In this document: positions 1-64,000 of the stretch, piece after piece
Position numbering within the stretch: the first letter of the stretch is position 1
How the letters are laid out: every line of letters starts with the position of its first letter
Assembly (NCBI GenBank): GCA_040755395.1
Contig: JBFMAX010000010.1
Location: 26,136 to 90,135, forward strand
Source: Nitrospirota bacterium
GTDB lineage: Bacteria > Nitrospirota > Nitrospiria > Nitrospirales > Nitrospiraceae
Length of the DNA stretch: 64,000 nt
Direction of reading: 5' to 3'
Translations under genes and position numbers: made by a program
Notes under the pieces: model-generated
Told to the model about the DNA's origin: nothing
Databases searched by the model: none
Seen by the model: only the letters and a program-made list of their open reading frames with translations

Positions 1-744
1 CGTGCTCCCGGCCACGAAAAGTTCCTCGCCTTCGGCGAGGCGCAAGACATCGCGGGAGAGGGAGCCGTTCGCCGGCACCTCCGGCAGGGGTTGGTCGAAC
101 TTGATGTTGCCGGTACGGCGCACCCGGGCCGGATCGGCTCCCAGGGCGATGATGCGTTCGGCGTCCCGATCGGACTGCATGAGACAGAGGGTGACGGACT
201 CCAGCATGCGGCGATACAACGGGCGGACCAAGCCTATCCGTTGCCGTTCGAATGAACGGGACGACACTCGGCCGTTGACGAGCACCGTCGGCACGCCGCG
301 CCGCCGGAGCGCCCGCAACAGATTCGGCCACAGCTCGGTCTCGATAAACAGGTAGAGGCAAGGATCGAGGCGATTCACGAAGGCCGACACCACCCAGGGA
401 AAGTCGAGCGGGGCATAGCGATGCTCAGCGATGCCCGCCAACCGCTGCTCCACCGCTTCGCGTCCCGTCTCGGTCACGGTGGAAACAAGAAGCCGATGTT
501 CCGGATAGCGGCGAGCCAACTCACGGACGAGGGGCACAGCCGCCGTCACCTCGCCCAACGACACGGCATGGAGCCAGATGACTGGTTTGTTTGGTTGGCC
601 TGGTTGAGAACCCATTGCACCAAATGAACCAAACCAACCGAGTCGTTGCGGCAATCCTCTCCGGCATCGCTTCTTGGCCAGCAGAATGAGCAGGATCACC
701 GGAGAGGCGAGGATCAGGAGGACCTTGTAGAGGAGATACCACAT
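1..744 (-). CDS. waaA: Kdo transferase WaaA/KdtA, N-terminal 248 codons; the 3' end runs off the left edge of the window
   Basis: Absent from the ORF track. My own minus-strand translation from ATG 744 gives MWYLLYKVLLILASPVILLILLAKKRCRRGLPQRLG...PVIWLHAVSLGEVTAAVPLVRELARRYPEHRLLVSTVTETGRE...LFIETELWPNLLRALRRRGVPTVLVNGRVS. It has the TM anchor plus the H.VS.GE and ETE.WPN motifs of WaaA and lies in a lipid A gene context. Confidence 0.8.
   Translation of the reverse strand, partial: MWYLLYKVLLILASPVILLILLAKKRCRRGLPQRLGWFGSFGAMGSQPGQPNKPVIWLHAVSLGEVTAAVPLVRELARRYPEHRLLVSTVTETGREAVEQRLAGIAEHRYAPLDFPWVVSAFVNRLDPCLYLFIETELWPNLLRALRRRGVPTVLVNGRVSSRSFERQRIGLVRPLYRRMLESVTLCLMQSDRDAERIIALGADPARVRRTGNIKFDQPLPEVPANGSLSRDVLRLAEGEELFVAGST
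585..640. repeat. Inverted GGTTTGK / MCAAACC motif embedded in the waaA coding sequence
   Basis: ggtttgtttggttggcctggttgaga ... caccaaatgaaccaaaccaacc. It belongs to the same TTGGTnn/nnACCAA family as 7798-7888 and encodes the G/S/P-rich loop GWFGSFGAMGSQPGQPNKP. Confidence 0.35.
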
Positions 745-752
745 TGTCAGAT

Positions 753-824
753 GTGATGCGTGACGCGTGACGCGTCGAGTTCGTGCCTATCACGCCTCAC
801 GCATTACGTTTCACGCATCACGCC
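753..824. repeat. Heptamer-periodic inverted repeat array (GTGAYGC / TCACGCN)
   Basis: Left arm gtgatgc gtgacgc gtgacgc gtcgagt (753-780). Right arm tcacgcc tcacgca ttacgtt tcacgca tcacgcc (790-824). The arms are approximate reverse complements. The array fills the gap between the waaA start and the DUF374 stop. Confidence 0.8.
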
Positions 825-1473
825 TTCCGCTGTACGTCTTCATCCGCTTCCGCGGTGAGCCGGTTCAGCGCCGCTTCCAGTTCGGCACGCTTCACTTCCA
901 GGTCGGAATCGGTCGCATCAGCCGCCACCCAGATGGGCTGTCCCCACCGAAACAGCCCGCGCCCGAATGGAAGCGGGAGTTCGAAGCGATCCCAGCTTGC
1001 GAAGACTTTTTTTTTGAGCAGCTAAAGGCCACCGGCACGATCGGCAGGCCGGTCGCCTTGGCCAGTTGTACCACGCCGAGCTTGGCCACATACCTCGGCC
1101 CTTTCGGCCCGTCCGGCGTGACGGCGAGATCGGCGCCCGAGCGCCCCACCCGGATCAATTCACGCAAGGCCGCCGCCCCACCCCTTGTGCTGGATCCCCT
1201 CACGAAGCGTGCGCCGAACCGCTCGACAATCCGCGCGATGAGCTCGCCGTCGCGATGCCGACTGACCAGGGCGTACACGCCGGAACCTCGGTACGCGAGG
1301 GGCATCATGAGCTGGCGGTTGTGCCAGAACGCAAAGATGACGTGACGGCCCTCTCGGTGCAGCTTCTCGACGACCTCAGCTCCCTCATACCTGATCCTGA
1401 TGAGAACACCCAGTGTCCGGATCAGCCAGGCGCCGATCGGCGGGAAGAGCGCGAGCTTGAGCCAGTTGAACAT
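818..1473 (-). pseudogene. DUF374 (lysophospholipid acyltransferase-like) gene interrupted by a frameshift in an A9 tract
   Basis: Track ORF 892..1506 carries FAFWHNRQLMMP...VSRHRDGELIA...VTPDGPKGPRY. After ...PVAFSCSKKK the frame is lost in 9 A (9 T on the plus strand, 1007-1015). A one-base shift restores VFASWDRFELPLPFGRGLFRWGQPIWVAADATDSDLEVKRAELEAALNRLTAEADEDVQRKA*, ending at TGA 818-820. Start is taken at ATG 1473 (MFNWLKL); TTG 1506 adds only repeat-encoded residues. Confidence 0.7.
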
Positions 1474-1561
1474 CGTGAATCGTGAACCGTTATTCGTTAA
1501 TCGCAAAAGCGCCCTGGATTTCCGTCTCTCATGTTTTTCGTTTAACGAATCACGTCTTCAC
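1474..1561. repeat. Heptamer-periodic inverted repeat array (CGTKAAY / RTTMACG family)
   Basis: Left arm cgtgaat cgtgaac cgttatt cgttaat cgcaaaa. Right arm tttttcg tttaacg aatcacg tcttcac. It spans the DUF374 start and the msbA stop. Confidence 0.8.
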
Positions 1562-3281
1562 TCTGGAACTGCATCGCGTGGAGCCGTTTGTACAGCCCGT
1601 TTTGGCGGAGCAGGGTCTCGTGCGGGCCGATCTCGACGATCCGGCCCCGGTCCAACACGACGATCCGATCCGCATTTTGGATCGTCGAGAGCCGGTGGGC
1701 GATCACCAGCGTCGTGCGGTTCTTCATCAGGTTGGAGAGCGCCATCTGGACCACGCGTTCCGACTCCGTATCGAGCGCCGACGTGGCTTCGTCCAGAATC
1801 AGGATCGCGGGATCGCGCAAAATCGCCCGCGCGATCGCCAATCGCTGGCGTTCGCCACCGGACAGCTTGACACCGCGTTCGCCGATCAGGGTCTCGTAGC
1901 CGGAGGGCAGCCGCTCGATGAACTCGTGGGCATAGGCCAGCTTGGCGGCCTGAACGATCTCATCCTTCGTCGCATCCGGCCGGCCGTAGGCGATGTTCTG
2001 GGCGACGGACTCGTCGAACAGCACCACGTCCTGCGACACGATTCCGATCTGCGCCCGCAGCGATCGGAGCGTGCAGTCTCGGATGTCCACTCCGTCGATC
2101 AGAATCCGACCTTCGGTCGGCTCGTAAAAGCGAGGCACCAAGCTCACGAGCGTGGTTTTGCCGCTGCCGCTGCTGCCGACAAAGGCGACCGTCTCGCCGG
2201 CCCGAATCGAAAGGTCGATATCGGACAGCGCGTCCAAGCCGTGCCGCTCGTAGCGAAAGGTGACGCCTTTGAATTCCAACGCGCGCGCGATGGGAGACAG
2301 CTCGACATGTCCGCGGTCCCGATCCTGTTCGGTGTCCAGATCCAGCACTTCGAACACGCGTTCGGCCGCGGACAGCGCCTGCTGGATGGTGTTGTTCGCC
2401 CCGGAGAGCCGCCGGATCGGCGCATAGGCCATGAACATCGCCGCGAGAAACGAGAAGAAGGCCCCGGGCGTCATGGCGTCATGAATCACCAAGTACCCTC
2501 CGTACCACACGATACCGGCCACTCCGATAACGCCGATGACCTCCATGTGGGAGGATCCGAGGGATGAGACCTGGATCGCCTTCATCGTCGTCTGCAAGAA
2601 CGCTTTATTGCTGGCTCTAAAGCGAAGCGTTTCGGTCTCCTCCCGCCCGAACGCCTTCACCATCCGGATACCCGCCAAGGATTCCTGCAGCAATGACGCC
2701 ATGTCGCCGATCCGCTCCTGTCCCCTCGTCGCCAGATTCCGCAGCCGCTGGCCCATGCGAACCATCGTGTAGGCGGAGAGAGGGATGACGACGATCGAGA
2801 GGGCGGCGAGTTCCCAGTTCTGATAAAAGATCACGCCCAGCATCGCGACGAAGGTCAGGCCTTGCTGGAAGACATCCTTCAGCACCCCCGCCACCGCGTT
2901 GGCCATCAGGTTCACGTCGTTGATGACGCGCGACACGAGCCGGCCGGACGTATTGGCGTCGTGAAATCCGACGGGCAGGCGCAGCAGTTGCCCGAAGAGC
3001 GCCTGGCGGATATCCGTGATCACCTGATTGCCGACGTAATTCATGAGATAGTTTTGCCCGTAACTGAAGACGCCCTTCAGCACGGCCACGGCCAGAATGG
3101 CGAGCGGCAGGACGATCAGCAACGTCTCGTCCTTGTTGATGAAGATGCCGTCCAGGACCGGCCGCACCAGCCAGGCATAGGCGCCGGAAAGTCCGGCCAC
3201 CAGCGCGGCGCAGACGAACGCCGCCGCGAGCCGGACCCGGTAGGGCTTGAGATAGCCGATCAGCCGGAGAAACTGCTTCAT
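1542..3281 (-). CDS. msbA: Lipid A export ABC transporter permease/ATPase MsbA
   Basis: Six-TM exporter domain, Walker A GSSGSGKTT, signature LSGGERQR, Walker B ILILDEATSALD. ATG 3281 overlaps the lpxB stop (ATGA). GTG 3290 is an alternative start. Confidence 0.88.
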   Translation of the reverse strand: MKQFLRLIGYLKPYRVRLAAAFVCAALVAGLSGAYAWLVRPVLDGIFINKDETLLIVLPLAILAVAVLKGVFSYGQNYLMNYVGNQVITDIRQALFGQLLRLPVGFHDANTSGRLVSRVINDVNLMANAVAGVLKDVFQQGLTFVAMLGVIFYQNWELAALSIVVIPLSAYTMVRMGQRLRNLATRGQERIGDMASLLQESLAGIRMVKAFGREETETLRFRASNKAFLQTTMKAIQVSSLGSSHMEVIGVIGVAGIVWYGGYLVIHDAMTPGAFFSFLAAMFMAYAPIRRLSGANNTIQQALSAAERVFEVLDLDTEQDRDRGHVELSPIARALEFKGVTFRYERHGLDALSDIDLSIRAGETVAFVGSSGSGKTTLVSLVPRFYEPTEGRILIDGVDIRDCTLRSLRAQIGIVSQDVVLFDESVAQNIAYGRPDATKDEIVQAAKLAYAHEFIERLPSGYETLIGERGVKLSGGERQRLAIARAILRDPAILILDEATSALDTESERVVQMALSNLMKNRTTLVIAHRLSTIQNADRIVVLDRGRIVEIGPHETLLRQNGLYKRLHAMQFQSEDVIR

Positions 3282-4408
3282 ACGCGACACTCCGACAGCA
3301 CCACTTCGGCGGCGCGGCGCGACGCCCCCGGCTCACCCAGCGACTGCCTGACCGCGCGCAGCGCGGCCTTCATCTCATCATACGCGGTCATGTCGGTCAG
3401 CAGGCGGACCGCTTCCCGGTTCAGCCGTTCAGGCGTTGCATCCTGTTGAATCAGTTCCGGCACGATCTTTCGTCCCGCGACGAGATTCACCAGTCCGATG
3501 CAATCGACCTGGATCAGGGCGCGCGCGATCCAATACGTCAGCCGGGGAACCCGGTACAGGAGGATCATCGGCGCGCCGATCACCGCCGCCTGGAGCGTCG
3601 CCGTTCCGGAGGCGACGAACAACAGATCCGACGCCGCCATCACCTCGTTGGCCTGATCGCGCCGGACCCGTACGGTCACCGCCGCGTTGGTTAAGAGTTC
3701 CCGAATCAAATTATCCTGGATCGAGGACGCCTGAGCCAGCAGAAACTCGACTCCGGGCCGCTCGGACGCCAGACGCCGGGCCGCCTCCAGCATGACCGGC
3801 AACAGCGACCGGACCTCTCCCTCCCGGCTTCCCGGCAGCAACCCGATCACCGTTCCCGCCCGATCGACGCCGAACCGTTTGCGGAGCTCCGCCTGATCCA
3901 GGGCGGGGGCCACGGCATCCAGCAGGGGATGCCCGACGAAGGTACAGCGGACTCCGGCCCGGTGATACAGCGGCTCTTCGAACGGCAGAATGACCACCAC
4001 ATGGTCCACCCGTCGCTGCATCCATTTGATTCGGCGGGGCCGCCAGGCCCAGATCTGCGGCGCGATGTAGTACAGGACCCGCAGCCCCGCCGCCTTGGCC
4101 ACGCGCGCGAAATGCAGATTCAGGCCCGGGTTGTCGATCAACACGACGAGATCGAAGGATTCCGTGCGAAGCACGCGCCGGACGGCCAGGATCCGCCGGA
4201 GCATGACCGCGACGGCCGACGGACCGATCAGACCGATGATGTCGAGATGCGGAACGCCGGGCACCAGTTCCACCCCGGCTGCCCGCATGGACTCCCCGCC
4301 GATGCCCAGAATCGACAGGCCGGGGTCCAGCGCTTTCAGCGCCCGAGCCAGATTGGCCCCGTGCAGATCGCCGGAGGCTTCGCCGGCAATGATGAGGATG
4401 CGCGGCAT
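3278..4408 (-). CDS. lpxB: Lipid-A-disaccharide synthase LpxB
   Basis: N-terminus MPRILIIAGEASGDLHGANLARAL, 376 aa, typical of LpxB (GT19). Flanked by lipid A genes. Confidence 0.9.
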   Translation of the reverse strand: MPRILIIAGEASGDLHGANLARALKALDPGLSILGIGGESMRAAGVELVPGVPHLDIIGLIGPSAVAVMLRRILAVRRVLRTESFDLVVLIDNPGLNLHFARVAKAAGLRVLYYIAPQIWAWRPRRIKWMQRRVDHVVVILPFEEPLYHRAGVRCTFVGHPLLDAVAPALDQAELRKRFGVDRAGTVIGLLPGSREGEVRSLLPVMLEAARRLASERPGVEFLLAQASSIQDNLIRELLTNAAVTVRVRRDQANEVMAASDLLFVASGTATLQAAVIGAPMILLYRVPRLTYWIARALIQVDCIGLVNLVAGRKIVPELIQQDATPERLNREAVRLLTDMTAYDEMKAALRAVRQSLGEPGASRRAAEVVLSECRV

Positions 4409-4416
4409 GACAGAGC

Positions 4417-4511
4417 CGTTATTCGTTAATCGTTACACGTTAAACGGGAAGAAAAGAGGAATGAATGCTGATCGTCTTTCACGGTTAACGAATAACGTTT
4501 CACGCTTCACG
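4417..4511. repeat. Heptamer-periodic inverted repeat array (CGTKAAY / RTTMACG family)
   Basis: Left arm cgttatt cgttaat cgttaca cgttaaa (4417-4444). Right arm tttcacg gttaacg aataacg tttcacg cttcacg (4477-4511). cgttattcgttaa is the exact reverse complement of ttaacgaataacg. Confidence 0.85.
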
Positions 4512-5460
4512 CGTTCTCGTGGCGCCGCATGAATTCGCCGATCGCCTCCAGAATCTTATGGGCCAGCTCCAGCGCGGCGGCCCCGTCCTCGCCGGACACG
4601 ACGGGGCGTGACCCGGTCGAAACGGCCTGCAGAAAGGCCTCGAGCTGTAGTTTGAGCGGTTCCTCATCGCTCCCCTGGACGTTCTGGATGTCGAGCGTCG
4701 GCCGTTCACCCGGCTTCGTCACCCGCCGGCAGATCATCCCCTGGCGTGAGGAGAAATCGACGGAGACATACCTGTCGCGCTGAAAGACCCGCAGACGCCG
4801 CATCCGGTTCATCGACACCCGGCTGGACGTCAAATTGGCCACACAGCCGCTGCCGAACACGATCCTGGCGTTGGCGATATCGATGTTGGGCGAAAGCACC
4901 GGCACGCCGGCGGCCCGTATCTCTTCCACCGGACCAGGTTCGAATGAAAGGACCAAATCCAGATCATGGATCATCAGATCCAGAACAACGTCGACGTCCG
5001 TGCCCCGTTCGCCGAACGGGCTCAACCGGTGACATTCGATGAACCCCGGCCGGCCGATCGAGGATTGCACGGCCTGCATGACCGGATTGAACCGCTCGAT
5101 GTGGCCGACCTGCAGGAGACAGCCGTGCTTCCGCGCCAGCTCCACGAGGTCGCGGGCCTCGCCCGGCGTGACGGCGATCGGTTTCTCGACGAGCACATGC
5201 TTGCCCGCTTCAAGACAGGCCTTCACCACGGCGTAATGCGCCGACGTCGGCACGGCCACGCTGACCGCATCCACTTCCTTGAGCAACCGCTCACGATCGA
5301 GGAACGCCCGCACGCCATAGCGCTCCGCGATCACTCGGGCCCGTTCCGGATTCACATCCATGACGCCCGCGAGCGTCGAGCCGGCCAGGCTCGCATACAG
5401 GCGGGCATGATGCTGGCCCAGATGGCCGACTCCGATGACGCCGGTGCGTAGCTTCCGCAT
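4507..5460 (-). CDS. Gfo/Idh/MocA-family NAD(P)-dependent oxidoreductase embedded in the lipid A cluster
   Basis: Rossmann motif MRKLRTGVIGVGHLGQHHARLY. ATG 5460. The track start 5538 reads through the repeat array. Confidence 0.8.
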   Translation of the reverse strand: MRKLRTGVIGVGHLGQHHARLYASLAGSTLAGVMDVNPERARVIAERYGVRAFLDRERLLKEVDAVSVAVPTSAHYAVVKACLEAGKHVLVEKPIAVTPGEARDLVELARKHGCLLQVGHIERFNPVMQAVQSSIGRPGFIECHRLSPFGERGTDVDVVLDLMIHDLDLVLSFEPGPVEEIRAAGVPVLSPNIDIANARIVFGSGCVANLTSSRVSMNRMRRLRVFQRDRYVSVDFSSRQGMICRRVTKPGERPTLDIQNVQGSDEEPLKLQLEAFLQAVSTGSRPVVSGEDGAAALELAHKILEAIGEFMRRHENA

Positions 5461-5466
5461 AAACCC

Positions 5467-5570
5467 CGTTACTCGTGAAGCGTCAACCGTTAACCGTGAA
5501 GGCGAAGTGTGTCTTAGTGTGTCTTTATGGAGTGTCATCCCGGTTAACGAATAACGTTTAACGATGAACG
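5467..5570. repeat. Heptamer-periodic inverted repeat array (CGTKAAY / RTTMACG family)
   Basis: Left arm cgttact cgtgaag cgtcaac cgttaac cgtgaag. Right arm gttaacg aataacg tttaacg atgaacg. The spacer contains gtgtgtctt twice. Confidence 0.85.
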
Positions 5571-6385
5571 TCTCCGTACAGCCCGACGATCGCGATGCCC
5601 GCTTGCTCGGCCATGCGCACCGTGTCCTCCCGGTCCAGGAGCACGCTCTTGCCCGCCTCCAGCGCGAGCACCGCGGCTTTCACCGACTCCATGACCTCGA
5701 TCGTCCTGGGGCCGACCGCCGGCAGGTCGAAGCGAAGATCCTGCTGCGGCTTCGAGCGCTTGACCACCACCGCGCCCTCCTTGGCCAGTTCGCCTCCACG
5801 GCGGATGGCGCCGTCGGTCCCCTCGATCGCTTCGACCGCTACGACCACCCGGTCCTTCACGACGACGCACTGGCCGATGTCGAGTCGGCCGATCTCCCGC
5901 GCCACCTCCCAGCCGTAGCGCACGTCCTCCCATTCCTTTGTGCTGGGCTTCCGTTTGGTCACCGAGCCTTCTTCGACCAGGATGCCCTGCAGGCCGAACG
6001 TCGATTCCCGGATCGTGATCCCTTCGCTCTCCAACTCGGCCGCGATGCCTCGGAGGATGTCGTCGTCCTTCCATCGCGCCAACCGGGTGGCCAGCGCCAA
6101 CGCGCGGAAATCCGGCCGCACCGCGGTGAAGACGTGCGTCTTGCTGATGCCTCCCAGCATGACGGCCTGCCGCACGCCGTCTCCCTTCAGCGCGTTGATC
6201 AGCTTGTTGAACTGGCCGATCTTGATCCAATGGATCCGATCCACATGCTTCGCCAGTTCAGGGTCCGTCTCGCCCTCGTGCGCCACGGCCGAGACGGCGT
6301 AGCCCTGCTTCCTGGCGTTCTCGGCGAAAATGATCGGAAACCGGCCGTTGCCGGCGATCAATCCGATGCGTTCCCCGTGTCCCAT
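5558..6385 (-). CDS. lpxI: UDP-2,3-diacylglucosamine hydrolase LpxI (DUF1009 family)
   Basis: RIGLIAGNGRFPIIFAENARKQG ... MLGGISK ... IGQCVVVKD, 275 aa. Lies between lpxA and lpxB as in other LpxI-type clusters. Confidence 0.8.
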   Translation of the reverse strand: MGHGERIGLIAGNGRFPIIFAENARKQGYAVSAVAHEGETDPELAKHVDRIHWIKIGQFNKLINALKGDGVRQAVMLGGISKTHVFTAVRPDFRALALATRLARWKDDDILRGIAAELESEGITIRESTFGLQGILVEEGSVTKRKPSTKEWEDVRYGWEVAREIGRLDIGQCVVVKDRVVVAVEAIEGTDGAIRRGGELAKEGAVVVKRSKPQQDLRFDLPAVGPRTIEVMESVKAAVLALEAGKSVLLDREDTVRMAEQAGIAIVGLYGDVHR

Positions 6386-6419
6386 GATGTCCTGTTCAAC
6401 GGCGGGACGATCCCCGCCC

Positions 6420-7229
6420 CTATTCGTCCTCGTGCTCGTGCTCGACGTCGACCGAGCGGCAGATGCCGCGCTTGGTACCTTCCATGAACGCGACGACCTC
6501 CATCACATCCTTGCTGTCCTTGAACTGCTCGCGCGCCAGCTTGACGGCTTCGGCCATGCGATGGCCGGTGCGGAACAGCAGGTCGTATGCACGCTTGAGA
6601 GTCGCGATCCGGTCGCTGGAGAACCCGTGGCGTTTGAGCCCGATGTAGTTGATGCCGTACATCCGCGCCCGGTAGCCGCCGGCCGCCCGCATGAACGGCG
6701 GCAGATCCTGGCCCAGCGCCGAACACCCGCCGACCATCGCGTAGGCGCCGATCCGCACGTATTGATGAATGCCGGACAGGCCGCCGATGATGGCATGGTC
6801 CCCGATGGTGATGTGGCCGGCCAGGCTGGCGGCGTTCGCCAGGATCAGATGGCTGCCCAGATGGCAATCATGGGCGACATGGACGTAGGCCATCAGGAAA
6901 TTGTGATGGCCGATCGACGTGAGGCCGCCGCCCTGGGCCGTCGCGCGATTGACCGTGACGTATTCGCGCAGGATATTGTCGTTCCCGATGACGACGCGGG
7001 TCGGCTCGCCCTTGTACTGCAGATGTTGCGGGGGACCGCCGATCGAGGCGAACGGAAACAGCTCGCACCGCTCGCCGATCTCCGTCCACCCTTCCACGCA
7101 CACGTGCGACATCAGCCGCGTGCCGCGCCCGATCTTGACGTGCTCGCCGACGACGCAAAACGGTCCCACGACGACATCCTCGGCCAGCTCGGCCTTGGGA
7201 TGCACAACTGCGGTCGGATGAATGTTCAC
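6420..7229 (-). CDS. lpxA: Acyl-ACP--UDP-N-acetylglucosamine O-acyltransferase LpxA
   Basis: NIHPTAVVHPKAELAEDVVVGPFCVVGEHVKIG hexapeptide beta-helix repeats, 269 aa, GTG start. Confidence 0.9.
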   Translation of the reverse strand: MNIHPTAVVHPKAELAEDVVVGPFCVVGEHVKIGRGTRLMSHVCVEGWTEIGERCELFPFASIGGPPQHLQYKGEPTRVVIGNDNILREYVTVNRATAQGGGLTSIGHHNFLMAYVHVAHDCHLGSHLILANAASLAGHITIGDHAIIGGLSGIHQYVRIGAYAMVGGCSALGQDLPPFMRAAGGYRARMYGINYIGLKRHGFSSDRIATLKRAYDLLFRTGHRMAEAVKLAREQFKDSKDVMEVVAFMEGTKRGICRSVDVEHEHEDE

Positions 7230-7241
7230 TCGTGTACCTCC

Positions 7242-7321
7242 CGTTAATCGTTAACCGTTATTCGTTAACCGCCTTGGGTGCGCAGACCTTGCGCTTCACG
7301 TTTAACGTTTAACGATTCACG
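7242..7321. repeat. Heptamer-periodic inverted repeat array (CGTKAAY / RTTMACG family)
   Basis: Left arm cgttaat cgttaac cgttatt cgttaac. Right arm cttcacg tttaacg tttaacg attcacg. Lies between the lpxA start and the fabZ stop. Confidence 0.85.
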
Positions 7322-7767
7322 TCCTCCGTTTTCTCTTCCGTCACCATCGCGGTCAATTCCGCCTCGCAGACCAGGTCCTCTTCCACGTAGGCCTTGGCCC
7401 GCATCTTCCAGAACGGCGGCCGCTTCTTGAGCACTTCGACCTCGAATCGCAGTTGATCGCCGGGAATGACCGGCTTGCGGAACTTGGCGTGATCCACCCC
7501 CGTCAGATAGACCACCGGGCGCCCGGTTTGCGCCAGGGATTTGAAAGCCAGCACGCCGCCCACTTGGGCCATCGCTTCGAGAATGAGCACGCCGGGCATG
7601 ACCGGGCGGTTCGGGAAATGCCCCTGAAAGAACTGTTCGTTGATCGTGACGTTCTTGATTCCGACGACCCGCCGGTCCAATTCCAACTCGCGAATCCGGT
7701 CCACCAGCAGAAACGGATACCGGTGCGGGAGCAAGGTTTGGATGTCCACGTTCTCCATCGCTGCCAT
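7309..7767 (-). CDS. fabZ: 3-hydroxyacyl-ACP dehydratase FabZ
   Basis: [14 protein letters not shown] ... [23 protein letters not shown] 7767 is preceded by GAGGAGG. TTG 7794 (track start) is an alternative. Confidence 0.9.
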
Positions 7768-7797
7768 TTCCGCTGCCTCCTCAGCTCGGTTCAAGAA

Positions 7798-7888
7798 GGT
7801 TTATTTGGTCTATCGTGTGTCTTTGGTGCGGAAGCATCTCGATCCGGCCGACCCAATAAACCAAACGAACTACATGAACCAAACAAAC
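7798..7888. repeat. Inverted repeat of the TTGGTnn / nnACCAA family
   Basis: ggtttatttggt (7798-7809) pairs with acccaataaacc (7851-7862), followed by aaacgaactacatgaaccaaacaaacc. The spacer contains gtgtgtcttt, as in 5501-5525. Confidence 0.5.
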
Positions 7889-7896
7889 CGGTGTTG

Positions 7897-8439
7897 CTAC
7901 CGGTTCTGCCGGTCGAACTCCTTGACCACTTTGTCCGTCAGATCGAGCCCCGGCTGATGATAGATGACGATTTTGATGTTGGCTTCGTTGCCCTTATCCA
8001 GCACGGCGGCGTACCCTTCCCGCTCCGCGACGGCCAGCGCGGCCTTCTGGATCTTCTTCGAATATTCCGCCACCATCTCGCGCTGCTTCTCCTGCACCTC
8101 GCGATTGAACTCCTGCACGCGACGCTGATAGGCCTCGAATTTCGCGCGCAGCAGTTCCTGCTTTTCCCGTCTGGCAGCCTCGCTGAGCGTGTTGTTCGGG
8201 TCCTGGAGGGATCGTTCGATCGACTTCAATTCTTGATCGTCGGAGTCGACGATTTTCTGGCGGGTTGCGGAAAAGCTCCGCAGTTCTTCCAGGGCCCGTT
8301 TCCCCGTTTTGGACTTTTCCATGACGACCTGCTGGTCGATCACCGCCACTTTGAACGACTCCGCCGCCGACGAACAGCCCGACCAATGTTCCAGCAACGC
8401 GATGCAGACCACTACCGGCAGAAGAGGTCCCGGCTTCAT
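7897..8439 (-). CDS. OmpH/Skp-like periplasmic chaperone, lipoprotein-type signal
   Basis: MKPGPLLPVVVCIALLEHWSGC followed by a K/E/Q-rich coiled region. GGAGG lies before ATG 8439. The track start 8529 is upstream. Confidence 0.75.
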   Translation of the reverse strand: MKPGPLLPVVVCIALLEHWSGCSSAAESFKVAVIDQQVVMEKSKTGKRALEELRSFSATRQKIVDSDDQELKSIERSLQDPNNTLSEAARREKQELLRAKFEAYQRRVQEFNREVQEKQREMVAEYSKKIQKAALAVAEREGYAAVLDKGNEANIKIVIYHQPGLDLTDKVVKEFDRQNR

Positions 8440-8520
8440 CCTCCGCCCCTCATCGATTCCGTTCACGCTTACTCGCACACCATGTCCCCGTTTCATCCTG
8501 GAGCTTGATCGTGGAAGAGC

Positions 8521-8588
8521 GAGAGGCAAGGGGCTCGGGGCGAGGGGGAAGAGACTCCGACCTCTAGCCTCGGGCCTCGGGCCTATCG
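8521..8588. repeat. Heptamer-periodic G-rich / C-rich repeat arms (GGC/GCC family)
   Basis: Left arm gagaggc aaggggc tcggggc gaggggg. Right arm cctctag cctcggg cctcggg cctatcg. Confidence 0.6.
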
Positions 8589-8600
8589 GTTCAGAACAGC

Positions 8601-9200
8601 TTACGGAAATTCTTTATTGAACTCCTGGATGACACGGTCCGAGATATCGACGGACGCGTCGCTGTACACCGTCGGCCCGCCCCGCCCCTTTTCGATCACC
8701 ACCTGCAAGCCCAACTGCTTGGCGACTTTGGCCGTCACCGTCTCGATTTTCTCGCGGAACCCGTCCAGGACATCCTTCTGTTTCTCCTGCACTTCCCGGT
8801 TCAACTCGGCGGCCTTTTGCTGATATTCGGCCATGCGACGACGAAACTGCTCTTCGCGTTCCCGCTTCGCCGCCGCGCTCAGGACACTGGCCTGTTTGAC
8901 GAAATCCTCTTCCATCCGCCGGAGCTCTTTCTCGTCCAATTCGATGAGCGCCTGCCGATTTTTCGTGAACGTCTCCAGGGATTCCTTGGCTTTCTTGCCC
9001 GCGGACGTCTCGTTCAGGATCCGTTGCGGATCGATGACGCCCACGCGGCCTTCCGGCTGCGTCCCCGCTGCCGCGCACCCGACGAGCGCCGCAAGCGCGA
9101 CCGTCGTGACTGCAAGTCCCGCGGCCCGGCGACAGCTCGCCCGCACCGCCGGCTTGCCGTCCCCCGCCGGACTTTCCCGCCGATCTCTTTCAACGTTCAC
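8601..9200 (-). CDS. Second OmpH/Skp-like chaperone, lipoprotein-type signal
   Basis: Only the last ~200 codons of track ORF 8601..10016 are plausible. They read ...AAGLAVTTVALAALVGCAAAG, then IDPQRILNETSAGKKAKESLETF... GTG 9200 follows AGGGAGG. ATG 9224 is an alternative that overlaps the bamA stop. Confidence 0.7.
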   Translation of the reverse strand: MNVERDRRESPAGDGKPAVRASCRRAAGLAVTTVALAALVGCAAAGTQPEGRVGVIDPQRILNETSAGKKAKESLETFTKNRQALIELDEKELRRMEEDFVKQASVLSAAAKREREEQFRRRMAEYQQKAAELNREVQEKQKDVLDGFREKIETVTAKVAKQLGLQVVIEKGRGGPTVYSDASVDISDRVIQEFNKEFP

Positions 9201-9223
9201 GCTCACCTCCCTATGGACACGCA

Positions 9224-11611
9224 TCAGAAGAGTGACCCGATGGTGAACTCGAAGACGCCTTTTCGCTCGAACGGTTTCGGATCCAGGTTGATCCCGTAGG
9301 CGGCCCGCAGCGGACCAAACGGCGAAATCCATCGGGCTTCGATCCCTGCCGCCGGCCGCAGATTGAACGAGAGCCGCTCGTCCTCGCCGGTGTTTGGGTC
9401 GCCGAAGCCCTTGCCGTAATCGAAGAAGATGACGCCGTTCAGCTTGGCTTCCGACGAAATCGGGAAAATGAAGTCCACGTTGAAAATGAGCTCCTTTGAA
9501 GCGCCCAGCAGAAATCCGTCCGGAGTCACCGGGCCGGCCCGGCCGAAAAAGAATCCTCTCACGGTGTTGATGCCGCCGACGAAGAATCGCTCCGTCAACG
9601 GAATGGGCTTTCCCCCGAGCCCTTCGACGATTCCGAACCGCGCCCGAAGCGAAATCCGCGTGTCGAACGGCAGCGGCGTGTATTTCAGGGTATCCAAGGC
9701 GAATTTGTAAAAGTTGTTGGTCCCACCCAGGTAGGGCGTGCCGAGGGACACATCGACGCTGTGGCGCCAGCCGGTGCGCGGATCCAAATAATAATCGCGC
9801 GTGTCGCGGGAAAGCCCGAAGCGAAATCCCGTGGTGCTCTGAGTCCCAAACTGGTCCCTGATGAACTGCGGGATATTCGTCGTGAAACCGAAGATGGACC
9901 CGGCGCTGGCGGTTCCTCCGAACGGGTTCAACGTATTTTGAAACGTGTTCGGATCGTCGTAGCGAATGATCTCCGCCACGGGGGTGAAATACCCCGAGAT
10001 GTATTCGGAAAACCACCGTCCGAACGTCGCGGAGACCCCGCGTTTCTCCTCGAAGAACGTGCCGAACAGCGTTTGGGTTGAATACACATCCAACTGGAGC
10101 GAGGTCAGCGAATCCTGGATGTAGGGATTCCGGAAGCTGATCAGGCCGATGGAGCGGAGCTGTCCCAACTGGCCGCGGATTCGGCCGGTATATCCCCGGC
10201 CGCCGAGATTCCCCTCGGTGATGTCAGCGATCAGGACGAACCGGTCCAACGTGCTGAAGCCGCCGCCGATACTGAACATGCCGGTCGATTTCTCTTTCAC
10301 TTTGACATCCAAGTCGACTTTGTCCGGTTCCACCTGCGTCGGCAGAATTTCGACGGTCTCGAAGTAGTTCAAATTGTTCAACCGCTGAAAGCTCCGTTTG
10401 ATCGAGACGGTGTCGATGACGTCCTGTTCGTCCAGGCGCAATTCCCGCCGAATGACGTTGTCGCGTGTCTTGTCGTTGCCGGTGATGTTGATCCGCCTGA
10501 TCCGCATCATCTCCCCTTCCTTGATATGGAACAGGATCGTGGCGGTCTTCTCTTGATTGTCGGGCGTCACCGACGGGCTCACGTCGGCGAACGCGTACCC
10601 TTTCGCCCCGTACATGTCCGTGATCCGCGTGATTTCGTCCCGAATCTTCGCCCGCTGAAAAATCTCACCGGGCGTAATTTTCAGACCCGCGCGCAACTCC
10701 GGATCCTCGAAGACGGTGTTGCCGCGGAAGCCGACCTCTTTCACCGTAAACGGCTCGCCTTCGACGATCCCATAAGTGACCGTAAACCACTTCTTGTCCT
10801 CCGACAACTCGACGGTCGGCATCCCGATCTGGACGTTCAGATAGCCCTTGTTCAGATAGACCTCTCGTATGCGCTCGATGTCGTTCGCGAGTTCCTCGCG
10901 CTTGAGAATGCCGGCATCCGACAAGAACGAGGGGAGCTTGAATTGCGTGAACAGGCCGTACCACGGAACCCATTCACGGGTGGCCATGACCTTGAAGAGT
11001 TCGTCTTTCGACACGGCCCTCATGCCGTCGAAGACGACCGTCTTGATGCGGGCCTTTTCCCCCTCTTTGATAAAGAACGTCAGGCGCTTGCGGTCTTCAT
11101 CCAGCGTCTGAATGACGGGAATCACTTCGGCTTTATAATAGCCGTCCTCTTGGTAGGTCTGCCTGATCTTCTCCGCGCTTTCTTTTGCCTGCTGTTGATC
11201 CAGAAACGACTGGCTCTTGATGGTGATTTTTTCTCTCAGCTTGTCTTCGCTCAGATTCTCGTTGCCGTCGAACACGATCTCGGTGATGAAGGGTTTCTCC
11301 CGGACCACGAAGACCACCAAGAACCCGCCCGGGACCGATTCGGTCTCCACCTGAACGTCTTCGAAAAATCCGGTCTCATACAGGATTCTGACCTGATTGC
11401 GGATCGCTTCCGGGGTATAGGGGTCGTCGACCTTCAGCGTAATCCGACCGCTGATCGCCGCCGCCTCGATCCGCTTGTTGCCCCGCACCTCGATGGATTT
11501 GACCAGCGGGATCGCCTCCTGGGCCGCTCCGTTCGTCGCGAAGACCAGGAGGCAGAAGACCGGCAGCAGAGGACCGGCTGCGCTCCACTGAGGTCGTTTC
11601 CTTTCGATCAC
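9224..11611 (-). CDS. bamA: Outer membrane protein assembly factor BamA
   Basis: 795 aa with a signal peptide. Five POTRA-like units: IEVRGNKRIE, ITEIVFDGNENL, IKTVVFDGMRAV, VKEVGFRGNTVF, IRRINITGNDKTRD. The C-terminal barrel ends FEFTIGSLF. Confidence 0.9.
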   Translation of the reverse strand: MIERKRPQWSAAGPLLPVFCLLVFATNGAAQEAIPLVKSIEVRGNKRIEAAAISGRITLKVDDPYTPEAIRNQVRILYETGFFEDVQVETESVPGGFLVVFVVREKPFITEIVFDGNENLSEDKLREKITIKSQSFLDQQQAKESAEKIRQTYQEDGYYKAEVIPVIQTLDEDRKRLTFFIKEGEKARIKTVVFDGMRAVSKDELFKVMATREWVPWYGLFTQFKLPSFLSDAGILKREELANDIERIREVYLNKGYLNVQIGMPTVELSEDKKWFTVTYGIVEGEPFTVKEVGFRGNTVFEDPELRAGLKITPGEIFQRAKIRDEITRITDMYGAKGYAFADVSPSVTPDNQEKTATILFHIKEGEMMRIRRINITGNDKTRDNVIRRELRLDEQDVIDTVSIKRSFQRLNNLNYFETVEILPTQVEPDKVDLDVKVKEKSTGMFSIGGGFSTLDRFVLIADITEGNLGGRGYTGRIRGQLGQLRSIGLISFRNPYIQDSLTSLQLDVYSTQTLFGTFFEEKRGVSATFGRWFSEYISGYFTPVAEIIRYDDPNTFQNTLNPFGGTASAGSIFGFTTNIPQFIRDQFGTQSTTGFRFGLSRDTRDYYLDPRTGWRHSVDVSLGTPYLGGTNNFYKFALDTLKYTPLPFDTRISLRARFGIVEGLGGKPIPLTERFFVGGINTVRGFFFGRAGPVTPDGFLLGASKELIFNVDFIFPISSEAKLNGVIFFDYGKGFGDPNTGEDERLSFNLRPAAGIEARWISPFGPLRAAYGINLDPKPFERKGVFEFTIGSLF

Positions 11612-11784
11612 CGGAGCCCTTCCCGATCATCCGGGTGCTCCGGCATCCACGCAACGCCCGCCGCATGCCGAGCGGCTCCGCGGAGTTGAGCGCCGGACGC
11701 GTAGACGCTTGCGGCGGCGAGCAAACTCCTCTTCAATCGTCCCTCCATCGACGCCAGACCTCAAAGGCGTTGAAAAACTTGTGA

Positions 11785-11813
11785 ATTATATTGATCGACG
11801 TGCGCAATGTAAA
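11785..11813 (-). promoter_or_regulatory. Sigma70-type promoter facing bamA
   Basis: Minus strand TTTACA-17 nt-TATAAT. Lies ~170 nt upstream of the bamA start. Confidence 0.5.
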
Positions 11814-11848
11814 GAAGTTTCCTGCAGGGGCGGCCTCGCGCGCTCGCC

Positions 11849-11877
11849 TTGACTTCCCGTACCCCATCACATACTAT
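11849..11877 (+). promoter_or_regulatory. Sigma70-type promoter of galU (likely leaderless transcript)
   Basis: TTGACT-17 nt-TACTAT. The -10 element ends 7 nt before ATG 11885 and no SD is possible. Confidence 0.5.
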
Positions 11878-11884
11878 CGGCCGC

Positions 11885-12778
11885 ATGTCCCGTTCGGAGA
11901 TCCGCAAAGCCGTCATCCCCGCCGCCGGCCTCGGCACGCGGTTCCTTCCGGCCACCAAAGCCTCGCCCAAGGAAATGTTGCCGCTCGTCGATAAACCGCT
12001 GATCCAGTACGTCGTCGAGGAGGCGGTCGCATCCGGCATTCAAGACATCATCGTGATCACCGGACGCGGCAAGCGTGCGATCGAAGACCACTTCGACCGC
12101 TCGTTCGAACTCGAAGAAAATCTGAAAGGGAGCGGCAAGGCTCAGGTGCTCAGCCAGATCCGACGCATTTCCAACCTGGCGAACTTCTGCTACGTCCGCC
12201 AGTCGGAGGCGCTGGGTTTGGGCCACGCCGTGCTGTGCGCGCAACATCTGATCGGCGACGAGCCCTTCGCCGTCATCCTGGGCGATGAGATCATCGACGC
12301 TCCGACGCCGGCGCTGGCTCAACTCATCCATGTCTACAAGAAGCGGAAAGGCGCCGTCTTGGGAGTGCAGGAAGTGCCCCGGAGCGAGGTCAGCCGCTAC
12401 GGCATCATCGCGCCGCGGCGTCTGGCGCCCGGACTGCATCGCGTCGAGGACCTCGTCGAGAAGCCCGCGCCGGCCGACGCGCCGTCCCTCTACGCGGTGA
12501 TCGGGCGCTATGTGCTGCCGCCCGAGATCTTCCCGATCCTGCGCAAAACGCAGCCGGGCAAGAACGGAGAGATCCAGCTCACCGACGCGCTGCGCCAATT
12601 GGCCAAGCAATCGCCCATGTTCGCCCATGAGGTGCAAGGGCAACGCCACGACGCCGGAGACAAATTGGGATTTCTCATTGCGACCGTCGAGTTCGCGCTC
12701 AAGAACCCGTCACTCGGACCTCCGTTTTCCGACTACCTCAAACGGTTGCGACTCCACGCCGGCGGGCCGCGTGCGTGA
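11885..12778 (+). CDS. galU: UTP--glucose-1-phosphate uridylyltransferase GalU
   Basis: MSRSEIRKAVIPAAGLGTRFLPATKASPKEMLPLVDKPLIQY. The track start 11849 lies inside the promoter. Confidence 0.9.
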   Translation: MSRSEIRKAVIPAAGLGTRFLPATKASPKEMLPLVDKPLIQYVVEEAVASGIQDIIVITGRGKRAIEDHFDRSFELEENLKGSGKAQVLSQIRRISNLANFCYVRQSEALGLGHAVLCAQHLIGDEPFAVILGDEIIDAPTPALAQLIHVYKKRKGAVLGVQEVPRSEVSRYGIIAPRRLAPGLHRVEDLVEKPAPADAPSLYAVIGRYVLPPEIFPILRKTQPGKNGEIQLTDALRQLAKQSPMFAHEVQGQRHDAGDKLGFLIATVEFALKNPSLGPPFSDYLKRLRLHAGGPRA

Positions 12779-12865
12779 GCCGCGACCTCGCCGGATTTTG
12801 CGCAAGACGGCCCGGCGTCGGTTCCGGAACCGCGGCGATCTCCCGCGCGTCCGGCCCGGCGCGCA

Positions 12866-12874
12866 TGGTATGAT
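12866..12874 (+). promoter_or_regulatory. Possible extended -10 element (TGgTATGAT) upstream of lon
   Basis: TGGTATGAT lies 42 nt before the lon ATG. No convincing -35 element. Confidence 0.3.
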
Positions 12875-12916
12875 GCATCGGACCGGACAACGACTCGACC
12901 TCAAGGACTTCGCCCG

Positions 12917-15421
12917 ATGAACGAACCGACCGAACAAGACCTTCAGAATCCCCAGAACATCGACATCCCCGACCAGTTGCCGCTGCTGCCGGTCCGGGAC
13001 ATCGTCGTCTTCCCTTATATGGTGTTGCCGCTGTTCGTCGGCCGCGAGATGTCCATCAAGGCCATCGAAGCCGCGCTGGCCGGCAATCGCATGATTTTCC
13101 TCGCCACGCAAAAAGCCCTCGACGTGGAAAATCCCAAACCGGACGACATCCACAGCGTCGGCACCGTCGGCATCATCATGCGGATGCTGAAGCTGCCCGA
13201 CGAACGCATCAAGATCCTGGTGCAGGGCCTCGCCAAGGGAAAGGTCGAAGAATACATCCAAACGGAGCCCTACTATTCCGTCCGCATCTCCAAAGTCGCC
13301 GAAGCCAAGCCGCCGATGCCCTCGCTCGAAACCGAAGCGGTCATGCGCACGGTCAAGGAGCAGATCGAGCGAATCGTGAGCCTGGGCAAGGTGCTCATTC
13401 CCGACGTCATGGTCGTCATCGAGAACCTCGAGGACCCGGGCCGCTTGGCGGACATGGTGGTCTCCAACCTCGGCCTCAAGGTGGACATCACCCAGCGCGT
13501 CCTGGAGATCACGGACCCGATCCAACGGCTGCGGCAAGTCAGCGACATCCTCGGCCAGGAGATCGAGGTCCTGTCCATGCAGCAGAAGATCCAGGCCCAG
13601 GCCAAGGGCGAAATGGACAAGACCCAGCGCGAGTATTTCCTGCGCGAGCAGCTCAAGGCGATTCAGAAAGAACTGGGCGAGCTGGACGAGCGGGCCGAGG
13701 AGATCGCGGAGTTCCGCAAGCGCATCAAAGACGCCAAGATGCCGGAGAAGGTGTTGAAGGAGTGCGAGAAGCAGTTGAAGCGGCTCGAAAAGATGCATCC
13801 GGACACGGCGGAATCGGCGACGGTGCGGACGTACCTGGAATGGATGGTCGAGTTGCCGTGGAGCAAAAAATCCAAGGACAACCTCGACATCAAGGCGGCG
13901 GCCAAAGTCCTCAACGAGGACCACTACGATCTCGAGAAGGTCAAGGAGCGCATCCTCGAATACCTGGCCGTCCGCAAACTGAAAGACAAGATGAAGGGCC
14001 CGATTCTTTGCTTCGTCGGGCCTCCCGGCGTCGGCAAGACGTCGCTCGGTAAGTCCATCGCGCGGGCGTTGGGCCGCGAGTTCGTGCGGGTGAGCCTGGG
14101 CGGCGTGCGGGACGAGGCGGAAATCCGCGGGCATCGCCGGACGTACGTCGGCGCTCTGCCGGGCCGGATCATCCAGGGCATCAAACAGGCGGGCACGAAC
14201 AATCCCGTCTTCATGATGGACGAGGTCGACAAAGTCGGGATGGATTTCCGCGGCGATCCCTCCGCGGCCCTGCTCGAAGTGCTGGATCCGGAGCAGAACC
14301 ATGCCTTCACGGACCACTACCTGGGCGTGCCGTTCGACTTGAGCGAGGTGATGTTTATTACGACCGCGAACTTGATGGATCCCATCCTGCCGGCGCTGCG
14401 GGACCGGATGGAGATCATCGAGATTCCCGGCTACACCGAAGAGGAGAAGTTGGGCATCACGCAGAAGTACCTGATCCCCCGGCAACTCTCCGAGCACGGC
14501 ATCACGGAGAAGCACATCCGGATCGCCGAGCCGGCCATCCGCCAGATCATCTCCCACTACACCAGGGAAGCCGGCGTCCGGAACTTGGAACGGGAAGTCG
14601 CCAACGTCATGCGGAAGGTGGCGAAAAAGGTCGCCGAGGGGAAGGGTCAATGTTACACGATCACACCGGCCAACCTCCACAAGTATCTCGGCGTCCCGAA
14701 ATTCCTGCCCGAGTCTGAGTTGGACAAGGATGAAATCGGGGTGGCGACGGGGCTGGCTTGGACCGAATCCGGCGGCGACGTGCTCTACATCGAGGCGACG
14801 GTGATGAAAGGGAAGGGACAGCTCACGTTGACCGGCCATCTCGGCGACGTGATGAAGGAGTCGGCTCAGGCCGCGCTCAGCTACGTCCGCTCGCGCGAGA
14901 AATCGCTGGGCATCAACCCGGACATGTTCTCGAAGAACGATCTCCACATCCATGTGCCGGCCGGCGCCATCCCCAAAGACGGGCCGTCCGCCGGCATCAC
15001 CATGGCCACCGCGATCGCCTCCGCCCTCGCGAACATTCCCGCCCGCCGTGACATCGCCATGACCGGTGAGATCACGTTGCGCGGACGCGTGCTGCCGATC
15101 GGCGGGCTCAAGGAGAAGATCCTGGCCGCCAAGCGGGCCAAGCTTTCCGCGGTCATCCTGCCCAAGCGCAACAAGAAGGACCTGGAAGAGATCCCCAAGC
15201 ACTTGCTGAAAGGCATTCAGTTCATCTTTGCGGACACGATGGATGACGTGATCAAGGCGGCGTTGCGGCGGGACCACTCCGGTAAGCCGGCCGCGAACGC
15301 CAAGCCCGTCCAGCGGCGAGCCGGCCGGGAGAAATCCGACCGCGCCAAGACGCCGCGGGCGGCCCGAGCCGTCCGGCCCGCTTCACGAGCCCGCGTATCC
15401 GTGCCGCCGGCCTCGCCTTAA
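12917..15421 (+). CDS. lon: ATP-dependent Lon protease
   Basis: 834 aa with a LON N-domain, Walker [10 protein letters not shown] and the protease motif [14 protein letters not shown]. Confidence 0.95.
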
Positions 15422-15426
15422 CCCAC

Positions 15427-16479
15427 ATGCCGCCCGGCCCGTCGAGCCAACAGGCTCCGCTCCTCAGTGAGTTCGCGCTGATCCGCTCTCTGCGCCGGCG
15501 CTTCGGCCGGACCGGCCCCTCCGTCGTGCGCGGCATCGGCGAAGACGCGGCGATCATCAGGATGCCGGCGGGATCCCGGCTCCTCCTGACCACCGATCTG
15601 CTCGCCGAAGGCGTCCATTTCGACCTGGCGACGACCACGCTCGAAGATGTCGGATACCGGGCGGCTGTCGCCAATCTGAGCGACATCGCGGCCATGGGCG
15701 GCGTTCCCCGGCATCTCCTCGTGTCGCTCGCTATTCCTCCCAAGCGGACGGCCGCTGAGATCGACCGGCTGTACCGGGGATTCATGCGGGCCTGCCGCGG
15801 ATACGGCGTGCAACTCGTCGGCGGCGATACCTCCGCGTCGCGGGACGGACTCTTCATCAACATCACGTTGACCGGCTCCGTGCGCCCCGACCGCGTGCTC
15901 ACGCGAGCCGGGGCGCGGGTGGGCGACTTGATTTACGTCACGGGGACGCTCGGCGACTCGCAGGCCGGCCTGGCCCTGTTGCAGACCGGCGACCGCGCGC
16001 CGGCTTCGCTCCTCGACAAAGCGGCCGATCATGTTCGGCGGTTCCTGATCCGCCGTCACCTCCGTCCTTCAGCCCGCGTTCGGGAAGGCCGGCTGCTTGC
16101 CGAGCGGCGGCTGGCTTCCGCGGCGATCGACCTCTCGGACGGTTTGTCCGGCGACCTCGCTCACTTGTGCGAGGAAAGCCGCGTCGGCGCGGAACTCGAT
16201 CTCCGCGCCATTCCTGTGTCGAGCGCATGCCGGTCATATGCCGACGCCCGTCGCCTGAACCCGGTGGACGTGGCCCTGAGCGGCGGGGAAGACTATGAGT
16301 TACTTTTCACCGTGCCGCCGGCCAACCGCCGCAAGGTGGAAGCTCTGGCGCATCGCGCGCGTTTTCGAGTGTCCTGTATCGGCTTGATCACCGCCCGCCG
16401 ATCCGGGATTCGAGTCAAGCGGGATGATGGTTCCCGGCAACCGCTGACCGTCACGAGTTACGAACATTTTCGTCGCTGA
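15427..16479 (+). CDS. thiL: Thiamine-monophosphate kinase ThiL
   Basis: SEFALIRSL...GIGEDAAII...TTDLLAEGVHF...GGDTS, an AIR-synthase-like fold typical of ThiL. Confidence 0.85.
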   Translation: MPPGPSSQQAPLLSEFALIRSLRRRFGRTGPSVVRGIGEDAAIIRMPAGSRLLLTTDLLAEGVHFDLATTTLEDVGYRAAVANLSDIAAMGGVPRHLLVSLAIPPKRTAAEIDRLYRGFMRACRGYGVQLVGGDTSASRDGLFINITLTGSVRPDRVLTRAGARVGDLIYVTGTLGDSQAGLALLQTGDRAPASLLDKAADHVRRFLIRRHLRPSARVREGRLLAERRLASAAIDLSDGLSGDLAHLCEESRVGAELDLRAIPVSSACRSYADARRLNPVDVALSGGEDYELLFTVPPANRRKVEALAHRARFRVSCIGLITARRSGIRVKRDDGSRQPLTVTSYEHFRR

Positions 16480-16488
16480 GCCCATTCC

Positions 16489-16983
16489 ATGATCAACGGG
16501 CAACTTTCGCGCATCCGGTCGGCCCTCAATCAAGTTCTTCACCTGCACGAACCGCCCCACCGGACGGCTCTGGCCTTCGCCATCGGGGTCTTCATCGCCT
16601 TCTCGCCGACCTACGGGCTTCACACCGTCATGGTGTTGTTCTGCACCTGGGCGTTCCGGCTGAACTTCCTGGCGCTCTTTGTCGGCGCCGGCATCAACAA
16701 CCCGTGGACGCTGGTGCCGATTTTGGGCGCGACCTACTGGACAGGTGCCGTCCTGCTCGGCCTGCCGGATGGCCCGTCCTTCAATTGGAACGATCTCAGC
16801 TTCATGTCGATCTATCGGCAGGTCATGCCGTACGCCGTCCCGTTCTTTCTCGGAGGGACCGTGTTGAGCGTGCTGGGAGCCGCGATCGGCTACCCGATCG
16901 CCTACTATGTCATTTCGAAACATCGCCGCGCCCGCGCACCGCGGCGAGAGGAACCGTTGCCCCGCAGTCCCCAGGTCGGCTAA
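16489..16983 (+). CDS. DUF2062-family membrane protein
   Basis: PHRTALAFAIGVFIAFSPTYGLHTVMVLFCTWAFRLN...NPWT. Three or four TM segments. Confidence 0.7.
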   Translation: MINGQLSRIRSALNQVLHLHEPPHRTALAFAIGVFIAFSPTYGLHTVMVLFCTWAFRLNFLALFVGAGINNPWTLVPILGATYWTGAVLLGLPDGPSFNWNDLSFMSIYRQVMPYAVPFFLGGTVLSVLGAAIGYPIAYYVISKHRRARAPRREEPLPRSPQVG

Positions 16984-17003
16984 GATGAGCCCGGACCCTC
17001 GCC

Positions 17004-18428
17004 ATGAAGTCCGCCGGTCGCTATCCCGCCAAGTTTCCCTATGATGGATCGGCGCTGATCGCCGACCCGATTCACGAGTACATCTCCTTCACAGTCCCCT
17101 ACTCGACCCCGGATCCGGCGGAACGAACGGAGAAGGACCTGATCGATTCCCCCTGGGTCCAGCGACTCCGGTACATCTATCAACTGCAAAGCGCGCGTTG
17201 GGTCTATCCGTCGGCCGAGCACAGCCGGTTCGTCCACTCGCTGGGCACCATGCACGTCGCCGGCCGGTTCGCGAAACACCTCTACCCGTTCCTGCGCGAG
17301 GTCGCCAAAGATGCGCCGTCGGCCAACTATGTCGAAGAACTGCTCCGCATCACGGCCCTGGTCCACGACATCGGCCACGGGCCGTTCTGCCATTTCTTCG
17401 ACGACAACTTCCTGAAGGCCTTCCACCTGACCCACGAGAAACTGGGGCAGATCATCATCCGGGACTATCTGGGCCCGATCATCCGCAAGATTCGCCGCAG
17501 TCCGTCCGGCCCGTTCGCCAAAGGCGAGGAACTGAACCCCGATCAGATCGCCCACCTGATTCTGAAGGACAAAGGCAAAGATTTCTCCCGGATGCCGCGC
17601 TGGCTGACCTTCCTCCAGCCGGTCATCTCCGGCAGCTACACTGCGGACAATCTGGACTATGTCCTCCGCGACTCCTACATGTGCGGCGTGGCGGTCGGGC
17701 CGGTCGATCTCAGCCGGCTCATCCACTACACGATCGTCACCGAGAAAGGCTTCACCATCCACAAGACCGGCCTACCGGCCCTCCAGATGTTCCTGAACAC
17801 GCGGATGTACCTCTATTCTAACGTGTACTACCACCGGACCACCAGAGCGATCGACATCCACCTGCGCGACATCTTCGGCGAGACGATGCGGCTGATCTTC
17901 CCCGGCGATCCGCGCAAACGGATGGAGGACTACCTGACTCTGACCGATTGGTCCTTGCTGGAAGAGGTGCGTGAGTGGAGGAAATCCCGGCAGGCGCCAC
18001 GCCGGCGACTCGGCGAAGAATGGGGACGGATCCTCGAACGCGACGTCAAGTGGAAGATGGCGTACAGCACGGTGTTGAAAGAGAAGGGGCAGGAGCGCGG
18101 CATGGATTTCCCGAGTCGCGAGCACTTCGAGCGGGTCATCCAGAAGGAACTGCCGGCCAAGCTGCAGAAAATCCCGTTCCGGGTCGATATGGCGCCGTTG
18201 GACCCGCGACCCGACCCGAAAGACACGCGCGGCATCCCGCTCTACGTATACGATCCGGGCACACGCTTGGTGTCCACCGAACCGCTGGAGGAGTTTCTGG
18301 ACCTCCTGCCCACCCGCCTCGTGCAATTCCGCATTTACACCCCCTCCCATGAGCACGATGCGGCTCTCTCCCAAGCCGCGGGGACTGTCCTCAATAAAGC
18401 CCCGTCGAGCATCGAGACGAATGTGTGA
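17004..18428 (+). CDS. HD-domain (SAMHD1/dGTPase-like) phosphohydrolase
   Basis: PWVQRLRYIYQLQSARWVYPSAEHSRFVHSLGTMHVAG ... LVHDIGHGPFCHFFD. Confidence 0.8.
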   Translation: MKSAGRYPAKFPYDGSALIADPIHEYISFTVPYSTPDPAERTEKDLIDSPWVQRLRYIYQLQSARWVYPSAEHSRFVHSLGTMHVAGRFAKHLYPFLREVAKDAPSANYVEELLRITALVHDIGHGPFCHFFDDNFLKAFHLTHEKLGQIIIRDYLGPIIRKIRRSPSGPFAKGEELNPDQIAHLILKDKGKDFSRMPRWLTFLQPVISGSYTADNLDYVLRDSYMCGVAVGPVDLSRLIHYTIVTEKGFTIHKTGLPALQMFLNTRMYLYSNVYYHRTTRAIDIHLRDIFGETMRLIFPGDPRKRMEDYLTLTDWSLLEEVREWRKSRQAPRRRLGEEWGRILERDVKWKMAYSTVLKEKGQERGMDFPSREHFERVIQKELPAKLQKIPFRVDMAPLDPRPDPKDTRGIPLYVYDPGTRLVSTEPLEEFLDLLPTRLVQFRIYTPSHEHDAALSQAAGTVLNKAPSSIETNV

Positions 18429-18720
18429 AGATCTGTCGTAAGAGTCTATCTCGGCTGATGAGCGAAGAAAGATGGCCGGGCTGATCGCTTCCACTCACAC
18501 CCATTGCACGAAGCCCGACTGGACAATGGGTACCCGGCCGTGTTGGTCCGCCGTAAGCCTCTGCTCCACTTGGCTGCGCAACTCGTTCCGTTCTGATCTT
18601 CGCTCGAATGGAGCTTCGAAACGTGCTCGCCGTTCTGCATCCGTTGCCCTTCCTCGTTTGCCAGTTGTAAGCCCTTGCGAGACATCCGCCGCGGTGATAG
18701 GCTGGGCGACCGAGGGCGCA

Positions 18721-19080
18721 ATGGGAGTGTTCTCCGTACATATCCGTGTCGCGAATCCTGCGGATCAAACTCGCTGGCGCGAGCTTGAGTTGATCGTGGA
18801 CACCGGCGCCACCCTGACTAAACTTCCCGGCGAGCTGTTGCAGGAGCTTCGCATTGCACCCCAGTTCTCCGTTCCCGCTGTCACGTCCGAGAATCGAACG
18901 GTCACGCGCCAGGTCGGCCAAGCCTGGGTCAGTCTTGATGGACGAGCGGGAATTGTACCGGTGGCTTATGGCGATCGTGGCGAACCCATCTTACTGGGAG
19001 CCACCACCTTGGAAATCCTTGGATTCACTGTCGACCCGATTGAGCAGAAACTCGTGCCCCGTCCCCTCCGCGAAAAATAA
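18721..19080 (+). CDS. Retropepsin-like (clan AA) aspartyl protease, ~119 aa
   Basis: MGVFSVHIRV...LELIVDTGATLTKLP...ILLGATTLEILG, with the D-T-G-A motif. The track extension from 18472 is S/R/C/W-rich and implausible. Confidence 0.65.
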   Translation: MGVFSVHIRVANPADQTRWRELELIVDTGATLTKLPGELLQELRIAPQFSVPAVTSENRTVTRQVGQAWVSLDGRAGIVPVAYGDRGEPILLGATTLEILGFTVDPIEQKLVPRPLREK

Positions 19081-19221
19081 TCAGAGACAGCCATTTTTCC
19101 ACTGCTCATCCGTTGCGCTCACCTGCCGAGCTTGGCCATGCTGAAAAGGGGCGGGAGTCTTTTATCGGCTGTCGTAGCCTTCACGCTTTGTAGGCATAAC
19201 TACAATTGGGCATGGCGTGAT

Positions 19222-19608
19222 TCACCACGGCTGAACGCCGCCTCCCTCCGAGACCCAATAGACCGCGATCTTCTGCCGGGCGCAGAAGGCCTGAAGCCCA
19301 TCCATGCGCTCACGGTAGTTGCGAGTGTCGGGCAAAGCGACCGCGACGTCGTCGCGGTTTTGGGGATTCTCTGTCTGCTTGATCGCGTTGAACAGCGCGT
19401 ACGAGACATTGCGCCAGGCGCGATCCCATTGGTTGGCTGCCTCAGTCTCACCCTTGCACTCCACGACGAGGCGCTTACCTGGTTTCGAGTTAAGGGCTTC
19501 AACATCAAAGCCCCTTCGCATGCCTAGGCGCGGCGGCGCGACATCGAAATCGCCGTGCTTGAGCCATGTCGCGATCGCGTTCTTCACCTGGTCTTCCGTG
19601 ATCGGCAT
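19222..19608 (-). CDS. Small hypothetical protein with a PD-(D/E)xK-like motif (cassette gene)
   Basis: AGGAGG lies 6 nt before ATG 19608. MPITEDQVKNAIATWLKHGDFDV...GFDVEAL...RLVVECKGE. The D...E.K arrangement resembles a restriction-endonuclease fold. Confidence 0.5.
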   Translation of the reverse strand: MPITEDQVKNAIATWLKHGDFDVAPPRLGMRRGFDVEALNSKPGKRLVVECKGETEAANQWDRAWRNVSYALFNAIKQTENPQNRDDVAVALPDTRNYRERMDGLQAFCARQKIAVYWVSEGGGVQPW

Positions 19609-19725
19609 CGCGAGCCTCCTATTCGAACAAGGGGTGAGTATGAAGCCCACAGGGACGGTCAGCAGCGTGAAAATGACGCTCAAAAGGCCACGGGATGATT
19701 CTGCATGACATTCCTCCTCTGTGGA

Positions 19726-19806
19726 GCCTAACGCTCCGCATGAACGGCCGAGCAGTAGCGAGGTTCGGCGCCACCTAGTGGCGCGAATTCGATGCGGTTG
19801 TTGGGC
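19726..19806 (-). mobile_element. attC-like integron recombination site (81 nt)
   Basis: On the minus strand: R'' GCCCAAC, L'' ccgcatCgaa, a structured spacer (GCGCCAC-tag-GTGGCGC), L' ttcatgcgg, R' GTTAGGC. One extrahelical base is present. The site starts 6 nt after the upstream stop codon. Confidence 0.6.
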
Positions 19807-19812
19807 TGTCGT

Positions 19813-20704
19813 CTACTCATGAACAATAGAGTCCAAAGAGAAGACATCTCCGCTCTCGCGTACCCAGTACTCTCTGCCACGGCGGATGGTCATGTCTGGC
19901 ACAGGCACAAGCGCTCTTGGATTGTGAATCAGGATGAAGTCGTCGCCCAACCGACGCGCCGGATTACCCGCATCTACATGCGAATAGAGAACCGCACTTA
20001 GGCGCCGATAACGGTCCTGAAAGAATACGTCCGTTTCGATTTCGGCGCCTTTCTTTCGCTCCACCGCGCGGCGATACTGATAGCTCGTTTCCGTGGGGAC
20101 GCTAGGGTCACGATGGAAGGTGACTTGCATGTCGCCGATAGGAAGAACAGCCCGTATGATTCGCGGAACCTCTCTCTAACCGTGCGTGCGGTATCTGACA
20201 ACCGTTTACCGCGACAATCCATGCGGAGTCGTTCGAAACGATCCCCTGGGCGGTGTACTTATCGAAGGCTCTAACCTTCGTCTCGATCGCGTGCCGTAGT
20301 CGCATGATGACCTCGTCGTCCGGAACACGTGTTGCCACCGGGGCACCAAAGTTGTAATCAGGTACGCGGTCAGGATTCTCATCAGAGCCCTGTGTGGGGC
20401 AAATGGCTTCGACCCAGATCGTTGTTTCTCCTAGGGACAGAAGGACGTCCGGCCCCGGTTTCGGGCAGGACACCGGGAGGCCAAGATCGAGTAAGGCGCA
20501 CGTGAGGTACATCTCCCAGAAGCGCTCGTCGAAAGCGCTCTGGATCTCCGTACGGAAGTGCCGGTCAGCATAGGGTCGATACGTTCGCCAGAGGCCCTCA
20601 GTCAGCTCCCGGGCAGCCATGGCAGGTTCAGATTCGCCGACACGAATATTGACGTAAGCCGGATCAGAGGCATCTGCGTCGGAGATGAAGAGTGGCTCAG
20701 TCAT
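19813..20704 (-). pseudogene. Frameshifted hypothetical cassette gene (~295 codons in two frames)
   Basis: Track ORFs 20108..20719 and 19813..20130 overlap and are collinear. The frame switches near the (ag)4 run at ~20170-20177. No family was recognised. Confidence 0.45.
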
Positions 20705-20710
20705 GAACCA

Positions 20711-20772
20711 GCCTAACACTGAAGCTCAGCCGTGCCCTGTCTTTGCGCGTCGGCTGCAGCGTTAGGTTAGGC
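20711..20772 (-). mobile_element. attC-like integron recombination site (62 nt)
   Basis: On the minus strand: R'' GCCTAAC (contains the DUF2442 TAA stop), L'' gctGcagccg, spacer, L' cggctgagc, R' GTTAGGC. The next ORF's ATG follows 6 nt later. R''/R' fit RYYYAAC/GTTRRRY and are perfectly complementary. Confidence 0.65.
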
Positions 20773-21012
20773 AGTCACACGGACAGTGTCGTGCAGGAAC
20801 TCGTGGGCAAAGTCCGCTCCGTTCGGCCAGACCAGGGTGTGAAACTCGGGATCCACACGAAACCGTTTGAACTGTTCGAGATCCCTGAGCGGCTCAAACA
20901 CTGGTCCTGTGAGTTCGGGTCCTAAATCGATTTCCCCCTCGGTTCCATCACGAAATTTCAACTTGACGACATAGCCTGATACGTACCGAGCTTCTATGAC
21001 GTGGTAGTCCAT
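20767..21012 (-). CDS. DUF2442-domain protein
   Basis: MDYHVIEARYVSGYVVKLKFRDGTEGEIDL...VWPNGADF. The usual partner of DUF4160. Confidence 0.75.
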   Translation of the reverse strand: MDYHVIEARYVSGYVVKLKFRDGTEGEIDLGPELTGPVFEPLRDLEQFKRFRVDPEFHTLVWPNGADFAHEFLHDTVRVTA

Positions 21013-21021
21013 GGCTTTCTC

Positions 21022-21144
21022 CTACTCCAGCGGCGGAATCCTCTTCAAGGGGTGGTGCTGCCGAGCAAGCTCCCAGTTTTCCAGCAGTTCACTTTTGCGA
21101 AGCTCATGCCGCTCTCGGACCAGCGCCAGCGCACGCCTGGGAAG
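21022..21144 (-). pseudogene. 5'-truncated DUF4160 remnant
   Basis: Only LPRRALALVRERHELRKSELLENWELARQHHPLKRIPPLE resembles the DUF4160 C-terminus. No PPHFH-type N-terminus exists in any frame. Upstream sequence is occupied by the end of ORF 21221..21949. Confidence 0.4.
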
Positions 21145-21220
21145 CTGGCCTGGGGGAACAAAAGGGGGCAGACCTCCGCGCGCGGGACGCGACCGCTGCA
21201 CGCCGAGGTTCGGCGCGTCG

Positions 21221-21949
21221 TCACTTGCACCCGCCCCAGCCCTGGATCGTCGTGAACGTTCTGCGCTCCCCCACCAGACCAAAGCTCACCTGATAATAGA
21301 AGGGCGGCACATACAGCGGGCTAGGCCGATCGGCGTAGAACACGAGCGTCTCCCGGTTGCCGTCTCGCTCGCGCCGAACGAGGACCTTCTCGATAAAGGT
21401 GGTCATCAAGCGTTCCGGGAACCAGCGGAGCCCAGCGACTACCTCCCGCTCCGGCGTGCCCTTCCGGAGCACCGCGTCAAGCTCGATTCGGCGCGGTGGA
21501 TTGCAACCCCGGGCGAACCAGGCATCGGCCTGCGCCAGCGTTTCGCGGACTGGCAGCCGGGTGCCGGTGACTGGGTGGACGAAACTCCAGTCATCGAGCC
21601 GCGCGGTATCGTCGAGCCAGACCTTCAGCATCACCGCGGGGATATCCAGACCATGAGCCCCTGCACGGATCGGATACCACCAGTCCACCGAGACTCGACT
21701 CTCGGCGGTAAATGGCGGCTGCCCGAGGCGCCCTTCGACCTCCTCCGGGGTGCTCGTGGCGGTGATCCAGCCCACGTCCAGCCGCATCCGATCGACCTCC
21801 GGCAGGGGAGCGACGCTACGGTCAGTGCACGTGCCAGTTACGGAGGCGACGGCGACTACTAGCGGTATGACGACCAGCGCAACGCCCCGAACGGCCCTCA
21901 AGGTCGGGCCCTCCCGAAGCCCATATCCTACGCCAAATTTATCGCTCAT
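21221..21949 (-). CDS. Hypothetical exported or membrane-anchored protein (242 aa)
   Basis: N-terminal hydrophobic segment VALVVIPLVVAVASVTGTC. No family was recognised. It shares the 13-mer cgaggttcggcgc (21203-21215) with attC 19726-19806. Confidence 0.45.
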   Translation of the reverse strand: MSDKFGVGYGLREGPTLRAVRGVALVVIPLVVAVASVTGTCTDRSVAPLPEVDRMRLDVGWITATSTPEEVEGRLGQPPFTAESRVSVDWWYPIRAGAHGLDIPAVMLKVWLDDTARLDDWSFVHPVTGTRLPVRETLAQADAWFARGCNPPRRIELDAVLRKGTPEREVVAGLRWFPERLMTTFIEKVLVRRERDGNRETLVFYADRPSPLYVPPFYYQVSFGLVGERRTFTTIQGWGGCK

Positions 21950-22105
21950 CAGCCGAACTATTAAGTCTGCTGCAGGCTACCCGCGCAGCATAGCATGGGA
22001 ACCTCAGCGCTCCACTGGAAGGCAAGTCTACTGAACAATCAAACGCTTCTTCAAGATTTCATCCTGCTTCGCCCACCGGGATAGACTGCGAATCCCGCAG
22101 ACATA

Positions 22106-22164
22106 GAAACAGGGACAGGCTACTTTTCGCGAGCAGTTGTATCAACTCGGAGTCGGCGGGAAAG
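22106..22164 (-). promoter_or_regulatory. Copy A of a 59-nt repeated promoter-like module
   Basis: Minus strand TTGATA-17 nt-TAGCCT. About 80% identical to 24315-24373. Lies ~160 nt upstream of ORF 21221..21949. Confidence 0.45.
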
Positions 22165-22329
22165 GATGGGAAAGGACACCAAGACGGTCGGGAAGGGGCT
22201 TCCGCGATGATGACGCTGTTGTCGTAGCGAGGACGGCGCCTCGCTCGTTTAGTAAAAAACATGCCTGGAATGCCCCATGTTTGTCGAGGCGCTTTGTACG
22301 TGGACATGGTGGTGAGCGTGAGTTGACGC

Positions 22330-24150
22330 TTACATGCGAGCCAACACTTCTCGGACCTTGCCCGCCAAGGTTCTGGACGTAAAGGGTTTCTGAAGAAAGT
22401 TCACGTCCGACGAGATCACCCCTCGAGGCCCCAGCACATCATCCGGGTAGCCCGACATATAAAGCACCCTGATCTCTGGTCGAAGCGACTTGACGTGCCG
22501 GCCCAGCTCCGGACCGTGCATCCCGGGCATGATCACGTCGCTGAGCAGCAGATGGAGCGGGCCTCGATAGGTGTCGAGGATCTGCAACGCCTCAAGGCCG
22601 TTGGCGGCTTCAAGCACGCGATAACCATGGCGTTCCAGAGACTCACGCGCAATCGCTCTGATCGTCGCTTCGTCTTCCACGAGGAGGACGGTTTCCGTGC
22701 CTCGGTCTGGAACGGCAGCCAGTTGGTCTCTTGCAGGCGTTTCCTGTGCCGTCTTGCTCGATTGTGGAAAATAGATCTTGAAGGTCGTCCCTTGACCGAG
22801 CGCGGTCTCCACCGCCACGTAGCCCTTGTTCTGTTTCACGATCCCGTACACTGTCGAAAGACCCAATCCAGTGCCCTTTCCGGGTCGTTTGGTGGTGAAA
22901 AAGGGCTCGAAGAGACGGACTTGGGTCTCGGAATCCATTCCCATTCCGGTGTCTTGTATCGACAGCATGACATGCGGGCCGACCTGACTCCCGGGGTGAC
23001 TTTGAGCGAACGCCGCATCCATGAGGACATTGGCGGTCGCAATGGTGAGTACGCCGCCCTGCGGCATAGCGTCCTGCGCATTAAGAACGAGGTTCATAAT
23101 AAGTTGATGCAATTGAGCGGGGTCCATTTGCACCTGCTGAAGATCCGGAGTGAGGTCCAGTCGCAATTCGATGTGTTCCCCTATCACCCGCCTGAGCATC
23201 TCGGCCATCTCTGTGACAACCGTGTTCAAATCGATGACGACGGGTTGAATGGTCTGTCGCCTACTGAAGGTGAGAAGACGACGAGTCAAAGCTGTAGCCC
23301 GCTCCCCCGCGCGTCGAATCTGGACGATTTTCGCCAGACGGGGATCGTCCGGATCGAACTCTATTTCCAAATCATCAGCGTATCCGTTGATGACCGTGAG
23401 AAGATTATTAAAGTCATGGGCGATGCCGCCTGCCAATTGACCGATGCCTTCCATTTTCTGCATGTGGCGAAGCTGTGCTTCCAATGCGCTTTCACGCTGG
23501 TGGCGGCGGTAACTATCATAAAGGGCCCCGACGGCCTGAGTCAGGAGCTCAAGCTGGGACAACTCCGTCCCCGTATATCCACCGGGCCGGTTGGCGACTC
23601 CGATCAGCCCCACGACTTCCGAGCCTCGCAACGTGGGCACGCCCAGGAAATGACGGAGAGGCGGATGACCGGGCGGAAGCCCGCCGGCCCGAGGATCGGC
23701 AGCCGGATCATTGGCAAGCACAGGCTGACCGCTTGTGATGGCCAAGCCAAACAAATTATCAAAGCGGGTGAATTCCAAATACCCGACCGCTTGATACGCG
23801 CGCAGAGCCGTCTCATAGAATTCCCTGTTGACGGTCTGATCCCAGACGATCCCTTCGTGGGCAAGGATCCGTAACACCGGACCCTCCACAACGACCCCTA
23901 TAAATCCGTACTCACTGGCGGTCTGTTCCAACACCACGCGCAGGAGGCAGGCGCTCGCCTCTCGCCAGTTTCCACTGCCGAGAAAGGTCAGCATAGTCCT
24001 ATGGATCGCTTCCAGTTGTGTGGTTTTACTCTGAAGCGCCTCCTCTGCTTGCCGATGCGCCGCTTCCGCTCGTTCGAGTTGGCGACAACGTTCACGCAAG
24101 CGAGTCAGTTCCTCGATCAACGCTTCTCTTGTTAACTCGTCATCGACCAT
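22330..24150 (-). CDS. Hybrid sensor histidine kinase (coiled coil-GAF-HisKA-HATPase-REC)
   Basis: GGGAGG lies before ATG 24150 (MVDDELTREALIEEL). H-box GGIAHDFNNLL, N-box NLVLNAQDAM, G-boxes DTGMGM and GKGTGLGLS. C-terminal receiver VLLVEDE...LLLSDVIMPGM. Confidence 0.85.
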   Translation of the reverse strand: MVDDELTREALIEELTRLRERCRQLERAEAAHRQAEEALQSKTTQLEAIHRTMLTFLGSGNWREASACLLRVVLEQTASEYGFIGVVVEGPVLRILAHEGIVWDQTVNREFYETALRAYQAVGYLEFTRFDNLFGLAITSGQPVLANDPAADPRAGGLPPGHPPLRHFLGVPTLRGSEVVGLIGVANRPGGYTGTELSQLELLTQAVGALYDSYRRHQRESALEAQLRHMQKMEGIGQLAGGIAHDFNNLLTVINGYADDLEIEFDPDDPRLAKIVQIRRAGERATALTRRLLTFSRRQTIQPVVIDLNTVVTEMAEMLRRVIGEHIELRLDLTPDLQQVQMDPAQLHQLIMNLVLNAQDAMPQGGVLTIATANVLMDAAFAQSHPGSQVGPHVMLSIQDTGMGMDSETQVRLFEPFFTTKRPGKGTGLGLSTVYGIVKQNKGYVAVETALGQGTTFKIYFPQSSKTAQETPARDQLAAVPDRGTETVLLVEDEATIRAIARESLERHGYRVLEAANGLEALQILDTYRGPLHLLLSDVIMPGMHGPELGRHVKSLRPEIRVLYMSGYPDDVLGPRGVISSDVNFLQKPFTSRTLAGKVREVLARM

Positions 24151-24314
24151 GGGCCTCCCTCTGAAGTTGAAGCGACCGGCAGCTTGTTGCCGTACAATTG
24201 CCGACTCTTGAGTAGAATGAGTTCTTTTCCAACCATCGGAGCATACGTTATCTCGTTCGTGAAATCGAGAGGGAGGGGTTGCGAGCGCTTCCGCCGAGCG
24301 GCTTCTGAGGCCGC

Positions 24315-24373
24315 GAAACAGGGACAGGCTACTTTTTGTAAGTAGTTGTGTCAACTCGGTATCGACTGGAAAG
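24315..24373 (-). promoter_or_regulatory. Copy B of the 59-nt repeated promoter-like module
   Basis: Minus strand TTGACA-17 nt-TAGCCT. Contains the palindromes ctactttttgtaagtag and agttgtgtcaact. Lies ~170 nt upstream of the kinase ATG. Confidence 0.45.
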
Positions 24374-24431
24374 TATTTTCATGCACTCCACAAAAGGGTT
24401 GGTGGGGCCTGCGTCGCGAATTGTGCGGATT

Positions 24432-24569
24432 CACCCGTTGCTCTACGCGATGCAACGGGTGCCCGGCTCCGTACTTGCCGAGTAAATGCTGTCCGCTCAA
24501 GCGGACGCCGAGGACTGTTCGCAGTTCCATTCGAGCCGGGGACCCGTTGCGTTCAAATTTGCGACGGGT
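24432..24569. repeat. Two paralogous 10-bp-stem hairpins in a ~500-nt non-coding region
   Basis: First hairpin: cacccgttgc-tctacgcgat-gcaacgggtg (24432-24461). Second hairpin: acccgttgc-gttcaaattt-gcgacgggt (24542-24569). Both loops are 10 nt. Confidence 0.5.
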
Positions 24570-24665
24570 GGACGGAATGGAACAAGTTCCGCAGGCGAGC
24601 AGATAGGAGGCTTAGTACGGTTGCCCCGGAGCACTGAGCAGCACGGAACCCGCCAGCCTTTTTGG

Positions 24666-25652
24666 TTATTCTTTCGCCGGAACGGCTACGGAGGCGGGTG
24701 TCGCTTCGGGAGCGGCGCCGTTGCGGGGGAACGGGAGATCGAGGAGGGCGTAGGGATTGACCCGCGCGCCGTTGAGCTTGACGCCCCAATGGAGATGCGG
24801 TCCGGTCGCGCGGCCGGTGGCGCCGACCTTCCCGATCACCTGGCCGGCTCTTACCAGATCGCCGTCACGCACGAGCACTTCCGAGAGGTGGAAGTACATG
24901 GAATACAGCCCCAGTCCATGATCGAGAAAGATGCCCTTGCCGGAAAAGAAATGATCGACCGTAAGGCGAACGACCCCGTCATTGCTTGCCACGACCTCCG
25001 TGCCCAGCGGCGCGCCGATGTCTTCGCCGTTGTGCGGACTGCGCGGTTGCCCGTTGAGCACCCGCACGCTGCCGAACACCCCGGTCTTCGATCCCCGCAC
25101 CGGCTCAATGAAAGAGGCCTGCCACAGCCGGAGCCGGGAATCCTGGGCCAACGCGGTTCGAATCTGCTCCTGCTCGGCCTTCCAGCGGGCCAAGGCCTTT
25201 TCATCCAGGTCCACCTTGTCCTTGGGCAACTTCAGATACTCGACCGAGAATTTTTCCTTGATGACCAGGACGTTGTAGCTTAATCGGCGCGCCTGCTCGC
25301 CGGATCGAACCTCCACCGCCAGTTCATGCGTCCCCGGTTCATCCTGCATGTCGATGCCCAGCAATCCCACATAACCGGGAGGCTCGCCCGGCCGCGGTTC
25401 GAGGAAGAAGGGAACGCGGCGCCCGAGGAACGTTCCTTCCACGTCGGTGATTCCTTCTCCCGCAGGCACCTTCACGACGATGACTTGCCCCTGCTTACCG
25501 CTGTACTGGCCGTCCGATCCTTTCTGCGGCGCGGGCGTGTTCGGCAACAACTCCACCGGAAACACGCTGGCCAGCAGGATAATAGAGGTCACGGCCAGGC
25601 GGTCGGCCCGCGACATGCCTTTCGCATGTTGCCGTGACGTATCGGTAGTCAT
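24666..25652 (-). CDS. M23-family metallopeptidase
   Basis: PHNGEDIGAP ... MYFHLSEVLV ... GATGRATGPHLHWGV (H...D and H.H motifs). ATG 25652 overlaps the pafA stop (ATGA). The track ORF extension to 26180 is an out-of-frame shadow of pafA. Confidence 0.85.
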   Translation of the reverse strand: MTTDTSRQHAKGMSRADRLAVTSIILLASVFPVELLPNTPAPQKGSDGQYSGKQGQVIVVKVPAGEGITDVEGTFLGRRVPFFLEPRPGEPPGYVGLLGIDMQDEPGTHELAVEVRSGEQARRLSYNVLVIKEKFSVEYLKLPKDKVDLDEKALARWKAEQEQIRTALAQDSRLRLWQASFIEPVRGSKTGVFGSVRVLNGQPRSPHNGEDIGAPLGTEVVASNDGVVRLTVDHFFSGKGIFLDHGLGLYSMYFHLSEVLVRDGDLVRAGQVIGKVGATGRATGPHLHWGVKLNGARVNPYALLDLPFPRNGAAPEATPASVAVPAKE

Positions 25653-27025
25653 CGATAGAACCGCAATCCGGCGACTTGCGAAACCAGTTCTTCCACACGG
25701 CGGTTCACCGCGCTGAAGGGGTCCATGCAGAGGATCGTTTCTTCCCAGTAGCCGTTCAGCTTCAGGTAGGTCCAGTCCACCGTGTAGGACCGATTCTTGG
25801 CCCGCGCAAAGCGGATGAAGTCCCCGCGCACTTTGGCGCGGGTCGTCTGGGGCGGCACGGACATGGCCCGCTGGACTGACTCTTCGTCCACGACCCGCTC
25901 GATCATGCCGCGCGACTCCATCAGATAGTACAACCCGCGCGTGCGCTTCACATCGTGGTACTGCAGGTCCATCAGAAACACGCGGGGATCGTCCCAGCCG
26001 CACCCCCTCTTGTCCACGTAGGATTGAATGAGGAGCTTCTTGCTCACCCAATCCACCTCGCGGGTCAACTGCATCGGGTCTTCTTCCAATCGATCCAGCA
26101 CGTTGCCCCAGCGGGCCAACACGTCGTCCATGGTCGCGTCGTGCGATTGTTCCTTCAGGTAATCGTGCGCTCGCTCCCAATAGACCCGCTGGATTTCCAC
26201 GGCGGTCATCTGCCGTCCGTCGTCCAGCTTGACCTTTTTCTTGAGCGTCGGATCGCGCGAGATTTCCCGGATCGCCTTGACCGGGTCTTCCAATTCCATG
26301 CCGCTCACCGCATAGCCGTCCTCCACCATCGACAGCACCAGCGCCGCGGTGCCCACCTTCAGGTAGGTCGTATATTCGGACATGTTGGAATCGCCGACGA
26401 TGATGTGCAACCGGCGATACTTTTCGGCGTCCGCATGCGGTTCATCGCGCGTGTTGATGATGCTGCGAGACGAGGTCGTCGATGACGAGGTCTTCTCATG
26501 GATATGCTGCGCGCGCTGGGAGATGAAGAACTGGGGCTTGCCGGACACCTTGAGCACCTTGCCGGCGCCCGAGTAGATCTGGCGCGTGACGAAAAACGGG
26601 ATCAACTGCTCGGTGACCTTCCAGAAATCGACGTCGCGCCGCATCAGGTAATTTTCATGGCAACCGTAGGTGTTGCCGAGCGAGTCGGTGTTGTTTTTGA
26701 AAATGTAGATTTCCCCGGACAGGCCCTCCTCTCTCAGCCGTTCCTCCGCCGCCGGGAGACAGGCTTCCAGCAGCCGTTCCCCTGCCTTGTCGTGCACCAC
26801 CAGGTCCAGGATGTTGTCGCATTCGGGGGTGGAGTACTCGGGATGGCAGCCGGTGTCCTGGTAGAAGCGGGCGCCGTTCACCAGAAAGGCGTTGGAGGGC
26901 CAGCTGTTGGGAATAAGGCCCTCGAAGATATAGCCGAGGACCTTTTCCATCGGAAGATAGATCCGGCCGTTCGGCGAGAAAATCAGCCCGTATTCGTTCT
27001 CGAGACCGAAGATCCGTTGTCTCAT
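25649..27025 (-). CDS. pafA: Pup/UBact--protein ligase PafA
   Basis: MRQRIFGLENEYG...SNAFLVNGARFYQDTGCHPEYSTPE. Lacks the Dop-specific loop. Last gene of the proteasome cluster, as in actinobacteria. Confidence 0.85.
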   Translation of the reverse strand: MRQRIFGLENEYGLIFSPNGRIYLPMEKVLGYIFEGLIPNSWPSNAFLVNGARFYQDTGCHPEYSTPECDNILDLVVHDKAGERLLEACLPAAEERLREEGLSGEIYIFKNNTDSLGNTYGCHENYLMRRDVDFWKVTEQLIPFFVTRQIYSGAGKVLKVSGKPQFFISQRAQHIHEKTSSSTTSSRSIINTRDEPHADAEKYRRLHIIVGDSNMSEYTTYLKVGTAALVLSMVEDGYAVSGMELEDPVKAIREISRDPTLKKKVKLDDGRQMTAVEIQRVYWERAHDYLKEQSHDATMDDVLARWGNVLDRLEEDPMQLTREVDWVSKKLLIQSYVDKRGCGWDDPRVFLMDLQYHDVKRTRGLYYLMESRGMIERVVDEESVQRAMSVPPQTTRAKVRGDFIRFARAKNRSYTVDWTYLKLNGYWEETILCMDPFSAVNRRVEELVSQVAGLRFYR

Positions 27026-27120
27026 GGCCGCCGCCCTGTCGGAACCCTCGCACACAGGATACACTGGCGGTCGGCCTTCTTCAACAGAAGGCGCTCATCG
27101 GGCCATCCGGGGAAGGCTCG

Positions 27121-27807
27121 TCAGGCGGAGATCAGTTGGCGGATTTCGGACGACGGGATGCGGCGGAATTTGCGGCCCTGGCGGGTACGGTCCAAGACGG
27201 CGACTTCCAGCCCTTCCGGCATGAACTTCTGGTTGGCCCCGTGTTCGAGCGCCGCGACACACAGGGAGAGGGCCGCCTTGAGCGTCGGCACCCGGGCGGG
27301 AAACCGCTCTTTCAGGAAATTCTGTAGCGCCTCCGCCCGTCCTCCGATGACGGCGTAGTTGTGTTCGTCGAAGATGCTGCCGTCGAACGAGATGCGGTAG
27401 ATTTCGTTCGGACTCTCGGCCGCGCCGACCTGCACGACGAGGATTTCCACTTCCAACGGCTTCAACTCCTGGCTGAAGATCGTTCCCAAGCTCTGCGAAT
27501 AGCCGTTGGCGAGGGAGCGGGCCGTGACGTCCTCCCGGCTGTACATGTAGCCCTTGAGGTCCGCGTGACGAATGCCCGCCTTCCGCAGGTTTTCGAACTC
27601 GCTGTATTTGCCGGCGCCGGCGAAGGCGATGCTGTCGTAGACTTCGGACACCTTGTGCAGCGACGCGCTCGGATTGTCGGCCGCCAGCAACACCCCATCG
27701 ACATATTCCATCGCGATGATCGACCGGCCTTTGGCGATGCCCTTCTTGGCATACTCCGCCTTGTCCTGCATCATCTGTTCGGGCGAGACGTAGTACGGTA
27801 GCGGCAC
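27121..27807 (-). CDS. prcA: 20S proteasome alpha subunit PrcA
   Basis: (V/M)PLPYYVSPEQMMQDKAEYAKKGIAKGRSIIAMEY. The GTG start lies 2 nt after the prcB stop. Confidence 0.9.
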   Translation of the reverse strand: MPLPYYVSPEQMMQDKAEYAKKGIAKGRSIIAMEYVDGVLLAADNPSASLHKVSEVYDSIAFAGAGKYSEFENLRKAGIRHADLKGYMYSREDVTARSLANGYSQSLGTIFSQELKPLEVEILVVQVGAAESPNEIYRISFDGSIFDEHNYAVIGGRAEALQNFLKERFPARVPTLKAALSLCVAALEHGANQKFMPEGLEVAVLDRTRQGRKFRRIPSSEIRQLISA

Positions 27808-27809
27808 GG

Positions 27810-28628
27810 CTACACTCCACGATTTGCGATCAACTCGTCGTACAGGCCCCGAATCCTCTGCTCCGGCACGTCGGCGATGCCCGCGGCGCTGACGGTCTTG
27901 ACCGTCGGGAAAATCCCCCGGATGAGATCCGGCCCGCCGGTTCCCACGTCTTCATCCGCCGCGTTGTACAGGGCCAGGAGCGCCAGCTTGATGGCTTCGT
28001 CCTCGGAGAGGTTCTTGCGAAAATGCTCCCGCATCGTGTTGCGCGCATCCTTGCCGCCCGAGCCGACGGCGTGATAGTCGGATTCTTCATATCGCCCGCC
28101 GGTAATGTCGTACTTGAAGATCCGCCCCTCCTCCCTGGCGAAGTCGTAGCCGGCGTAGAGCGGCACCACGACGAGGCCCTGGAACACCATCGGCAGGTTG
28201 GCCTTGACCATCTGCCCCAGCTTGTTGGCCTTGCCTTCGCACGAGAGGGGGACGCCCTCCAACTTCTCGTAATGTTCCAGCTCGGTCTGAAACAGCTTGG
28301 CCATCTCGATGCACGGACCGGCGGCGCCCGCGATGGCCATGGCGCTGTGTTCGTCGATCCGGAAGACTTTTTCGATGCGGCGGTCCGCGATCTGAAATCC
28401 CTCGGTGGCCCGCCGATCCCCGGCCATGACGACGCCCTCCCGGTACTTGAGCGCCAGCACCGTCGTGCCCTGAGGGACGGGCAGTGCGGGGCCGCCGCCC
28501 GATGACTCGGGCGCCCGCTCTGTCGCCCGACTACGGCCGTAGATACCGGAGGCGAACTCCGGCCGCTGTTTCATCAACAGGTCGAAGAAACTGGAGTTAT
28601 CGTGGTCAGGGAAAAACGGCAGGTTCAT
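27810..28628 (-). CDS. prcB: 20S proteasome beta subunit PrcB (with propeptide)
   Basis: Propeptide MNLPFFPDHDNSSFFDLLMKQRPEF..., then PQG/TTVLALKY with the catalytic Thr. Confidence 0.9.
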   Translation of the reverse strand: MNLPFFPDHDNSSFFDLLMKQRPEFASGIYGRSRATERAPESSGGGPALPVPQGTTVLALKYREGVVMAGDRRATEGFQIADRRIEKVFRIDEHSAMAIAGAAGPCIEMAKLFQTELEHYEKLEGVPLSCEGKANKLGQMVKANLPMVFQGLVVVPLYAGYDFAREEGRIFKYDITGGRYEESDYHAVGSGGKDARNTMREHFRKNLSEDEAIKLALLALYNAADEDVGTGGPDLIRGIFPTVKTVSAAGIADVPEQRIRGLYDELIANRGV

Positions 28629-28698
28629 CGCGACGAACGACGCTCACTCTTGTCGGGATCGGCGGACAGGGGCCGTGGCAACGGCTTCGTCCGGATCA

Positions 28699-30198
28699 TC
28701 ACGCGGTCAACTTGGCCAGGAGAGACTCCGCCGACCCGCAGCTTTCCAGCAATTCGTACGTCAGAGACTCCGTGCCGCGCAACGGATCCATCAAGGGGAT
28801 CTTTTTGATGGTCGTGTTGCCGACGTCGAAAAGGACCGACGTCCAACTCGCCCCGTAGACGGCCCTGGCATACTTGGTCACGCAGCGGCCCCGGAAGTAG
28901 GCTCTCGTCCCGGTCGGCGGGGTCGACTCCGCTTTGACGATCTCGCTGTCCGGCACCAACCGATCGATCATGTTGCTGCGCTCGAGCGTGTAGTACAGAC
29001 CCTTCTCCCGGCGGATGTCGTGATACTGGAGATCCATGAGACGCACGCGGGGGTCATCCCAGCCGCAACCCTTCCGCTCCATGTAGGAACGGATCATCTG
29101 CCGTTTGGCCACCCAGTCCAGTTCACGGACGAGCAGCATAGGATCGCGCTCCAGCTTATCCAGGACTTCTTCCCAGCGCACGAGGATGTCCTTGGTCACC
29201 TGGGACAGCTCATGACAGGCGAAAAAGTCCATCGCGGCCTTCAGATAGATCCGTTGGATGCCGATCGCCGAGGTCACCCGGCCGTCGGCCAGTTTCAAGG
29301 GTTCTTTCATGTCCAGATCGCGCGAGACTTGCTTGACGGCCTGAACCGGGTCATCGAGTTCCATCGTCGGCAGCTCGGCCCCTCCTTCGATCAGATCCAG
29401 CACGATCGCCGTGGTCCCGACCTTCAGGTAGGTCGGGAGTTCGGCCATGTTGGCGTCGCCGACAATGACGTGTAGGCGGCGATACTTGGCCGGATCGGCG
29501 TGCGGTTCGTCCCGGGTATTGATGATCGGGCGCTTGACCATCGTATTGAGATCGACCAGACATTCGAAGAAATCGGCCCGTTGAGAGATCTGATACTCCG
29601 CCGGCGCGGTCTGATTCTCGGCGCCGACCTTGCCGGAACCCGCGAAGATTTGTCTGGTGACGAGAAACGGGGTCAACACCCGGACGATCCGATCGAACGG
29701 CACCGACCGCGACAGCAGATAGTTCTCATGGTACCCGTAACTGTTTCCTTTGCCGTCGGAGTTGTTTTTGTAGAGGACGAACTGCTCCTTGCCGCGCGCC
29801 TGCGCCATCTCCCGCAGACATTGCTCCATGATGCGTTCGCCCACCCGTTCGAACGCGACCAGTTCCCGGGGATTGGTACACTCGGGTGTGGAATACTCGG
29901 GATGCGCGCCGTCCACATACAGGCGGCCGCCGTTGGCGAGCACCTTGTTCAACTGGCGGTTGTAATCCGGGCTGGGCCGCTCGCGCTCGCCCTCGACCTC
30001 GAAGCCCCGAACGTCGAGCAGCGGATTCTCGTTCTCGTAATCCCAAATCGCCTGGGGCGCGGGTAGCGAGGGATAATGGCCGATCAGATGGAGTGAATTG
30101 GAAACGGGGTCGAGTGCATTCGCATCCCTGGCGGCGATCCCGAATTCTGTTTCTGTACCCAGAACGCGCGGCAAAATCGTCTTTCCTGATCCCTGCAT
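28699..30198 (-). CDS. dop: Depupylase/deamidase Dop
   Basis: LGTETEFG, plus the Dop-specific insertion AIWDYENENPLLDVRGFEVEGER... before GGRLYVDGAHPEYSTPE. 499 aa. Confidence 0.85.
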   Translation of the reverse strand: MQGSGKTILPRVLGTETEFGIAARDANALDPVSNSLHLIGHYPSLPAPQAIWDYENENPLLDVRGFEVEGERERPSPDYNRQLNKVLANGGRLYVDGAHPEYSTPECTNPRELVAFERVGERIMEQCLREMAQARGKEQFVLYKNNSDGKGNSYGYHENYLLSRSVPFDRIVRVLTPFLVTRQIFAGSGKVGAENQTAPAEYQISQRADFFECLVDLNTMVKRPIINTRDEPHADPAKYRRLHVIVGDANMAELPTYLKVGTTAIVLDLIEGGAELPTMELDDPVQAVKQVSRDLDMKEPLKLADGRVTSAIGIQRIYLKAAMDFFACHELSQVTKDILVRWEEVLDKLERDPMLLVRELDWVAKRQMIRSYMERKGCGWDDPRVRLMDLQYHDIRREKGLYYTLERSNMIDRLVPDSEIVKAESTPPTGTRAYFRGRCVTKYARAVYGASWTSVLFDVGNTTIKKIPLMDPLRGTESLTYELLESCGSAESLLAKLTA

Positions 30199-30213
30199 GG
30201 AGTCAAGCAGAAC

Positions 30214-31977
30214 TCAGAGGTAGTGCCCCGTGCTGATGGTTTCAATTTGCCGGGACTCCGCGGGACCTCCGCTGATAGTCCGGACATGGACGATCTTTTC
30301 GCCTTTCTTGCCGGCGATCTTGGCCCAATCGTCGGGGTTGGTCGTGTTGGGAAGATCCTCGTGTTCCTTGAACTCTTCGCGGATCGCCCGTATGAGATCC
30401 TCCGACCGGATTCCCCTTCCCTCCTGAGCGATGGCCCGCTTCACCGCGTACTTCTTGGCTCGGGAGACGATCCCCTCGATCAGGGCGCCGCTCGCAAAGT
30501 CCTTGAAATAGAGAATTTCTTTCTCGCCGTTGGCATAAGTCACTTCGATGAATTTGTTCTCTTCGGATGTGGCGTACATCGCGTCCACCGTCGTACCGAT
30601 CAACGATTCCACGAGCGCACGGGCGTCGCCGCCGTGACGCTGTAACTCGTCCTGGTCGAACGGCAGATCGGGAGTGACATACTTCGAAAAGATGTCGCGG
30701 GCGGCCGTGGCGTCAGGGCGCGAGACCTTCACCTTCACATCCAACCGGCCGGCGCGCAGGACCGCCGGATCGATGAGATCCTGCCGGTTGCTGGCTCCGA
30801 TCACGATGACGTTGCGCAGCCGCTCCACGCCGTCGATTTCGGAGAGGAACTGCGGCACGATCGTCGATTCGACATCCGACGAGATGCCGGTGCCGCGGGT
30901 GCGGAACAGCGCGTCCATTTCATCGAAGAAGACGATGACCGGGTGACCTTCCGAGGCCCGTTCCTTCGCCTTCTTAAACACCTCCCGGACCTGCCGCTCC
31001 GACTCGCCGACGTACTTGTTCAGCAGCTCCGGTCCCTTCACATGCAGGAAGTAGCTGCGGATCTGCTTGCCGGTGAGGTGTCCCAGTTTCTTGGCGATGG
31101 AGTTCGCGACCGCTTTCGCGATGAGCGTCTTGCCGCACCCGGGAGGCCCGTAGAGCAGCACCCCCTTCGGCGCGCTGAGCTTGTATTCGGCGAACAACTG
31201 CGGGTGCAAGAACGGCAACTCGACCGCGTCCCGAACCTGTTCAATTTCCTTCTGGAGCCCGCCGATGTGGCTGTAGTCCACATCCGGCACTTCCTCCAGC
31301 ACCAACTCCTCCGCCTCGGACTTGGGGAGTTTCTCGATCACATACCCGGAGCGCGGGTCATAGAGCAGATGATCGCCGACGCTGAGCCGTTCGTTCGTGA
31401 GCGGATCGCCCAGCTCCGCGACTTTCTCCTCGTCGAAATGCAGCGTGACGAGCGCACGGTTGCCCTCGATGACGTCCTTTAGCCGCACCACTTCCCCCTG
31501 GCCGTCGAACCCGCGTGCTTCGATGACGTTCAGCGCTTCGTTCAGGATCACTTCCTGCCCTTTGCGCAACTCCTTGCTCTTGATCGACGGATGAATGCTG
31601 ACCTTCATCTTCCGGCCGGACACGTACACGTTTGCCGTGCCGTCTTTGTTCACGCTCGAGAAGATGGCGTAGGTGGAGGGCGGCGCGGTGAGTTTGTCCA
31701 CTTCGGCCCGCAACGCTTCGATCTGAGCCTTCGCTTCCTGCAGCGTGGCGGCCAGTTTTTCATTTTGCCTGGTGGCTTGCTCGAGTTGATAACGGGACTG
31801 ATAGAGGCGGCGCAGCTCCTCCTCCATCGACTGGATCTGGACGCGGAGTTTTTCGACTTCGCGAAGGTGCTCGTCGTTCTTATGCATGGCCTCCAAATCT
31901 CCGTCGGACAAACGCTTTGTAATTTTCTTCACGGAATCGCGGAGGGACCGCAGTCGGCTCCCCTTGGACTCGGCCAT
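30214..31977 (-). CDS. arc: Proteasome-associated AAA ATPase Arc/Mpa
   Basis: N-terminal coiled coil, Walker A GPPGCGKT, Walker [10 protein letters not shown]. The C-terminus ...TGHYL fits the Mpa GQYL-type docking motif. Confidence 0.9.
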
Positions 31978-32037
31978 TGCAGCACTGTTTCGATCGCTCG
32001 AAACCCTTACCAGATCACGATGCGCGAATCTGTCGCG

Positions 32038-32066
32038 ATTCTATCATCCGCTTCCCACACGGTCAA
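32038..32066 (-). promoter_or_regulatory. Sigma70-type promoter of the arc-dop-prcBA-pafA operon
   Basis: Minus strand TTGACC-17 nt-TAGAAT. The ~55-nt leader contains the hairpin gtttcga-GCGA-tcgaaac (31987-32004). Confidence 0.5.
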
Positions 32067-32185
32067 CTGCGCCGCGTAACGGCGCGATGGAATCAGCGCG
32101 CGCCGCGCAGCGCGACTCACTCCTTCCCGCCACGCCGGAGTATGACCGGCCGCGCAGAAGCGAGACCCGCATCCGTCGCTCGCCT

Positions 32186-32818
32186 TCACACCGAAGATGT
32201 CACGGCGTTCGCGAGCCGACGGACGGCATCGCCGACATCTTCGGCTCCGAGCACGGCTGAAATGACCGCGACGCCGAATGCGCCGGCCCGCCGGACTTCA
32301 GACGCCCGCGGCGGCGTGATGCCTCCGATGGCAAAGACCGGAATCCGACACCGACGGCAGGCGTCCTCGAGCGTCCCGATCCCGATCGGCGGTCCGTACC
32401 CGCGCTTCGACGGCGTGTCGTAGATCGGGCCGAGCACGGCGAAGTCGGCGCCGTCGGCCTCGGCCCGCACCGCCTCGTCGGCCGAATGAGTCGAGACGCC
32501 GATCAACCGCTCCGGTCCCAGGATCCGGCGCGCGGCGGCCACCGGCAGGCTGCTGGCCCGCAGATGCACGCCCGCGGCTTCCACCACGTTCACAAGATCG
32601 ACGCGGTCGTTGATGAATAATTTCGCTCCACGCTCCCGAGTGAGCGTATGGACTTCTTGTGCGAGTGCGAGAAGCGCGCGCGTGCCGAGGTCCCGCTCCC
32701 GCAACTGAACCGCGGACACTCCCGCGTCGATCGCCTGACTGAGCAGAGGAACCAGGGGACGACCGCCGGTCTGCAGGCGGTCGGTGAGCAGATAGAGGCG
32801 GAAATCAACGGAAGGCAT
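32186..32818 (-). CDS. thiE: Thiamine-phosphate synthase ThiE
   Basis: MPSVDFRLYLLTDR...AVQLRERD...INDRVDL...FAIGGI. ATG 32860 (track start) adds 14 residues encoded by a repeat arm. Confidence 0.85.
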   Translation of the reverse strand: MPSVDFRLYLLTDRLQTGGRPLVPLLSQAIDAGVSAVQLRERDLGTRALLALAQEVHTLTRERGAKLFINDRVDLVNVVEAAGVHLRASSLPVAAARRILGPERLIGVSTHSADEAVRAEADGADFAVLGPIYDTPSKRGYGPPIGIGTLEDACRRCRIPVFAIGGITPPRASEVRRAGAFGVAVISAVLGAEDVGDAVRRLANAVTSSV

Positions 32819-32827
32819 GAGAGACAC

Positions 32828-32906
32828 GCGAGGTGTCAGGGGTTGGGCGTGAGGTGACATTCCAGCTTCCTCTCACGCCTAACGCCTTACGCTTCACGCT
32901 TCACGA
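32828..32906. repeat. Heptamer-periodic inverted repeat array (GYGAGGT / YTNACGC)
   Basis: Left arm gcgaggt gtcaggg gttgggc gtgaggt. Right arm ctcacgc ctaacgc cttacgc ttcacgc ttcacga. Confidence 0.75.
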
Positions 32907-32910
32907 GGGG

Positions 32911-33705
32911 TCACAGCATGCCTTCGATCGGGCTGCTGGCGGTGGCGTACAGCTTTCTGGGGATCCGTCCGGCCTTATAGGCCAACCGGCCGGCATGAAC
33001 GGCGTATTTCATCGCTTCGGCCATCACGATCGGATCTTTGGCGCCGGCGATCGCCGTGTTCATCAACACCGCATCGGCGCCGTATTCCATCGCCAAGGCG
33101 GCGTCTGACGCCGTCCCGACCCCGGCGTCGACGATCACGGGCACGTTCACCGTTTCCAAGATGATCTTGAGATTGTAGGGATTCCTGATGCCGAGCCCGG
33201 ACCCGATCGGCGCGGCGAGCGGCATGACGGCGGGGCATCCGATATCCACCAGTTTCTTGGCCACGACCGGATCGTCGTTGGTATAAGGCAACACGATGAA
33301 TCCTTCTTGAATGAGAATCTTGGCCGCTTCGATCAACCCGGCCGTGTCGGGAAACAACGTCCGTTCGTCCCCGATCACCTCCAGCTTCACCAGGTCAGAG
33401 ACCCCGGCGGCTCTGGCCAAGCGCGCGTACCGTACCGCGTCCTCAACCGTATAACAGCCGGCCGTATTCGGAAGAATCGTGTATTTCTTCGGGTCCAGAT
33501 AGTCGAGCAAGTTTTCCTTCGACCGATCGGTGATGTTGACCCGTCGCACCGCGACCGTCACCACGTCGGCTCCGGACACCTCGATGGCTTTCTGCGTTTC
33601 GATGAAGTCCTTGTACTTCCCGGTCCCGACCCAGAGTCGCGACTTGAATTCACGGCCGGCGATGATAAGCCGGTCACCTCGGTCTTCTGATCGCATGATT
33701 TTCAC
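32911..33705 (-). CDS. thiG: Thiazole synthase ThiG
   Basis: [19 protein letters not shown]...VLPYTNDDP...[13 protein letters not shown]. Confidence 0.95.
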
Positions 33706-33736
33706 CTGTTCATGTTCGCATTATTAGGTACAGTAA

Positions 33737-33818
33737 CGTTCAGCGTTCAGCTTTCAGCAATCAGCCGTCAGCGCAAATCCCATCCGCTGAGTGCCGACCG
33801 CTGATGACTGACTGCTCC
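33737..33818. repeat. Heptamer-periodic inverted repeat array (nnnTCAG / CTGAnnn family)
   Basis: Left arm cgttcag cgttcag ctttcag caatcag ccgtcag. Right arm ccgctga gtgccga ccgctga tgactga ctgctcc. It overlaps the 3' end of the thiS ORF. Confidence 0.85.
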
Positions 33819-34028
33819 CCCTCCGATAAAGCTGATGATTTCCACGCGATCGCCGTGCTGCAACCCGCGGCGTTCGAACTCCTGCCGGTCCACTATCTCA
33901 AGGTTCACTTCGACGGCTACCCGATCCGGCCTGATGGCGAGTTCGCGCAGCAAGTCGGCCACCGTTTGCCCGGAATTCACCCTGCGCACCTCGCCGTTTA
34001 CCCGGATTTCAATGTCTGCATCCGTCAT
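33768..34028 (-). CDS. thiS: Sulfur carrier protein ThiS with a 15-residue extension after the GGG terminus
   Basis: MTDADIEIRVNGEVRRV...GDRVEIISFIGGG (71 aa), then AVSHQRSALSGWDLR before TGA 33768-33770. Confidence 0.8.
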   Translation of the reverse strand: MTDADIEIRVNGEVRRVNSGQTVADLLRELAIRPDRVAVEVNLEIVDRQEFERRGLQHGDRVEIISFIGGGAVSHQRSALSGWDLR

Positions 34029-34041
34029 GGACCGTCGTGTA

Positions 34042-34071
34042 ATCCTAGGTGACGCGCAAACCGCTTGTCAA
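34042..34071 (-). promoter_or_regulatory. Sigma70-type promoter of thiS-thiG-thiE
   Basis: Minus strand TTGACA-18 nt-TAGGAT, ending 13 nt before the thiS ATG. Confidence 0.45.
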
Positions 34072-34159
34072 CAAACAGGCGGGCTGGAAGGACGACCGAC
34101 TATCCGCTAGGATAGGGAGCCATTACGACCTTCCACATACGCGTGAAGATCTCCACATC

Positions 34160-34621
34160 ATGTCGGAGAACAACCGTCGGCTCAGTTCACTGTTCCATTC
34201 GATCGCGGACCTACTCGCCGCGCATCGGGCGAACCCGTATCGAATCCGGGCGTACCGTCGCGCCGCCGACTCGGTCGCCGCTCTCCATGAAGACATCGCG
34301 GACATCGCGCAGCGGGGAGAGTTGAAGGAAATACCGGGGATCGGTCGAGACCTGGCGGCGAAGATCCGTGAATACCTTGCCACCGGCGCGATCCGGTCGT
34401 ACGAGGATCTGAAAACCCCTTTGCCGGACGAGGTCGCCGATTGGTCAACGTTGCCGGGACTGTCGGAATCGGCGGTCAGTTATCTCTATTTCCGTCTGGG
34501 GATTCGGACGCTGGCCGATCTCGAATCCCTGGTCCGGTCCCATCTGCTGCGGACACTTCCCGGCCTGACCGTGCGGGAAGAGGAGTTGCTGAACGCCATC
34601 CGGGCGCGCCGACTGGACTGA
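34160..34621 (+). CDS. Stand-alone helix-hairpin-helix protein resembling the PolX N-terminal (8 kDa + fingers) region
   Basis: MSENNRRLSSLFHSIADLLAAHRANPYRIRAYRRAADSV...LKEIPGIGRDLAAKIREYL...LPGL. 153 aa with no palm or PHP domains. Confidence 0.6.
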   Translation: MSENNRRLSSLFHSIADLLAAHRANPYRIRAYRRAADSVAALHEDIADIAQRGELKEIPGIGRDLAAKIREYLATGAIRSYEDLKTPLPDEVADWSTLPGLSESAVSYLYFRLGIRTLADLESLVRSHLLRTLPGLTVREEELLNAIRARRLD

Positions 34622-34655
34622 CGCGAACCGGCGGCAGCCTATCCTCGCGCCCGCC

Positions 34656-36008
34656 TCAGGTGGACGGTCGCAGCTCTTTGAAGATCTTCCAAGTCTTGAG
34701 CAACTCGACGGCCTTCTGGAGCTGCACGTCATCTTCCAGGGAAGTTTCCGTGCCGGGGTCTTGGCCGGGGTTCGACCCCCCCGAGCCGTTCTTGCGCGTC
34801 GGATCGTCGGGTGTTTTTGGTTGGGGCAGCGATTCTTTGCCCGCGGAGGGCTTCGCTTTGGGGTTCCCCTCCTCCTTCTCGGAGGCCTTGGCCACCGTCG
34901 TCGGCTGCGGCTTCACGATGATGTCGGGCGTAATCCCGGTCGACTGGATGGATCGTCCCTTCGGCGTATAGTACTTCGCAGTGGTGAGCCGCAACCCCGA
35001 TCCGTCCCCGAGCGGCAGAATGGTCTGGACCGAACCCTTGCCGAACGTGGTGGTCCCCACGATGACCGCCCGCCCCCAGTCCTGGAGCGCGCCGGCCACG
35101 ATCTCCGAGGCGCTGGCTGAGCCCTCGTTCACGAGCACGATCATCGGAGAGTCGTCGATCGGCTCCTTGATCCGGGAAAAATATTCGTCCTTGCGCCCAT
35201 CGCGCCCTTTGATATAGACGATCAATTTGCCGTTGCCCACGAATTGCTCGGAGACGTCCACGGCCGTCGTCAGCAACCCGCCGGGATTGTTCCGCAGATC
35301 GAGAATGGTGGACTGCAGCTTCTGCTCCCGGAACTGCTTGAGGACACGGCTCAGGTCTTTCGCCGTCGATTCCTGAAACTGCGTCAAGCGGATATAGCCG
35401 ATGTTGTTGTCGATGACCTTGGACTTCACGCTTTCGATTTTGATGATATCCCGGACCAACGTGAACACCAACGGGTCCTGGACGCCGTCGCGCTGGATCG
35501 TCAAGCTGACTTTCGTCCCCTTGGGCCCGCGCATTTTCTGCACGGCGTCCATCAGCGTCAGATCCTTGGTCGGCTCGTCGTTCACCTTGGTGATGAAATC
35601 GCCGGCCTTGATGCCGGCCCGATAAGCGGGAGTCCCTTCGATCGGGGCGATCACCGCCAGGCGGTTGTCTTTCACCCCGATCTGGATGCCGACCCCGCCG
35701 AACTCGCCTTTGGTCTCGACCTGCATCTCCTTGTACATTTCGGGCGTCATGTAGGCCGAGTGCGGGTCCAGTGTGGCAAGCATGCCGCGGATGGCGCCCT
35801 GCACCAAGTCCTTGACTTTCGTTTCTTCGACATAGTGTTTCTGAATCTGGGTCAGCACTTCGGAGAAGGTCTTCAACTCCTCATAGGTCTCCGTGGCGTG
35901 GCCGGTCCGTTCCCAGCCTTTCCCGATCAGCACACCCATTAAGAGTGCGACCACGACCATTGGCCCCAGATACCAAGATCGACGCCGCAGTTGCTGTTCC
36001 ATAGTCAT
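34656..36008 (-). CDS. ctpA: Carboxy-terminal processing (S41) protease
   Basis: TM anchor, PDZ domain, VLVNEGSASASEIVAGALQD and TFGKGSVQ motifs. ATG 36008. Confidence 0.9.
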   Translation of the reverse strand: MTMEQQLRRRSWYLGPMVVVALLMGVLIGKGWERTGHATETYEELKTFSEVLTQIQKHYVEETKVKDLVQGAIRGMLATLDPHSAYMTPEMYKEMQVETKGEFGGVGIQIGVKDNRLAVIAPIEGTPAYRAGIKAGDFITKVNDEPTKDLTLMDAVQKMRGPKGTKVSLTIQRDGVQDPLVFTLVRDIIKIESVKSKVIDNNIGYIRLTQFQESTAKDLSRVLKQFREQKLQSTILDLRNNPGGLLTTAVDVSEQFVGNGKLIVYIKGRDGRKDEYFSRIKEPIDDSPMIVLVNEGSASASEIVAGALQDWGRAVIVGTTTFGKGSVQTILPLGDGSGLRLTTAKYYTPKGRSIQSTGITPDIIVKPQPTTVAKASEKEEGNPKAKPSAGKESLPQPKTPDDPTRKNGSGGSNPGQDPGTETSLEDDVQLQKAVELLKTWKIFKELRPST

Positions 36009-36028
36009 GTGTTCCTTTCCCTTGAAGG

Positions 36029-37228
36029 CTACGGTCGTTTCGCCAACCACAGGAGCGGATCGACAGGTTCCGCTCCTTCGCGCAGTTCAAAATAGAGCGT
36101 ATTCTCTCCCGTCATTCCGGTATCGCCGGTCTCCCCGATCGTCTGCCCCGCCTCGACCCGTTCGCCGACGCCGGCCAGGATCTTGGAGGCATGGGCGTAG
36201 AGGGAAAAAAATCCGTTGGCATGGTCTAGGATAATGACAAGCCCGTACCCTTTCAACCAGTCGGCGTACGCAACCGTGCCGCCCATGACCGCCCGAATCG
36301 TACTCCCTTCCTGGGTTCGAATTTCGATCCCCTTGCGCTGAATGTACGTCTCGAAGGTCGGGTGTTTCTGCCGCCCGAAGAACGAGACGACTTGGCCGTC
36401 GGCGGGCCAGGGCAGAGTCCCCTTGAATCCCCGAGGCGCCAGCCCCCCGGCGGGCGGGCGGGCCGCCGCCGCTTTGCGGCGTTGCTCCAATTCCCGCAGG
36501 AGGCCGTCCACCCGGGCCGCCGACCGCTCCAGCTCTTCGACCGCCCGCTCATACGACTCTTTCTGCTGCGTGATCTTCGCTAGCAGTACGCGCTTTTCCT
36601 TCTGTAGCTCCCGGATCTCGTTCAGCTTGCGCTCCGTGCTTTCCTTATACGCCGCCAGTCCTGCCCTGGCCTCGGCGCGCTGACGTTCCGCCTGCTCGGT
36701 ACGGGCGACATCCGCGCGATAGGTTTTCATCACCTCGTATTCCCGACGGGACACGGCCGACAGGTACTGAAAGCGCCGCTGCAAATCGCCATAGGAGTCG
36801 GCGCCGAGCAGCGCCTTGAGATACCCGAATCGCCCTTCGGTATATTGTACACGGAGTCTGGCGAGAATGGCGTCCCGGCGCTCATCGATCCTGGACCGCA
36901 GGTCGGCCAACTGCGCGTTGATCTCTTCCAACTCCCGATCCTTTTTTTTGAGCTTGCGGTCGATCTCCTGCCGTTCCTGACGATAGCGCATGAGCCGTTC
37001 GTCGAGGGTCTGAATACCCTGCAAGATCGACTCCCGCTGCTTCTCGGCTTCGTCCGCCCGCTTCCGTTTTTCCTCGATCTTACCCTTGAGCTGCTCCAGG
37101 GTTTTGCGTTCCCGCTCGATCTTTTGCGTGATGGGATCGTGTCGCTCCTTCTCGGCCGGAAGCGGCGGAGCCGCGATCACCGTCCACGCGAGCGCAATGG
37201 CGACCGGAACTGCAGGTCGTAGCCTCAC
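36029..37228 (-). CDS. EnvC-like coiled-coil protein with a degenerate LytM/M23 domain
   Basis: Long coiled coil followed by GIEIRTQEGSTIRAV...ILDHANGFFSLYAHAS...TLYFELR. The final H.H motif is absent. Adjacent to ftsEX. Confidence 0.8.
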   Translation of the reverse strand: MRLRPAVPVAIALAWTVIAAPPLPAEKERHDPITQKIERERKTLEQLKGKIEEKRKRADEAEKQRESILQGIQTLDERLMRYRQERQEIDRKLKKKDRELEEINAQLADLRSRIDERRDAILARLRVQYTEGRFGYLKALLGADSYGDLQRRFQYLSAVSRREYEVMKTYRADVARTEQAERQRAEARAGLAAYKESTERKLNEIRELQKEKRVLLAKITQQKESYERAVEELERSAARVDGLLRELEQRRKAAAARPPAGGLAPRGFKGTLPWPADGQVVSFFGRQKHPTFETYIQRKGIEIRTQEGSTIRAVMGGTVAYADWLKGYGLVIILDHANGFFSLYAHASKILAGVGERVEAGQTIGETGDTGMTGENTLYFELREGAEPVDPLLWLAKRP

Positions 37229-38124
37229 GATCGCGTCTCCCCGAACCTCGACAGCGAGACGAAGCTGCCGGCAAACCCCAGCAGCACGCCCGCCAGCACG
37301 AGCAGCAGACAGAGATGAACGGGGAAGAAACTCAACCAGGATTCCACCTTCAGAAAGCGACCCGTCGATTCAACCTGGTGCCGGACGAACTCGAACCCCG
37401 CCTTCAAGATCGCCAAGGACAACGCGCTGCCGAGGCCGCCCAGGAAGGCCCCCTCCAGGAGATAAGGAATTCTGATAAACGCCCGCGTGGCCCCGATCAG
37501 CCGGAGGATTTCGATCTCGTCTCGGCGCGTGTACAGCGTCAACCGGATCGTGTTGGCGATGATCGTCACGGACGCGGTGGAGAGAATGACGCCCGCGGCG
37601 ATCGCCGCCAGCTCGATGTGGCGAATGATGCGCGCCAGCGTCTCGATCAAGTCCCGGCTATATTCGACCTGGGCGACGCCGGGGAGCGTCTGGATGCGCT
37701 CCGCCCACCGTTTCACCGAGTCCGACGAGCGGAATTGCGGAGCCAACGTGATCTCGAAAGACGCCGGCAGCGGGTTCTGGCCCAACCCTTCCAGCAGATG
37801 GGATTCGGACGGAAATTGGGCTTGAAACTCGGCCAAGGCCCGCTCCTTGGAGACGTAGGTCAGCGACGCCACCGCCCGGTCCGCCTTGAGGCGTTGTTCG
37901 AGCTCGGACAACGTCTCTCCGGCGAGACCGTCGTCAAGGTAGACCATCACCCTGATGTCTTCCTGGAGGGAGCCCGCGACGGTGCGCAGATTGACGTAGA
38001 GCAGCAGAAACACCCCGACGCACGCCAGCGTGAACGCCGTGGTCGCCACCGCGACCACGGTGGTCGTTCGATTGATGCGCACATTGGCGAAAGCCTCTCT
38101 GAGGAGATAGAGCGCCCGCCTCAT
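37225..38124 (-). CDS. ftsX: Cell division permease-like protein FtsX
   Basis: MRRALYLLREAFANVRINRTTT with four TM segments. It overlaps both the ftsE stop and the envC-like start. Confidence 0.88.
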   Translation of the reverse strand: MRRALYLLREAFANVRINRTTTVVAVATTAFTLACVGVFLLLYVNLRTVAGSLQEDIRVMVYLDDGLAGETLSELEQRLKADRAVASLTYVSKERALAEFQAQFPSESHLLEGLGQNPLPASFEITLAPQFRSSDSVKRWAERIQTLPGVAQVEYSRDLIETLARIIRHIELAAIAAGVILSTASVTIIANTIRLTLYTRRDEIEILRLIGATRAFIRIPYLLEGAFLGGLGSALSLAILKAGFEFVRHQVESTGRFLKVESWLSFFPVHLCLLLVLAGVLLGFAGSFVSLSRFGETRS

Positions 38125-38789
38125 GTTCCGAGCCGCTGGTCCGCGACCAGCTTGCCCTCCATCAGCGTCACGATCCGCCGGTTGACCTGTGCCATGACCT
38201 GGGGATCGTGGGTCGCCACCATGACCGTCGTTCCTCGCGCATTGATCAACTTGAACAGCTCGATGATCTCGCTCGTCAACTCCGGGTCCAGGTTGCCGGT
38301 CGGCTCATCCGCCAACAGAATGATCGGACCGTTGACGATCGCGCGCGCGATACAGGCGCGCTGCTGCTCTCCGGCCGACAGGCTGCGCGGAAATTGCTCT
38401 CTCTTGTGATCCACTCCGACGGCTTTCAGCGCTTCCGTGACCTTGCGCCGAATCTCAAACCCCGCGGTTCCCTGCACCATCAGCGGCAGCGCCACGTTCT
38501 CAAACACCGTCTTCTTCGGCAACAACCGGAAATCCTGAAAGACAATCCCTATTTTCCGCCGCAGATACGGGATCTCCGACGCCCTCAACTTGGCGACGTT
38601 CCGGCCTTGAACCAAAATTTGCCCTTCATCCGGTCGCTCCGCAGCGATGAGCAGCTTCAACAAGGTCGACTTCCCCGCCCCGCTGGCGCCCATGAGCACC
38701 ACAAATTCGCCCTTCTCGATTTCAAGACTGACATTGGAGAGCGCCGGCCGCCGGTCGTAGTATTTGGAGACATGGAAGAGTTGGATCAT
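38121..38789 (-). CDS. ftsE: Cell division ATP-binding protein FtsE
   Basis: MIQLFHVSKYY, Walker A GASGAGKST, signature LSAGEQQR, Walker B ILLADEPTGNLD. Confidence 0.9.
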   Translation of the reverse strand: MIQLFHVSKYYDRRPALSNVSLEIEKGEFVVLMGASGAGKSTLLKLLIAAERPDEGQILVQGRNVAKLRASEIPYLRRKIGIVFQDFRLLPKKTVFENVALPLMVQGTAGFEIRRKVTEALKAVGVDHKREQFPRSLSAGEQQRACIARAIVNGPIILLADEPTGNLDPELTSEIIELFKLINARGTTVMVATHDPQVMAQVNRRIVTLMEGKLVADQRLGT

Positions 38790-38800
38790 CTTGAAGCCAC

Positions 38801-38900
38801 GGCGCGAGGCGAGTGGCAAGCGGCGCGAGGAGATCTAAAGCAGAGGCTGAACAGCGGCTTTTCTCCGCCACCCCAGGCCCCTCGCCGCTCGCCTCTAGCC
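38801..38900. repeat. Heptamer-periodic inverted repeat array (GGCGMGN / CCNCTNG family)
   Basis: Left arm ggcgcga ggcgagt ggcaagc ggcgcga. Right arm ccccagg cccctcg ccgctcg cctctag. Confidence 0.75.
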
Positions 38901-38906
38901 ATCCAT

Positions 38907-39293
38907 TTACCACCGCAGATCCTCGCCGGGCACCTCGAACGCACTTTCGATGTGTTGGATCTGTCCGTCTTCATGTTCTCCATCCTGCAGAAGCACGACG
39001 TCGAACCGACAAGCCGGCTGTCGCAACCGGTGCCGAGCGAGATACTGCGCCGCCAGCCGCACGAGGCGCATCCGCTTCCGCTCATGCACCGCATAGACCG
39101 CCCCTCCGAAGGCGGACGTTCGACGAGCTTTGACCTCGATGAAGACCAACACAGGGCCGTCCTGCGCCACGAGATCGATTTCGCCGCCCGAAGACCGAAC
39201 GTTCCGGGCGAGGATCCGATATCCCTTCCGTCGCAAGTACCGTTCGGCTTCCGATTCGGCATGCTGGCCGAGGCTGCGTCGCCCGTCGTTCAT
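38907..39293 (-). CDS. yraN: YraN-family (UPF0102) endonuclease-like protein
   Basis: AERYLRRKGYRILARNVRSSGGEIDLVAQDGPVLVFIEVKAR. Confidence 0.85.
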   Translation of the reverse strand: MNDGRRSLGQHAESEAERYLRRKGYRILARNVRSSGGEIDLVAQDGPVLVFIEVKARRTSAFGGAVYAVHERKRMRLVRLAAQYLARHRLRQPACRFDVVLLQDGEHEDGQIQHIESAFEVPGEDLRW

Positions 39294-39342
39294 CTCGATC
39301 CGTGAGAACCGCCGGCCTCCCGCGCCCGATGCGTCTTTACAT

Positions 39343-39999
39343 TCATATGCGGAGAGCGGAAGTCCGTCCCGCCAGACAGTCCTGGACAGGACGAAAGGTC
39401 CGACGATGGATCTCGCATGGCCCGTACTCCGCAAGCAACCGCAGATGCTCCGACGTGCCGTAGCCCTTGTGGGCCAGAAAATTATACTGCGGATAGGCCC
39501 GATGATAGTCGGCCATCAGACGATCTCTGGTGACTTTGGCGACGATCGACGCCGCCGCGATGGAGAGGGATAACCCGTCGCCCTTGATGATCGGACGCTG
39601 CGGCAGCCCCACGAGCGGAAGCGCCACGGCGTCGATGAGGAGAAAATCCGGAGACGGGTCGAGCGCGCAGACCGCGCGCGCCATAGCCAGCCGGGTCGCC
39701 TCCAGTATATTCAGAGCATCAATTTCGCGCCCGCTAGCCGAGCCGATGCCGACGCCGACCGCGCGGCGGAGAATGTCCTCGCACAGTCGTTCCCGCTCGG
39801 ACGCGGGAACCTGTTTGGAGTCGTTCAGACCGGGGACCCGACAACGACAGGGAAGGATGACGGCGGCGGCCACAACCGGACCGGCAAGCGGTCCTCGGCC
39901 GGCCTCATCCAGACCCGCGATGCGGCGGTAGCCGCATCGCCGAGCCTCCGCCTCAAATTCGTCGGTGGGTCCCACCGATGGGATACTCCAGACCGGCAA
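39343..39999 (-). CDS. rnhB: Ribonuclease HII
   Basis: IAGLDEAGRGPLAGPVVAAAVIL ... DSKQ. Confidence 0.9.
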   Translation of the reverse strand: MPVWSIPSVGPTDEFEAEARRCGYRRIAGLDEAGRGPLAGPVVAAAVILPCRCRVPGLNDSKQVPASERERLCEDILRRAVGVGIGSASGREIDALNILEATRLAMARAVCALDPSPDFLLIDAVALPLVGLPQRPIIKGDGLSLSIAAASIVAKVTRDRLMADYHRAYPQYNFLAHKGYGTSEHLRLLAEYGPCEIHRRTFRPVQDCLAGRTSALRI

Positions 40000-40047
40000 C
40001 GCCGGAAACGGGCGGCGCCGCGAGGACGATCGTCGAGTCGAACGCTT

Positions 40048-40485
40048 TCAGCCCTTGACGGCTGCGACCGGCTCCGGTTCGGCGACGGCTTCTGCGGAGC
40101 CGGGGGAACGGGCCCCGCTTCCGGGAGATTTGGATTCCCCCGAAAACTCCCGCTCCTCGACTTTCGCCGTCTTGCCCTTCTTGTGCCGCAGATAATACAG
40201 CTTCGCCCGGCGCACCTTGCCTTGACGGACTACATCGATACGCGTGACGACCGGCGAATGGATCGGGAAAATCCGTTCCACCCCGACACCGTATGAAATT
40301 TTCCGTACCGTGAAGGTCTCGCTGTTCAACGACCCCTTCCGGCCGATCACCACGCCTTCGAAAACCTGGATGCGTTCTTTTTCGCCTTCGACCACTTTCG
40401 CATGAACGCGAACGGTATCCCCGATCTCGAAGTTGGGCACCGTCTTCTTGGTCAGCGATCGTTGGATCCGTTCCAACCGATTCAT
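40048..40485 (-). CDS. rplS: 50S ribosomal protein L19
   Basis: [10 protein letters not shown]...[34 protein letters not shown] lies before ATG 40485. Carries a ~30-aa C-terminal extension. Confidence 0.9.
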
Positions 40486-40489
40486 GGCG

Positions 40490-41281
40490 CTATCCCTCCT
40501 CCCCGCACCGCACCGGCGCCGCTTTGGCGCTTGCGCGGACGATTTCATCAAGCAATCGTTGATCTTCTTCGTTGAAGACTCGGTCCCGCAGCAGGTCCGG
40601 ACGCTTCAAATAGGTGCTCCGCAAGGCTTCACGCCGCCGCCAGATCCTGATCGCCTCGTGGTGCCCGGACAGCAACACCTCGGGCACGGTCAGTCCACGC
40701 ACCTCCGGCGGCCGTGTGTACTGAGGATAATCCAACAACGAATCGGCGAACGACTCGTGCGCCGCCGACTCCGGATCGCCCAATACCCCGGGCACCAGCC
40801 TGGCCGCCGCGTCGATGATGACCAACGCCGGCAGCTCTCCCCCCGTCAGCACATAGTCTCCGAGCGACACTTCCTCGGGGTTTAACCCCAAGCGAACCCT
40901 CTCGTCGATGCCTTCATAATGGCCGCAGAGGAAGACGAGCCGTCGCCGCTCGCCCGCGAGGTTTCGAGCGTAGTCCTGCGTGAACGGTCGTCCCTGGGGC
41001 GTGGGCATGAGCACACGAAGGGCGACGCTTCCGTCGCCGGCTTGGCCGTATTCCTCCCGGAGCGCGTCGACGGCGCGGAAGATGGGCTCAGCCTTCATCA
41101 CCATACCGGCGCCACCTCCGTACGGGACATCGTCGGCAACCTTGTGCCGATCGAACGTATAGTCACGCAGGTTACGGACACGGACTTCCAACAGACCTTT
41201 CTCTTGGGCCCGTTTGAGGATGCTCTGGCCCAGTACAGGCGTCACCATCTCGGGGAACAAGGTGAGAATGTCACACCGCAT
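40490..41281 (-). CDS. trmD: tRNA (guanine37-N1)-methyltransferase TrmD
   Basis: [12 protein letters not shown] ... [16 protein letters not shown]. Confidence 0.9.
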
Positions 41282-41804
41282 CCTGATACTCCACAAGTCC
41301 CTCCATCGGACGGATCGTCATGATCCGGTCGGCGACGTCCACCGACGCCACGACATCCGTCGTCGCGGGAATCAGAACCTCCCGGCCCTGCCGGCGGACG
41401 ACAAGGACATGGTTTGCGGGCAATTCCCATACCTCTTCGAGTGTTCCCAGGGGTTCGCCCAGTTCGGTCTTGACCTGCATGCCGATGAGGTCATGTTCGT
41501 AATATCGACCCGCAGGCAAGGCGGGGCTTTCGCTCCGAGGAATTTGAATCAGGCCGCCGCGAAACGCCGCGGCTTCTTCCGGCGTCGTCAGCGCCTCGAA
41601 ACCGATGATATATGACCCGCCACCGGTTCGTACCCTTTTCACCGCGGTTGCGAGCACCTGTCCGGACGGCGAGCGCAGAATCGCCCGGGAAAGCGTTTCG
41701 AATCGACCGGGAACATCGCTCAACGACCGCACCCGGACTTCGCCGCGAACGCCGAACGGCTTCTCGATTTTGCCGATCGTGACAAGATCCAACGAGTCAT
41801 TCAT
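41271..41804 (-). CDS. rimM: 16S rRNA processing protein RimM
   Basis: VTIGKIEKPFGVRGEVRV plus a PRC-barrel C-terminus. Confidence 0.85.
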   Translation of the reverse strand: MNDSLDLVTIGKIEKPFGVRGEVRVRSLSDVPGRFETLSRAILRSPSGQVLATAVKRVRTGGGSYIIGFEALTTPEEAAAFRGGLIQIPRSESPALPAGRYYEHDLIGMQVKTELGEPLGTLEEVWELPANHVLVVRRQGREVLIPATTDVVASVDVADRIMTIRPMEGLVEYQDAV

Positions 41805-41886
41805 CGCCGGCTCCGGCGAGTCGCTGACAATCAACAGCTATCGGTCTTCAGCGTTGATGGCCAAGCGGTGGCCGCTGACCACCTTT

Positions 41887-42171
41887 TTACGACGCCTTCT
41901 TTGCCGCGGCTCGTTCACTTTCGAACTGCTGCCAGACTCCGGAACGACGGAGCAGGGTTCGGACCGTCACGGTCGGCTGGGCGCCCTGTTTGAGCCACTT
42001 GAGCACCCGATCCTGCTTGAGTTCCGGCAAGGCCGGATTTTTCAATGGGTCGAAGGTGCCCAAGATCTCCAGGAACCGTCCGTCCCTGGGCATCCGCGAA
42101 TCCGCCGCCACGACTCGATAGAACGGACGCTTATGTCGGCCGGCCCGCGCCAATCGCAAATGAACCGCCAC
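41887..42171 (-). CDS. rpsP: 30S ribosomal protein S16
   Basis: [42 protein letters not shown]. Confidence 0.92.
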
Positions 42172-42209
42172 GTGAATTCCTCCTCGAGATTAGGATTGAA
42201 GTAAGATGG

Positions 42210-42273
42210 CTATCAGACTTCAGCCGTCAGTTTTCAGCGGAGATTCTTTCATGCTGACAGCCGACCGCTGACA
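42210..42273. repeat. Heptamer-periodic inverted repeat array (nnnTCAG / GCTGAnn family)
   Basis: Left arm ctatcag acttcag ccgtcag ttttcag. Right arm gctgaca gccgacc gctgaca. Confidence 0.8.
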
Positions 42274-42284
42274 ACCTGCTCGTG

Positions 42285-43631
42285 TCACATCGACCGCATC
42301 AACCGCGCGAGATGCCGCCGGCTTCCTGCGCCGGTCATCGCCTTCATCATTTTTCGCGCGGTCAGGAACTGCTTCAACAATCGGTTGACCTCCTGCACGC
42401 TGGTCCCGCTGCCCCGGGCGATGCGCTTTTTTCGGCTTCCGTTAATAATGGTGTGGTCACGGCGCTCCCGAGGCGTCATGGAATCGATCATCGCGACCAC
42501 GCGCTTCAATTCCCGCTCCGGCAACCCGTCCTGCGCCAGATCCTTCAACCGCTGACCGCCCGGCAACATGCCGAGGATCTGCTCGAACGATCCGATCCGA
42601 TTCACCTGCCCGAGCTGCTCGCGAAAATCCTCCAGCGTAAAACCGCCGCCGGTCAGCTTCTTCTCAGCCGCCTCCGCCTGTTCGCGCGTGTAGGCTTCCT
42701 GGGCCTTCTCGACGAGCGACAGGACGTCCCCCATGCCCAGAATGCGCGAGGCCAGCCGGTCCGGGTGAAACGCTTCCAGCGCATCCAGTTTCTCCCCTAC
42801 ACCGAGGAACTTAATCGGTTTGCCGGTCACCGCACGAATGGAGAGCACTGCGCCGCCCCTCGCGTCTCCTTCGACCTTCGTCAGAATGACGCCCGTCAAC
42901 CCGACCCGCTGGTCGAATCGGCTCGCCATGTTCACCGCGTCCTGACCGGTCATCGCATCGGCGACCAACAACACTTCATGCGGTTCCACCGCCTGCTTGA
43001 CCGCGGCCAACTCGGCCATCAACTCGTCGTCGACGTGCAACCGTCCGCCGGTGTCCAGGATGACCAGGTCGTAGCCCTGGTCACGGCCCCGCTCGACTCC
43101 CTCCCGGCAGATTCGCACCACATCGGCCTGAGACGCGTCGGCTTGGTCGAACCGATGGACGTCGACGCCCAGATCACGGCCCAGGATAGCCAACTGATCG
43201 CCGGCCGCTGGCCGCCTGGGATCGGCCGCAACGAGCAAGACCCGCCGGCCTTGCTGCTTGAACAGTCGCGCCAGCTTGCCGCACGTCGTCGTCTTCCCGG
43301 CGCCCTGCAACCCGACCATCATCACGATCGTCGGCGGAACCGAGGCGAGGCTGAAACCGGATTTCTCCCGGCCCATCATCTCGCGCAACTCGTCCCAGAC
43401 GATCTTCACCACCTGATGGCCGGGCGTGAGACTCTGCAGCACCTCCCGGCCGACCGCCTTCTCGCGGACCCGGTCGATGAATTCCTTGACGATCTTGAAG
43501 TTGACGTCCGCTTCAAGCAGCGCCAGCCGGACTTCTTTCAGCGCCTCCGCGATATTCTGTTCGGTCAGGACACCATGACCGCGGAGCTTGCGAAGAATCT
43601 TATCGAGTTTTTCACTCAGCGCGTCGAGCAT
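42285..43631 (-). CDS. ffh: Signal recognition particle protein Ffh
   Basis: GLQGAGKTTTCGKLA, DTGGRLH, TKVEGDARGGA and a Met-rich M domain. Confidence 0.95.
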   Translation of the reverse strand: MLDALSEKLDKILRKLRGHGVLTEQNIAEALKEVRLALLEADVNFKIVKEFIDRVREKAVGREVLQSLTPGHQVVKIVWDELREMMGREKSGFSLASVPPTIVMMVGLQGAGKTTTCGKLARLFKQQGRRVLLVAADPRRPAAGDQLAILGRDLGVDVHRFDQADASQADVVRICREGVERGRDQGYDLVILDTGGRLHVDDELMAELAAVKQAVEPHEVLLVADAMTGQDAVNMASRFDQRVGLTGVILTKVEGDARGGAVLSIRAVTGKPIKFLGVGEKLDALEAFHPDRLASRILGMGDVLSLVEKAQEAYTREQAEAAEKKLTGGGFTLEDFREQLGQVNRIGSFEQILGMLPGGQRLKDLAQDGLPERELKRVVAMIDSMTPRERRDHTIINGSRKKRIARGSGTSVQEVNRLLKQFLTARKMMKAMTGAGSRRHLARLMRSM

Positions 43632-43718
43632 GAGCAGGAACCGTTGGAGACCAGCTTGGACGATGCGTCCGGTAGGGCTTCGATCGCCTCGAAAGATTTA
43701 CAAAAAGAGCATCGGGGC

Positions 43719-43748
43719 AGTCTAAACAACGGCCCGGGAAGAAGTCAA
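43719..43748 (-). promoter_or_regulatory. Sigma70-type promoter facing ffh
   Basis: Minus strand TTGACT-18 nt-TAGACT, ~80 nt upstream of the ffh ATG. Confidence 0.4.
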
Positions 43749-43910
43749 GGTATTCTCTGTGTGAAGGCGTGTCTTCGCCGGCCAAACCGGCTTCGGCGTC
43801 GGACGGGAGTCGGGACCTCTCTTGAGCGCGAGGAGCGACCGAAGCCGTCGTTCCTCGGTCGCTTCGCGTGGGACTCGTTCTTCGCACGAGGCCGACCTCG
43901 GTCCATTTTA

Positions 43911-43939
43911 TTGACTTCACCCAGGGGTTTCGCTATGGT
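43911..43939 (+). promoter_or_regulatory. Sigma70-type promoter of the DUF4321 gene
   Basis: TTGACT-17 nt-TATGGT, 51 nt upstream of ATG 43991. Confidence 0.45.
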
Positions 43940-43990
43940 GCCAGCCGCCGGCTCCGTGCGACTACGCAGACCGAAGCCAGGAGGGGAGGG

Positions 43991-44251
43991 ATGAGAAAGT
44001 CACCGTGGGTGCTGATGATCTTTATCCTCGTCGGAGGATTGCTCGGCGGCATTCTCGGAGAGATTCTGCACGTCATGGCCCCGCACGGAGCCATTCAAAA
44101 CATTTTCTCGACCGCTCTCACTCCCGGAATCAACCCGCCGGTGACGGTCGATCTGGTGTTGCTCAAGATTACGATGGGCTTCACGATCAAAATGAACCTG
44201 CTGACGTTCCTGGGTATTTTCCTGGGCATTTACCTCTACAAACAGGTCTGA
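43991..44251 (+). CDS. DUF4321-family small membrane protein
   Basis: GGAGGGG lies before the ATG. MRKSPWVLMIFILVGGLLGGILGEIL...LLTFLGIFLGIYLYKQV. Confidence 0.7.
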   Translation: MRKSPWVLMIFILVGGLLGGILGEILHVMAPHGAIQNIFSTALTPGINPPVTVDLVLLKITMGFTIKMNLLTFLGIFLGIYLYKQV

Positions 44252-44254
44252 GTC

Positions 44255-46252
44255 TCACGGCTTGACCTCGAGCTCTTTCATCCTCAAGGCCCGGATCCGG
44301 TTCCGCAGTTCCGCCGCCCGTTCGAACTCCAATTCCTTGGCGGCCGCTTTCATGTCCGCTTCCAGACGCCGGATGAGTTGCTCGACGTCGCGCTCCTCCT
44401 GATAGACGGCTTCGGGCTCGGCTGCCAGGTCTCGCGTGAGATAGTCCATCTGAGCCACCGCGTACTCCAGCGACGGGATGCCCTTCTTCACGCTTTCCGG
44501 CGTGATGCCGTGCGCCTCATTGTACTCGGCCTGAATCCTCCGCCGCCGCGCGGTCTCTTCGATCGCTAACCTCATCGAATCCGTGACCGTATCACCGTAC
44601 AGAATCACGCGGCCTTCGACGTGCCGGGCCGCGCGGCCGGCGGTCTGAATCAGCGACCGGTGCGACCGCAGGTAGCCTTCCTTATCCGCGTCGAGGATCG
44701 CGACGAGGCTGACCTCCGGAATATCCAGCCCCTCGCGCAAGAGGTTGATTCCCACCAGCACGTCGAACACGCCGCGCCGCAGATCGCGCACGATTTCGGC
44801 CCGCTCCAACGTTTTGATGTCGGAGTGCAGATAGCGAACTTTGACGCCCAGATCATGGTAGTACTCGGTCAGGTCTTCAGCCATCCGCTTGGTCAGCGTC
44901 GTGACCAACACGCGATTGCCTTTGGCGGCTTCCGCCCGCACTTCGCCCAGCAAATTGTCCACTTGCCCCTTTGCGGGACGCACCTCGATGACCGGATCCA
45001 TCAAGCCGGTCGGCCGGATGATCTGCTCGACCACCTCCCGGCCGGCATGTTCCAGTTCGTATGGTCCCGGCGTCGCCGACACGTAAATGACCTGGTTCAA
45101 GCACCGTTCGAACTCCTCGAATTTCAGCGGCCGGTTGTCGATCGCCGACGGCAGCCGAAACCCATAGTCCACGAGGGTCTTCTTGCGCGAATAGTCGCCT
45201 TCGTACATGCCTCCCACTTGCGGAATGGTGGCGTGCGACTCGTCGACGATCAGGAGAAAATCCTTGGGGAAGTAGTCCAGCAACGTCGGCGGCGGCTCGC
45301 CCGGCGCGCGACCGCTCAGATGCCGTGAATAGTTCTCGATCCCGTGGCAGTAGCCCATCGCCCGTATCATCTCCAAATCGAAGCGCGTCCGTTGCTCGAT
45401 CCGCTGGGCCTCGAGCAACTTGCCCTCCTGCTTGAAGAACGCGATCCGTTCCTCCAGTTCCTGTTCGATTCCGCTCAAGGCACGCTCGTAACGGTCCGGC
45501 GCGATCAGGTAGTGGGTATTGGGGTAGATCGGCACCTTCGGCAACCTGCCCAATGACTCGCCGGTGAGCGGATCAATCTCGTGAATCGCATCCACCACGT
45601 CGCCGAACAGCTCGATGCGCACCGAGACGGCGTCCGAGGAGGCCGGAAAGACCTCGATCACGTCGCCTCGCGCACGGAAGGTCCCACGGTGAAAATCGGT
45701 ATCGTTGCGCGCATATTGAATCTCCACCAACTTGGACAGGATCTGTTCGCGCCGGATCTCCATGCCTTCTTCGAGATAGAGCAGCATGCCGTGATAGACC
45801 TCCGGCGAGCCGAGGCCGTAGATGCACGACACCGACGATACGATCACCACATCGTTCCGCTGCAACAGCGCCGTGGTCGCCGCGTGCCGCATCTGATCGA
45901 TGGCGTCGTTGATCGACGCATCCTTCGCAATGTAGGTGTCGGTCTGGGGAATGTAGGCTTCCGGCTGGTAGTAGTCGTAGTAGCTGACGAAATATTCGAC
46001 CGCATTGTGCGGGAAAAACTGTTTGAATTCCTGGTAAAGCTGTCCCGCCAAGGTCTTGTTATGGACGAGCACAAGCGTCGGCTTCCGCACCCGTTCGATC
46101 AGGTTCGCCATCGTGAACGTTTTGCCGGAGCCGGTGACGCCGAGCAAAACCTGGTGCTTCTTTCCGGCCTTGACCCCGGCGGCCAATTTCTCAATCGCCT
46201 GGCCCTGATCTCCGCACGGCTTGAACGGCGCCTCGAGCTTAAACGGCTGCAT
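44255..46252 (-). CDS. uvrB: Excinuclease ABC subunit B
   Basis: [20 protein letters not shown]...[12 protein letters not shown]...DESH... and a C-terminal UVR motif [21 protein letters not shown] lies before ATG 46252. The track start 46522 is spurious. Confidence 0.95.
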
Positions 46253-46340
46253 ATCCCCGATCTCCTCCGGAACCCATCTTAGCAAATCACATGACCCGTG
46301 CGCGAACCCGTGGCCATGAAGACTTGTCGCCGGTTGAACT

Positions 46341-46369
46341 TTGTCCTCCGACCCTGTTCTGTTTATAAT
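46341..46369 (+). promoter_or_regulatory. Sigma70-type promoter of rpoH
   Basis: TTGTCC-17 nt-TATAAT. The 14-nt palindrome cgtgcgcgcgcacg (46377-46390) sits at the predicted 5' end of the transcript. Confidence 0.5.
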
Positions 46370-46410
46370 GTTCGAACGTGCGCGCGCACGGCGAGAGCGC
46401 ATAGGGATCG

Positions 46411-47412
46411 ATGAGCGAATCCGAACCGCAGATTCAGCAGGACACCTGGGAAGCCGAGGACGGCGAACCGGCGGGCACCGATATCGCTGAAGAAGGCGTC
46501 TTCCCCGAGCCGACCGGGTCATCTTCCTCTCAGGAGCGCGACCACGCCGAAGCGACGACGTCTCTCGTCCCGGTCACGGCGCTGCAACAGTATCTGGCCG
46601 AAGTCCGGCGCTATCCCTACCTGACCAAAGAAGAAGAACTCCGGCTCTTTCACGAGTACCGCGTGATGGGCAGCCGCGAAGCCGCCGTCAAGCTCATCCT
46701 TTCCAATTTGCGTGTCTCCGTGGCCATCGCCGCCGAATACCTCCATACCGGCGCCGACCATATGGACCTGATTCAGGAAGGCAACGTCGGCTTGATGCAG
46801 GCGATCAAGAAATTCGATCCGACCAAAAACGTCCGCTTTTATGCCTATGCCGCCTGGTGGGCCCGCGCCTATATTCTCCGCTATCTGCTGAACAACTTCC
46901 GCCTCGTGAAGGTCGGCACGACCCAGGACCAGCGCAAGCTCTTCTACAACCTCAAGAAGGAGAAAGCCAAACTGGAGCGGGAAGGCTTCGTGCCGGACGC
47001 CAAGCTGTTGGCGGATCGCCTGAACGTCCGAGAACGGGACGTGATTGAAATGGATCAACGGCTGGGCAGTTGGGAATTGTCCCTGGACCAGCCGCTGGGC
47101 GAGGACAAAGACGGCACGCTGCTCGACATTCTGCCCTCACAGGATCAGCCGGCGGACGAGCAAATCGCCGATACGGAACTCAGGGCGCTCTTTCGGCGGA
47201 AATTGGCTGAATTCATCAAGACTCTGGACGAGCGAGAAGAGGACATCCTGCGGAACCGCGTCCTGTCCGAGACCCCTCTGACCCTGGAAGACCTCGGCGC
47301 CAAATATGGAATCACCAAAGAGCGGACCCGGCAGTTAGAGGCTCGGATCATCAAGCGCCTCCGCGACTACATCAAAAAGGAGGTGAAAGACTTCGATCGG
47401 TTACGCGCCTGA
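46411..47412 (+). CDS. rpoH: RpoH-type (sigma-32 family) RNA polymerase sigma factor
   Basis: Sigma70 regions 2-4 ([19 protein letters not shown]...). RpoH-box-like [14 protein letters not shown]. Lies immediately upstream of groESL. Confidence 0.8.
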
Positions 47413-47510
47413 GTCTCCCGGACTAATCGCCACCATTCTTATGCAATTTCAACGACTTAGAGTCAAGGACTCACGCGTTGCGGTGGCCGCCAAGAAATTC
47501 TGGCCCCGCC

Positions 47511-47540
47511 CCCTTGACTTGCCTCCGACCGGCGCTATCT
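47511..47540 (+). promoter_or_regulatory. Candidate groESL promoter (sigma32-like CCCTTGACT-13 nt-CGCTATCT; also readable as TTGACT-16-TATCTC)
   Basis: Compared with the E. coli sigma32 consensus CCCTTGAA-N13-15-CCCCATNT. Confidence 0.45.
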
Positions 47541-47543
47541 CTC

Positions 47544-47560
47544 CTAGCAAATTTTGCTAG
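47544..47560. promoter_or_regulatory. Perfect palindrome CTAGCAAA-T-TTTGCTAG at the predicted groES transcription start
   Basis: 8-bp arms with a 1-nt centre. It is neither CIRCE (TTAGCACTC-N9-GAGTGCTAA) nor HAIR. Confidence 0.5.
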
Positions 47561-47563
47561 CCG

Positions 47564-47596
47564 CCGCCTCCTCTGGGGAGGCGGAATCCGCTTTTT
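47564..47596 (+). terminator. GC hairpin plus T5 (rpoH terminator or groES leader attenuator)
   Basis: ccgcctcc-tctgg-ggaggcgg followed by aatccgcTTTTT. An alternative small hairpin, gcgg-aat-ccgc, abuts the T-run. Confidence 0.45.
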
Positions 47597-47666
47597 AAAC
47601 AACCGGCTTCAAAAGCAGTAGTCGCGACCAATCGCAGACCAAAACCAACAGGAGGAGGGTGTTCGT

Positions 47667-47981
47667 ATGGCCACGGAGACCAAGGAGAAGGAAAAGAAAG
47701 CCTCGACCGCAGCGAAGAATTTTCAGCCGCTCGGCGACCGTGTCTTCATCACATACACGGAGGAGATGGAGCGGACCGCGGGCGGCATTTACGTGCCGGA
47801 CTCCGCAAAGGAAAAGCCCCAGAGAGGCATCGTGCAGGCCGTTGGGAAGAAGGTCGAGAACGTGAAGGTCGGCGATCACGTATTGTTCGACAAATATTCC
47901 GGAAGCAAGCTGCGGATCGACGACGAAGAATGCCTGATCATCAAGGAAGAAGACATTCTGGGCGTGTTCACCAATACCTGA
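47667..47981 (+). CDS. groES: Co-chaperonin GroES
   Basis: FQPLGDRVFI...ERTAGGIYVPDSAKEKPQRGIVQAVG. AGGAGGAGGG lies before the ATG. Confidence 0.95.
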   Translation: MATETKEKEKKASTAAKNFQPLGDRVFITYTEEMERTAGGIYVPDSAKEKPQRGIVQAVGKKVENVKVGDHVLFDKYSGSKLRIDDEECLIIKEEDILGVFTNT

Positions 47982-48057
47982 GCCTGGACGTTGCCCCGTC
48001 ACGCGCGAACCGTTGTCCACAATGACACACTGAGACACACTGAATAATCAACGATAA

Positions 48058-49713
<1,656 letters not shown>

Positions 49714-49726
49714 GAACAGAGCGAAC

Positions 49727-49761
49727 GGCTGATAGCGAATAGCCGTCAGCGGTCAGCTTTG
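49727..49761. repeat. Short heptamer-periodic array (AGCnnnn)
   Basis: ggctgat agcgaat agccgtc agcggtc agctttg. Confidence 0.55.
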
Positions 49762-49764
49762 GCG

Positions 49765-49802
49765 GACGGGCCAAGCGGGCACCCGCTTGGCCCGTCGTTT
49801 TT
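49765..49802 (+). terminator. Intrinsic terminator of groEL
   Basis: gacgggccaagcggg-ca-cccgcttggcccgtc (15-bp stem) followed by GTTTTT. Lies between convergent groEL and glnE-N. Confidence 0.8.
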
Positions 49803-51505
49803 CACCCCCGCTTCAGGGCCCGCACGGCCGCCCGCAGCAGGCGAGAGCGGCCCGGCGTAAAGAAGAGTCGGCGGAACATGGCGTTGACGCGTTCCGTGTG
49901 GCGGCGATAGTCCGCAGTGAAGCGATCCACGGCTGTCTTTCGGTCGCGTCCGGCGTAGCCGAGCCGGATCGCGCAACGCTGTAACTCTTCTTCGGTCTCC
50001 GGCAACGCATGGGTTTGGAGGTCATGCACCATCTGCAGTTTGTGTTCCACATCGCGTAGAAAGACATAGGCCGCCGCCAGCGCCGACTGCTCCGTCGCCG
50101 ACAACAACCCCAGTTGCCGGAATCGACCCAGCGCTCCCAGAGTGCTGCGGTCCAGAATGCGCGGCAGGACTTTCCCGCATATCACCTGGACCGTTTGGAC
50201 GAGAAATTCGATTTCCCGAATCCCTCCAATGCCCAGCTTGACATTCCGCCGCTCATGACCGCGGTCGGCCATTTTCCCGTCGATCAGATCTTTGACCGCT
50301 CGCACCTCTTTCAGAACAGCCTGGACGTCCGCGCCGCGCTGTGAAGGCTCGGGACCGCCAAGAACGAAGGGCCGCGTGAGGCGCAGAAAGGCGCGCCCGA
50401 CCTCTCGGGAGCCGGCGACCGGCCAGGCCTTGAGCAGCGCGAGACGTTCCCACACTTCCCCCCTCGTCCGATAGTACCGGGCATAATCCTCCAAGGATCT
50501 CGCCAACCGCCCGACTGATCCCTCGGCGCGAAGCCTCAGATCCACACGAAAGACATGGCCTTCCCGCGTCGGAGCCGCAAGCGCCTGCGTCAGACGACGT
50601 GCAAGCTGTTCGAAATACTCTTCGTTGGAGAGTTCCTGCCGCACTCCTCGGGCGCTTCCGGCATCGGATGCATACACGTAAATCAGATCGACGTCGGAGC
50701 TGTAGTTGAGCTCTCCCCCGCCGAGTTTGCCCATGCCGATCACGGCAAATCCGGTTTCCACCGTCCGTCCCTTGGCGTCGCGGTGCATCGGGACTCCGTA
50801 TTTCCGTCGCAGGTCCTCCTCGACGATTTCGTATGCAGCCTGGATCAGAACCGCGGCGAGATCGGAGAGGGCGGCGGTGGTGTCCGGCACATCGTCCAGG
50901 CCCAGCAAATCGCGCACGCCGATGCGCAACATCTCCCGGCGACGGAACCGCCTGAGGGCTTCCAGCTTGAGCTCGACCGTCGTCAGGTTGGCCAAAGTCC
51001 GGCGCAGCGCTTGGTCCAAGGACGCGCGCGTCGGCCGTCTTGTCAGGACCTGCTCCTCTATCAGCCAATAGACGAGCAGCGGATCGCGGATCAGCGTCTG
51101 GGCGAGCGAATCGCTGTTGCCGAAAATCACGCACAGAAGATGCAACATGCGGGGCGAGCCATGCAGATATTCGAACAGCGCCGCACGGTTGATGCCGGAC
51201 TGTAGAAATCGCTCCCAATGATTCAATGCCTGGTCCGGATCGGCGGTCCGCGCAACGGATTCCAGCAGATCGCCCAACATCTTCGCCAAGAGATGCCGCG
51301 TGCGGGGTTCTCCGGCCATCGCTTGGATGTTGGCGTCGGCCTGCGCGACATCGGTCAGCCCGTAAGGCTTGAGGATGGCAGCGACTTCGCCGGAATCGAG
51401 TCTGGGCGCCAACAGGAGCGCGCTCGGGTCTGATGATCGCGCGTCGAGTTGAGACACCACCGGTCCTGTGCGCAGAGGGCGGGACACCGAAGCCTTCCGT
51501 GTCAT
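49802..51505 (-). CDS. glnE: GlnE N-terminal-half homologue (adenylyl-removase-type nucleotidyltransferase module) as a separate gene
   Basis: 567 aa. [22 protein letters not shown] matches the N-terminal NT motif of full-length GlnE ([20 protein letters not shown]). Confidence 0.75.
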   Translation of the reverse strand: [567 protein letters not shown]

Positions 51506-51575
51506 GCGGCGGCATTATACCGGCGCGGATAGAGACGCACAACGAATCGCCGTTCAGGTATACTGGCGCAAGAAA

Positions 51576-51657
51576 GCTGTCAGCTATCAGTCATCAGCTC
51601 TGAGCTTTATATCGAACGCTCTGTTCTTGGCTGAACGCTGAGAGCTGACGGCTAAGA
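51576..51657. repeat. Heptamer-periodic repeat array (GCTnnnn / nnnTCAG family) in the divergent glnE intergenic region
   Basis: Left arm gctgtca gctatca gtcatca gctctga gctttat. Right arm gctgaac gctgaga gctgacg gctaaga. Confidence 0.8.
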
Positions 51658-51669
51658 ACTTTTCCTTTC

Positions 51670-53928
51670 ATGACGATTGAAGAACGCATCAATGCGCTCA
51701 AGCTGCTGTGCCCCGATGTAGCGGAAGATATCCTGCGCGATTTCGTGTCGCGCATGGACCCCGACTACTTCGCGCACGTCCGGCCCGACGACATGGCGCG
51801 ACACGTCCGGCTCGCGTCGCGCCTGGACCCGGACCGCCCCTGCCAAGTCCACATTCAGCCCAAGGAAGACCCGTCGTTCGAGGTCGTGGTCGTCGCCTAC
51901 GACTACTTTTCGGAGTTCGCCACGATCTGCGGGCTGCTGTCCGCTTTCGGGCTCGACATCCAGGAAGGGCGTATCTACACGTTCTCCGACGCGGCGCCCG
52001 CCGTTGCGCCGCACATCGGATCGACATGGCCGTCGCGCCGCCCCAAAGCGCGTCCCGGCCTTGCGCGAAAAAAGATCGTCGATCTCTTTCGGGTTCGCCC
52101 CATGCCCGGCGTCGCGTTTTCTCCAGAGGAGCAACGCCGCCTGAGCGACGAATTGGACCGCATGATCCGCCTGCTGGATGCGCGGCAGTTCGAGCAGGCG
52201 CGCCAGCACGTGAACCGGCAGTTGGTCGAACGGCTCGGCAAACAGCGGGGCACCTTCACCGGCCTGCTGCAACCGGTTCAGATCACCTTCGACAACAGCC
52301 AGTCCGCGACCGACACGATCATGGACATCCGCTCGGACGACACGCCCGCGTTCCTGTATGCGTTCGCCAACGCGCTGGCCATGCGGAACGTCTACATCAC
52401 CAAAGCCCAGTTCGAGAACGTGGGTCCGAAGCTCCATGACCGCTTTTACGTCCGCGACCGTAACGGGCAGAAGATCGTCGATCCGGATGAACAGCAGAAC
52501 CTCCGGATCACCGCGGTCCTGATCAAACAGTTCACCCACGCGCTCACCTGGGCCCCCGACCCTGCAAAAGCGATCGAAGCCTTCGATCAGTTTCTGGACT
52601 TGATCCTCAAAGACGAGCGGGGTTCCAAGCGTCAAAAGGGCCTCGACTTCGTCAAAGACAAGAGGTCCTTTCCCCTGCTGGCCCACCTGCTGGGCGCCAG
52701 CGATTTCCTGTGGGAAGATTTCCTGCGCCGGCAGCATACCAATCTCCTGCCGATGCTGGAGACCTATCGGGTCGAGCCGCTCATCAAATCGAAGCAGGAG
52801 CTGGACAAGATCCTTCGGCGGCGCTTGGCGACCTGCAGAACCGACGAGCGGCGGCGGCAGGCGTTGAACCAGTTCAAGGACGAAGAGCTGTTCCGGATCG
52901 ACATGAAGCATCTTCTCGATCCCTCCACGAGCCTTGCCGACTTTTCGTTGGCCCTCACCCAGTTGGCCGAAGCCATCGTAAGTCGGAGCGTGACGGACTG
53001 CCGCGCGAAATTGGATCGTCTTCACGGCCGGCCGAGGCTCCCCGACCGCCGCCTTTGTCCATTCACGGTGCTGGGGATGGGCAAATTCGGCGGCCGTGAA
53101 CTGGGCTACGCCTCCGACATCGAAGTGCTCTTCGTCTATGGAGGCCCCGGCCGGACCGACGGCAGACACCCGCTGGACAACAGCGAGTACTTCGAACGGC
53201 TGGTCCAGGAACTCTTACGCTGGATCGAAGCCAAGCAGGAAGGGATTTTCCACCTGGATGTGCGCTTGCGGCCGCACGGGAGCAAGGGATCGCTGGTCAA
53301 CGCCCTCGACGAAGTCCGGACGTACTACAGTCCCGCGGGGCTGAGCGCCCCGTTCGAGCGGCAGGCGCTCATCAAGCTGCGCTACGTGGCCGGAGACGAG
53401 GGCTTGGGACGGCAGGTCGAAGCGCACCGCGATGCGTTCGTGTACAGTGGAGCGCCGTGGGATCTGGCGACGGCCCTCGACCTTCGGCGGCAGCAGGTGA
53501 AGGAACTGGTCGAACCGGGACGGATCAACGTGAAATACAGCCCGGGCGGGCTGATCGACGTGGAGTACGCCGTCCAGTATCTCCAACTGATGTACGGCCA
53601 TCAGCATCCGACGCTGAGAACCACGAACACGATGGACGCGCTGGCGGCCTTGGTCGAGACGGGACTGGTCGCCCGCGACGACGGTCTGCGTCTGCGCAAG
53701 GCCTACCTGTTTTTCAGAACTCTGATCGACGGGTTGAGGATGGTGCGGGGAAATGCAAAGGATCTGGTGCTGCCCGAGCCGGAATCGGACGACTTCGTAT
53801 TCCTCGCCCGGCGCGTCGGGTACACCGCCGAGGACTGGCAGGCCGGCGCAAGCCACTTACAATCCGACCTCGCCCGCCATATGGCCGACACCCGGGCGTT
53901 TTTCGAGCGACGGTTCGGCGCGGTCTGA
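51670..53928 (+). CDS. glnE: ACT-ACT-GlnE C-terminal-half (adenylyltransferase-type module) fusion protein
   Basis: 752 aa. Two ACT-like units: FEVVVVAYDYFSEFATICGLLSAFGLDIQEGRIYTF and TIMDIRSDDTPAFLYAFANALAMRNVYITKAQFEN...FYVRD. These are followed by GMGKFGGRELGYASDIEVLFVY, resembling the C-terminal NT motif of GlnE. Confidence 0.75.
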   Translation: MTIEERINALKLLCPDVAEDILRDFVSRMDPDYFAHVRPDDMARHVRLASRLDPDRPCQVHIQPKEDPSFEVVVVAYDYFSEFATICGLLSAFGLDIQEGRIYTFSDAAPAVAPHIGSTWPSRRPKARPGLARKKIVDLFRVRPMPGVAFSPEEQRRLSDELDRMIRLLDARQFEQARQHVNRQLVERLGKQRGTFTGLLQPVQITFDNSQSATDTIMDIRSDDTPAFLYAFANALAMRNVYITKAQFENVGPKLHDRFYVRDRNGQKIVDPDEQQNLRITAVLIKQFTHALTWAPDPAKAIEAFDQFLDLILKDERGSKRQKGLDFVKDKRSFPLLAHLLGASDFLWEDFLRRQHTNLLPMLETYRVEPLIKSKQELDKILRRRLATCRTDERRRQALNQFKDEELFRIDMKHLLDPSTSLADFSLALTQLAEAIVSRSVTDCRAKLDRLHGRPRLPDRRLCPFTVLGMGKFGGRELGYASDIEVLFVYGGPGRTDGRHPLDNSEYFERLVQELLRWIEAKQEGIFHLDVRLRPHGSKGSLVNALDEVRTYYSPAGLSAPFERQALIKLRYVAGDEGLGRQVEAHRDAFVYSGAPWDLATALDLRRQQVKELVEPGRINVKYSPGGLIDVEYAVQYLQLMYGHQHPTLRTTNTMDALAALVETGLVARDDGLRLRKAYLFFRTLIDGLRMVRGNAKDLVLPEPESDDFVFLARRVGYTAEDWQAGASHLQSDLARHMADTRAFFERRFGAV

Positions 53929-53937
53929 TCAGACCGC

Positions 53938-54741
53938 TCAGTCCTCGTCGACCACTCCTTCCAACGCCAGCCCGGACAACTCGTCATAGGCCCGCAGCAG
54001 ATCGGAGACCGAGAGCACGCCGATGATCGTGCCGTCCTCAGTAACCGGCAAGTGCCGAATTCCGTTCTCCTTCATAAGGCGGATCGCCTCGGTCATCGGT
54101 TCGGTGTCCTCAATCGTGAGGATCGACTTGCTCATGCACTGCTTGACGGTTGTGGTATTGGGATCGAGGCCGCGCGCCACCGCTTTTCGGCTGAGATCGG
54201 TGTCCGTGATGATGCCGATATATCGAAGGCCGTCATCGACCAGGAGGGACCCGACTTTCCACTTTTGGAGCAGCCGGCCGGCCTCCTTGATCGTCGCATC
54301 CCGATGGATGCTGCGGACATCGTGCGACATGTAGTCCGCCACCTTCACCCCGGCCAACACACTCGTTCGCCCGTTCCTGGAAGCCACCGCCGCCTTTTTC
54401 GCCTCCAGCTCCGAGATACAGCTTTCGATGACGCGCTTCCGCTGCTGAAGGCTTTCGCGATAGATATCCTGCGCCCCCCCTTCCTGCGCCTCTTCGGGCA
54501 AATTGACCAAGCCCGCCGCCTCGCCCAACTTGGCGTACTGGTAGGCTTCCAGTAGATCGGACGCCTCGCCGAAGACCCGGCTGATCAGTTGTTCGGTGGC
54601 GACGTCGAACTCATCGATGGAGGCGGACGACTTTTTTCTGGAGAGAAACGGCTGGAACTTCGCGAGCTGCTGGCGGAACCGTTCGAGGTCCCGGTCAAGA
54701 AACAGACCCCTGCTTAAGCTGGTCTTCATGGGCTTCTGCAT
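53938..54741 (-). CDS. CBS-pair domain protein with an uncharacterised N-terminal domain
   Basis: C-terminal tandem CBS motifs: VADYMSHDVRSIHRDATIKEA...GSLLVDD...GIITDTDL and ILTIEDTEPMTEAIRLMKENGIRHLPV. Confidence 0.8.
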   Translation of the reverse strand: MQKPMKTSLSRGLFLDRDLERFRQQLAKFQPFLSRKKSSASIDEFDVATEQLISRVFGEASDLLEAYQYAKLGEAAGLVNLPEEAQEGGAQDIYRESLQQRKRVIESCISELEAKKAAVASRNGRTSVLAGVKVADYMSHDVRSIHRDATIKEAGRLLQKWKVGSLLVDDGLRYIGIITDTDLSRKAVARGLDPNTTTVKQCMSKSILTIEDTEPMTEAIRLMKENGIRHLPVTEDGTIIGVLSVSDLLRAYDELSGLALEGVVDED

Positions 54742-54864
54742 ATCCGCTCCCTCACCTCGTCATTGGGAGCCCAAGCATACTCCAACGCCATGGGCCGCTC
54801 AAGAGGGGAGGGAGGCGCGGAGAAAGCGCGGGTCTTCCGCCAAGCAGCCCGTTCGGCCGCCGCC

Positions 54865-56280
54865 TCATCCTCCTCCCCGCTTGCCTTGCATCTCTTTCTC
54901 ATAGAATTCCAACATCTGGGCGATTTCATCCTTGGTCATCCCCTTCTCGATCCACTTATGGCCCTCCTTGCGAAGCATCTCTTCCGCCGCCTCGGGCGAC
55001 AACTCCCGCACCAGCGGCAGGAACTTGGTATAGAAATGCTTGGCCACTTCGTAGAAGCCCTGCCAGTGGACGTAATCCGGCGCGACCTTGGAAAGCCCGT
55101 GTCTGGCTCTCCGGCCCTCGTGGTGCCACAGTTCGTAGAACACCCATTCGATCTTTTCGTCAAACGGGGTCGGCGTGATCTTCTTCATTTCTTTAAGCCT
55201 GTCCATCGCCGCCTTGGCCGGTTTTCCAAATTTTTCGTTGTACAGCGTGATCCCCTGGTCCATTTGCGTGAAAAATCGCTCGACAATCTCGGGACTGTGG
55301 CACGAAGAACAGACCTGCTGCATGGCTTTCCGCCGGACTTCGTAATTCTCCAGCCGCGTCGAGATGACCGGACGTAAGGTCCAACTGATCCGGTCGCCCA
55401 CATCGTGGGTCACCTCCTGCGTCGTCGTCGCGCTCATATGGCAGGTTGCGCAAGTGGGATACAAATAATCTCTGCCCGGGTGCCACTTCTCCGCCGGTTC
55501 AGCGAGCTTCATCTTGTCCTTGTTCGCGCTGAACATGACGCCGTGCTTGCTCTCGTAGTACGCCTCAATCTGGGGATGATCCGGTCCCATGTGACAGCGG
55601 CCGCAGCTTTCCGGTTGCCGGGCCTGGGCGACGGAGAAACTATGTCGCGCATGGCAGGCGGAACAGGTCCCCTTTGATCCGTCCGGATTCACGCGGCCGA
55701 TTCCGGAATTGGGCCAGGTAGCCGGATGGAGCTTTCCGTTTTCCATCACCTTGACGACGCTTCCGTGGCAGCCGGCGCATCCGGCCGTGACTACTTCGGG
55801 CCCCTCCACTACGTTGCCCAGGAAATTGTCCAATGACCCGATGAACTGCGCACCCTTGGCGTGGTGGGACCTCGCAAACTCCTGCGCTTCCTTGTCATGG
55901 CAGCGCATGCAGTCTTTCGGCGTGACCAGGGTCGAGACCACCGTGCCGTAGTGGTCAAAGGCGTCAGGTTCGCCCTTCTCCGCCCGGTGGCATTCCACGC
56001 ACCCGATGCCTTTCGGCGCATGCCTGCTGACCTTCCAGTCGTTGATGCCCCCGATCGACACGTCTTTGGCCAGATGGCAGTCGATACACTTCTTGTTCTC
56101 GGCCGAGATGAACGGCCGCAGGCCGCCGCCTCGCCGCTCTTCCACCTGAACGTATCCGACGCCGGTCAGCGCGAGGAACAACACCAAGCACAGCCCGCCG
56201 ATCAGGTAGCGGGTGAAATTCAATTTGCCGTTCGGCGCCGGCTCCTGGTATCGGCTCAGTTCGCCGTCTGTCTCGTCCAC
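54865..56280 (-). CDS. Membrane-anchored octaheme cytochrome c (HAO/octaheme nitrite-reductase-like family)
   Basis: Eight CxxCH motifs: CIDCH, CVECH, CMRCH, CAGCH, CSACH, CGRCH, CATCH, CSSCH. One N-terminal TM helix. GTG 56280 is preceded by GGGAGGAA. TTG 56316 (track start) is an alternative. Confidence 0.85.
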   Translation of the reverse strand: MDETDGELSRYQEPAPNGKLNFTRYLIGGLCLVLFLALTGVGYVQVEERRGGGLRPFISAENKKCIDCHLAKDVSIGGINDWKVSRHAPKGIGCVECHRAEKGEPDAFDHYGTVVSTLVTPKDCMRCHDKEAQEFARSHHAKGAQFIGSLDNFLGNVVEGPEVVTAGCAGCHGSVVKVMENGKLHPATWPNSGIGRVNPDGSKGTCSACHARHSFSVAQARQPESCGRCHMGPDHPQIEAYYESKHGVMFSANKDKMKLAEPAEKWHPGRDYLYPTCATCHMSATTTQEVTHDVGDRISWTLRPVISTRLENYEVRRKAMQQVCSSCHSPEIVERFFTQMDQGITLYNEKFGKPAKAAMDRLKEMKKITPTPFDEKIEWVFYELWHHEGRRARHGLSKVAPDYVHWQGFYEVAKHFYTKFLPLVRELSPEAAEEMLRKEGHKWIEKGMTKDEIAQMLEFYEKEMQGKRGGG

Positions 56281-56320
56281 GGGTTCCTCCCACAACAGGC
56301 GATGGGCACGAGGCAAGTGG

Positions 56321-56381
56321 CTAGATGCGGAGAACGATTGCTTTTTCCTCTAGCCTCTAGCCCATCTCGTCCCTAGCCTCC
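56321..56381. repeat. Heptamer-periodic repeat (CCTCTAG family) with a partial inverted arm
   Basis: Left ggctagatgcggag. Right ctctagc ctctagc ccatctc gtcccta gcctccc. Confidence 0.6.
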
Positions 56382-56383
56382 CA

Positions 56384-57421
56384 TCACATTCTTGTATCCA
56401 GAATCATCAGCGTCGCGACCGCGACCACAACCAGGGTTCCGACCACCGCATTGACGATCGCCATCGGCCAACCCCGTTTCGACAATTCCTTGTCGATAAA
56501 CGGGTACACGACGAACACCACCGCTCCGCCGAACAGGCTCCAAAGCGCGACCGGTCCGGGCAGCAACGTGATCCACATGTACGGCGCCGAGAAATACCAA
56601 GGCGGCGAAACATCCACAGCGACCTCCTGGAGATTGGCCGGCTGGCCGAGGGTCGGAGGAAAGATCATGACCAGATCCACAATCAAGACCAGCAATCCGA
56701 CCGCGATCGCACTCATCGTCAACGTATGCTCCGGGTAGAACGGATGGTACCCCCGGCTCCCCTGCACATCCGCAAAGCCAATGAGTCGGACCACCAGCAC
56801 GTGACCCAGGACGAGGCACGCCAGCAAAACGGGCAAGAGTTTCGTGTGCAAATCGTAGAGCCGCAGAAGTGTGTTGGCTGAGACCTCTTCCCCGCCGCGC
56901 AGGAGATGGAGCAGCGGCGTCCCGACAATCGGCAGCGTCCCCAGCATGTTGGTCACGACCGTCATCCCCCAGTATGAGACGTTGTCGTACACCAACGAAT
57001 AGCCTGTGAATCCCATCGCGAAGGTCACGAACAGCACGATCGAGCCGGTGACCCATTTCAGTTCACCGGGTGCCCGGTAGGCGCGTGTCAGGAAGACGCG
57101 AATCACATGAAAAAGCAAAAACAGGATCATCAGGTCGACGGAAAACTTATGCAGACCGCGCACGAACCAACCGAGATAGATCTCGTTCGTGATCTGCTCG
57201 ACGCTCTCGTAAGCCTTCTCCGGCGACGGCACGTAGTAAAACGTCAGCATCAGACCGGTTGCCACCAGAAGCCCGAACAGGGTGAGCGGAATCGCCCCCA
57301 GCGTATAGGGCCACCAGTCGAGGTGTTGCGGCAGGTCCTTCTGGATGTAGTCGATCCACGTCTTGGTCTTGCCGTCTTGCTCGGCCGATTTGACGTGAAT
57401 CTGCGATACCAATGACTTCAT
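56384..57421 (-). CDS. Cytochrome b (fused b6/subunit IV-type)
   Basis: Helix B GLHKFSVDLMILFLLFH (H-x13-H) and helix D LHTKLLPVLLACLVLGH (H-x14-H), ~8 TM segments. ATG 57421 overlaps the Rieske stop (ATGA). Confidence 0.85.
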   Translation of the reverse strand: MKSLVSQIHVKSAEQDGKTKTWIDYIQKDLPQHLDWWPYTLGAIPLTLFGLLVATGLMLTFYYVPSPEKAYESVEQITNEIYLGWFVRGLHKFSVDLMILFLLFHVIRVFLTRAYRAPGELKWVTGSIVLFVTFAMGFTGYSLVYDNVSYWGMTVVTNMLGTLPIVGTPLLHLLRGGEEVSANTLLRLYDLHTKLLPVLLACLVLGHVLVVRLIGFADVQGSRGYHPFYPEHTLTMSAIAVGLLVLIVDLVMIFPPTLGQPANLQEVAVDVSPPWYFSAPYMWITLLPGPVALWSLFGGAVVFVVYPFIDKELSKRGWPMAIVNAVVGTLVVVAVATLMILDTRM

Positions 57422-57927
57422 CCCGTCCACCAGCTCTTAGCTATCAGCCTTCCGCTGCCAGCTTCCCCTACATTCTCCTCCTCCTTCATTTGAATATTCA
57501 CGTACAACTGACCGTTGCGTCTCACGACCTGATAGCGATCCAGCGGGCGCGGCGGCGGGCCGGCGATGTTGCGCCCGGTTTTGTCGAACACGCCCTGGTG
57601 GCACGGACACACGAACTGCCCGCGTTCCTTGCTCCAAGAAACCAGACAGCCGAGATCAGTGCAGCGCCGGGAAAAGGCCGTGATCCCTTCCTCGGTCTTG
57701 AGCACCATGATCTTATGACCGCCGAGATTCATCGGCACCGGTTCGCCCATCGGCACGCGCGCTTCGGCTCCGATCAAGACCGCTTCGTACTGTCTCGGCT
57801 TTTGGCTCGGCACCAGGAACTGCATAAAACGCAGCGCCAGCGCGCCCATCCCGAAGAGCGCCCCGAACGCCATCACGGCCTGGCTCAGAAACCGGCGCCG
57901 CCCGATGTCGTTGTGAATCACAGCCAT
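57418..57927 (-). CDS. Rieske-type [2Fe-2S] protein with an atypical box I (C-T-D-L-G-C)
   Basis: Twin-arginine signal GRRRFLSQAVMAFGALFG. Box I is CTDLGC (tgc act gat ctc ggc tgt, read directly) and box II is CPCH. Confidence 0.85.
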   Translation of the reverse strand: MAVIHNDIGRRRFLSQAVMAFGALFGMGALALRFMQFLVPSQKPRQYEAVLIGAEARVPMGEPVPMNLGGHKIMVLKTEEGITAFSRRCTDLGCLVSWSKERGQFVCPCHQGVFDKTGRNIAGPPPRPLDRYQVVRRNGQLYVNIQMKEEENVGEAGSGRLIAKSWWTG

Positions 57928-57943
57928 GGGAACCGCCGGGAAT

Positions 57944-58025
57944 CGTTCATCGTGAATCGTGAATCGGAGAGGCCTTTCTTACGTTTAACGAATAACGTTT
58001 CACGTTTAACGTCGTCACGAATACG
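57944..58025. repeat. Heptamer-periodic inverted repeat array (CGTKAAY / RTTMACG family)
   Basis: Left arm cgttcat cgtgaat cgtgaat. Right arm tttaacg aataacg tttcacg tttaacg tcgtcacg aatacg. Confidence 0.85.
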
Positions 58026-59181
58026 CCTTCTCCCCATGCTGCGCCAGATCGAGGCCCAGAATTTCGGCCTCCTGGTCGACGCGCGACGGCATCAGCCGCT
58101 GAAGGGCTTTGATCAAGAGCATCGTCATCACACCGGCGTAGGCCCAGGCCACGACAGCGGCAACCACCTGGGCCACGAACTGATAAGGATAGCCGTAGAA
58201 CAGGCCGTCGCTCCCGTCGGGATTGACTGCCGTAGAGGCGAACAACCCGGTAGAGATCATGCCCCACGTCCCGCCGACGCCGTGCATGCCGAACACATCC
58301 AGCGAGTCGTCGTACCCCAAGATCGGCTTCACAAAGTTCACGGCCATATAACACAGCCCTCCGGCCCCGATGCCGATCACCATCGCCGACAGCGGACCGA
58401 CATAGCCGGCCGCCGGCGCGATCGCCACCAGGCCGGCCACGGCCCCGCTGACCGTGCCCAACGCCGTCGGCTTGTCCCGTTGCAGCCACTCCGCAGCGGT
58501 CCAGGCCAATGCAGCGGAAGCCGCAGCCAATTGAATCGCCACGAACGCGCCGGTGACTGCCGTCATCGATGCCGCACCCGGTCTGCCTGCAAAACCCCAC
58601 CACCCCACCCACATGAAGCCTGCGCCGCAGATCGAGAGGGGAAGATGATGCGGCATCATGTCCGTCCGTCCGAATCCCTTCCGCGGTCCGATCAGGATCG
58701 CAGCCACCAGGGCCGCCACCCCGGCGCTAATGTGGATGACCGCCCCTCCGGCGAAGTCCAGGCTGCCCAGATTGGCCAGCCACCCGCCGCCCCAGAGCCA
58801 GGACGCCAACGGCGCGTAGACCAGCGCCATCCATAACGTCCCGAACAGCAGAAAGAACGGCAATCGGATCCGCTCCACCACCGCGCCGGCTACCAGTGCG
58901 AGCGCCAACGCCGCGGCCACGGCGGAAAAGATCGACGGCAACGAGCCGGCATCCTGCCCCGAATCGGGTGCCAACCCGACCGCACGGCTCACACCCGACG
59001 CGTCGTCGGCACACAGCCATCCGATCGACGCCAGCAAGAGCGCCGAGAGGGGAAGCGCCATGGCGTTGAGCGCGTTCTTCCTCCGCACCATCCCGCTGTA
59101 AAACAGCGCCACGCCCGGAATGGTCAGGAGGGTGAACGTGTTGGCGACGAGCAGCCAGAGAATCTGGTCGGAACGAGCCAT
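58015..59181 (-). CDS. amt: Ammonium transporter (Amt family)
   Basis: MARSDQILWLLVANTFTLLTIPGVALFYSGMVRRKN...LDFAGGAVIHISAGVAALVAA. ATG 59181 overlaps the upstream TAA (TAATG). Confidence 0.9.
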   Translation of the reverse strand: MARSDQILWLLVANTFTLLTIPGVALFYSGMVRRKNALNAMALPLSALLLASIGWLCADDASGVSRAVGLAPDSGQDAGSLPSIFSAVAAALALALVAGAVVERIRLPFFLLFGTLWMALVYAPLASWLWGGGWLANLGSLDFAGGAVIHISAGVAALVAAILIGPRKGFGRTDMMPHHLPLSICGAGFMWVGWWGFAGRPGAASMTAVTGAFVAIQLAAASAALAWTAAEWLQRDKPTALGTVSGAVAGLVAIAPAAGYVGPLSAMVIGIGAGGLCYMAVNFVKPILGYDDSLDVFGMHGVGGTWGMISTGLFASTAVNPDGSDGLFYGYPYQFVAQVVAAVVAWAYAGVMTMLLIKALQRLMPSRVDQEAEILGLDLAQHGEKAYS

Positions 59182-59414
59182 TAGGCTGCGGCTCTCTTGA
59201 GAGAGACTCGATACTCGCAACGCCGGACCGGCTGAAGCGAGACCATCCCGGCTCGGCTCAGCCGGTCGACCGCCAGAAATACCTGCGACCAACTGGCATC
59301 GGTCAAAAAATAGGCGAGTGCTTCCAACGTCTGCGGGTTTTGCGCGCGCAAGGCCTCAAGAACCCGCTCCTCGGTGGACGTGCAATGGATAAAGTCGTGG
59401 GCTGACGCGCTCAT
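59181..59414 (-). CDS. Small (77 aa) winged-helix-like protein translationally coupled to amt
   Basis: GGGAGG lies 5 nt before ATG 59414. MSASAHDFIHCTSTEERVLEALRAQNPQTLEALAYFLTDASWSQVFLAVDRLSRAGMVSLQPV. The family assignment is only fold-level. Confidence 0.5.
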   Translation of the reverse strand: MSASAHDFIHCTSTEERVLEALRAQNPQTLEALAYFLTDASWSQVFLAVDRLSRAGMVSLQPVRRCEYRVSLKRAAA

Positions 59415-59438
59415 GATGACCTCCCTTGCAGAGAGATC

Positions 59439-59454
59439 AGCAACTCCGGTGCCA
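59439..59454 (-). promoter_or_regulatory. Sigma54 (RpoN) promoter
   Basis: Minus strand cTGGCAC-cggag-TTGCTg, an exact match to TGGCAC-N5-TTGCW. Lies 24 nt upstream of ATG 59414. Confidence 0.7.
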
Positions 59455-59515
59455 GGACGCATCTGCCGAAAACTCCCACGAATGCAGACCATCGCGCCGA
59501 AAGGCGACACCGGCA

Positions 59516-59529
59516 CGACAATTTTGTCG
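59516..59529. promoter_or_regulatory. 14-nt perfect palindrome CGACAATTTTGTCG upstream of the sigma54 promoter (candidate activator site)
   Basis: Centre lies ~75 nt upstream of the -24 element. Confidence 0.35.
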
Positions 59530-59670
59530 GAAAACAGACAAAAAGGAAGGGAGGCAGACAGAGGGTGGCCCCGCTTTCCGCTGTGCTCGCGCAACGCGCG
59601 CAAGATCCATTTTCCGAAAGCGGGCGGTCCGGGGGGCCCATTGCGCTTCAAATGCTGCCGGGAGCGTCGG

Positions 59671-60060
59671 TCAGCAGGTGGGAATGGACCTTGTACGGGC
59701 CAGGTAGGAAGCCACGAATTCGTTGAGGCGCGCCTCGGCTTCGGGAGCGATCCTGACGATTTGCAGTCCGAATTCGAGGCCGTTCATCCAGCGGACGGCT
59801 GCTCGTTCCACGTCCAGAGGCCTCGGGTCATTCGGAAGAAACACGCGCAGGGTGAGGTTCATATCGAGGTAGATCGGGTGGTTGCCTTCGATACGATAGC
59901 CGTTGATGGACAGGTCGGACACGGTTCCGGTCCCCATGAAATCTTCAGCGAGGTAGTAGACGAAGCATCGCACGGGGATTCGACGGTACAGCCGCTTGCT
60001 TGGGCGGTCGCCCATGCCGTCGTTCTGTCTCTCTGATCCGGAGGTTGAGCCCATGGTCAT
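59671..60060 (-). CDS. PilZ-domain protein
   Basis: RLYRRIPVR (RxxxR) and DLSINGYRI (D.S..G) c-di-GMP-binding motifs. Confidence 0.75.
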   Translation of the reverse strand: MTMGSTSGSERQNDGMGDRPSKRLYRRIPVRCFVYYLAEDFMGTGTVSDLSINGYRIEGNHPIYLDMNLTLRVFLPNDPRPLDVERAAVRWMNGLEFGLQIVRIAPEAEARLNEFVASYLARTRSIPTC

Positions 60061-60181
60061 GATTTCCCGGCCTACTTAAACTTAAAGCGTTTCGGCAGCG
60101 GTTGGACATCCGTGTGGACGAGCAGATGTCGCCGCAAGGCGGCTTGTGCGACGTCGATCATCATTCATCATTGCAACCCCG

Positions 60182-60376
60182 TTAGGCACAGGTCCCGGCT
60201 AAAACGGCCAGGGTCACGAACTCCACAAGACTGAACATATCCACGGTCTCCTTGCCTGGCATACGGTCATCGTTTTGTCCCTCATCACAAAGCATAGAAG
60301 GAACCGAGACGGGACGGTATTCCCCGAAGAACCTACCTCCAAAGGAGGGATACGGGTTCCAATCGCCTTCTGCCAC
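60182..60376 (-). CDS. Doubtful small ORF; possibly only the last 18 codons (MFSLVEFVTLAVLAGTCA) are translated
   Basis: AAGGAGA lies 8 nt before ATG 60238. The region has lower GC. No family was recognised. Confidence 0.2.
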   Translation of the reverse strand: MAEGDWNPYPSFGGRFFGEYRPVSVPSMLCDEGQNDDRMPGKETVDMFSLVEFVTLAVLAGTCA

Positions 60377-60550
60377 ACCACCAAAGGCTCACGAATTACC
60401 TAGACAACCTCATTAGTTACAAACTTATCCCCAGGGGAACACTATCAACCGTTCCGGAGTGGAAAAGAGGAAGGACTGTGTGCTCCAAAGTAGGGATGGA
60501 CGGCGGGTCATAAAGGAATGCCCTGGATCGCCCTTAGGCGAAGTGGCAGG

Positions 60551-62461
60551 CTAGAAGGGCGAGTCAAGAACCGCGCGGACTTTCTCCAGCAGCACGTCCG
60601 GCGTGAACGGTTTCTGGACGAAAGCCGGAACCGGATCGGATGGATCCCGACGGAGTGCGACGTGATCGGTGTATCCGGACATATACAGCACTTTGATCTG
60701 CGGACGGATCGACTGGGACAGTGTCGCCAATTCCCGGCCGTTCATCCCGGGCAGCAACACATCGGTCAGCAGCAAGTGAATGGGACCCGAGTGCTCGCGA
60801 CAGAGCGACACCGCTTCTTCGCCGCTTTGCGCTTGAAGGACGGCGTAGCCGTTGGATTCCAGGATCGTGCAGACCAGGGCGCGCACCATGCCGTTGTCTT
60901 CGACGACCAGCACGGTTTCGGATACGCTCGGGGCACGGCTGCGAACCGCTGCTTCCTCCCCGATGCGAACGTCGGTAACGCGCGGAAAGTACAGTTTGAA
61001 GGTCGTGCCCCGACCCAGCACGCTGTCGACGGTGATGAACCCGCCGCTTTGCTTGACGATCCCGTATACGGTCGACAACCCCAGCCCCGCGCCCTGCCCG
61101 GGCTTGGTGGTAAAGAACGGATCGAACACATGCGCCAGAGTATGGGAGTCCATACCCATCCCCGTGTCCCGGACCAGCAGGCGAACGTACAGACTCGGCT
61201 CGATATGCGGACCTGGTCCGATATCGGCGGCCACCACGTTGGCCGTTTCCAATGTCAGCGTACCGCCTCCGGACATCGCTTCACGGGCGTTGACTGCCAG
61301 ATTTACCAGCACCTGTTCAAGTTGGCCGGGATCGATTTTCACGCCGCCGACGCCGGAACCGGAGACCACGACCAAGGCGATGTCGTCGCCTAACAACCGG
61401 CGCAACAGGTCGGCGTAGTCGGCCAGGACCGCGTTCAAGTCCAGAAGTTTGGGTTGCACCACCTGCTTCCGGCTGAACGTGAGGAGTTGATCGGTCAGCT
61501 TGCTCGCTTGTTCACCGGCTTTCTTGATCTCCGTGACATATCCGCGAAGCGGGTCCGGCCGGTTAAGCCGGCTGAGGATCAGTTCGCAATAAGCTGTGAC
61601 GACGGTGAGCAGATTGTTGAAATCGTGCGCCACCCCTCCGGCAAACCGCCCCAGCGCTTCCATTCGCTGAGCGTCACGCAGGTGCTGCTCCAATTGCCGC
61701 CGCTCCGTGATGTCCACCAACATCGTGACCATCGGGGAATCAGCCGCCGCACCAAGGACCTTCATGAAGACGAGGGCCGCGCGGATGTCGCCGCTCCTGC
61801 GCCGGAATGCGCATTCGACGTTTGAAACCGCGCCTTCGTCGCGCAGTCTCTTGAGGATCTTGTCCCGTTCAGCCGGAACGGCCCAGAGGTTCAGCTCCTG
61901 AACGGTCTTCCCGATCATCTCCTCCGGTGCATATCCGAACAGCTCGGCATAGCGCTCGTTCACCTCGAGGAGCCGACCCTCGACCGTGCCCAAGCTGATC
62001 GGAATCGGACCTGCCCGGAACACGGCGGTGAGTCTTTCCCGGGCTCGTTCCTCCTTCGCTTGTTCTCGCCGGAGTTTGCCGCACTCGGCCGCCTCGTTCA
62101 GTTCCCGCTCAATCGTGGACACCAGCGACGAGAGGTCTTCTTTCAAACACAGGTTTCTGGCGCCGGCCCTGATCAGCGAAACCGCCGCCTTTTCGCCGAT
62201 CCGATCGGAGACGATCAGGAGAGGCACATCGAGTCCTTTGCGCTTCAACACCGACAGCGCCCCGAGCGCGCTGAATTCCGGCAAGACGTGATCGGCGAGG
62301 ATGAGGTCCCAGGGTTGGCGTTCCACAGCCTCTTCAAAAGCGGGTTCGATGGCCACTCGTTCCACCGACGGCTCATACCCCCCGCGCTGCATGGCCTGCG
62401 CCAGCCGTTCGACTTCTTCGTCCGATTCGTTGACGCAGAGGACGCGGAGGAGCCTGCCCAT
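60551..62461 (-). CDS. Hybrid sensor kinase/response regulator (REC-PAS-HisKA-HATPase-REC)
   Basis: ATG 62461 (MGRLLRVLCVNESDEE...DLILADHVLPEF). PAS motif NERYAELFGYAPEEMIG. H-box GGVAHDFNNLL. DTGMGM and GQGAGLGLS. C-terminal receiver LLLTDVLLPGMNG. Confidence 0.85.
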   Translation of the reverse strand: MGRLLRVLCVNESDEEVERLAQAMQRGGYEPSVERVAIEPAFEEAVERQPWDLILADHVLPEFSALGALSVLKRKGLDVPLLIVSDRIGEKAAVSLIRAGARNLCLKEDLSSLVSTIERELNEAAECGKLRREQAKEERARERLTAVFRAGPIPISLGTVEGRLLEVNERYAELFGYAPEEMIGKTVQELNLWAVPAERDKILKRLRDEGAVSNVECAFRRRSGDIRAALVFMKVLGAAADSPMVTMLVDITERRQLEQHLRDAQRMEALGRFAGGVAHDFNNLLTVVTAYCELILSRLNRPDPLRGYVTEIKKAGEQASKLTDQLLTFSRKQVVQPKLLDLNAVLADYADLLRRLLGDDIALVVVSGSGVGGVKIDPGQLEQVLVNLAVNAREAMSGGGTLTLETANVVAADIGPGPHIEPSLYVRLLVRDTGMGMDSHTLAHVFDPFFTTKPGQGAGLGLSTVYGIVKQSGGFITVDSVLGRGTTFKLYFPRVTDVRIGEEAAVRSRAPSVSETVLVVEDNGMVRALVCTILESNGYAVLQAQSGEEAVSLCREHSGPIHLLLTDVLLPGMNGRELATLSQSIRPQIKVLYMSGYTDHVALRRDPSDPVPAFVQKPFTPDVLLEKVRAVLDSPF

Positions 62462-62612
62462 CGAAAAAGCCGCTTTCGAGGTGTGAGCGAAAGGATTACA
62501 CACATACCCCCTTGCGCCTCGCGAACTCAACTGGAAAATCGCGCTCCCCCCAAAAGAGGAAGGGGGTAGGAATCCAGAGGGGGCCCGGGTGGGGAAACCA
62601 GACGCGGCTGCC

Positions 62613-63935
62613 TTACGAGTACGCGCGCTCGTTGTGTTGGCTGATATCCAACCCGATCGACTCCTCCTCGGGCGACACCCGGAGACCCACTGCGCGTTGC
62701 ACCACCTTCAGAATCGCAAACGTTCCCGCACAGGAAAACGCCGCGACCGTGAGCGCAGCCAACATCTGGACCCCGAACAAGCCGGGGTTGCCGAAGAAGA
62801 GACCGTCGGCGCCGCCGGGGTTGACGGCCTTGGAAGCAAACAGTCCTGTGGCGAGAATGCCGAAGATGCCACCGACGCCATGGATGCCGACGACGTCCAG
62901 CGAGTCGTCATAGCCGAACTTCCCTTTCCAGATGATCCCGAGATAACTCAGAACGCCGGCCGCCAATCCGATCACCAGCGCGGAGAACGGCCCCACATAG
63001 CCGGCGCCCGGCGTGACCGTCGCAAGGCCGGCAATGGCGCCGCTAGCGACCCCCAAGACCGTCGGCGTTCCCCGATGGACCCACTCGATCAGCACCCAGG
63101 CCAACGCCCCGGCCGCCGCCGCGGTGTGCGTGGCGACAAACGCCGTCACTGCGGTTTGATTCGCCCCAAGGGCGCTGCCCGCGTTGAAGCCGAACCACCC
63201 GAACCAGAGCAGCCCCGTCCCTAAGAGCGTCATCGGGAGATTGTGCGGCGCCATGTAATCGGTTCCGTAGCCGTGACGCACGCCGAGCGCCAGCGCGCAG
63301 ACAAGGGCGCTGACCCCGGAGCTGATATGCACGACGGCGCCTCCGGCGAAATCCAGCGCCCCCAGGCTCCCCAGCCACCCTCCGCCCCACAGCCAATGAG
63401 CGACCGGCGCGTACACAAACAGGGACCAGAGCGCGGCGAACAACACCAGCGCGCCGAATTTCATCCGCTCGGCGAAGGCGCCGGTAATCAAGGCCGGGGT
63501 GATCGCCGCAAACATGAGTTGAAACACCATGAACGCTTGATGGGGAACGGTGGGACCGTAGGTTGCGTGCGGCGCCATCCCCACCCCGTTCAACCCGACC
63601 CAGTCGAGCCCGCCGATGACGCCCCATAGATCGGGACCGAAGGCCAGACTGTACCCGACCGACACCCACAGCACACTGACCAGACACAGAATGACGAAAC
63701 TCTGCATGATCGTCCCGAGCACGTTCTTGCTCCGGACCAGACCGCCGTAAAACAGCGCCAGGCCCGGCACGATCATCGCCAGCACCAAGGCCGACGAGAC
63801 CAACACCCACGCCGTGTCCGCGGCATTGACCGCGGCTGCGCCGGCCGCAGACGATCCCTCCTGCGCCCAGGTTGTTTCTCCGACGATCAATGAAATCCCC
63901 CATAGGCACGCCGCCCTCCGTCCGGTCTTCTGCAT
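62613..63935 (-). CDS. amt: Ammonium transporter (Amt family) with a signal peptide
   Basis: MQKTGRRAACLWGISLIVGETTWAQE..., then LDFAGGAVVHISSGVSALVCA. 440 aa. Confidence 0.9.
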   Translation of the reverse strand: MQKTGRRAACLWGISLIVGETTWAQEGSSAAGAAAVNAADTAWVLVSSALVLAMIVPGLALFYGGLVRSKNVLGTIMQSFVILCLVSVLWVSVGYSLAFGPDLWGVIGGLDWVGLNGVGMAPHATYGPTVPHQAFMVFQLMFAAITPALITGAFAERMKFGALVLFAALWSLFVYAPVAHWLWGGGWLGSLGALDFAGGAVVHISSGVSALVCALALGVRHGYGTDYMAPHNLPMTLLGTGLLWFGWFGFNAGSALGANQTAVTAFVATHTAAAAGALAWVLIEWVHRGTPTVLGVASGAIAGLATVTPGAGYVGPFSALVIGLAAGVLSYLGIIWKGKFGYDDSLDVVGIHGVGGIFGILATGLFASKAVNPGGADGLFFGNPGLFGVQMLAALTVAAFSCAGTFAILKVVQRAVGLRVSPEEESIGLDISQHNERAYS

Positions 63936-64000
63936 AATTCTGTCCCGCTCCTTTCGGGGTCCGGAGCGCCACGCGGGACAAGTCAGCGCGGCGCTCCCGA

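Follow-up and report, generated by a model that had tools for sequence, protein, structure and literature searches.

Results

The window, by which we mean the whole 64,000-nt stretch of Nitrospiraceae DNA analysed here, carries several housekeeping operons with arrays of tandem heptamers in their intercistronic gaps. Tandem Repeats Finder (TRF) calls period-7 arrays at 753, 789, 1472, 4417, 5544, 7242, 7298, 8519, 8567, 32872, 33737, 56347, 57940 and 57981. Thirteen scanned segments reach at least 16 of 21 matches at lag 7, compared with about 0.2 in third-order Markov simulations; at lags 5, 8, 10 and 11 the same scan of the 64 kb finds none. Pooled intergenic sequence has match-frequency maxima at lags 7, 14 and 21 (0.282, 0.281 and 0.276 versus about 0.26; z = 4.2), and coding sequence gives only a 3n signal with no lag-7 peak. 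The period of 7 is unrelated to codons. We counted the 45 intergenic gaps of at least 20 nt and took as array-bearing those that score at least 13/21 at lag 7. Sixteen qualify (14 of 35 co-directional, one of six divergent and one of four convergent gaps), and the 14 co-directional ones lie in housekeeping operons (lipid A/bamA, thiSGE, ftsEX, ffh-rpsP and the bc-type complex). At control lags the threshold is reached in 1-3 of the 45 gaps, and gene-interior control segments reach it at lag 7 in 12 of 225 cases. The TRF calls, the scan and the gap count thus agree with an earlier note on this DNA that had described period-7 heptamer arrays. Its statement that they occupy most junctions was too broad: about a third of all gaps carry them, though 7 of 10 do within the lipid A operon. 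The pattern CTGA-N3-CTGA-N3-CTGA has 12 matches versus 0.29 expected, on both strands, at 33.7, 42.2 and 51.6 kb; tandem TAACTGA is absent from the window.

An element occupies the intercistronic gap of an operon and consists of two arms, each a degenerate tandem array of three to six heptamers. As had been proposed, the arms are reverse-complement arrays of one family. Arm 1 opens in the final codons of the upstream gene and usually provides its stop codon, an unconstrained spacer of 13-60 nt forms the loop, and arm 2 finishes just before the next gene's Shine-Dalgarno (SD) site or start codon. The arms adjoin stop and start codons and inflate ORF calls, as the earlier note had stated. Either strand is predicted to fold into a long stem of 4-7 bp helices with small internal loops every 7 nt. 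The fold z values given below compare an element with dinucleotide shuffles (15 elements were scored), and none of the listed elements is assigned to a strand.

In the lipid A region, a TTGGTTT/AAACCAA inverted pair at 585-640 (arms about 585-606 and 617-640; z = -2.35) had been taken as intergenic, but it lies in frame within the kdtA/waaA ORF (744 to 1, minus strand) and encodes GWFGSFGAMGSQPGQPNKP. This ORF is uninterrupted from 744 to 1, and its Pfam Glycos_transf_N match spans the insert. Across the Nitrospiraceae the KdtA linker that holds the insert measures 54 to 90 aa, and the frame is kept in every genome. Directly upstream of the kdtA start codon (744) lies a GCGTGAn/nTCACGC pair at 753-824 (arms 753-777 and 789-824; TRF period 7; z = -4.68); in the mRNA sense, a 36-codon ORF (928 to 818) ends in a TGA that immediately precedes the first listed unit of this pair and shares its phase. 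Pairs of the CGTKAAY/RTTMACG type follow at four junctions. At msbA-DUF374 (1474-1561; arms 1474-1503 and 1531-1561; z = -2.85) one arm contains the msbA stop codon and the start-proximal arm finishes at the ATG. The pair between gfo/idh and lpxB (4417-4511; arms 4417-4446 and 4481-4511; z = -1.88) has the 13-mer CGTTATTCGTTAA in both arms, at 4417 (+) and, as its reverse complement, at 4485 (-), just as had been claimed, with four further sites; the recurrent peptide LTNNVSRFT is indeed read from TTAACGAATAACGTTTCACGCTTCACG at 4485-4511. Between lpxI and gfo/idh (5467-5570; arms 5467-5499 and 5543-5570; z = -2.85) the spacer carries a 10-nt direct repeat. The CGTTAAY pair between fabZ and lpxA (7242-7321; arms 7242-7271 and 7293-7321; z = -3.38) precedes an SD site, GGGAGG, and a GTG start codon. 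The operon further contains a TTGGTTT/AAACCAA-type pair between skp and fabZ (7798-7888; z = -1.61) and a GGC-rich/GCC-rich pair (GAGGGGC/GCCTCGG, CCTCTAG) between a skp paralogue and skp (8521-8588; TRF 8519 and 8567), whose folding is weak (z = -1.03).

Outside the lipid A region, the thi genes carry two elements: a GCGTGAn/nTCACGC pair with one degenerate arm between thiG and thiE (32828-32906; z = -2.03), and an nnnTCAG...CTGAnnn pair between thiS and thiG (33737-33818; TRF period 7; z = -4.95), where the thiS frame reads through the TCAG arm and terminates at a TGA in the CTGA arm. A GC-rich GGCGAGn/nCTCGCC pair separates a UPF0102 (yraN-like) gene from ftsE (38801-38900; z = -2.85). TCAG...CTGA pairs lie between ffh and rpsP (42210-42273; z = -3.50), with the SD site GGAGG and a start codon about 35 nt further on, and in a divergent gap (51576-51657; z = -5.20), stopping 12 nt short of the ATG of a glnE/glnD-like gene (51670, +). 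Two further arrays that had been listed exist, but with single or rudimentary arms. One is a short CTGA/TCAG-type run without a full pair after the groEL stop codon (49727-49761), directly followed by a canonical intrinsic terminator at 49765-49796; the other is an nAGCTGn array (mRNA sense) at the Rieske-cytochrome b junction, where the genes overlap (57431-57465), with no partner arm seen and with TGA, TAG and TAA in successive units. CTAGAGG/CCTCTAG-type arrays lie between cytochrome b and a multihaem cytochrome c (56321-56381; TRF 56347; z = +0.60). Within these coordinates dinucleotide shuffles give no support for a hairpin; the whole gap, 56296-56383, has z = -4.4 against mononucleotide shuffles. 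Finally, a CGTKAAY pair lies between the ammonium transporter and Rieske genes (57944-58025; arms 57944-57968 and 57981-58025; TRF 57940 and 57981); it has both arms, but they are predicted to pair poorly (z = +0.88).

Fold z values range from -5.2 to +0.9 and are at or below -1.88 in 11 of the 15 elements. The long imperfect hairpin that had been proposed is therefore supported at most junctions and fails at 57944-58025 and 56321-56381, where folding is no better than in shuffles, a result that we count against our main reading. Across related genomes we examined 170 junction instances, in which the main predicted hairpin takes up the whole gap (median span/length 1.0). Its 5' end lies about 14 nt before the stop codon ends and its 3' end a median of 8 nt short of the start codon, with the SD site just 3' of the hairpin. 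Stable stem-loops between genes would also suit intra-operon terminators or attenuators. We regard this as very improbable, since no element is followed by a T-tract although the genome has a textbook terminator after groEL. Moreover, terminator-like matches in 1-12000 number 10 versus 10.9 expected, none of them on an element stem, and the elements separate genes of single pathways for which co-transcription is expected. The sense strand folds better than the antisense strand (113:56 junction instances), which may reflect composition, i.e. G-rich unpaired positions rather than placed G·U pairs. No strand-specific pairing excess was found overall in 199 junction instances, with G·U-type versus A·C-type oppositions at 111:104 in symmetric loops and 37:31 in isolated 1x1 loops; one clade alignment alone gives 16:4. 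The earlier note had left a hairpin in DNA or mRNA as alternatives, between which these ratios do not discriminate.

The comparison covered 80 related genomes including Nitrospira moscoviensis. In 1.29 Mb from these genomes there are 172 arrays at lag 7 versus 24-32 at control lags, and period-7 enrichment thus extends beyond the contig. The possibility that the arrays are an assembly artefact, for which we found no supporting point, is in our view already refuted: an independent Logan assembly of run SRR29635775, which may share the source sample of the window, is base-identical over 8572 nt (1-8572), and the paired-array architecture also turns up in 80 other assemblies, among them the complete chromosome of N. 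moscoviensis. The arrays are not assembler-specific.

Four lipid A operon junctions are occupied across the 80 genomes, with pooled lag-7 match frequencies of 0.377 (fabZ-lpxA, the junction most frequently occupied across the family), 0.327 (lpxI-gfo), 0.317 (gfo-lpxB) and 0.304 (msbA-DUF374). Four other junctions of the operon stay at 0.25-0.27 and never carry arrays in these genomes; three of them usually have gaps of at least 45 nt. At fabZ-lpxA the element retains 55-75% identity and its unit order where fourfold-degenerate sites of lpxA are saturated (0.33-0.50). At 5467-5570 the arms are 84-91% identical to those of locus L012 around unrelated spacers, whereas LpxB is only 69% identical. 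Compared with loci L001-L003, whose flanking proteins are mostly 87-98% identical (DUF374 78-84%), several shared junctions have different families or no element, with break points at array edges, and two junctions keep a homologous element. In L001 the arms of 753-824 are 96-97% identical with a replaced spacer, 7798-7888 is 93.7% identical over 111 nt, and the 5467-5570 element is missing, with an ATGA overlap instead. The elements are dispensable, since in some genomes a short gap or an ATGA overlap takes the place of the element at a junction.

Unit number varies among relatives, and slipped-strand variability had been suggested as a function. Contingency switches that change phase by unit number are, however, barely conceivable here, even though these are short tandem repeats. 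The degenerate units suppress slippage, and the neighbours are housekeeping genes. The arrays are placed between a stop codon and an SD site, outside promoter spacers and, with one in-frame exception, outside reading frames. With stops in all three frames, a change of 7 nt would leave the upstream protein unaltered, and the sole intragenic copy, in kdtA, stays in frame in every genome.

The two arms are coupled. Among adjacent arrays, 13 of 23 are reverse complements at a distance of at most 1 (6% expected) and none is a direct repeat. In the GTGA family cognate arms pair at -26.6 kcal/mol versus -22.4 for non-cognate arms (p = 5e-4), and in the CGTKAAY family of the window cognate arms pair no better than arms of other junctions. 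When the heptamer family switches between genomes, both arms switch jointly and are still reverse-complementary. The co-variation of arms that the earlier note proposed to check thus exists between genomes at the level of arrays and is missing at the level of nucleotides, where a conserved clade yields two compensatory pairs, no better than shuffles. Arm matching is a matter of family or subfamily and does not extend base by base. Arm order is without exception (GTGA...TCAC 26:0, TCAG...CTGA 8:0). A four-unit module, CGTKAAn, CGTKAAn, CGTTATT and CGTTAAY, is found in five of six aligned arms, at five junctions and always in the 5' arm, among them 1474-1561 and 57944-58025, the latter 50 kb away from the lipid A operon junctions. 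It recurs at five junctions of this genome only, and its 13-mer does not occur in 87 other Nitrospiraceae loci. Slippage and module copying at the DNA level would account for the invariant arm order, for modules peculiar to one genome and for the complete exchange of elements between closely related genomes.

Discussion

Heptamer slippage together with quasi-palindrome (template-switch) correction could also produce palindromic microsatellites without any cellular function. Such selfish or neutral DNA would persist wherever a hairpin insert is harmless, the hairpin being its means of propagation and not a device of the cell. We consider this unlikely, though it deserves serious weight. G·U pairs do not exceed A·C, base-level covariation is lacking, close relatives differ by gain, loss and replacement of elements, an arm extends the thiS reading frame, and the fit to stop and start codons becomes trivial if the insert is the entire gap. 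The kdtA copy is in frame and very variable in length, as in Rickettsia palindromic elements, conserved palindromic inserts of 100-150 bp that lie in frame in coding genes and whose peptide is tolerated. The likeness is confined to this copy; the Rickettsia elements lack heptamer periodicity, whereas here a heptamer pair of variable length sits at one KdtA linker. Heptamers are also the most frequent prokaryotic repeat unit of 5-11 nt, ascribed to polymerase slippage (Mrazek 2007, as cited in PMC4679880). Against this reading, four junctions are occupied family-wide and other gaps of comparable size in that operon never, the arms retain their sequence and unit order far beyond saturation of synonymous sites while spacers are free, and random slippage with arm correction does not predict an absolute arm order.

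The searched literature holds no such elements for this lineage, in line with the novelty that the earlier note had suggested, but the architecture as such is already annotated in Geobacter metallireducens, as paired tandem-repeat 'putative global regulator binding sites' (Aklujkar et al. 2009, PMC2700814). There, too, three to five tandem units of 7-9 nt are followed by a variable spacer and the same units on the opposite strand, with multiple classes per genome and intergenic location, one site lying between proB and proA. Class 3 consists of five tandem heptamers MTYCTGA in eight pairs on opposite strands (PMC2700814) and shares the CTGA core, whereas the consensus here is nnGCTGA, CGTKAAY, GTGAnnn and others. 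The Geobacter sites were described as unique to one species and read as IHF/HU sites on DNA, with no report of stop-codon embedding, arm order or hairpins; here the architecture is family-wide with positional conservation.

It seems quite unlikely to us that the arrays are binding sites for a protein recognising a short core at 7-nt intervals, with the hairpin incidental or in competition with binding. The target could be single-stranded RNA, bound by a cold-shock, S1-type or HutP-like oligomer, or DNA, as in the untested 'global regulator / IHF-HU' idea for Geobacter. HutP binds UAG triplets with 4-nt spacing, likewise a period of 7. The cores are not arbitrary (GTGA 98 of 561 period-7 core matches, CTGA 36, GTCA 33; background about 0.8% each), one repertoire is found in all genomes examined, and unit order is conserved. 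Single-arm arrays occur, such as 57431-57465 in the window and (ACGAGAT)n before gfo in five genomes. Start-proximal CTGA arms moreover resemble the direct TAACTGA repeats found in marine Beggiatoaceae, cyanobacteria and Bacteroidetes (MacGregor 2015, PMC4679880), which share the CTGA core and stops in all three frames, reach to within a few nt of start codons, in some cases extend into the end of the upstream ORF and often go with a missing SD site. Those sets, however, are 169 direct and a single inverted one, built from one exact heptamer with related ones rare (PMC4679880). Unrelated families in one genome (GTGA, CTGA, CGTTAA, GGC-rich, TTGGTTT) would require many proteins, and the family at one junction differs between close relatives. 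Spacers of 13 to 60 nt fit a loop better than a dimer on duplex DNA, and a repeat of 7 bp does not keep phase with the DNA helix.

The comparisons with REP/BIME elements and with the short tandemly repeated repetitive (STRR) heptamers of cyanobacteria that had been drawn are reasonable. Like the REP/BIME elements of enterobacteria and pseudomonads, the elements here are extragenic imperfect palindromes between cistrons or at operon 3' ends, with many copies per genome and genome-specific families, the proposed mode of evolution being gene conversion or copying. A REP unit is a unique sequence of 20-40 nt without internal 7-nt periodicity, whereas our elements span 60-100 nt with periodic internal loops. 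Clusters of REP and transposase (REPtrons) have a conserved 5' GTAG and a cognate REP-associated tyrosine transposase (RAYT); neither hallmark was found here. STRR of heterocystous cyanobacteria are described as direct arrays of near-perfect units. With these and with long simple sequence repeats, our arrays share tandem heptanucleotides, a mainly intergenic location and several families per genome; an inverted partner arm, fixed arm order and stop-start fit are not part of the STRR definition, and lineage and units differ. Seven is the favoured unit length in long simple sequence repeats (Mrazek 2007, as cited in PMC4679880).

We tentatively favour REP/BIME-like hairpin elements whose arms are heptamer arrays, copied at the DNA level, and which probably act as intercistronic stem-loops of the mRNA. 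Several results count against this. A scan of roughly 49 window proteins shows no RAYT- or IS200-type transposase, G·U oppositions are not in excess, covariation at the level of bases is lacking, cognate pairing of CGTKAAY arms is non-specific, and an intercistronic RNA role makes no sense for the in-frame kdtA pair. In favour are the location between co-directional housekeeping cistrons, hairpins that span the gap, the folding z values together with the lack of T-tracts, arm coupling, persistence at fixed sites and constraint on the arms. The shared module, family replacement at array edges and the absolute arm order argue for DNA-level copying, by which arms would be made and renewed through unit slippage and through copying of whole multi-unit modules between arms and junctions. 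REP elements stabilise mRNA and, within 15 nt of a stop codon, stall ribosomes and so affect translation, as summarised in PMC12306157. By analogy, the stem-loop in the polycistronic mRNA might be a barrier to 3' exonucleases or a determinant of processing or stability. The element would then serve as a structured spacer, rich in G and poor in C, in which translation terminates whatever the frame and which keeps the following ribosome-binding site unobstructed, and its folding would place the upstream stop codon beside the downstream start.

Results

Both the heptamer arrays that the earlier note had placed at gene junctions and its statement that their period is not codon-based were borne out in the window. 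The arrays consist of three to six heptamers with a fixed core of 3-5 nt; the array at 1474 reads CGTGAAT CGTGAAC CGTTATT CGTTAAT, and that at 33737 reads CGTTCAG CGTTCAG CTTTCAG CAATCAG CCGTCAG. Tandem Repeats Finder called period 7 at 14 of the arms named in that note, and the units are degenerate, with matches of 71-100%, mostly 71-85%. Segments in which at least 16 of 21 bases are identical 7 nt further on number 13 in the window, compared to about 0.2 in third-order Markov simulations, and no such segment was seen in the window at lags 5, 8, 10 or 11. The pooled intergenic match frequency peaks at lags 7, 14 and 21 (z = 4.2 relative to shuffles), whereas coding sequence carries the codon signal only. 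At least five unrelated heptamer families lie within the 64 kb, the unit types being nnGCTGA, CGTKAAY, GCGTGAn, GGC-rich and TTGGTTT. The arms at 4417 and 4485 are exact reverse complements, as had been quoted. An assembly artefact is essentially excluded, as the Logan assembly of run SRR29635775 is base-identical to window 1-8572 (8572 nt), elements included.

On a gene map derived from codon usage and checked by Pfam, 16 of the 45 gaps of at least 20 nt reach at least 13 of 21 matches at lag 7, compared to one to three gaps of 45 at other lags and 5% of gene-interior control segments. Co-directional genes flank 14 of these 16 gaps. The claim that most junctions carry an element is right for the lipid-A operon (7 of 10 junctions) but not window-wide, where about one third of the gaps do. 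This operon (1-11611, minus strand) comprises bamA, two skp genes, fabZ, lpxA, lpxI, a Gfo/Idh/MocA oxidoreductase gene (gfo), lpxB, msbA, a DUF374 gene and kdtA, and has a sigma-70-like promoter upstream of bamA. Its LpxB shares 93, 91 and 89% identity with the LpxB proteins from three Nitrospiraceae metagenome-assembled genomes, and 64% with LpxB of Nitrospira moscoviensis. Further elements lie at thiS-thiG-thiE, UPF0102-ftsE and ffh-rpsP, in a cluster of ammonium transporter, Rieske, cytochrome b and multihaem cytochrome c genes, after groEL and before a glnE/glnD-like gene. At 49727 and 57431 arrays are present, but full pairs are not.

An exact 10-nt direct repeat, GACACACTGA, stands in two copies upstream of groEL (48024-48043), and another, AGTGTGTCTT, in two copies within the spacer of the lpxI-gfo element (5506-5525). 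Two divergent GlnE/GlnD-like nucleotidyltransferase genes occupy 49802-51412 (minus strand) and 51670-53928 (plus strand), and the ATG of the latter follows 12 nt after a TCAG...CTGA element. No heptamer arrays were found in the Pup-proteasome operon (25649-31977, minus strand), which contains a proteasomal ATPase gene, two Pup-ligase family genes and two proteasome subunit genes, presumably prcB and prcA; its gaps are short and seem too short for a pup ORF. At 19100-22300, ORFs without a Pfam match and with weak coding signal adjoin a hybrid histidine kinase gene, and this stretch, which may be foreign or fast-evolving DNA, has in part a lower G+C content, with about 57-59% between 18 and 20 kb and between 22 and 24 kb. 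Neither the covariance models of Rfam 15, at gathering score, nor a tRNA scan gave a match in the whole window.

Read in mRNA sense, elements of the CGTKAAY and GCGTGAn families begin within the 3'-terminal codons of the gene upstream, whose stop codon is supplied, as TGA or TAA, by one unit of the array. A spacer of 13-60 nt separates the arms, and the complementary arm ends 0-15 nt before the start codon or directly before the SD site, which after the lpxA-proximal arm reads GGGAGG; the whole element measures 60-100 nt. In 170 instances from four junctions of related genomes, the main predicted hairpin covers the whole gap (median span/length 1.0), with a median start 14 nt upstream of the stop-codon end and a median end 8 nt before the start codon. 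The stems are built of helices of 4-7 bp with internal loops of 1-2 nt every 7 nt. Fold z-scores of the 15 window elements against dinucleotide shuffles range from -5.2 to +0.9, negative values meaning better folding; 11 elements reach -1.88 or lower and two fold no better than chance. Intrinsic terminators are essentially excluded, as no T-run follows any window element, in contrast to the canonical terminator after groEL (49765-49796). The SD site is mostly unpaired and lies just 3' of the predicted stem, thus the element apparently does not occlude it, and SD sequestration was rejected.

The enrichment of period 7 is also found across related genomes. A strict detector, which requires an identical 4-mer at i, i+7 and i+14, replaced a too insensitive one based on 12 of 14 lag-7 matches. 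Applied to 1.29 Mb of sequence from 80 Nitrospiraceae genomes, it found 172 arrays at lag 7, compared to 24-32 at each of the control lags 4, 5, 10, 11 and 13. A minority of arrays has period 8, for example the CAATGATT units at msbA-DUF374 in the Nitrospiraceae comparison locus L005; the 54 strict arrays at this lag, against about 27 in controls, recall the class of octamers in Geobacter. Junctions differ in occupancy. The pooled lag-7 match frequency is 0.377 at fabZ-lpxA, 0.327 at lpxI-gfo, 0.317 at gfo-lpxB and 0.304 at msbA-DUF374, and 0.25-0.27 at bamA-skp, skp-skp, skp-fabZ and lpxA-lpxI; lpxB-msbA is an ATGA overlap in almost all genomes. The heptamer family at one junction differs between genomes, and both arms switch together: at fabZ-lpxA they are CGTTAAA/TTTAACG in the window, AGCGAAT/ATTCGCT in L001, GTGATGn/nCATCAC in L005, GTCAAnC/TTGACGn in L008 and GTGACnC/GTCACTC in N. 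moscoviensis. Adjacent arrays are reverse complements, with at most one mismatch, in 13 of 23 pairs (6% expected), and no pair is direct. We rejected a genome-specific usage of families, which are shared within genomes at 7.7% and between genomes at 8.0%; only particular multi-unit strings are genome-specific. Several genomes have (ACGAGAT)n arrays in one orientation directly upstream of the gfo/idh start codon (L002 at about 8944-8971, L003, L005, L060 at 13649 and 19671, L079 at 2611), and in these neither an inverted partner nor a stop codon in any frame was found.

Metagenome contigs (L088-L160) with a Gfo homologue that is just 41-54% identical also carry paired inverted heptamer arrays, with 53 arrays at lag 7 compared to about 17 at control lags. 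Such pairs lie at 8604-8680 in L095 (CGTTGTC...CAACGGA), 1274-1365 in L150 (AGATTTT...AATCTGC), 48-126 and 3819-3905 in L128, 12052-12266 in L141, 1688-2848 in L146 and 31-120 in L151. The architecture may therefore not be confined to Nitrospiraceae and, judged from these contigs, may be widespread beyond them. A metagenome scan with the Gfo/Idh protein for strains of the same species gave a closest match of 72% identity, and an exact-protein look-up returned a single identical contig.

The evolution of the elements is bimodal. The fabZ-lpxA element is 55-75% identical, with the unit order kept, among genomes in which the fourfold-degenerate sites of lpxA are saturated (0.33-0.50), and the arms of the window and of L012 are 84-91% identical, while the spacer is unrelated and LpxB just 69% identical. 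Between the window and L001-L003, homologous elements are kept at skp-fabZ and skp-skp, and several other shared junctions have different families or no element; the flanking proteins are mostly 87-98% identical (DUF374 78-84%), and the sequences diverge from 15-20 nt before the stop codon up to the SD site or start codon, where similarity returns.

Arm order is absolute and family-dependent, with counts of 26:0 for GTGA...TCAC, 8:0 for TCAG...CTGA, 4:0 for CGTT...AACG and 6:2 for GTCA...TGAC. Since the inverted layout reads alike on both strands, the direction of transcription or replication cannot account for this order, nor can stem stability. A stop trinucleotide occurs in 75% of unit consensuses compared to 52% of shuffled units, and at operon junctions sense-strand stops lie in the stop-proximal arm in 27 (+8) cases versus 4. 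The rule that the arm with the stop codons always comes first fits the GTGA type, but the GTCA type puts its TGA arm second and the TCAG...CTGA family is reversed, hence it is no general rule. The cores are biased: 30% of the period-7 core hits have GTGA, CTGA or GTCA, each with a background of 0.8%. Sites for a protein that works in a 7-nt register would account for this bias and for single-arm arrays, but do not fit the many families or the variable spacers, and we consider this reading unlikely.

A four-unit module, CGTKAAn CGTKAAn CGTTATT CGTTAAY, is found in five of six aligned arms. In this genome these belong to five junctions, of which one is 50 kb away from the rest. Every copy is a 5' arm in which the CGTTATT-CGTTAAY pair adjoins the loop. 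The shared length is 28-30 nt, the flanks and spacers around the copies are unrelated, and a 13-mer of the module is absent from 87 other Nitrospiraceae loci. The sequence results support the anatomy of the elements and their copying at the DNA level.

Arms can also lie within reading frames. The site at 585-640, previously listed as a junction, is located within kdtA, where an in-frame inverted heptamer pair of a family that is stop-free in all frames causes variation of the N-terminal linker of KdtA/WaaA (560-744, minus strand; at about 13.8-14.4 kb in L001-L080). Across Nitrospiraceae this linker, from RCRRGL.QRLG to PVIW.HAVSLGE, has 54-90 residues, the extra ones being (GLSGLFG..)n followed by (RPDRPNKPD..)n. 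Slipped-strand variability had been suggested as a function, and phase-variable repeats are essentially excluded: the units are degenerate and located after stop codons, and the intragenic copy is in frame in all genomes. The arrays do inflate ORF calls, as had been noticed, with C-terminal tails such as LTNNVSRFT. The thiS ORF (33768-34028, minus strand) runs 15 codons past its Gly-Gly end (..FIGGG), and the tail (AVSHQRSALSGWDLR) passes through the TCAG arm to a TGA in the CTGA arm. Since ThiS normally requires a free Gly-Gly end, the gene is affected unless the tail is removed. The end of the DUF374 gene is overlapped, in a different frame, by a 36-codon ORF (MAADATDSDLEVKRAELEAALNRLTAEADEDVQRKA; 818-928, minus strand), the stop of which (818-820) is in phase with the array at 753-824 and located immediately 5' of it. 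The ORF appears to be conserved at the amino-acid level in L001, L002 and L008 and could be a small gene or a frame-shifted C-terminus.

The arms are matched at the level of families and subfamilies. Cognate arms of the GTGA family pair with -26.6 kcal/mol compared to -22.4 kcal/mol for non-cognate arms (p = 5e-4); in the CGTKAAY family of the window, cognate pairs are no better than arms of other junctions. An alignment of a conserved clade has 89% of its cells paired, compared to 29-55% with partners slid, and holds only two compensatory pairs, no excess over shuffles. Thus, the co-variation of the arms for which a check had been proposed exists as a joint switch of family between genomes, but not at the level of single bases. 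The sense strand is more stable than the antisense strand in 113 of 169 cases (113:56, p = 3e-8). We do not take this as evidence for an RNA, as a strand-neutral fold has no excess of G·U-type over A·C-type oppositions (111:104; isolated mismatches 37:31; 16:4 in one clade). Unpaired positions are purine-rich (397 purine-purine versus 161 pyrimidine-pyrimidine), and the strand asymmetry may reflect their G-richness. A test for duplexes between array and flank was significant at the low power that a 60% GC genome allows, with 22% of arrays beating the 5% control tail. The sequence data hence show that the arms are kept complementary, but not that they are kept so for an RNA. Selfish or neutral palindromic microsatellites would be in line with the lack of a G·U signature, the in-frame kdtA copy and the turnover. 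However, conserved positions, conserved arms and the arm order speak against such DNA, which we regard as rather unlikely.

Discussion

We tentatively favor the view that these are REP/BIME-like palindromic elements with arms made of heptamer arrays. Like REP/BIMEs, the functions of which are summarised in PMC12306157, they are mostly extragenic, lying between cistrons or at the 3' ends of operons, and are imperfect palindromes that could fold into a stem-loop. In contrast to REP units, which measure about 20-40 nt and are unique with a genome-wide consensus, the elements described here are longer and composed of tandem 7-mers of several families, and the nearest to a genome-wide consensus is the module common to five junctions only. 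A match to the RAYT transposase domain Y1_Tnp was not found among the about 49 proteins of the 64 kb scanned, nor was the conserved 5' GTAG of REP seen at element edges.

Catalogues of tandem heptamers in bacteria go back to about 1990, and to our knowledge no function has been demonstrated for these repeats. The STRR repeats of cyanobacteria are likewise tandem and mostly intergenic heptanucleotides; they are, however, direct and near-identical, while we find degenerate inverted pairs with other unit sequences in another lineage. The closest precedent is the genome paper of Geobacter metallireducens (PMC2700814), with paired tandem repeats of at least three units of 7-9 nt and an opposite-strand copy after a variable distance. 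Five MTYCTGA heptamers in tandem make up one class, a pair is located between proB and proA, and binding of an IHF/HU-type global regulator was proposed only (PMC2700814). The layout is the same here, but the class consensus sequences (GTTGCTYN, TCTCCGTS[Y], MTYCTGA) are not, and the CTGA core alone is in common. Thus, the architecture is not new in kind. The TAACTGA direct repeats described by MacGregor are located just upstream of start codons, carry stops in all frames, rarely have an SD site and are almost always in one orientation (PMC4679880). Tandem repeats of this Beggiatoaceae type do not occur in the window, where TAACTGATAACTGA has no match with fewer than two mismatches and a count no higher than in shuffles, and the CTGA arms are matched by inverted TCAG arms. 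For N. moscoviensis, a survey of 2025 gives 3,788 generic palindromes and remarks on no periodicity, and our literature search found no paper linking Nitrospira with heptamer repeats. New are the family-wide extent, the junction-specific persistence, the absolute arm order, the copying of a module, the embedding of stop codons and the in-frame copy.

Their position, their conservation at fixed junctions and the analogy to REP elements suggest that the elements may act as intercistronic mRNA stem-loops. Such a stem-loop might be an exonuclease barrier or a determinant of mRNA stability, might serve as a structured spacer that terminates translation in all frames, or could juxtapose the upstream stop and the downstream start codon.

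A more far-reaching idea, which we consider quite improbable, is that a dedicated machinery reading hairpins in a 7-nt register writes and copies the arrays, imposes the arm order and installs whole modules at chosen operon junctions, so that the elements would be a distinct and widespread class of domesticated palindromes that sets the expression of neighboring cistrons. Candidates would be a transposase or recombinase that acts on single strands and is specific for hairpins, or an oligomer-forming protein that binds RNA or ssDNA with a 7-nt footprint. If true, this could also account for the heptamer repeats of cyanobacteria, Beggiatoaceae and Geobacter, which have long lacked an explanation.

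The case presented here has the advantages over earlier ones that the junctions are fixed and belong to an essential, conserved operon, that the arm order is absolute and that arms are conserved while loops drift. Sister genomes with an ATGA overlap and no element at the same junction are natural "knock-outs", and N. moscoviensis, a host with a complete genome, can be cultured. The elements corrupt gene calls, as seen in the LTNNVSRFT-like tails, the thiS extension and the variable KdtA linker; they may break short-read assemblies and could be used as fast-evolving strain markers. If the stem-loops tune mRNA stability or the coupling of stop to start, they would bear on the enzyme ratios within operons of nitrite oxidisers and their comammox relatives.

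Follow-up and report, generated by a model that had tools for sequence, protein, structure and literature searches.

The locus examined here is a CALIN, a short and decayed fragment of a cassette array without a nearby integrase, lying inside a 6.2-kb acquired islet; we put the probability of this reading at about 90%. CALINs are a described class (PMC4889954; PMC9024848). As the working definition, we required two or more attC sites inside 4 kb, with no integron integrase in the vicinity. Within the window, by which we mean the whole 64-kb stretch of DNA that was analyzed, two attC sites on one strand lie 966 nt apart, each directly 3' of an ORF, and no IntI homolog was detected by tblastn with IntI1 as the query (E <= 10). 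The combination of features that makes a complete integron (intI with an adjacent attI and Pc) was absent from the window. A sequence-only reading of this DNA had proposed a degenerate, CALIN-like array and had found no intI; the tblastn search bore out the latter, and the two attCs on one strand, the mobile cassette 2 and the lack of an IntI support the former.

Two attC sites on the minus strand

In the hairpin that an attC forms from its bottom strand, the tyrosine recombinase IntI recognizes the R and L boxes together with the extrahelical bases. IntI cuts between G and TT, so that whole cassettes are excised or inserted. Read on the minus strand, both sites in the window have the same layout: R'' (7 nt), a 5-nt spacer, L'', L', a 6-nt spacer and R' (GTTAGGC). 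Direct reading confirmed the coordinates and sequences first assigned to this full attC layout. In both of them the extrahelical base is the 16th position counted from the first base of R''. The register is shared by 10 of 10 reference plasmid attCs, with the same bulge position and 5/6-nt spacers.

The first site, attC1 (62 nt; 20711 to 20772, minus strand), is structurally complete. From 20772 to 20711 it reads GCCTAAC-CTAAC-GCT[G]CAGCCG-(18 nt)-CGGCTGAGC-TTCAGT-GTTAGGC. Its R'' and R' (GCCTAAC/GTTAGGC) pair at 7 of 7 positions and fit the consensus RYYYAAC/GTTRRRY, and its L boxes of 9 bp (L'' GCTGCAGCCG, L' CGGCTGAGC) are the same as those of the cmlA1 attC. R'' holds the stop codon of the DUF2442 gene (GCC TAA C), and R' is followed after 6 nt (tggttc) by the next ATG. 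As DNA, the site folds with -16.7 kcal/mol (z = -2.3). The second site, attC2 (81 nt; 19726 to 19806, minus strand), is in the canonical register; its L stem is short and its centre branched. From 19806 to 19726 it reads GCCCAAC-AACCG-CAT[C]GAA...TTCATG-CGGAGC-GTTAGGC. Here R'' and R' (GCCCAAC/GTTAGGC) pair at 6 of 7 positions and fit the same consensus. A longer pairing, ccgcatCgaa with ttcatgcgg, is likewise present, and the fold z-score is -2.7 to -3.1.

We scored the sites with two covariance models, R1 and R2, which were built from plasmid and environmental attCs without the window's sites and serve as surrogates for IntegronFinder's attC model. MAFFT misaligned the L' boxes of raw attCs; with the centres masked with N, the 6-nt-spacer set was aligned correctly. 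Three attCs with 5-nt spacers lay one column off and were excluded from the seed, and one of them (estX) was restored by model-based realignment. The covariance check suggested by the sequence-only reading came out differently for the two sites under these surrogates. attC1 scored clearly above background, with 38.6 bits for R1 (E = 1.6e-8) and 45.6 bits for R2 (E = 2e-10), and its opposite strand reached just 16-17 bits. attC2 was borderline with R2, with 13.4 bits and an E of 0.23 over the window and 0.023 over the islet; this full-length match, the third best of that model in the window, had the exact coordinates and the correct strand. R1, a narrow model under which held-out genuine long attCs score just 13-19 bits, missed it. 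A homolog of attC2, the sole full-length one found, follows an 86% homolog of the preceding gene in another array (locus L091, 10901-10981). A blastn search of attC1 against plasmids was uninformative, the query being too short and too divergent.

A structural scan of both strands of the 64 kb returned attC1 and attC2 only, with shuffles averaging 0.12 matches per window, and the same scan over 1.24 Mb of related loci gave one match, a weaker one. The covariance search of this 1.24 Mb, in 80 related Nitrospira loci, gave no attC-like match. None of the 80 relatives has these sequences, so the case that would have undone the array reading, their conservation in the relatives' intergenic DNA, was not seen. 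Rfam returned nothing in the window at the gathering threshold and nothing in the islet at E <= 1, with no attC family at either.

A frameshifted cassette shared with another array

Cassette 2 (985 bp; 19732 to 20716, minus strand) is complete: it begins with the TTAGGC that follows the attC1 crossover and ends with the G of the attC2 R'. Over its full length it shows 85.2% identity to positions 9989-10975 (987 bp) of L091, an unrelated array with four attCs. In the 150 nt beyond the two cassette boundaries the identity is 51% and 46%, with the similarity stopping at both G|TT. Cassette 2 is a mobile unit in its own right, with the G|TT crossover points as its limits, and it recurs in different array contexts. 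The attCs upstream of cassette 2 differ between the window, L091 and L178-L180. Homologs of its gene adjoin attCs in 6 of 80 metagenome loci, with 11 of 11 attC matches on the strand of the gene.

The cassette carries a pseudogene (19813 to 20704, minus strand) of a 297-aa protein related to PD-T7-5 and PD-T7-1, as judged from the reading frames and a PADLOC match to PD-T7-5 (E = 6.8e-18). The frameshift already noticed between the two sites proved to be a 2-nt deletion in an (AG)n run between 20178 and 20177, seen both in the frames and as a gap in the alignment with L091; it leaves ORFs of 198 and 105 aa. Intact 297-aa homologs exist (P0001, 86%). Comparison of the protein's fold with the PDB gave no significant match, only weak nuclease hints.

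Truncated cassettes at both ends

The last gene of cassette 1 encodes an 81-aa DhiA-like DUF2442 antitoxin (20767 to 21012, minus strand; Pfam PF10387, E = 8e-13), for which the NCBIfam DhiA antitoxin match was weak and homologs were found at 93% identity. Next to it lies a 3' fragment of a gene for a DUF4160, DhiT-like toxin (21022 to 21150, minus strand), covering positions 39-65 only of the Pfam DUF4160 profile. Its first ~44 codons are gone, as is all of the array upstream. Homology to an intact DUF4160-DUF2442 pair in another locus (L181), at 86% DNA identity, begins at position 21150 of the window. Pfam and this comparison show that both gene calls of the sequence-only reading, a DUF4160/DUF2442 pair with a truncated DUF4160, were right. 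Such a pair is a toxin-antitoxin (TA) module of the DhiTA type (PMC8198452), and DUF2442 is here an orphan antitoxin whose DUF4160 partner is truncated.

The gene of cassette 3 (19222 to 19608, minus strand) encodes a 128-aa XisH-like protein of the PD-(D/E)xK nuclease fold, as predicted by AF2 and a fold search. The AF2 model has a pLDDT of 92.7, the top PDB matches in Foldseek were XisH (2inb, E = 2e-4), NucS and FokI, and 19 homologs share the residues D35, E50 and K52 without exception; Pfam gave no match. These results place the protein in the PD-(D/E)xK nuclease superfamily and agree with the fold first suggested for it. Homologs stand directly after attCs in L093 and L097. Past this gene, GCCCAAT (19205 to 19211, minus strand) is a relic of the R'' of the cassette's lost attC and marks the 3' truncation point of the array: an R'' GCCCAAC in L097 has the same position and flanking bases as 19211 to 19205 (GCCATGCCCAA[C/T]), and the homology ends there. 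A collapsed remnant had been proposed from 19211 to 19194, of which this R'' half stands by homology and the GTTATGC half lacks model support. As a complete attC, GCCCAAT-tgta-GTTATGC was rejected, since GTTATGC fails the consensus and the model gave 5 bits on the wrong strand.

The islet and its chromosomal setting

The array lies in a strain-specific 6.2-kb islet (18429 to 24665) between the stop of the HD-hydrolase gene and the stop of the M23-peptidase gene, together with an Asp protease gene, orf242 and a GAF histidine kinase gene. With a GC of 0.585, it is the lowest-GC stretch of 6.2 kb within the window. The low-GC islet of the sequence-only reading is therefore real, but its extent should be 18429-24665, where 18429-22329 had been given (GC of 0.593, versus 0.614 for the whole window). 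The GAF kinase, taken there for a core flank, belongs to the variable islet, and the core flank is the M23-peptidase gene at 24666. In L002-L004, the conserved blocks, at 88-90% DNA identity, end at 18428 and restart at 24666, and the HD-M23 gap holds 0.8-1.4 kb of unrelated sequence. The closest relatives lack the whole of 18429-24665, GAF kinase included. Across relatives the content of this gap ranges from 376 bp to >10 kb, as in an intergenic hotspot. The islet is horizontally acquired and sits in a hypervariable spot of the Nitrospira chromosome between the HD-hydrolase and the M23-peptidase.

The islet also contains repeats that suggest other rearrangements. A scan of it for promoters and terminators was uninformative, with no promoter-like site found on the minus strand 5' of the array. 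A tyrosine recombinase in the same gap of L070 was considered as an IntI and rejected, as only a 57-residue stretch of its 355 aa matches IntI1; its neighbours are a RelE-type pair and a Cas3-like HD gene, and it looks phage-type by eye.

Origin of the array and alternative explanations

The array comprises three co-oriented cassettes on the minus strand: a 5'-truncated DUF4160 gene with DUF2442 and attC1, a frameshifted PD-T7-5-like gene with attC2, and an XisH-like gene with an R''. Most likely it came in with a larger transferred fragment and was not built in place. The array would now be inert and decaying, because there is no IntI in cis and both of its ends are deleted; the truncated toxin gene, the 2-nt frameshift and the lost attC are signs of such decay. 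Any expression of the cassettes would depend on read-through from upstream genes. If an integrase were supplied in trans, attC1 and possibly attC2 may still be structurally competent substrates.

The reading of the two sites as chance palindromes, terminator hairpins or REP- or MITE-like host repeats is already refuted. It would accord with the modest fold z-scores (-2.3 to -3.1) and with a count of GTTRRRY alone that is no different from chance (76 in the window versus 72.5 expected). However, attC1 matches models of clinical attCs at E = 1e-8 to 1e-10, neither the window nor 1.24 Mb of related loci contains another copy, the islet scan found no T-run terminator, and the gene-plus-attC unit recurs in another array. 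It is also unlikely that the array is a satellite of a living integron, with intI elsewhere in the genome and the cassettes still reshuffled in trans. attC1 is structurally perfect and has L boxes identical to those of the mobile cmlA1 attC, cassette 2 is intact end to end, and trans use of CALIN cassettes has reportedly been proposed in the literature, in the CALIN paper of Cury et al. 2016. On the other side stand the decay in 3 of 3 cassettes, the lack of an IntI within 64 kb, and the complete genomes of the phylum Nitrospira, which yielded just the two CALINs of Ca. Nitrospira inopinata (PMC9024848).

Another possibility, which we consider unlikely as well, is that an integrase inserted the cassettes straight into the chromosome at a non-att site (the attG route). 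Integrases have been shown to catalyse cassette insertion outside att sites (bioRxiv 10.1101/2022.09.11.507474), and the hotspot between the HD-hydrolase and M23-peptidase genes would suit it. Nevertheless, each array end is a deletion inside a cassette (one in DUF4160 at 21150, the other at the R'' of cassette 3), and neither is a junction of attC and genome. The array's neighbours in the islet (Asp protease, orf242, GAF kinase) are unrelated genes, and the islet's repeats suggest other rearrangements. More broadly, and as a long shot, the array may record recent cassette traffic into an integrase-less nitrifier lineage, with defence cargo delivered by a foreign IntI in trans or through attG and a conserved unannotated hairpin acting as the reusable landing pad of the hotspot. 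If true, this would make the HD-M23 gap a defence-island hotspot of Nitrospira. The cargo counted as defence in that case is the PD-T7-5-like gene, the XisH-like nuclease and the DhiTA pair.

Comparison with known systems

As a CALIN fragment in an acquired islet, the locus is a boundary-resolved example of cassettes reaching the environmentally important Nitrospira, in which two CALINs have been reported so far. One 985-bp cassette is common to the window and an unrelated array at 85% identity, and two uncharacterised cassette families are linked to likely nuclease or phage-defence roles. Integron relics without an integrase are already known, including in Nitrospira; this one is real but ordinary, and knowledge of integrons is unchanged by it.

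Sedentary chromosomal integrons (PMC13108822; bioRxiv 10.1101/2024.07.02.601686) carry the same type of cargo, TA and phage defence, whereas here there are three cassettes only, the toxin and defence genes are inactivated, and integrase, attI and Pc are missing. The two sites have the same register, 7 + 5 + (3 + bulge + 6) ... 9 + 6 + 7, as the class 1 cmlA1 and aadA attCs, and a cmlA5 attC copy has the R''/R' pair GCCCAAC/GTTAGGC in common with attC2. Their central regions show no relation to those of the cmlA1 and aadA attCs, and the host replicon is a nitrifier chromosome rather than a plasmid, without a resistance gene. As in other CALINs, two attCs stand on one strand with less than 4 kb between them, a promoterless ORF precedes each, and there is no intI nearby. 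The present array is small, with two attCs and one R'' relic versus a mean of about 6 attCs per CALIN, and it is truncated inside cassettes at both ends and set in a larger strain-specific islet. It is also visibly decayed, as expected if CALINs are degraded integrons.

Architecture and model scores of attC1 and attC2

A direct read of the minus strand placed both attC-like sites at the coordinates claimed from sequence alone. The attC1 site, which ends cassette 1 (20772->20711, minus strand), reads GCCTAAC CTAAC GCT[G]CAGCCG, 18 nt, CGGCTGAGC TTCAGT GTTAGGC. The attC2 site, which ends cassette 2 (19806->19726, minus strand), reads GCCCAAC AACCG CAT[C]GAA ... TTCATG CGGAGC GTTAGGC. The TAA within the R'' of attC1 is the DUF2442 stop codon, and the next ATG lies 6 nt past its R'. 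The bare GTTRRRY motif occurred in the window at chance frequency (76 observed vs 72.5 expected), so the motif on its own is uninformative. Scanning both strands of the 64 kb for the whole architecture, we found attC1 and attC2 as the sole matches (mean of shuffles, 0.12); the identical scan over 1.24 Mb of relatives gave one weaker match.

The workings of attC sites are established knowledge. As references, we extracted 10 attCs from annotated class 1 integrons; copies of the aadA1 attC with 100% identity are present in R100 and in about 2,000 further plasmids. All 10 shared one register: a 7-nt R'', a 5-nt spacer, three paired bases, a bulge at position 16 and the remaining L stem, with L', then 5-6 nt, then R' on the other arm. 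Both attC1 and attC2 fit this register exactly, and the cmlA1 attC has the same L boxes as attC1.

Two covariance models were built without window sequences, as surrogates rather than IntegronFinder's attC model: R1 from 7 plasmid attCs, and R2 from 18 attCs of plasmids and two environmental arrays. attC1 scored 38.6 bits with R1 (E=1.6e-8) and 45.6 bits with R2 (E=2e-10). attC2 was not reported by R1 at E<=10; R1 is narrow, giving just 13-19 bits to the held-out genuine long attCs estX, dfrA1 and arr-3. With the surrogate R2, attC2 reached 13.4 bits (E=0.23 over the window, 0.023 over the islet) as the third-best match in the window, full-length and at its exact coordinates. The opposite strands scored much lower (attC1 16.9 bits, attC2 7.3 bits), in agreement with gene orientation. 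Conservation of the sites across relatives, one of the outcomes named beforehand as weighing against an array, was not seen, with 0 matches to R1 and 0 to R2 in 1.24 Mb of related Nitrospira loci.

Cassette 2 recurs as a discrete unit

The gene between attC1 and attC2 has lost 2 nt from an (AG)n run at the 20178/20177 junction and is thereby split into two ORFs of 198 aa and 105 aa, which bears out the proposed frameshift. Joined, the ORFs encode 297 aa, and many homologs of this protein are intact, including P0001 at 86% identity. Against PADLOC models P0001 matched PD-T7-5 (E=6.8e-18) and also PD-T7-1, and comparison of its predicted fold (pLDDT 93.1) with the PDB gave no significant match.

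On the 1.03-Mb contig L091, an 81-nt homolog of attC2 lies 7 nt past the P0001 stop, and three further attCs are on the same strand. Cassette 2 measures 985 bp in the window, starting at TTAGGC (20716) and ending on the G of attC2 R' (19732), and 987 bp in L091, with 85.2% identity; in the 150 nt beyond each boundary, identity drops to 51% and 46%. On this sequence comparison, the drop at both boundaries is characteristic of a mobile cassette, and for attC2 such cassette-level evidence matters more than its model score. Beside three more close homologs (L178-L180), the gene starts 6 nt past R' and the upstream attCs differ. Among 80 distant metagenomic homolog loci, R2 found 11 attCs, all on the gene strand, with one directly adjoining the homolog gene in 6 of the 80; in other metagenome loci, attC-like sequence was visible by eye straight past the stop, often with TAA within R''.

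Decay of cassettes 1 and 3

A complete DUF4160-DUF2442 pair stands amid co-oriented small genes in L181. The window shares 86% DNA homology with this locus from 21150 to the DUF2442 stop; because homology starts only there, the window lacks about 44 DUF4160 codons and anything upstream, confirming the truncation. DUF4160/DUF2442 constitutes the DhiTA toxin-antitoxin pair (PMC8198452), and the cassette 1 DUF2442 weakly matched NCBIfam DhiA. The pair also occurs in a further Nitrospira locus, L183, where it is solitary and has no attC, so the family is not exclusively cassette-borne.

The cassette 3 gene encodes 128 aa, the exact sequence of NCBI MEW6247828.1 in a Nitrospirota MAG; the protein has 19 homologs, and D35, E50 and K52 are invariant. 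Its predicted fold (pLDDT 92.7) is closest to XisH, NucS and FokI, in keeping with the suggested small PD-(D/E)xK-like protein. In L093 a homolog comes straight after two attCs (R1 40 and 32 bits), one closely resembling attC1, and in L097 a full attC lies 3' of the homolog. The sole surviving part of this attC in the window is GCCCAAT (19211->19205), placed as the L097 R'' GCCCAAC and sharing its preceding bases, where homology stops. Thus the R'' half of the "collapsed remnant" in the sequence-only reading stands, and its R' (GTTATGC) drew no support from the model scan.

Around cassette 3 and its homologs, a long inverted-repeat (MITE-like) insertion at 2300-2520 of L093 splits the attC 3' of the homolog. 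In the window, the distance from R' to the cassette 3 ATG is about 120 nt (19609-19731) vs 15-20 nt in homologs, and the extra stretch, which opens with an RBS and a 9-codon ORF (ATGCAGAATCATCCCGTGGCCTTTTGA), could represent the first part of a further cassette that a deletion fused to this one. Positions 1-9494 of L094 look like a cassette array, with 13 co-oriented small genes, among them a HicAB pair and a homolog of the cassette 3 gene; neither R1 nor R2 found an attC in this stretch, whose attCs may therefore be of a divergent type.

A hypervariable spot between the HD-hydrolase and M23-peptidase genes

The source genome of the window is of Nitrospira type. The HD-hydrolase protein has an exact match on a Logan contig of SRR29635775. 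We compared 80 related Nitrospira loci with the HD gene, taking 10-kb flanks of each. Synteny is conserved up to the HD stop (18428) and resumes only at the M23-peptidase stop (24666). The HD-hydrolase gene is therefore retained as a flank of the islet, and the GAF kinase, proposed as the other flank, belongs inside it. In the closest relatives (HD protein 95-96% identical) the HD-M23 gap is 0.8-1.4 kb with unrelated content; wherever a locus shows both flanks, its size falls between 376 bp and 6.2 kb, and in several loci it is above 10 kb. Across Nitrospira, this gap is hypervariable.

Other features were observed in this gap. A 62-nt direct repeat (22106-22167 and 24315-24376, 84% identity) flanks the GAF histidine kinase gene, which suggests that this gene came in, or was duplicated, independently of the cassette array. 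The segment 21967-22099 is 70-75% identical, in reverse orientation, to the gap of L002 and L004, which are among the closest relatives, and is thus ancestral intergenic DNA now inverted within the islet. Two copies of a conserved ~90-190-nt element, in inverted orientation, lie close to the two islet ends (18548-18633 and 24469-24658). In the relatives L025, L073 and L080 the element occurs just 3' of the M23-peptidase gene; L042 has a shorter match. Its 13-bp hairpin keeps its pairing through several two-sided changes, and it had no match in Rfam. At the left islet end, a plus-strand gene (18721-19080) encodes a 119-aa clan AA (retropepsin-like) aspartic protease; it lies on the strand opposite the array, adjoins no attC and was not found in any relative. 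The gap of L070 holds a 355-aa tyrosine recombinase, phage-type in look, a RelE-type pair and a Cas3-like HD gene.

Origin and state of the array

As the sequence-only reading had stated, a search of the 64 kb for IntI homologs found none; a scan of the islet showed no noteworthy promoter or terminator. Two attCs on the gene strand, a recurring cassette 2 and no IntI in the window support the CALIN-like reading, and the attC1/attC2 array is a cluster of attC sites lacking an integron integrase (CALIN). From the absent integrase and the decay in all three cassettes, we infer that the array would now be inert; activity in trans is a possible alternative. As to its arrival, the array was most likely carried within a larger transferred fragment, with direct attG insertion of the cassettes (bioRxiv 10.1101/2022.09.11.507474) being possible. 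The CALIN class was defined in 2016 (PMC4889954), and two CALINs are already on record for Ca. Nitrospira inopinata (PMC9024848). The array is real, and it adds to this already-described class.

Follow-up and report, generated by a model that had tools for sequence, protein, structure and literature searches.

Five genes on the minus strand of this Nitrospirota contig raise the question of what a small winged-helix protein, an ammonium transporter, a Rieske/cytochrome b pair and an octahaem cytochrome c might accomplish together. All five were recovered within the window (the whole 64-kb stretch of DNA that was analysed) as the original prediction had laid them out, joined by start/stop overlaps (TAATG at 59183-59179, ATGA at 57421-57418) or separated by repeat-filled spacers. 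They constitute the already published "ONR + Rieske/cytochrome b" assimilatory nitrite-reduction cluster of Nitrospira, and the interpretation is therefore not new; what is fresh here is the conservation of the promoter and an upstream palindrome, the swap of the cassette for NirC-NirA, the placement of the octahaem enzyme in the HAO/IhOCC clade, and an Asp-type Rieske protein paired with a PPWY cytochrome b. The Amt-Rieske-cytochrome b-ONR order is kept in every sufficiently long Nitrospira locus and also in two 'Deltaproteobacteria'/Thermodesulfobacteriota MAGs, while the trio of Rieske, cytochrome b and ONR genes is found again in Cloacimonadota, Myxococcota, Planctomycetota and other phyla.

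The membrane-anchored octahaem cytochrome c ("ONR"; 54865..56280, minus strand, 471 aa from a GTG start) carries exactly eight CxxCH motifs, no CxxCK motif and one N-terminal hydrophobic helix. The predicted haem count and anchor thus stand, but the TTG at 56316 is the less likely start: GTG 56280 (MDETDG...) is most likely the true one, because it has a GGGAGGA Shine-Dalgarno sequence and because an (A/G)TG-GAC-GAG start is kept in four related loci. The protein is 84-91% identical to Nitrospira proteins and 99% identical to those of loci L081 and L082, and its nearest genome match is a Nitrospiraceae MAG at about 90% identity. Matches to solved structures agree with the HAO-family membership proposed at the outset. 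The best solved relative is IhOCC (4qo5; E 2e-46, or 1.6e-64 with a profile), with HAO and HDH behind it at about 1e-22, a marginal match only to NrfA, and no match to TvNiR at E ≤ 0.01; the HAO-family Asp-His pair is invariant across 121 sequences. These comparisons place the enzyme in the HAO/IhOCC clade, outside the TvNiR/NrfA "ONR" clade. Our literature search turned up no biochemical work on members of this octahaem clade, in agreement with the original remark that Nitrospira genome papers mention the gene without characterizing its product.

The Rieske [2Fe-2S] subunit (57418..57927, minus strand; PF00355) has a twin-arginine signal/anchor with the motif GRRRFLS, consistent with the predicted Tat export, but it is a non-canonical member of its family. 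Box I reads C89-T-D91-L-G-C94 and box II C107-P-C-H110; HMMER alignments set D91 opposite the ligand His of solved Rieske proteins, indicating that Asp replaces the first His cluster ligand. Of the 120 top-scoring homologues, 119 share the CTDLGC box, and we found no paper describing a Rieske protein of this type. The adjoining cytochrome b (56384..57421, minus strand; PF00033/PF13631), whose start overlaps the Rieske stop codon, is a 345-aa fusion of b6-like and subunit-IV-like parts with seven hydrophobic segments, haem ligand pairs H91/H105 and H192/H207, and a Qo motif of PPWY rather than PEWY. Across the compared loci PPWY always pairs with the Asp-type Rieske and PEWY with the His-type, and the Amt-linked sub-clade defined by the former pairing is distinct from the Amt-less trio clusters of other phyla. 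As a counterpoint to any quinol-nitrite reading, the Asp-type Rieske may not form a normal cluster.

The first gene (59181..59414, minus strand) encodes a stand-alone protein of 77 aa that matches nothing in Pfam or NCBIfam. Its AlphaFold2 model (pLDDT 83.8) has an H-H-H-beta-hairpin topology, and Foldseek aligns it with the DNA-binding domains of Fur, PerR and MarR, the DprA winged helix and DsrD at TM 0.6-0.7. The gene holds the same position in Nitrospira loci, and its product is probably a small DNA-binding regulator. The stop codon of this gene overlaps the start of the Amt-family ammonium transporter gene (58015..59181, minus strand; 388 aa; PF00909, E 4e-95). The transporter scores 340.8 bits against TIGR00836, for which the cut-off is 343.3, carries the twin-His motifs GGAVIHISAG and DVFGMHGVGG, and is 45-48% identical to a second Amt encoded at 62613-63935.

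The consensus sigma54 promoter predicted ahead of the cluster is indeed an exact match, TGGCAC-N5-TTGCT (TGGCACCGGAGTTGCT; 59439..59454, minus strand), and the sole one in the window, where 0.03 would be expected by chance. It lies 40 nt ahead of the ATG of the winged-helix gene; this distance is 39-40 nt in loci L081-L089 and L001, and 101 nt in L003. Further upstream is a candidate activator site, TTTTGTCTGTTTTCCGACAAAATTGTCG (59516..59543, minus strand), unique in the window, whose TGT-N10-ACA palindrome, which we take to be the NifA-type consensus, has its centre some 80 nt ahead of the -24 element. Promoter and palindrome are both conserved in ten related loci, and the block (T/G)ACAAAATTGTCG is invariant in eight aligned loci while the intervening stretch of approximately 55 nt up to the promoter varies. 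The homologous genes of N. moscoviensis (L008), L002, L006 and L013 lack an upstream sigma54 consensus, so RpoN control is lineage-specific. No enhancer-binding protein is encoded within the window; N. moscoviensis has sigma54-dependent and NifA-like regulators.

Whether this promoter serves all five genes depends on the two spacers. The Amt-Rieske spacer (57928..58014, minus strand; 87 nt) contains two tandem arrays of period 7 that run in opposite orientations (57940-57966 and 57981-58012 by Tandem Repeats Finder), with 19 matches to the repeat motif versus 1.8 expected, and its RNA shows no unusual degree of structure (z +1.8). The spacer varies among loci, shrinking to just 10-15 nt in N. 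moscoviensis and L003, the former having no array-filled stretch. The cytochrome b-ONR spacer (56281..56383, minus strand; 103 nt) comprises a CCTCTAG array and an imperfect hairpin without a following U-tract, and its folding energy of -39.5 kcal/mol is not significant (z -1.4). Neither spacer contains a terminator-like site, and this lack of terminators and of significant structure, together with the TAATG and ATGA overlaps, supports an operon. The spacers could instead contain internal promoters, so that the sigma54 element would serve the winged-helix gene alone, perhaps with amt, leaving the Rieske/cytochrome b and ONR genes to promoters of their own. The length of the spacers and their lineage-specific arrays would suit such an arrangement, as would the strong expression of these genes in N. 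moscoviensis, where no sigma54 consensus occurs across a 21-kb locus. Yet no promoter-like site was found on the minus strand, ONR and Rieske/cytochrome b are reported to be expressed at similar levels in N. moscoviensis (PMC6606698), and the 10-15 nt Amt-Rieske spacers indicate that read-through is the ancestral arrangement. Split transcription is thus possible but doubtful.

Downstream of the octahaem gene, beyond a gap of 123 nt that includes a strongly folding region, the predicted CBS-pair protein was confirmed (53938..54741, minus strand; 267 aa; PF00571 x2). Its gene trails both ONR-type and NirA-type cassettes, is absent in L001, and is separated from the ONR gene by 0.7-1.7 kb of additional DNA in L004, L008 and L009; it is a conserved neighbour on the downstream side of the slot and probably lies outside the core operon. 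Two GlnE-like genes and the second Amt are further nitrogen-regulation neighbours. In loci L085, L088 and L089, the same promoter and a winged-helix gene (57-61% identical in protein to the one here) precede NirC (PF01226) and NirA (PF01077/PF03460), and the same CBS and GlnE genes come next. Amt-Rieske-cytochrome b-ONR and NirC-NirA are therefore alternative cassettes of one slot, and this exchange supports an assimilatory role. The transporter in each cassette fits the location of its reductase, Amt accompanying a periplasmic enzyme and NirC a cytoplasmic one.

Taken together, we consider it probable that these genes form a nitrogen-regulated operon through which a Nitrospira assimilates nitrite, reducing it to ammonium in the periplasm with electrons from quinol. 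A quinol-linked, nitrogen-controlled assimilatory module was the original prediction; the literature agrees, and RpoN conservation and the NirC-NirA swap lend support. An enhancer-binding protein would bind the TGT-N10-ACA site and activate the sigma54 promoter, from which transcription would pass through the winged-helix, amt, Rieske, cytochrome b and octahaem genes. The Rieske/cytochrome b pair would oxidize quinol at a remodelled Qo site, presumably in a Q-cycle, and since neither cytochrome c1 nor cytochrome f is among the encoded proteins, we propose that the Rieske cluster hands electrons straight to the membrane-anchored HAO-like enzyme, presumably within a physical complex. Outside the cytoplasmic membrane, this enzyme would reduce nitrite to ammonium with six electrons, and the co-encoded Amt would bring the ammonium in for glutamine synthetase. 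In N. moscoviensis growing on nitrite as sole nitrogen source, ONR and the two upstream Rieske/cytochrome b genes were highly co-expressed, ONR was also expressed in aerobic nitrite-oxidizing chemostats, and there was no ONR expression when ammonia was supplied (Mundinger 2019, PMC6606698); that paper credits the quinone-coupling hypothesis to Koch 2015. RT-PCR confirmed ONR expression in N. japonica, and ONR or nirA adjoins glnA/amtB/glnK (Ushiki 2018, PMC5767232). A 2025 Nitrospirales comparison places petBC beside ONR in most ONR genomes (PMC12342949).

The product and purpose of the pathway could be read differently. The octahaem enzyme might be an NO-forming nitrite reductase or a hydroxylamine/NO detoxifier, like Kuenenia HAOr, since it falls in the HAO/IhOCC clade, its Tyr415 aligns with HAO Tyr467 (MAFFT), and a Kuenenia HAO-family enzyme devoid of the Tyr cross-link, the one such bacterial HAO with biochemistry mentioned in the literature consulted, makes NO, not ammonium, from nitrite (cited in PMC9250108). 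We regard this as quite unlikely, given that an Amt gene lies directly upstream in 18/18 loci of the Amt-linked sub-clade, that the module exchanges with an assimilatory-type cassette behind the same promoter, that expression is reported on nitrite as sole nitrogen source and is absent with added ammonia (PMC6606698), and that IhOCC is itself listed as a nitrite reductase (PMC9250108). A mainly respiratory function, in which dissimilatory nitrite ammonification at low oxygen, fed by H2 or formate, would use a Q-cycle to conserve energy and nitrogen assimilation would be a by-product, would accord with a quinol-oxidizing design typical of energy-conserving chains, with the occurrence of octahaem relatives in over 590 species genomes, including those of many anaerobes, and with the Amt-less trios of Myxococcota, Planctomycetota and Cloacimonadota. 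The sub-clade here stands apart from those trios, however, and sits among nitrogen-regulation genes behind a promoter shared with nirA; together with the aerobic chemostat expression (PMC6606698), this makes a respiratory role unlikely.

Among known systems, the petBC-containing ONR locus of N. moscoviensis and N. japonica is closest to the assimilatory operon proposed here, with orthologous genes in the same order (winged helix, Amt, Rieske, cytochrome b, ONR), 84% identity to N. moscoviensis for ONR, 80% for cytochrome b, 75% for the Rieske protein and 51% for the winged-helix protein, and a shared CTDLGC box, PPWY motif and proposed function. The species differ, the exact sigma54 promoter and the palindrome found here are lacking in N. 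moscoviensis, and the spacers here are longer and filled with heptamer arrays. IhOCC of Ignicoccus hospitalis is likewise a membrane-associated octahaem protein of the HAO type without the P460 cross-link, but it is archaeal and its chain aligns only in parts. TvNiR (the Thioalkalivibrio 'ONR', a name also used in Nitrospira papers) and NrfA share the proposed nitrite-to-ammonium reaction but form a different clade, the CxxCK catalytic haem motif being absent from the protein here. The parallel drawn with anammox bacteria holds, the best solved Rieske matches being those of the Kuenenia Rieske/cytochrome b complexes: Kuste4569-4574 of Kuenenia stuttgartiensis combines a b6f-like Rieske/cytochrome b with multihaem cytochromes c that replace cytochrome f, one of them an HAO-like octahaem protein. 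In the anammox complexes b6 and subunit IV are separate, the Rieske clusters are of the canonical 2His/2Cys type (+303 and +335 mV), and additional hexa- or octahaem subunits and a subunit with NAD(P) oxidoreductase identity are present, whereas the gene set here is a minimal version of Rieske, fused cytochrome b and ONR, with Asp in box I. The NirC-NirA cassette of other Nitrospira occupies the same slot, with the same sigma54 promoter, palindrome, winged-helix gene and CBS and GlnE genes, but NirA is a cytoplasmic, ferredoxin-using sirohaem/[4Fe-4S] enzyme that needs nitrite import, while the enzyme here is predicted to be periplasmic and haem-based, with quinol as its presumed donor and ammonium as the nitrogen species to be imported.

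Gene calling and Pfam searches reproduced exactly the minus-strand gene list of the original prediction (59454-53938): a winged-helix gene followed by genes for an ammonium transporter (Amt), a Rieske protein, cytochrome b, an octahaem cytochrome c and a CBS-pair protein. The two overlaps it described were found where expected, the stop of the 77-aa winged-helix ORF (59414-59181) running into the Amt start as TAATG, and the Rieske stop into the cytochrome b start as ATGA. Amt (59181-58015; PF00909, E 4e-95) scores 340.8 against TIGR00836, slightly below the cut-off of 343.3, and has both twin-His pore motifs. An 87-nt spacer leads to the Rieske gene (57927-57418; PF00355), whose product has a GRRRFLS N-terminus and then a single hydrophobic helix. 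The 345-aa cytochrome b (56384-57421; PF00033, E 1e-48) ligates its haems through H91/H105 and H192/H207, the second pair showing the 15-residue spacing of b6, and has seven hydrophobic segments; it is therefore read as a fusion of b6 with a part resembling subunit IV. After a second spacer comes the octahaem gene, encoding one N-terminal membrane helix and eight CxxCH motifs; its start is placed at GTG 56280 rather than TTG 56316 because of its homologues, a GGGAGGA Shine-Dalgarno and an (A/G)TG-GAC-GAG start conserved in four related loci. The CBS-pair gene ends at 53938 and is separated from the octahaem gene by 123 nt. Within 53.9-59.5 kb the octahaem protein is the sole c-type cytochrome, with no dedicated c-type subunit (c1, f or fused c domain) encoded there. 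The 3' end of the Rieske ORF (57418-57480) varies in length: the protein has 169 aa in the window, as it does in the related locus L082 and in P0279, one homologue from the database, and 148 aa in most homologues, and it is the 21-aa C-terminal extension that produces the ATGA overlap.

Clusters of this kind have been described before, the octahaem cytochrome being termed ONR. On nitrite as sole nitrogen source, N. moscoviensis strongly co-expresses ONR with the pair of Rieske/cytochrome b genes that lies upstream of it (Mundinger 2019, PMC6606698); in N. japonica, ONR expression is confirmed, and ONR or nirA adjoins glnA, amtB and glnK (Ushiki 2018, PMC5767232); and a 2025 comparison found petBC alongside ONR in most ONR genomes among Nitrospirales, NapC being the partner type it reports for lineage IV (PMC12342949). 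The original prediction thus pointed correctly to Nitrospira genome papers, and its reading of an assimilatory, quinol-linked module reducing nitrite or hydroxylamine to ammonium is supported; the cluster being already published in several Nitrospira papers, that interpretation is correct but not novel. Our literature search found no biochemical characterization of the ONR cluster. Its interest is that nitrite oxidizers without NirA still need ammonium from nitrite, a step for which this cluster is the accepted candidate, and that quinol in place of ferredoxin for nitrite reduction would save costly reverse electron flow. To this picture we add a conserved sigma54 promoter and candidate activator site common to ONR and NirA cassettes, a clade assignment for the enzyme and, above all, a conserved Asp-for-His Rieske variant coupled to a PPWY motif in cytochrome b.

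The consensus sigma54 promoter is an exact match and is conserved across related loci. The element TGGCACCGGAGTTGCT (59454-59439) is the sole exact TGGCAC-N5-TTGCW match in 64 kb, where 0.03 would be expected by chance, and this TGGCAC-N5-TTGCT lies 40 nt ahead of the winged-helix ATG in the same orientation. Among the homologous loci compared, the element is found 39-40 nt from the winged-helix start codon in L081-L089 and L001, and 101 nt from it in L003. Alignment of eight loci, spanning winged-helix protein identities of 57-92%, resolved two invariant islands with variable sequence between them and variable neighboring bases. One is the promoter itself, CTGGCAC..AGTTGCTGA; the other, TTTTGTC-N8-(G/T)ACAAAATTGTCG (59543-59516), lies approximately 80 nt upstream and includes a TGT-N10-ACA palindrome, which we take to be the NifA-type activator-site consensus. 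NifA-like and other sigma54-dependent regulators have been reported in N. moscoviensis; no enhancer-binding protein of the GAFTGA type is encoded within the 64-kb window. Neither strict nor relaxed searches found a sigma54 element upstream of the homologues in N. moscoviensis, L002, L006 and L013, so the predicted RpoN control is lineage-specific rather than universal.

Scans for terminators and sigma70 promoters across 53.5-60.5 kb returned nothing beyond shuffled expectation, and Rfam placed no RNA family in the window. Transcription is likely to run through all five genes from the winged-helix ORF to the octahaem gene, because neither internal spacer contains a terminator-like site or folds significantly as RNA; on the latter ground we also rejected the spacers as attenuators or terminators. 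The 123-nt gap between the octahaem and CBS genes (54742-54870) is more stable than its shuffled counterparts (-65 kcal/mol, z -2.3) and lacks a U-tract; it may therefore act in non-canonical termination or in RNA stability. The Amt-Rieske spacer is also among the many intergenic spacers of the window that contain short period-7 tandem arrays (753-823, 1472-1503, 4417-4510, 5544-5571, 7241-7322, 32872-32905, 33737-33773 and 57940-58012), with 3-5 copies around a CGT/ACG core, often paired in opposite orientation. The motif ACGTTTAACG, allowing at most one mismatch, occurs 19 times against 1.8 expected. Related loci have heptamer arrays of another sequence in their Amt-Rieske spacer, and that of N. 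moscoviensis is free of them. For Beggiatoaceae and cyanobacteria, heptamer repeats between genes have been described (PMC4679880), and our search found no literature on them in Nitrospira.

Relatives of the octahaem protein are encoded in more than 590 species genomes. Every sufficiently long Nitrospira locus shows the same order, with a second Amt followed further along by winged-helix, Amt, Rieske, cytochrome b and ONR genes. The Amt-Rieske-cytochrome b-ONR module is common to two Thermodesulfobacteriota/'Deltaproteobacteria' MAGs, and a Rieske-cytochrome b-ONR trio without Amt is found in Cloacimonadota, Myxococcota, Planctomycetota and other phyla. Three further metagenome loci (L085, L088 and L089) have in common with the window a winged-helix gene (60-61% identical), the sigma54 promoter and the upstream palindrome; in these, approximately 2.5 kb of other DNA replaces the ONR module before the same CBS gene resumes, followed in L085 and L089 by GlnE. 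In L089 (3612-6282), the sole one of the three with annotation, the replacement DNA encodes NirC (PF01226) and NirA (PF01077/PF03460). The occupation of the same slot by different genes indicates that NirC-NirA and the ONR module are alternative nitrite-reducing cassettes, and in each the transporter suits the location of the enzyme: Amt imports ammonium alongside a periplasmic ONR, and NirC imports nitrite for a cytoplasmic NirA. No other genomic evidence argues as strongly as this cassette swap for an assimilatory, ammonium-forming role of the octahaem enzyme. Being common to nirA loci, the sigma54 promoter and predicted activator site also offer a way into how Nitrospira regulates nitrogen metabolism.

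Several neighboring genes deserve mention. Two divergent GlnE-like genes (49802-51505, minus strand; 51670-53928, plus strand), each with PF03710 and PF08335 and the longer with an N-terminal ACT/GlnD-like region, are conserved beside the slot in related loci; the glutamine-synthetase adenylyltransferase system looks as though it has been split or duplicated. On the other side, the stretch separating the operon from the second Amt (62613-63935) has minus-strand genes for a PilZ-domain protein (59671-60060) and a hybrid PAS-histidine kinase that contains two receiver domains (60551-62530); the former is retained in L001, L081 and L082, the latter in L081 and L082 and missing in L001. Elsewhere the window has a Pup-proteasome cluster (25649-31977), in which two genes of the Pup-ligase family accompany those for a proteasome subunit and the AAA ATPase, and the remainder is occupied by housekeeping genes (ffh, rimM, trmD, rplS, rnhB, ftsEX, uvrB and groEL).

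The small winged-helix protein has no match in Pfam or NCBIfam. Its AlphaFold2 model (pLDDT 83.8) comprises a three-helix bundle followed by a beta-hairpin wing, which Foldseek superposes on the DNA-binding domains of Fur, PerR and MarR with TM scores of 0.6-0.7, and also on the DprA winged helix and on DsrD. A profile search recovered 756 cluster representatives at E <= 1e-3, sharing the motif SWxQVFLAVDRLSR, with members of roughly 70-100 aa (including P0128-P0277). Close relatives are linked to the slot for nitrite assimilation. Those at 41-49% identity adjoin none of the nitrogen-cluster genes searched for, and in L110, the sole such locus with annotation, the neighbors are unrelated housekeeping genes; nitrogen specificity is therefore not a property of the whole family. 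The simplest guess is that the protein is a small regulator of the operon, although it could conceivably be a DsrD-like accessory protein instead.

The name ONR suggests a relative of the octahaem nitrite reductase of Thioalkalivibrio (TvNiR), and the comparisons point elsewhere. Soares et al. divided these cytochromes into clade 1, comprising HAO, hydrazine dehydrogenase (HDH) and IhOCC, and clade 2, comprising NrfA and ONR (Soares et al. 2022, PMC9250108). The closest solved relative of the octahaem protein (PF13447, 1e-30) is 4qo5, the IhOCC of Ignicoccus (E 2e-46, improving to 1.6e-64 in a profile search), followed by HAO (4fas/1fgj, approximately 1e-22) and HDH (6hif, 8e-18). The match to NrfA (1qdb) is marginal, covering a short stretch at E 2e-3, and TvNiR gave no match at E <= 0.01 among solved structures. 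Whereas TvNiR-type ONR and NrfA have a catalytic haem with a CxxCK motif, the Lys-ligated type, this motif is absent from the window protein, which has eight CxxCH like all 121 family sequences. By its sequence affinities the protein belongs to clade 1 and not clade 2, so that "ONR" in Nitrospira papers is a functional label only; the HAO/IhOCC assignment corrects the impression that the name gives. Its identity to Nitrospira proteins, that of N. moscoviensis among them, is 84-91%, and it reaches 99% with those of two metagenome contigs.

In accord with this assignment, a distal Asp-His pair after the sixth haem motif, in CGRCHMGPDHPQ, aligns to HAO CATCHSGVDHNN, and both residues, D246 and H247, are invariant (121/121). 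The cross-linking tyrosine of N. europaea HAO, Tyr467, falls opposite Tyr415 in a MAFFT alignment, across a 3-residue indel; the HAO sequence used agrees with HMMER alignments over residues 69-335, the stretch compared, and has Tyr at 467, and the profile-to-PDB alignment ended at HAO residue 404, short of this position. The Tyr415 column holds Y in 74 sequences, F in 46 and a gap in one; it is mixed Y/F even within the Nitrospira group (the window protein and its 17 closest homologues), and IhOCC has Trp. Judging from the alignment, a P460-type cross-link is not a conserved property of the family, which would fit a reductive rather than an oxidative HAO/HDH type. An AlphaFold2 model of the protein, built from a 17-sequence alignment, was of low confidence (mean pLDDT 56.6), so that structural claims are confined to the N-terminal helix.

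An unusual feature of the operon is its Rieske protein. Box I reads C89-T-D91-L-G-C94 (CTDLGC) in place of CxHxGC, and HMMER alignments match Asp91 with the residue that, in solved Rieske proteins, is the first His to ligate the cluster. Neither Box II (C107-P-C-H110) nor the pair of disulfide Cys is altered; with the sequence CPCHQGVF, the protein lacks the Ser and Tyr responsible for a higher potential in bc1 and b6f. Of the 120 best homologues, 119 have CTDLGC, as do all 18 Amt-linked loci of the sub-clade (including L001-L013, L081-L083 and L090), where it is always accompanied by an Amt gene directly upstream and by PPWY in the adjacent cytochrome b; in the window this Qo motif occupies residues 273-276. 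More distant Rieske/cytochrome b/ONR clusters have C[TP]HLGC, PEWY and no Amt, such that co-variation is perfect: Asp Rieske with PPWY, His Rieske with PEWY. PPWY itself is a documented natural variant of the Acidithiobacillus bc1 (PMC4122944), and a full-text literature search for CTDLGC returned no paper.

These data suggest that the Qo site has been remodeled in the Amt-linked sub-clade, probably with a lower Rieske potential that would enable the Rieske center to feed the octahaem enzyme. More specifically, and more tentatively, the Amt-linked modules found in Nitrospira and in a few Thermodesulfobacteriota-like MAGs might possess a re-engineered Qo site in which a predicted Cys2-His-Asp-ligated [2Fe-2S] cluster, loss of the Ser/Tyr hydrogen-bond donors and PPWY together yield a low-potential, differently protonating center tuned to an HAO-type reductase, not cytochrome c. 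The conserved His-to-Asp variant with PPWY is a concrete and cheap biophysical entry point, and if the Asp binds iron, this would be, so far as our literature search showed, the first natural Asp-ligated Rieske center in a Rieske/cytochrome b complex. The closest solved Rieske proteins, those of the Kuenenia Rieske/cytochrome b complexes, have normal 2His/2Cys centers at +303 and +335 mV (PMC12954380), whereas the Rieske protein of the window is of the Asp type.
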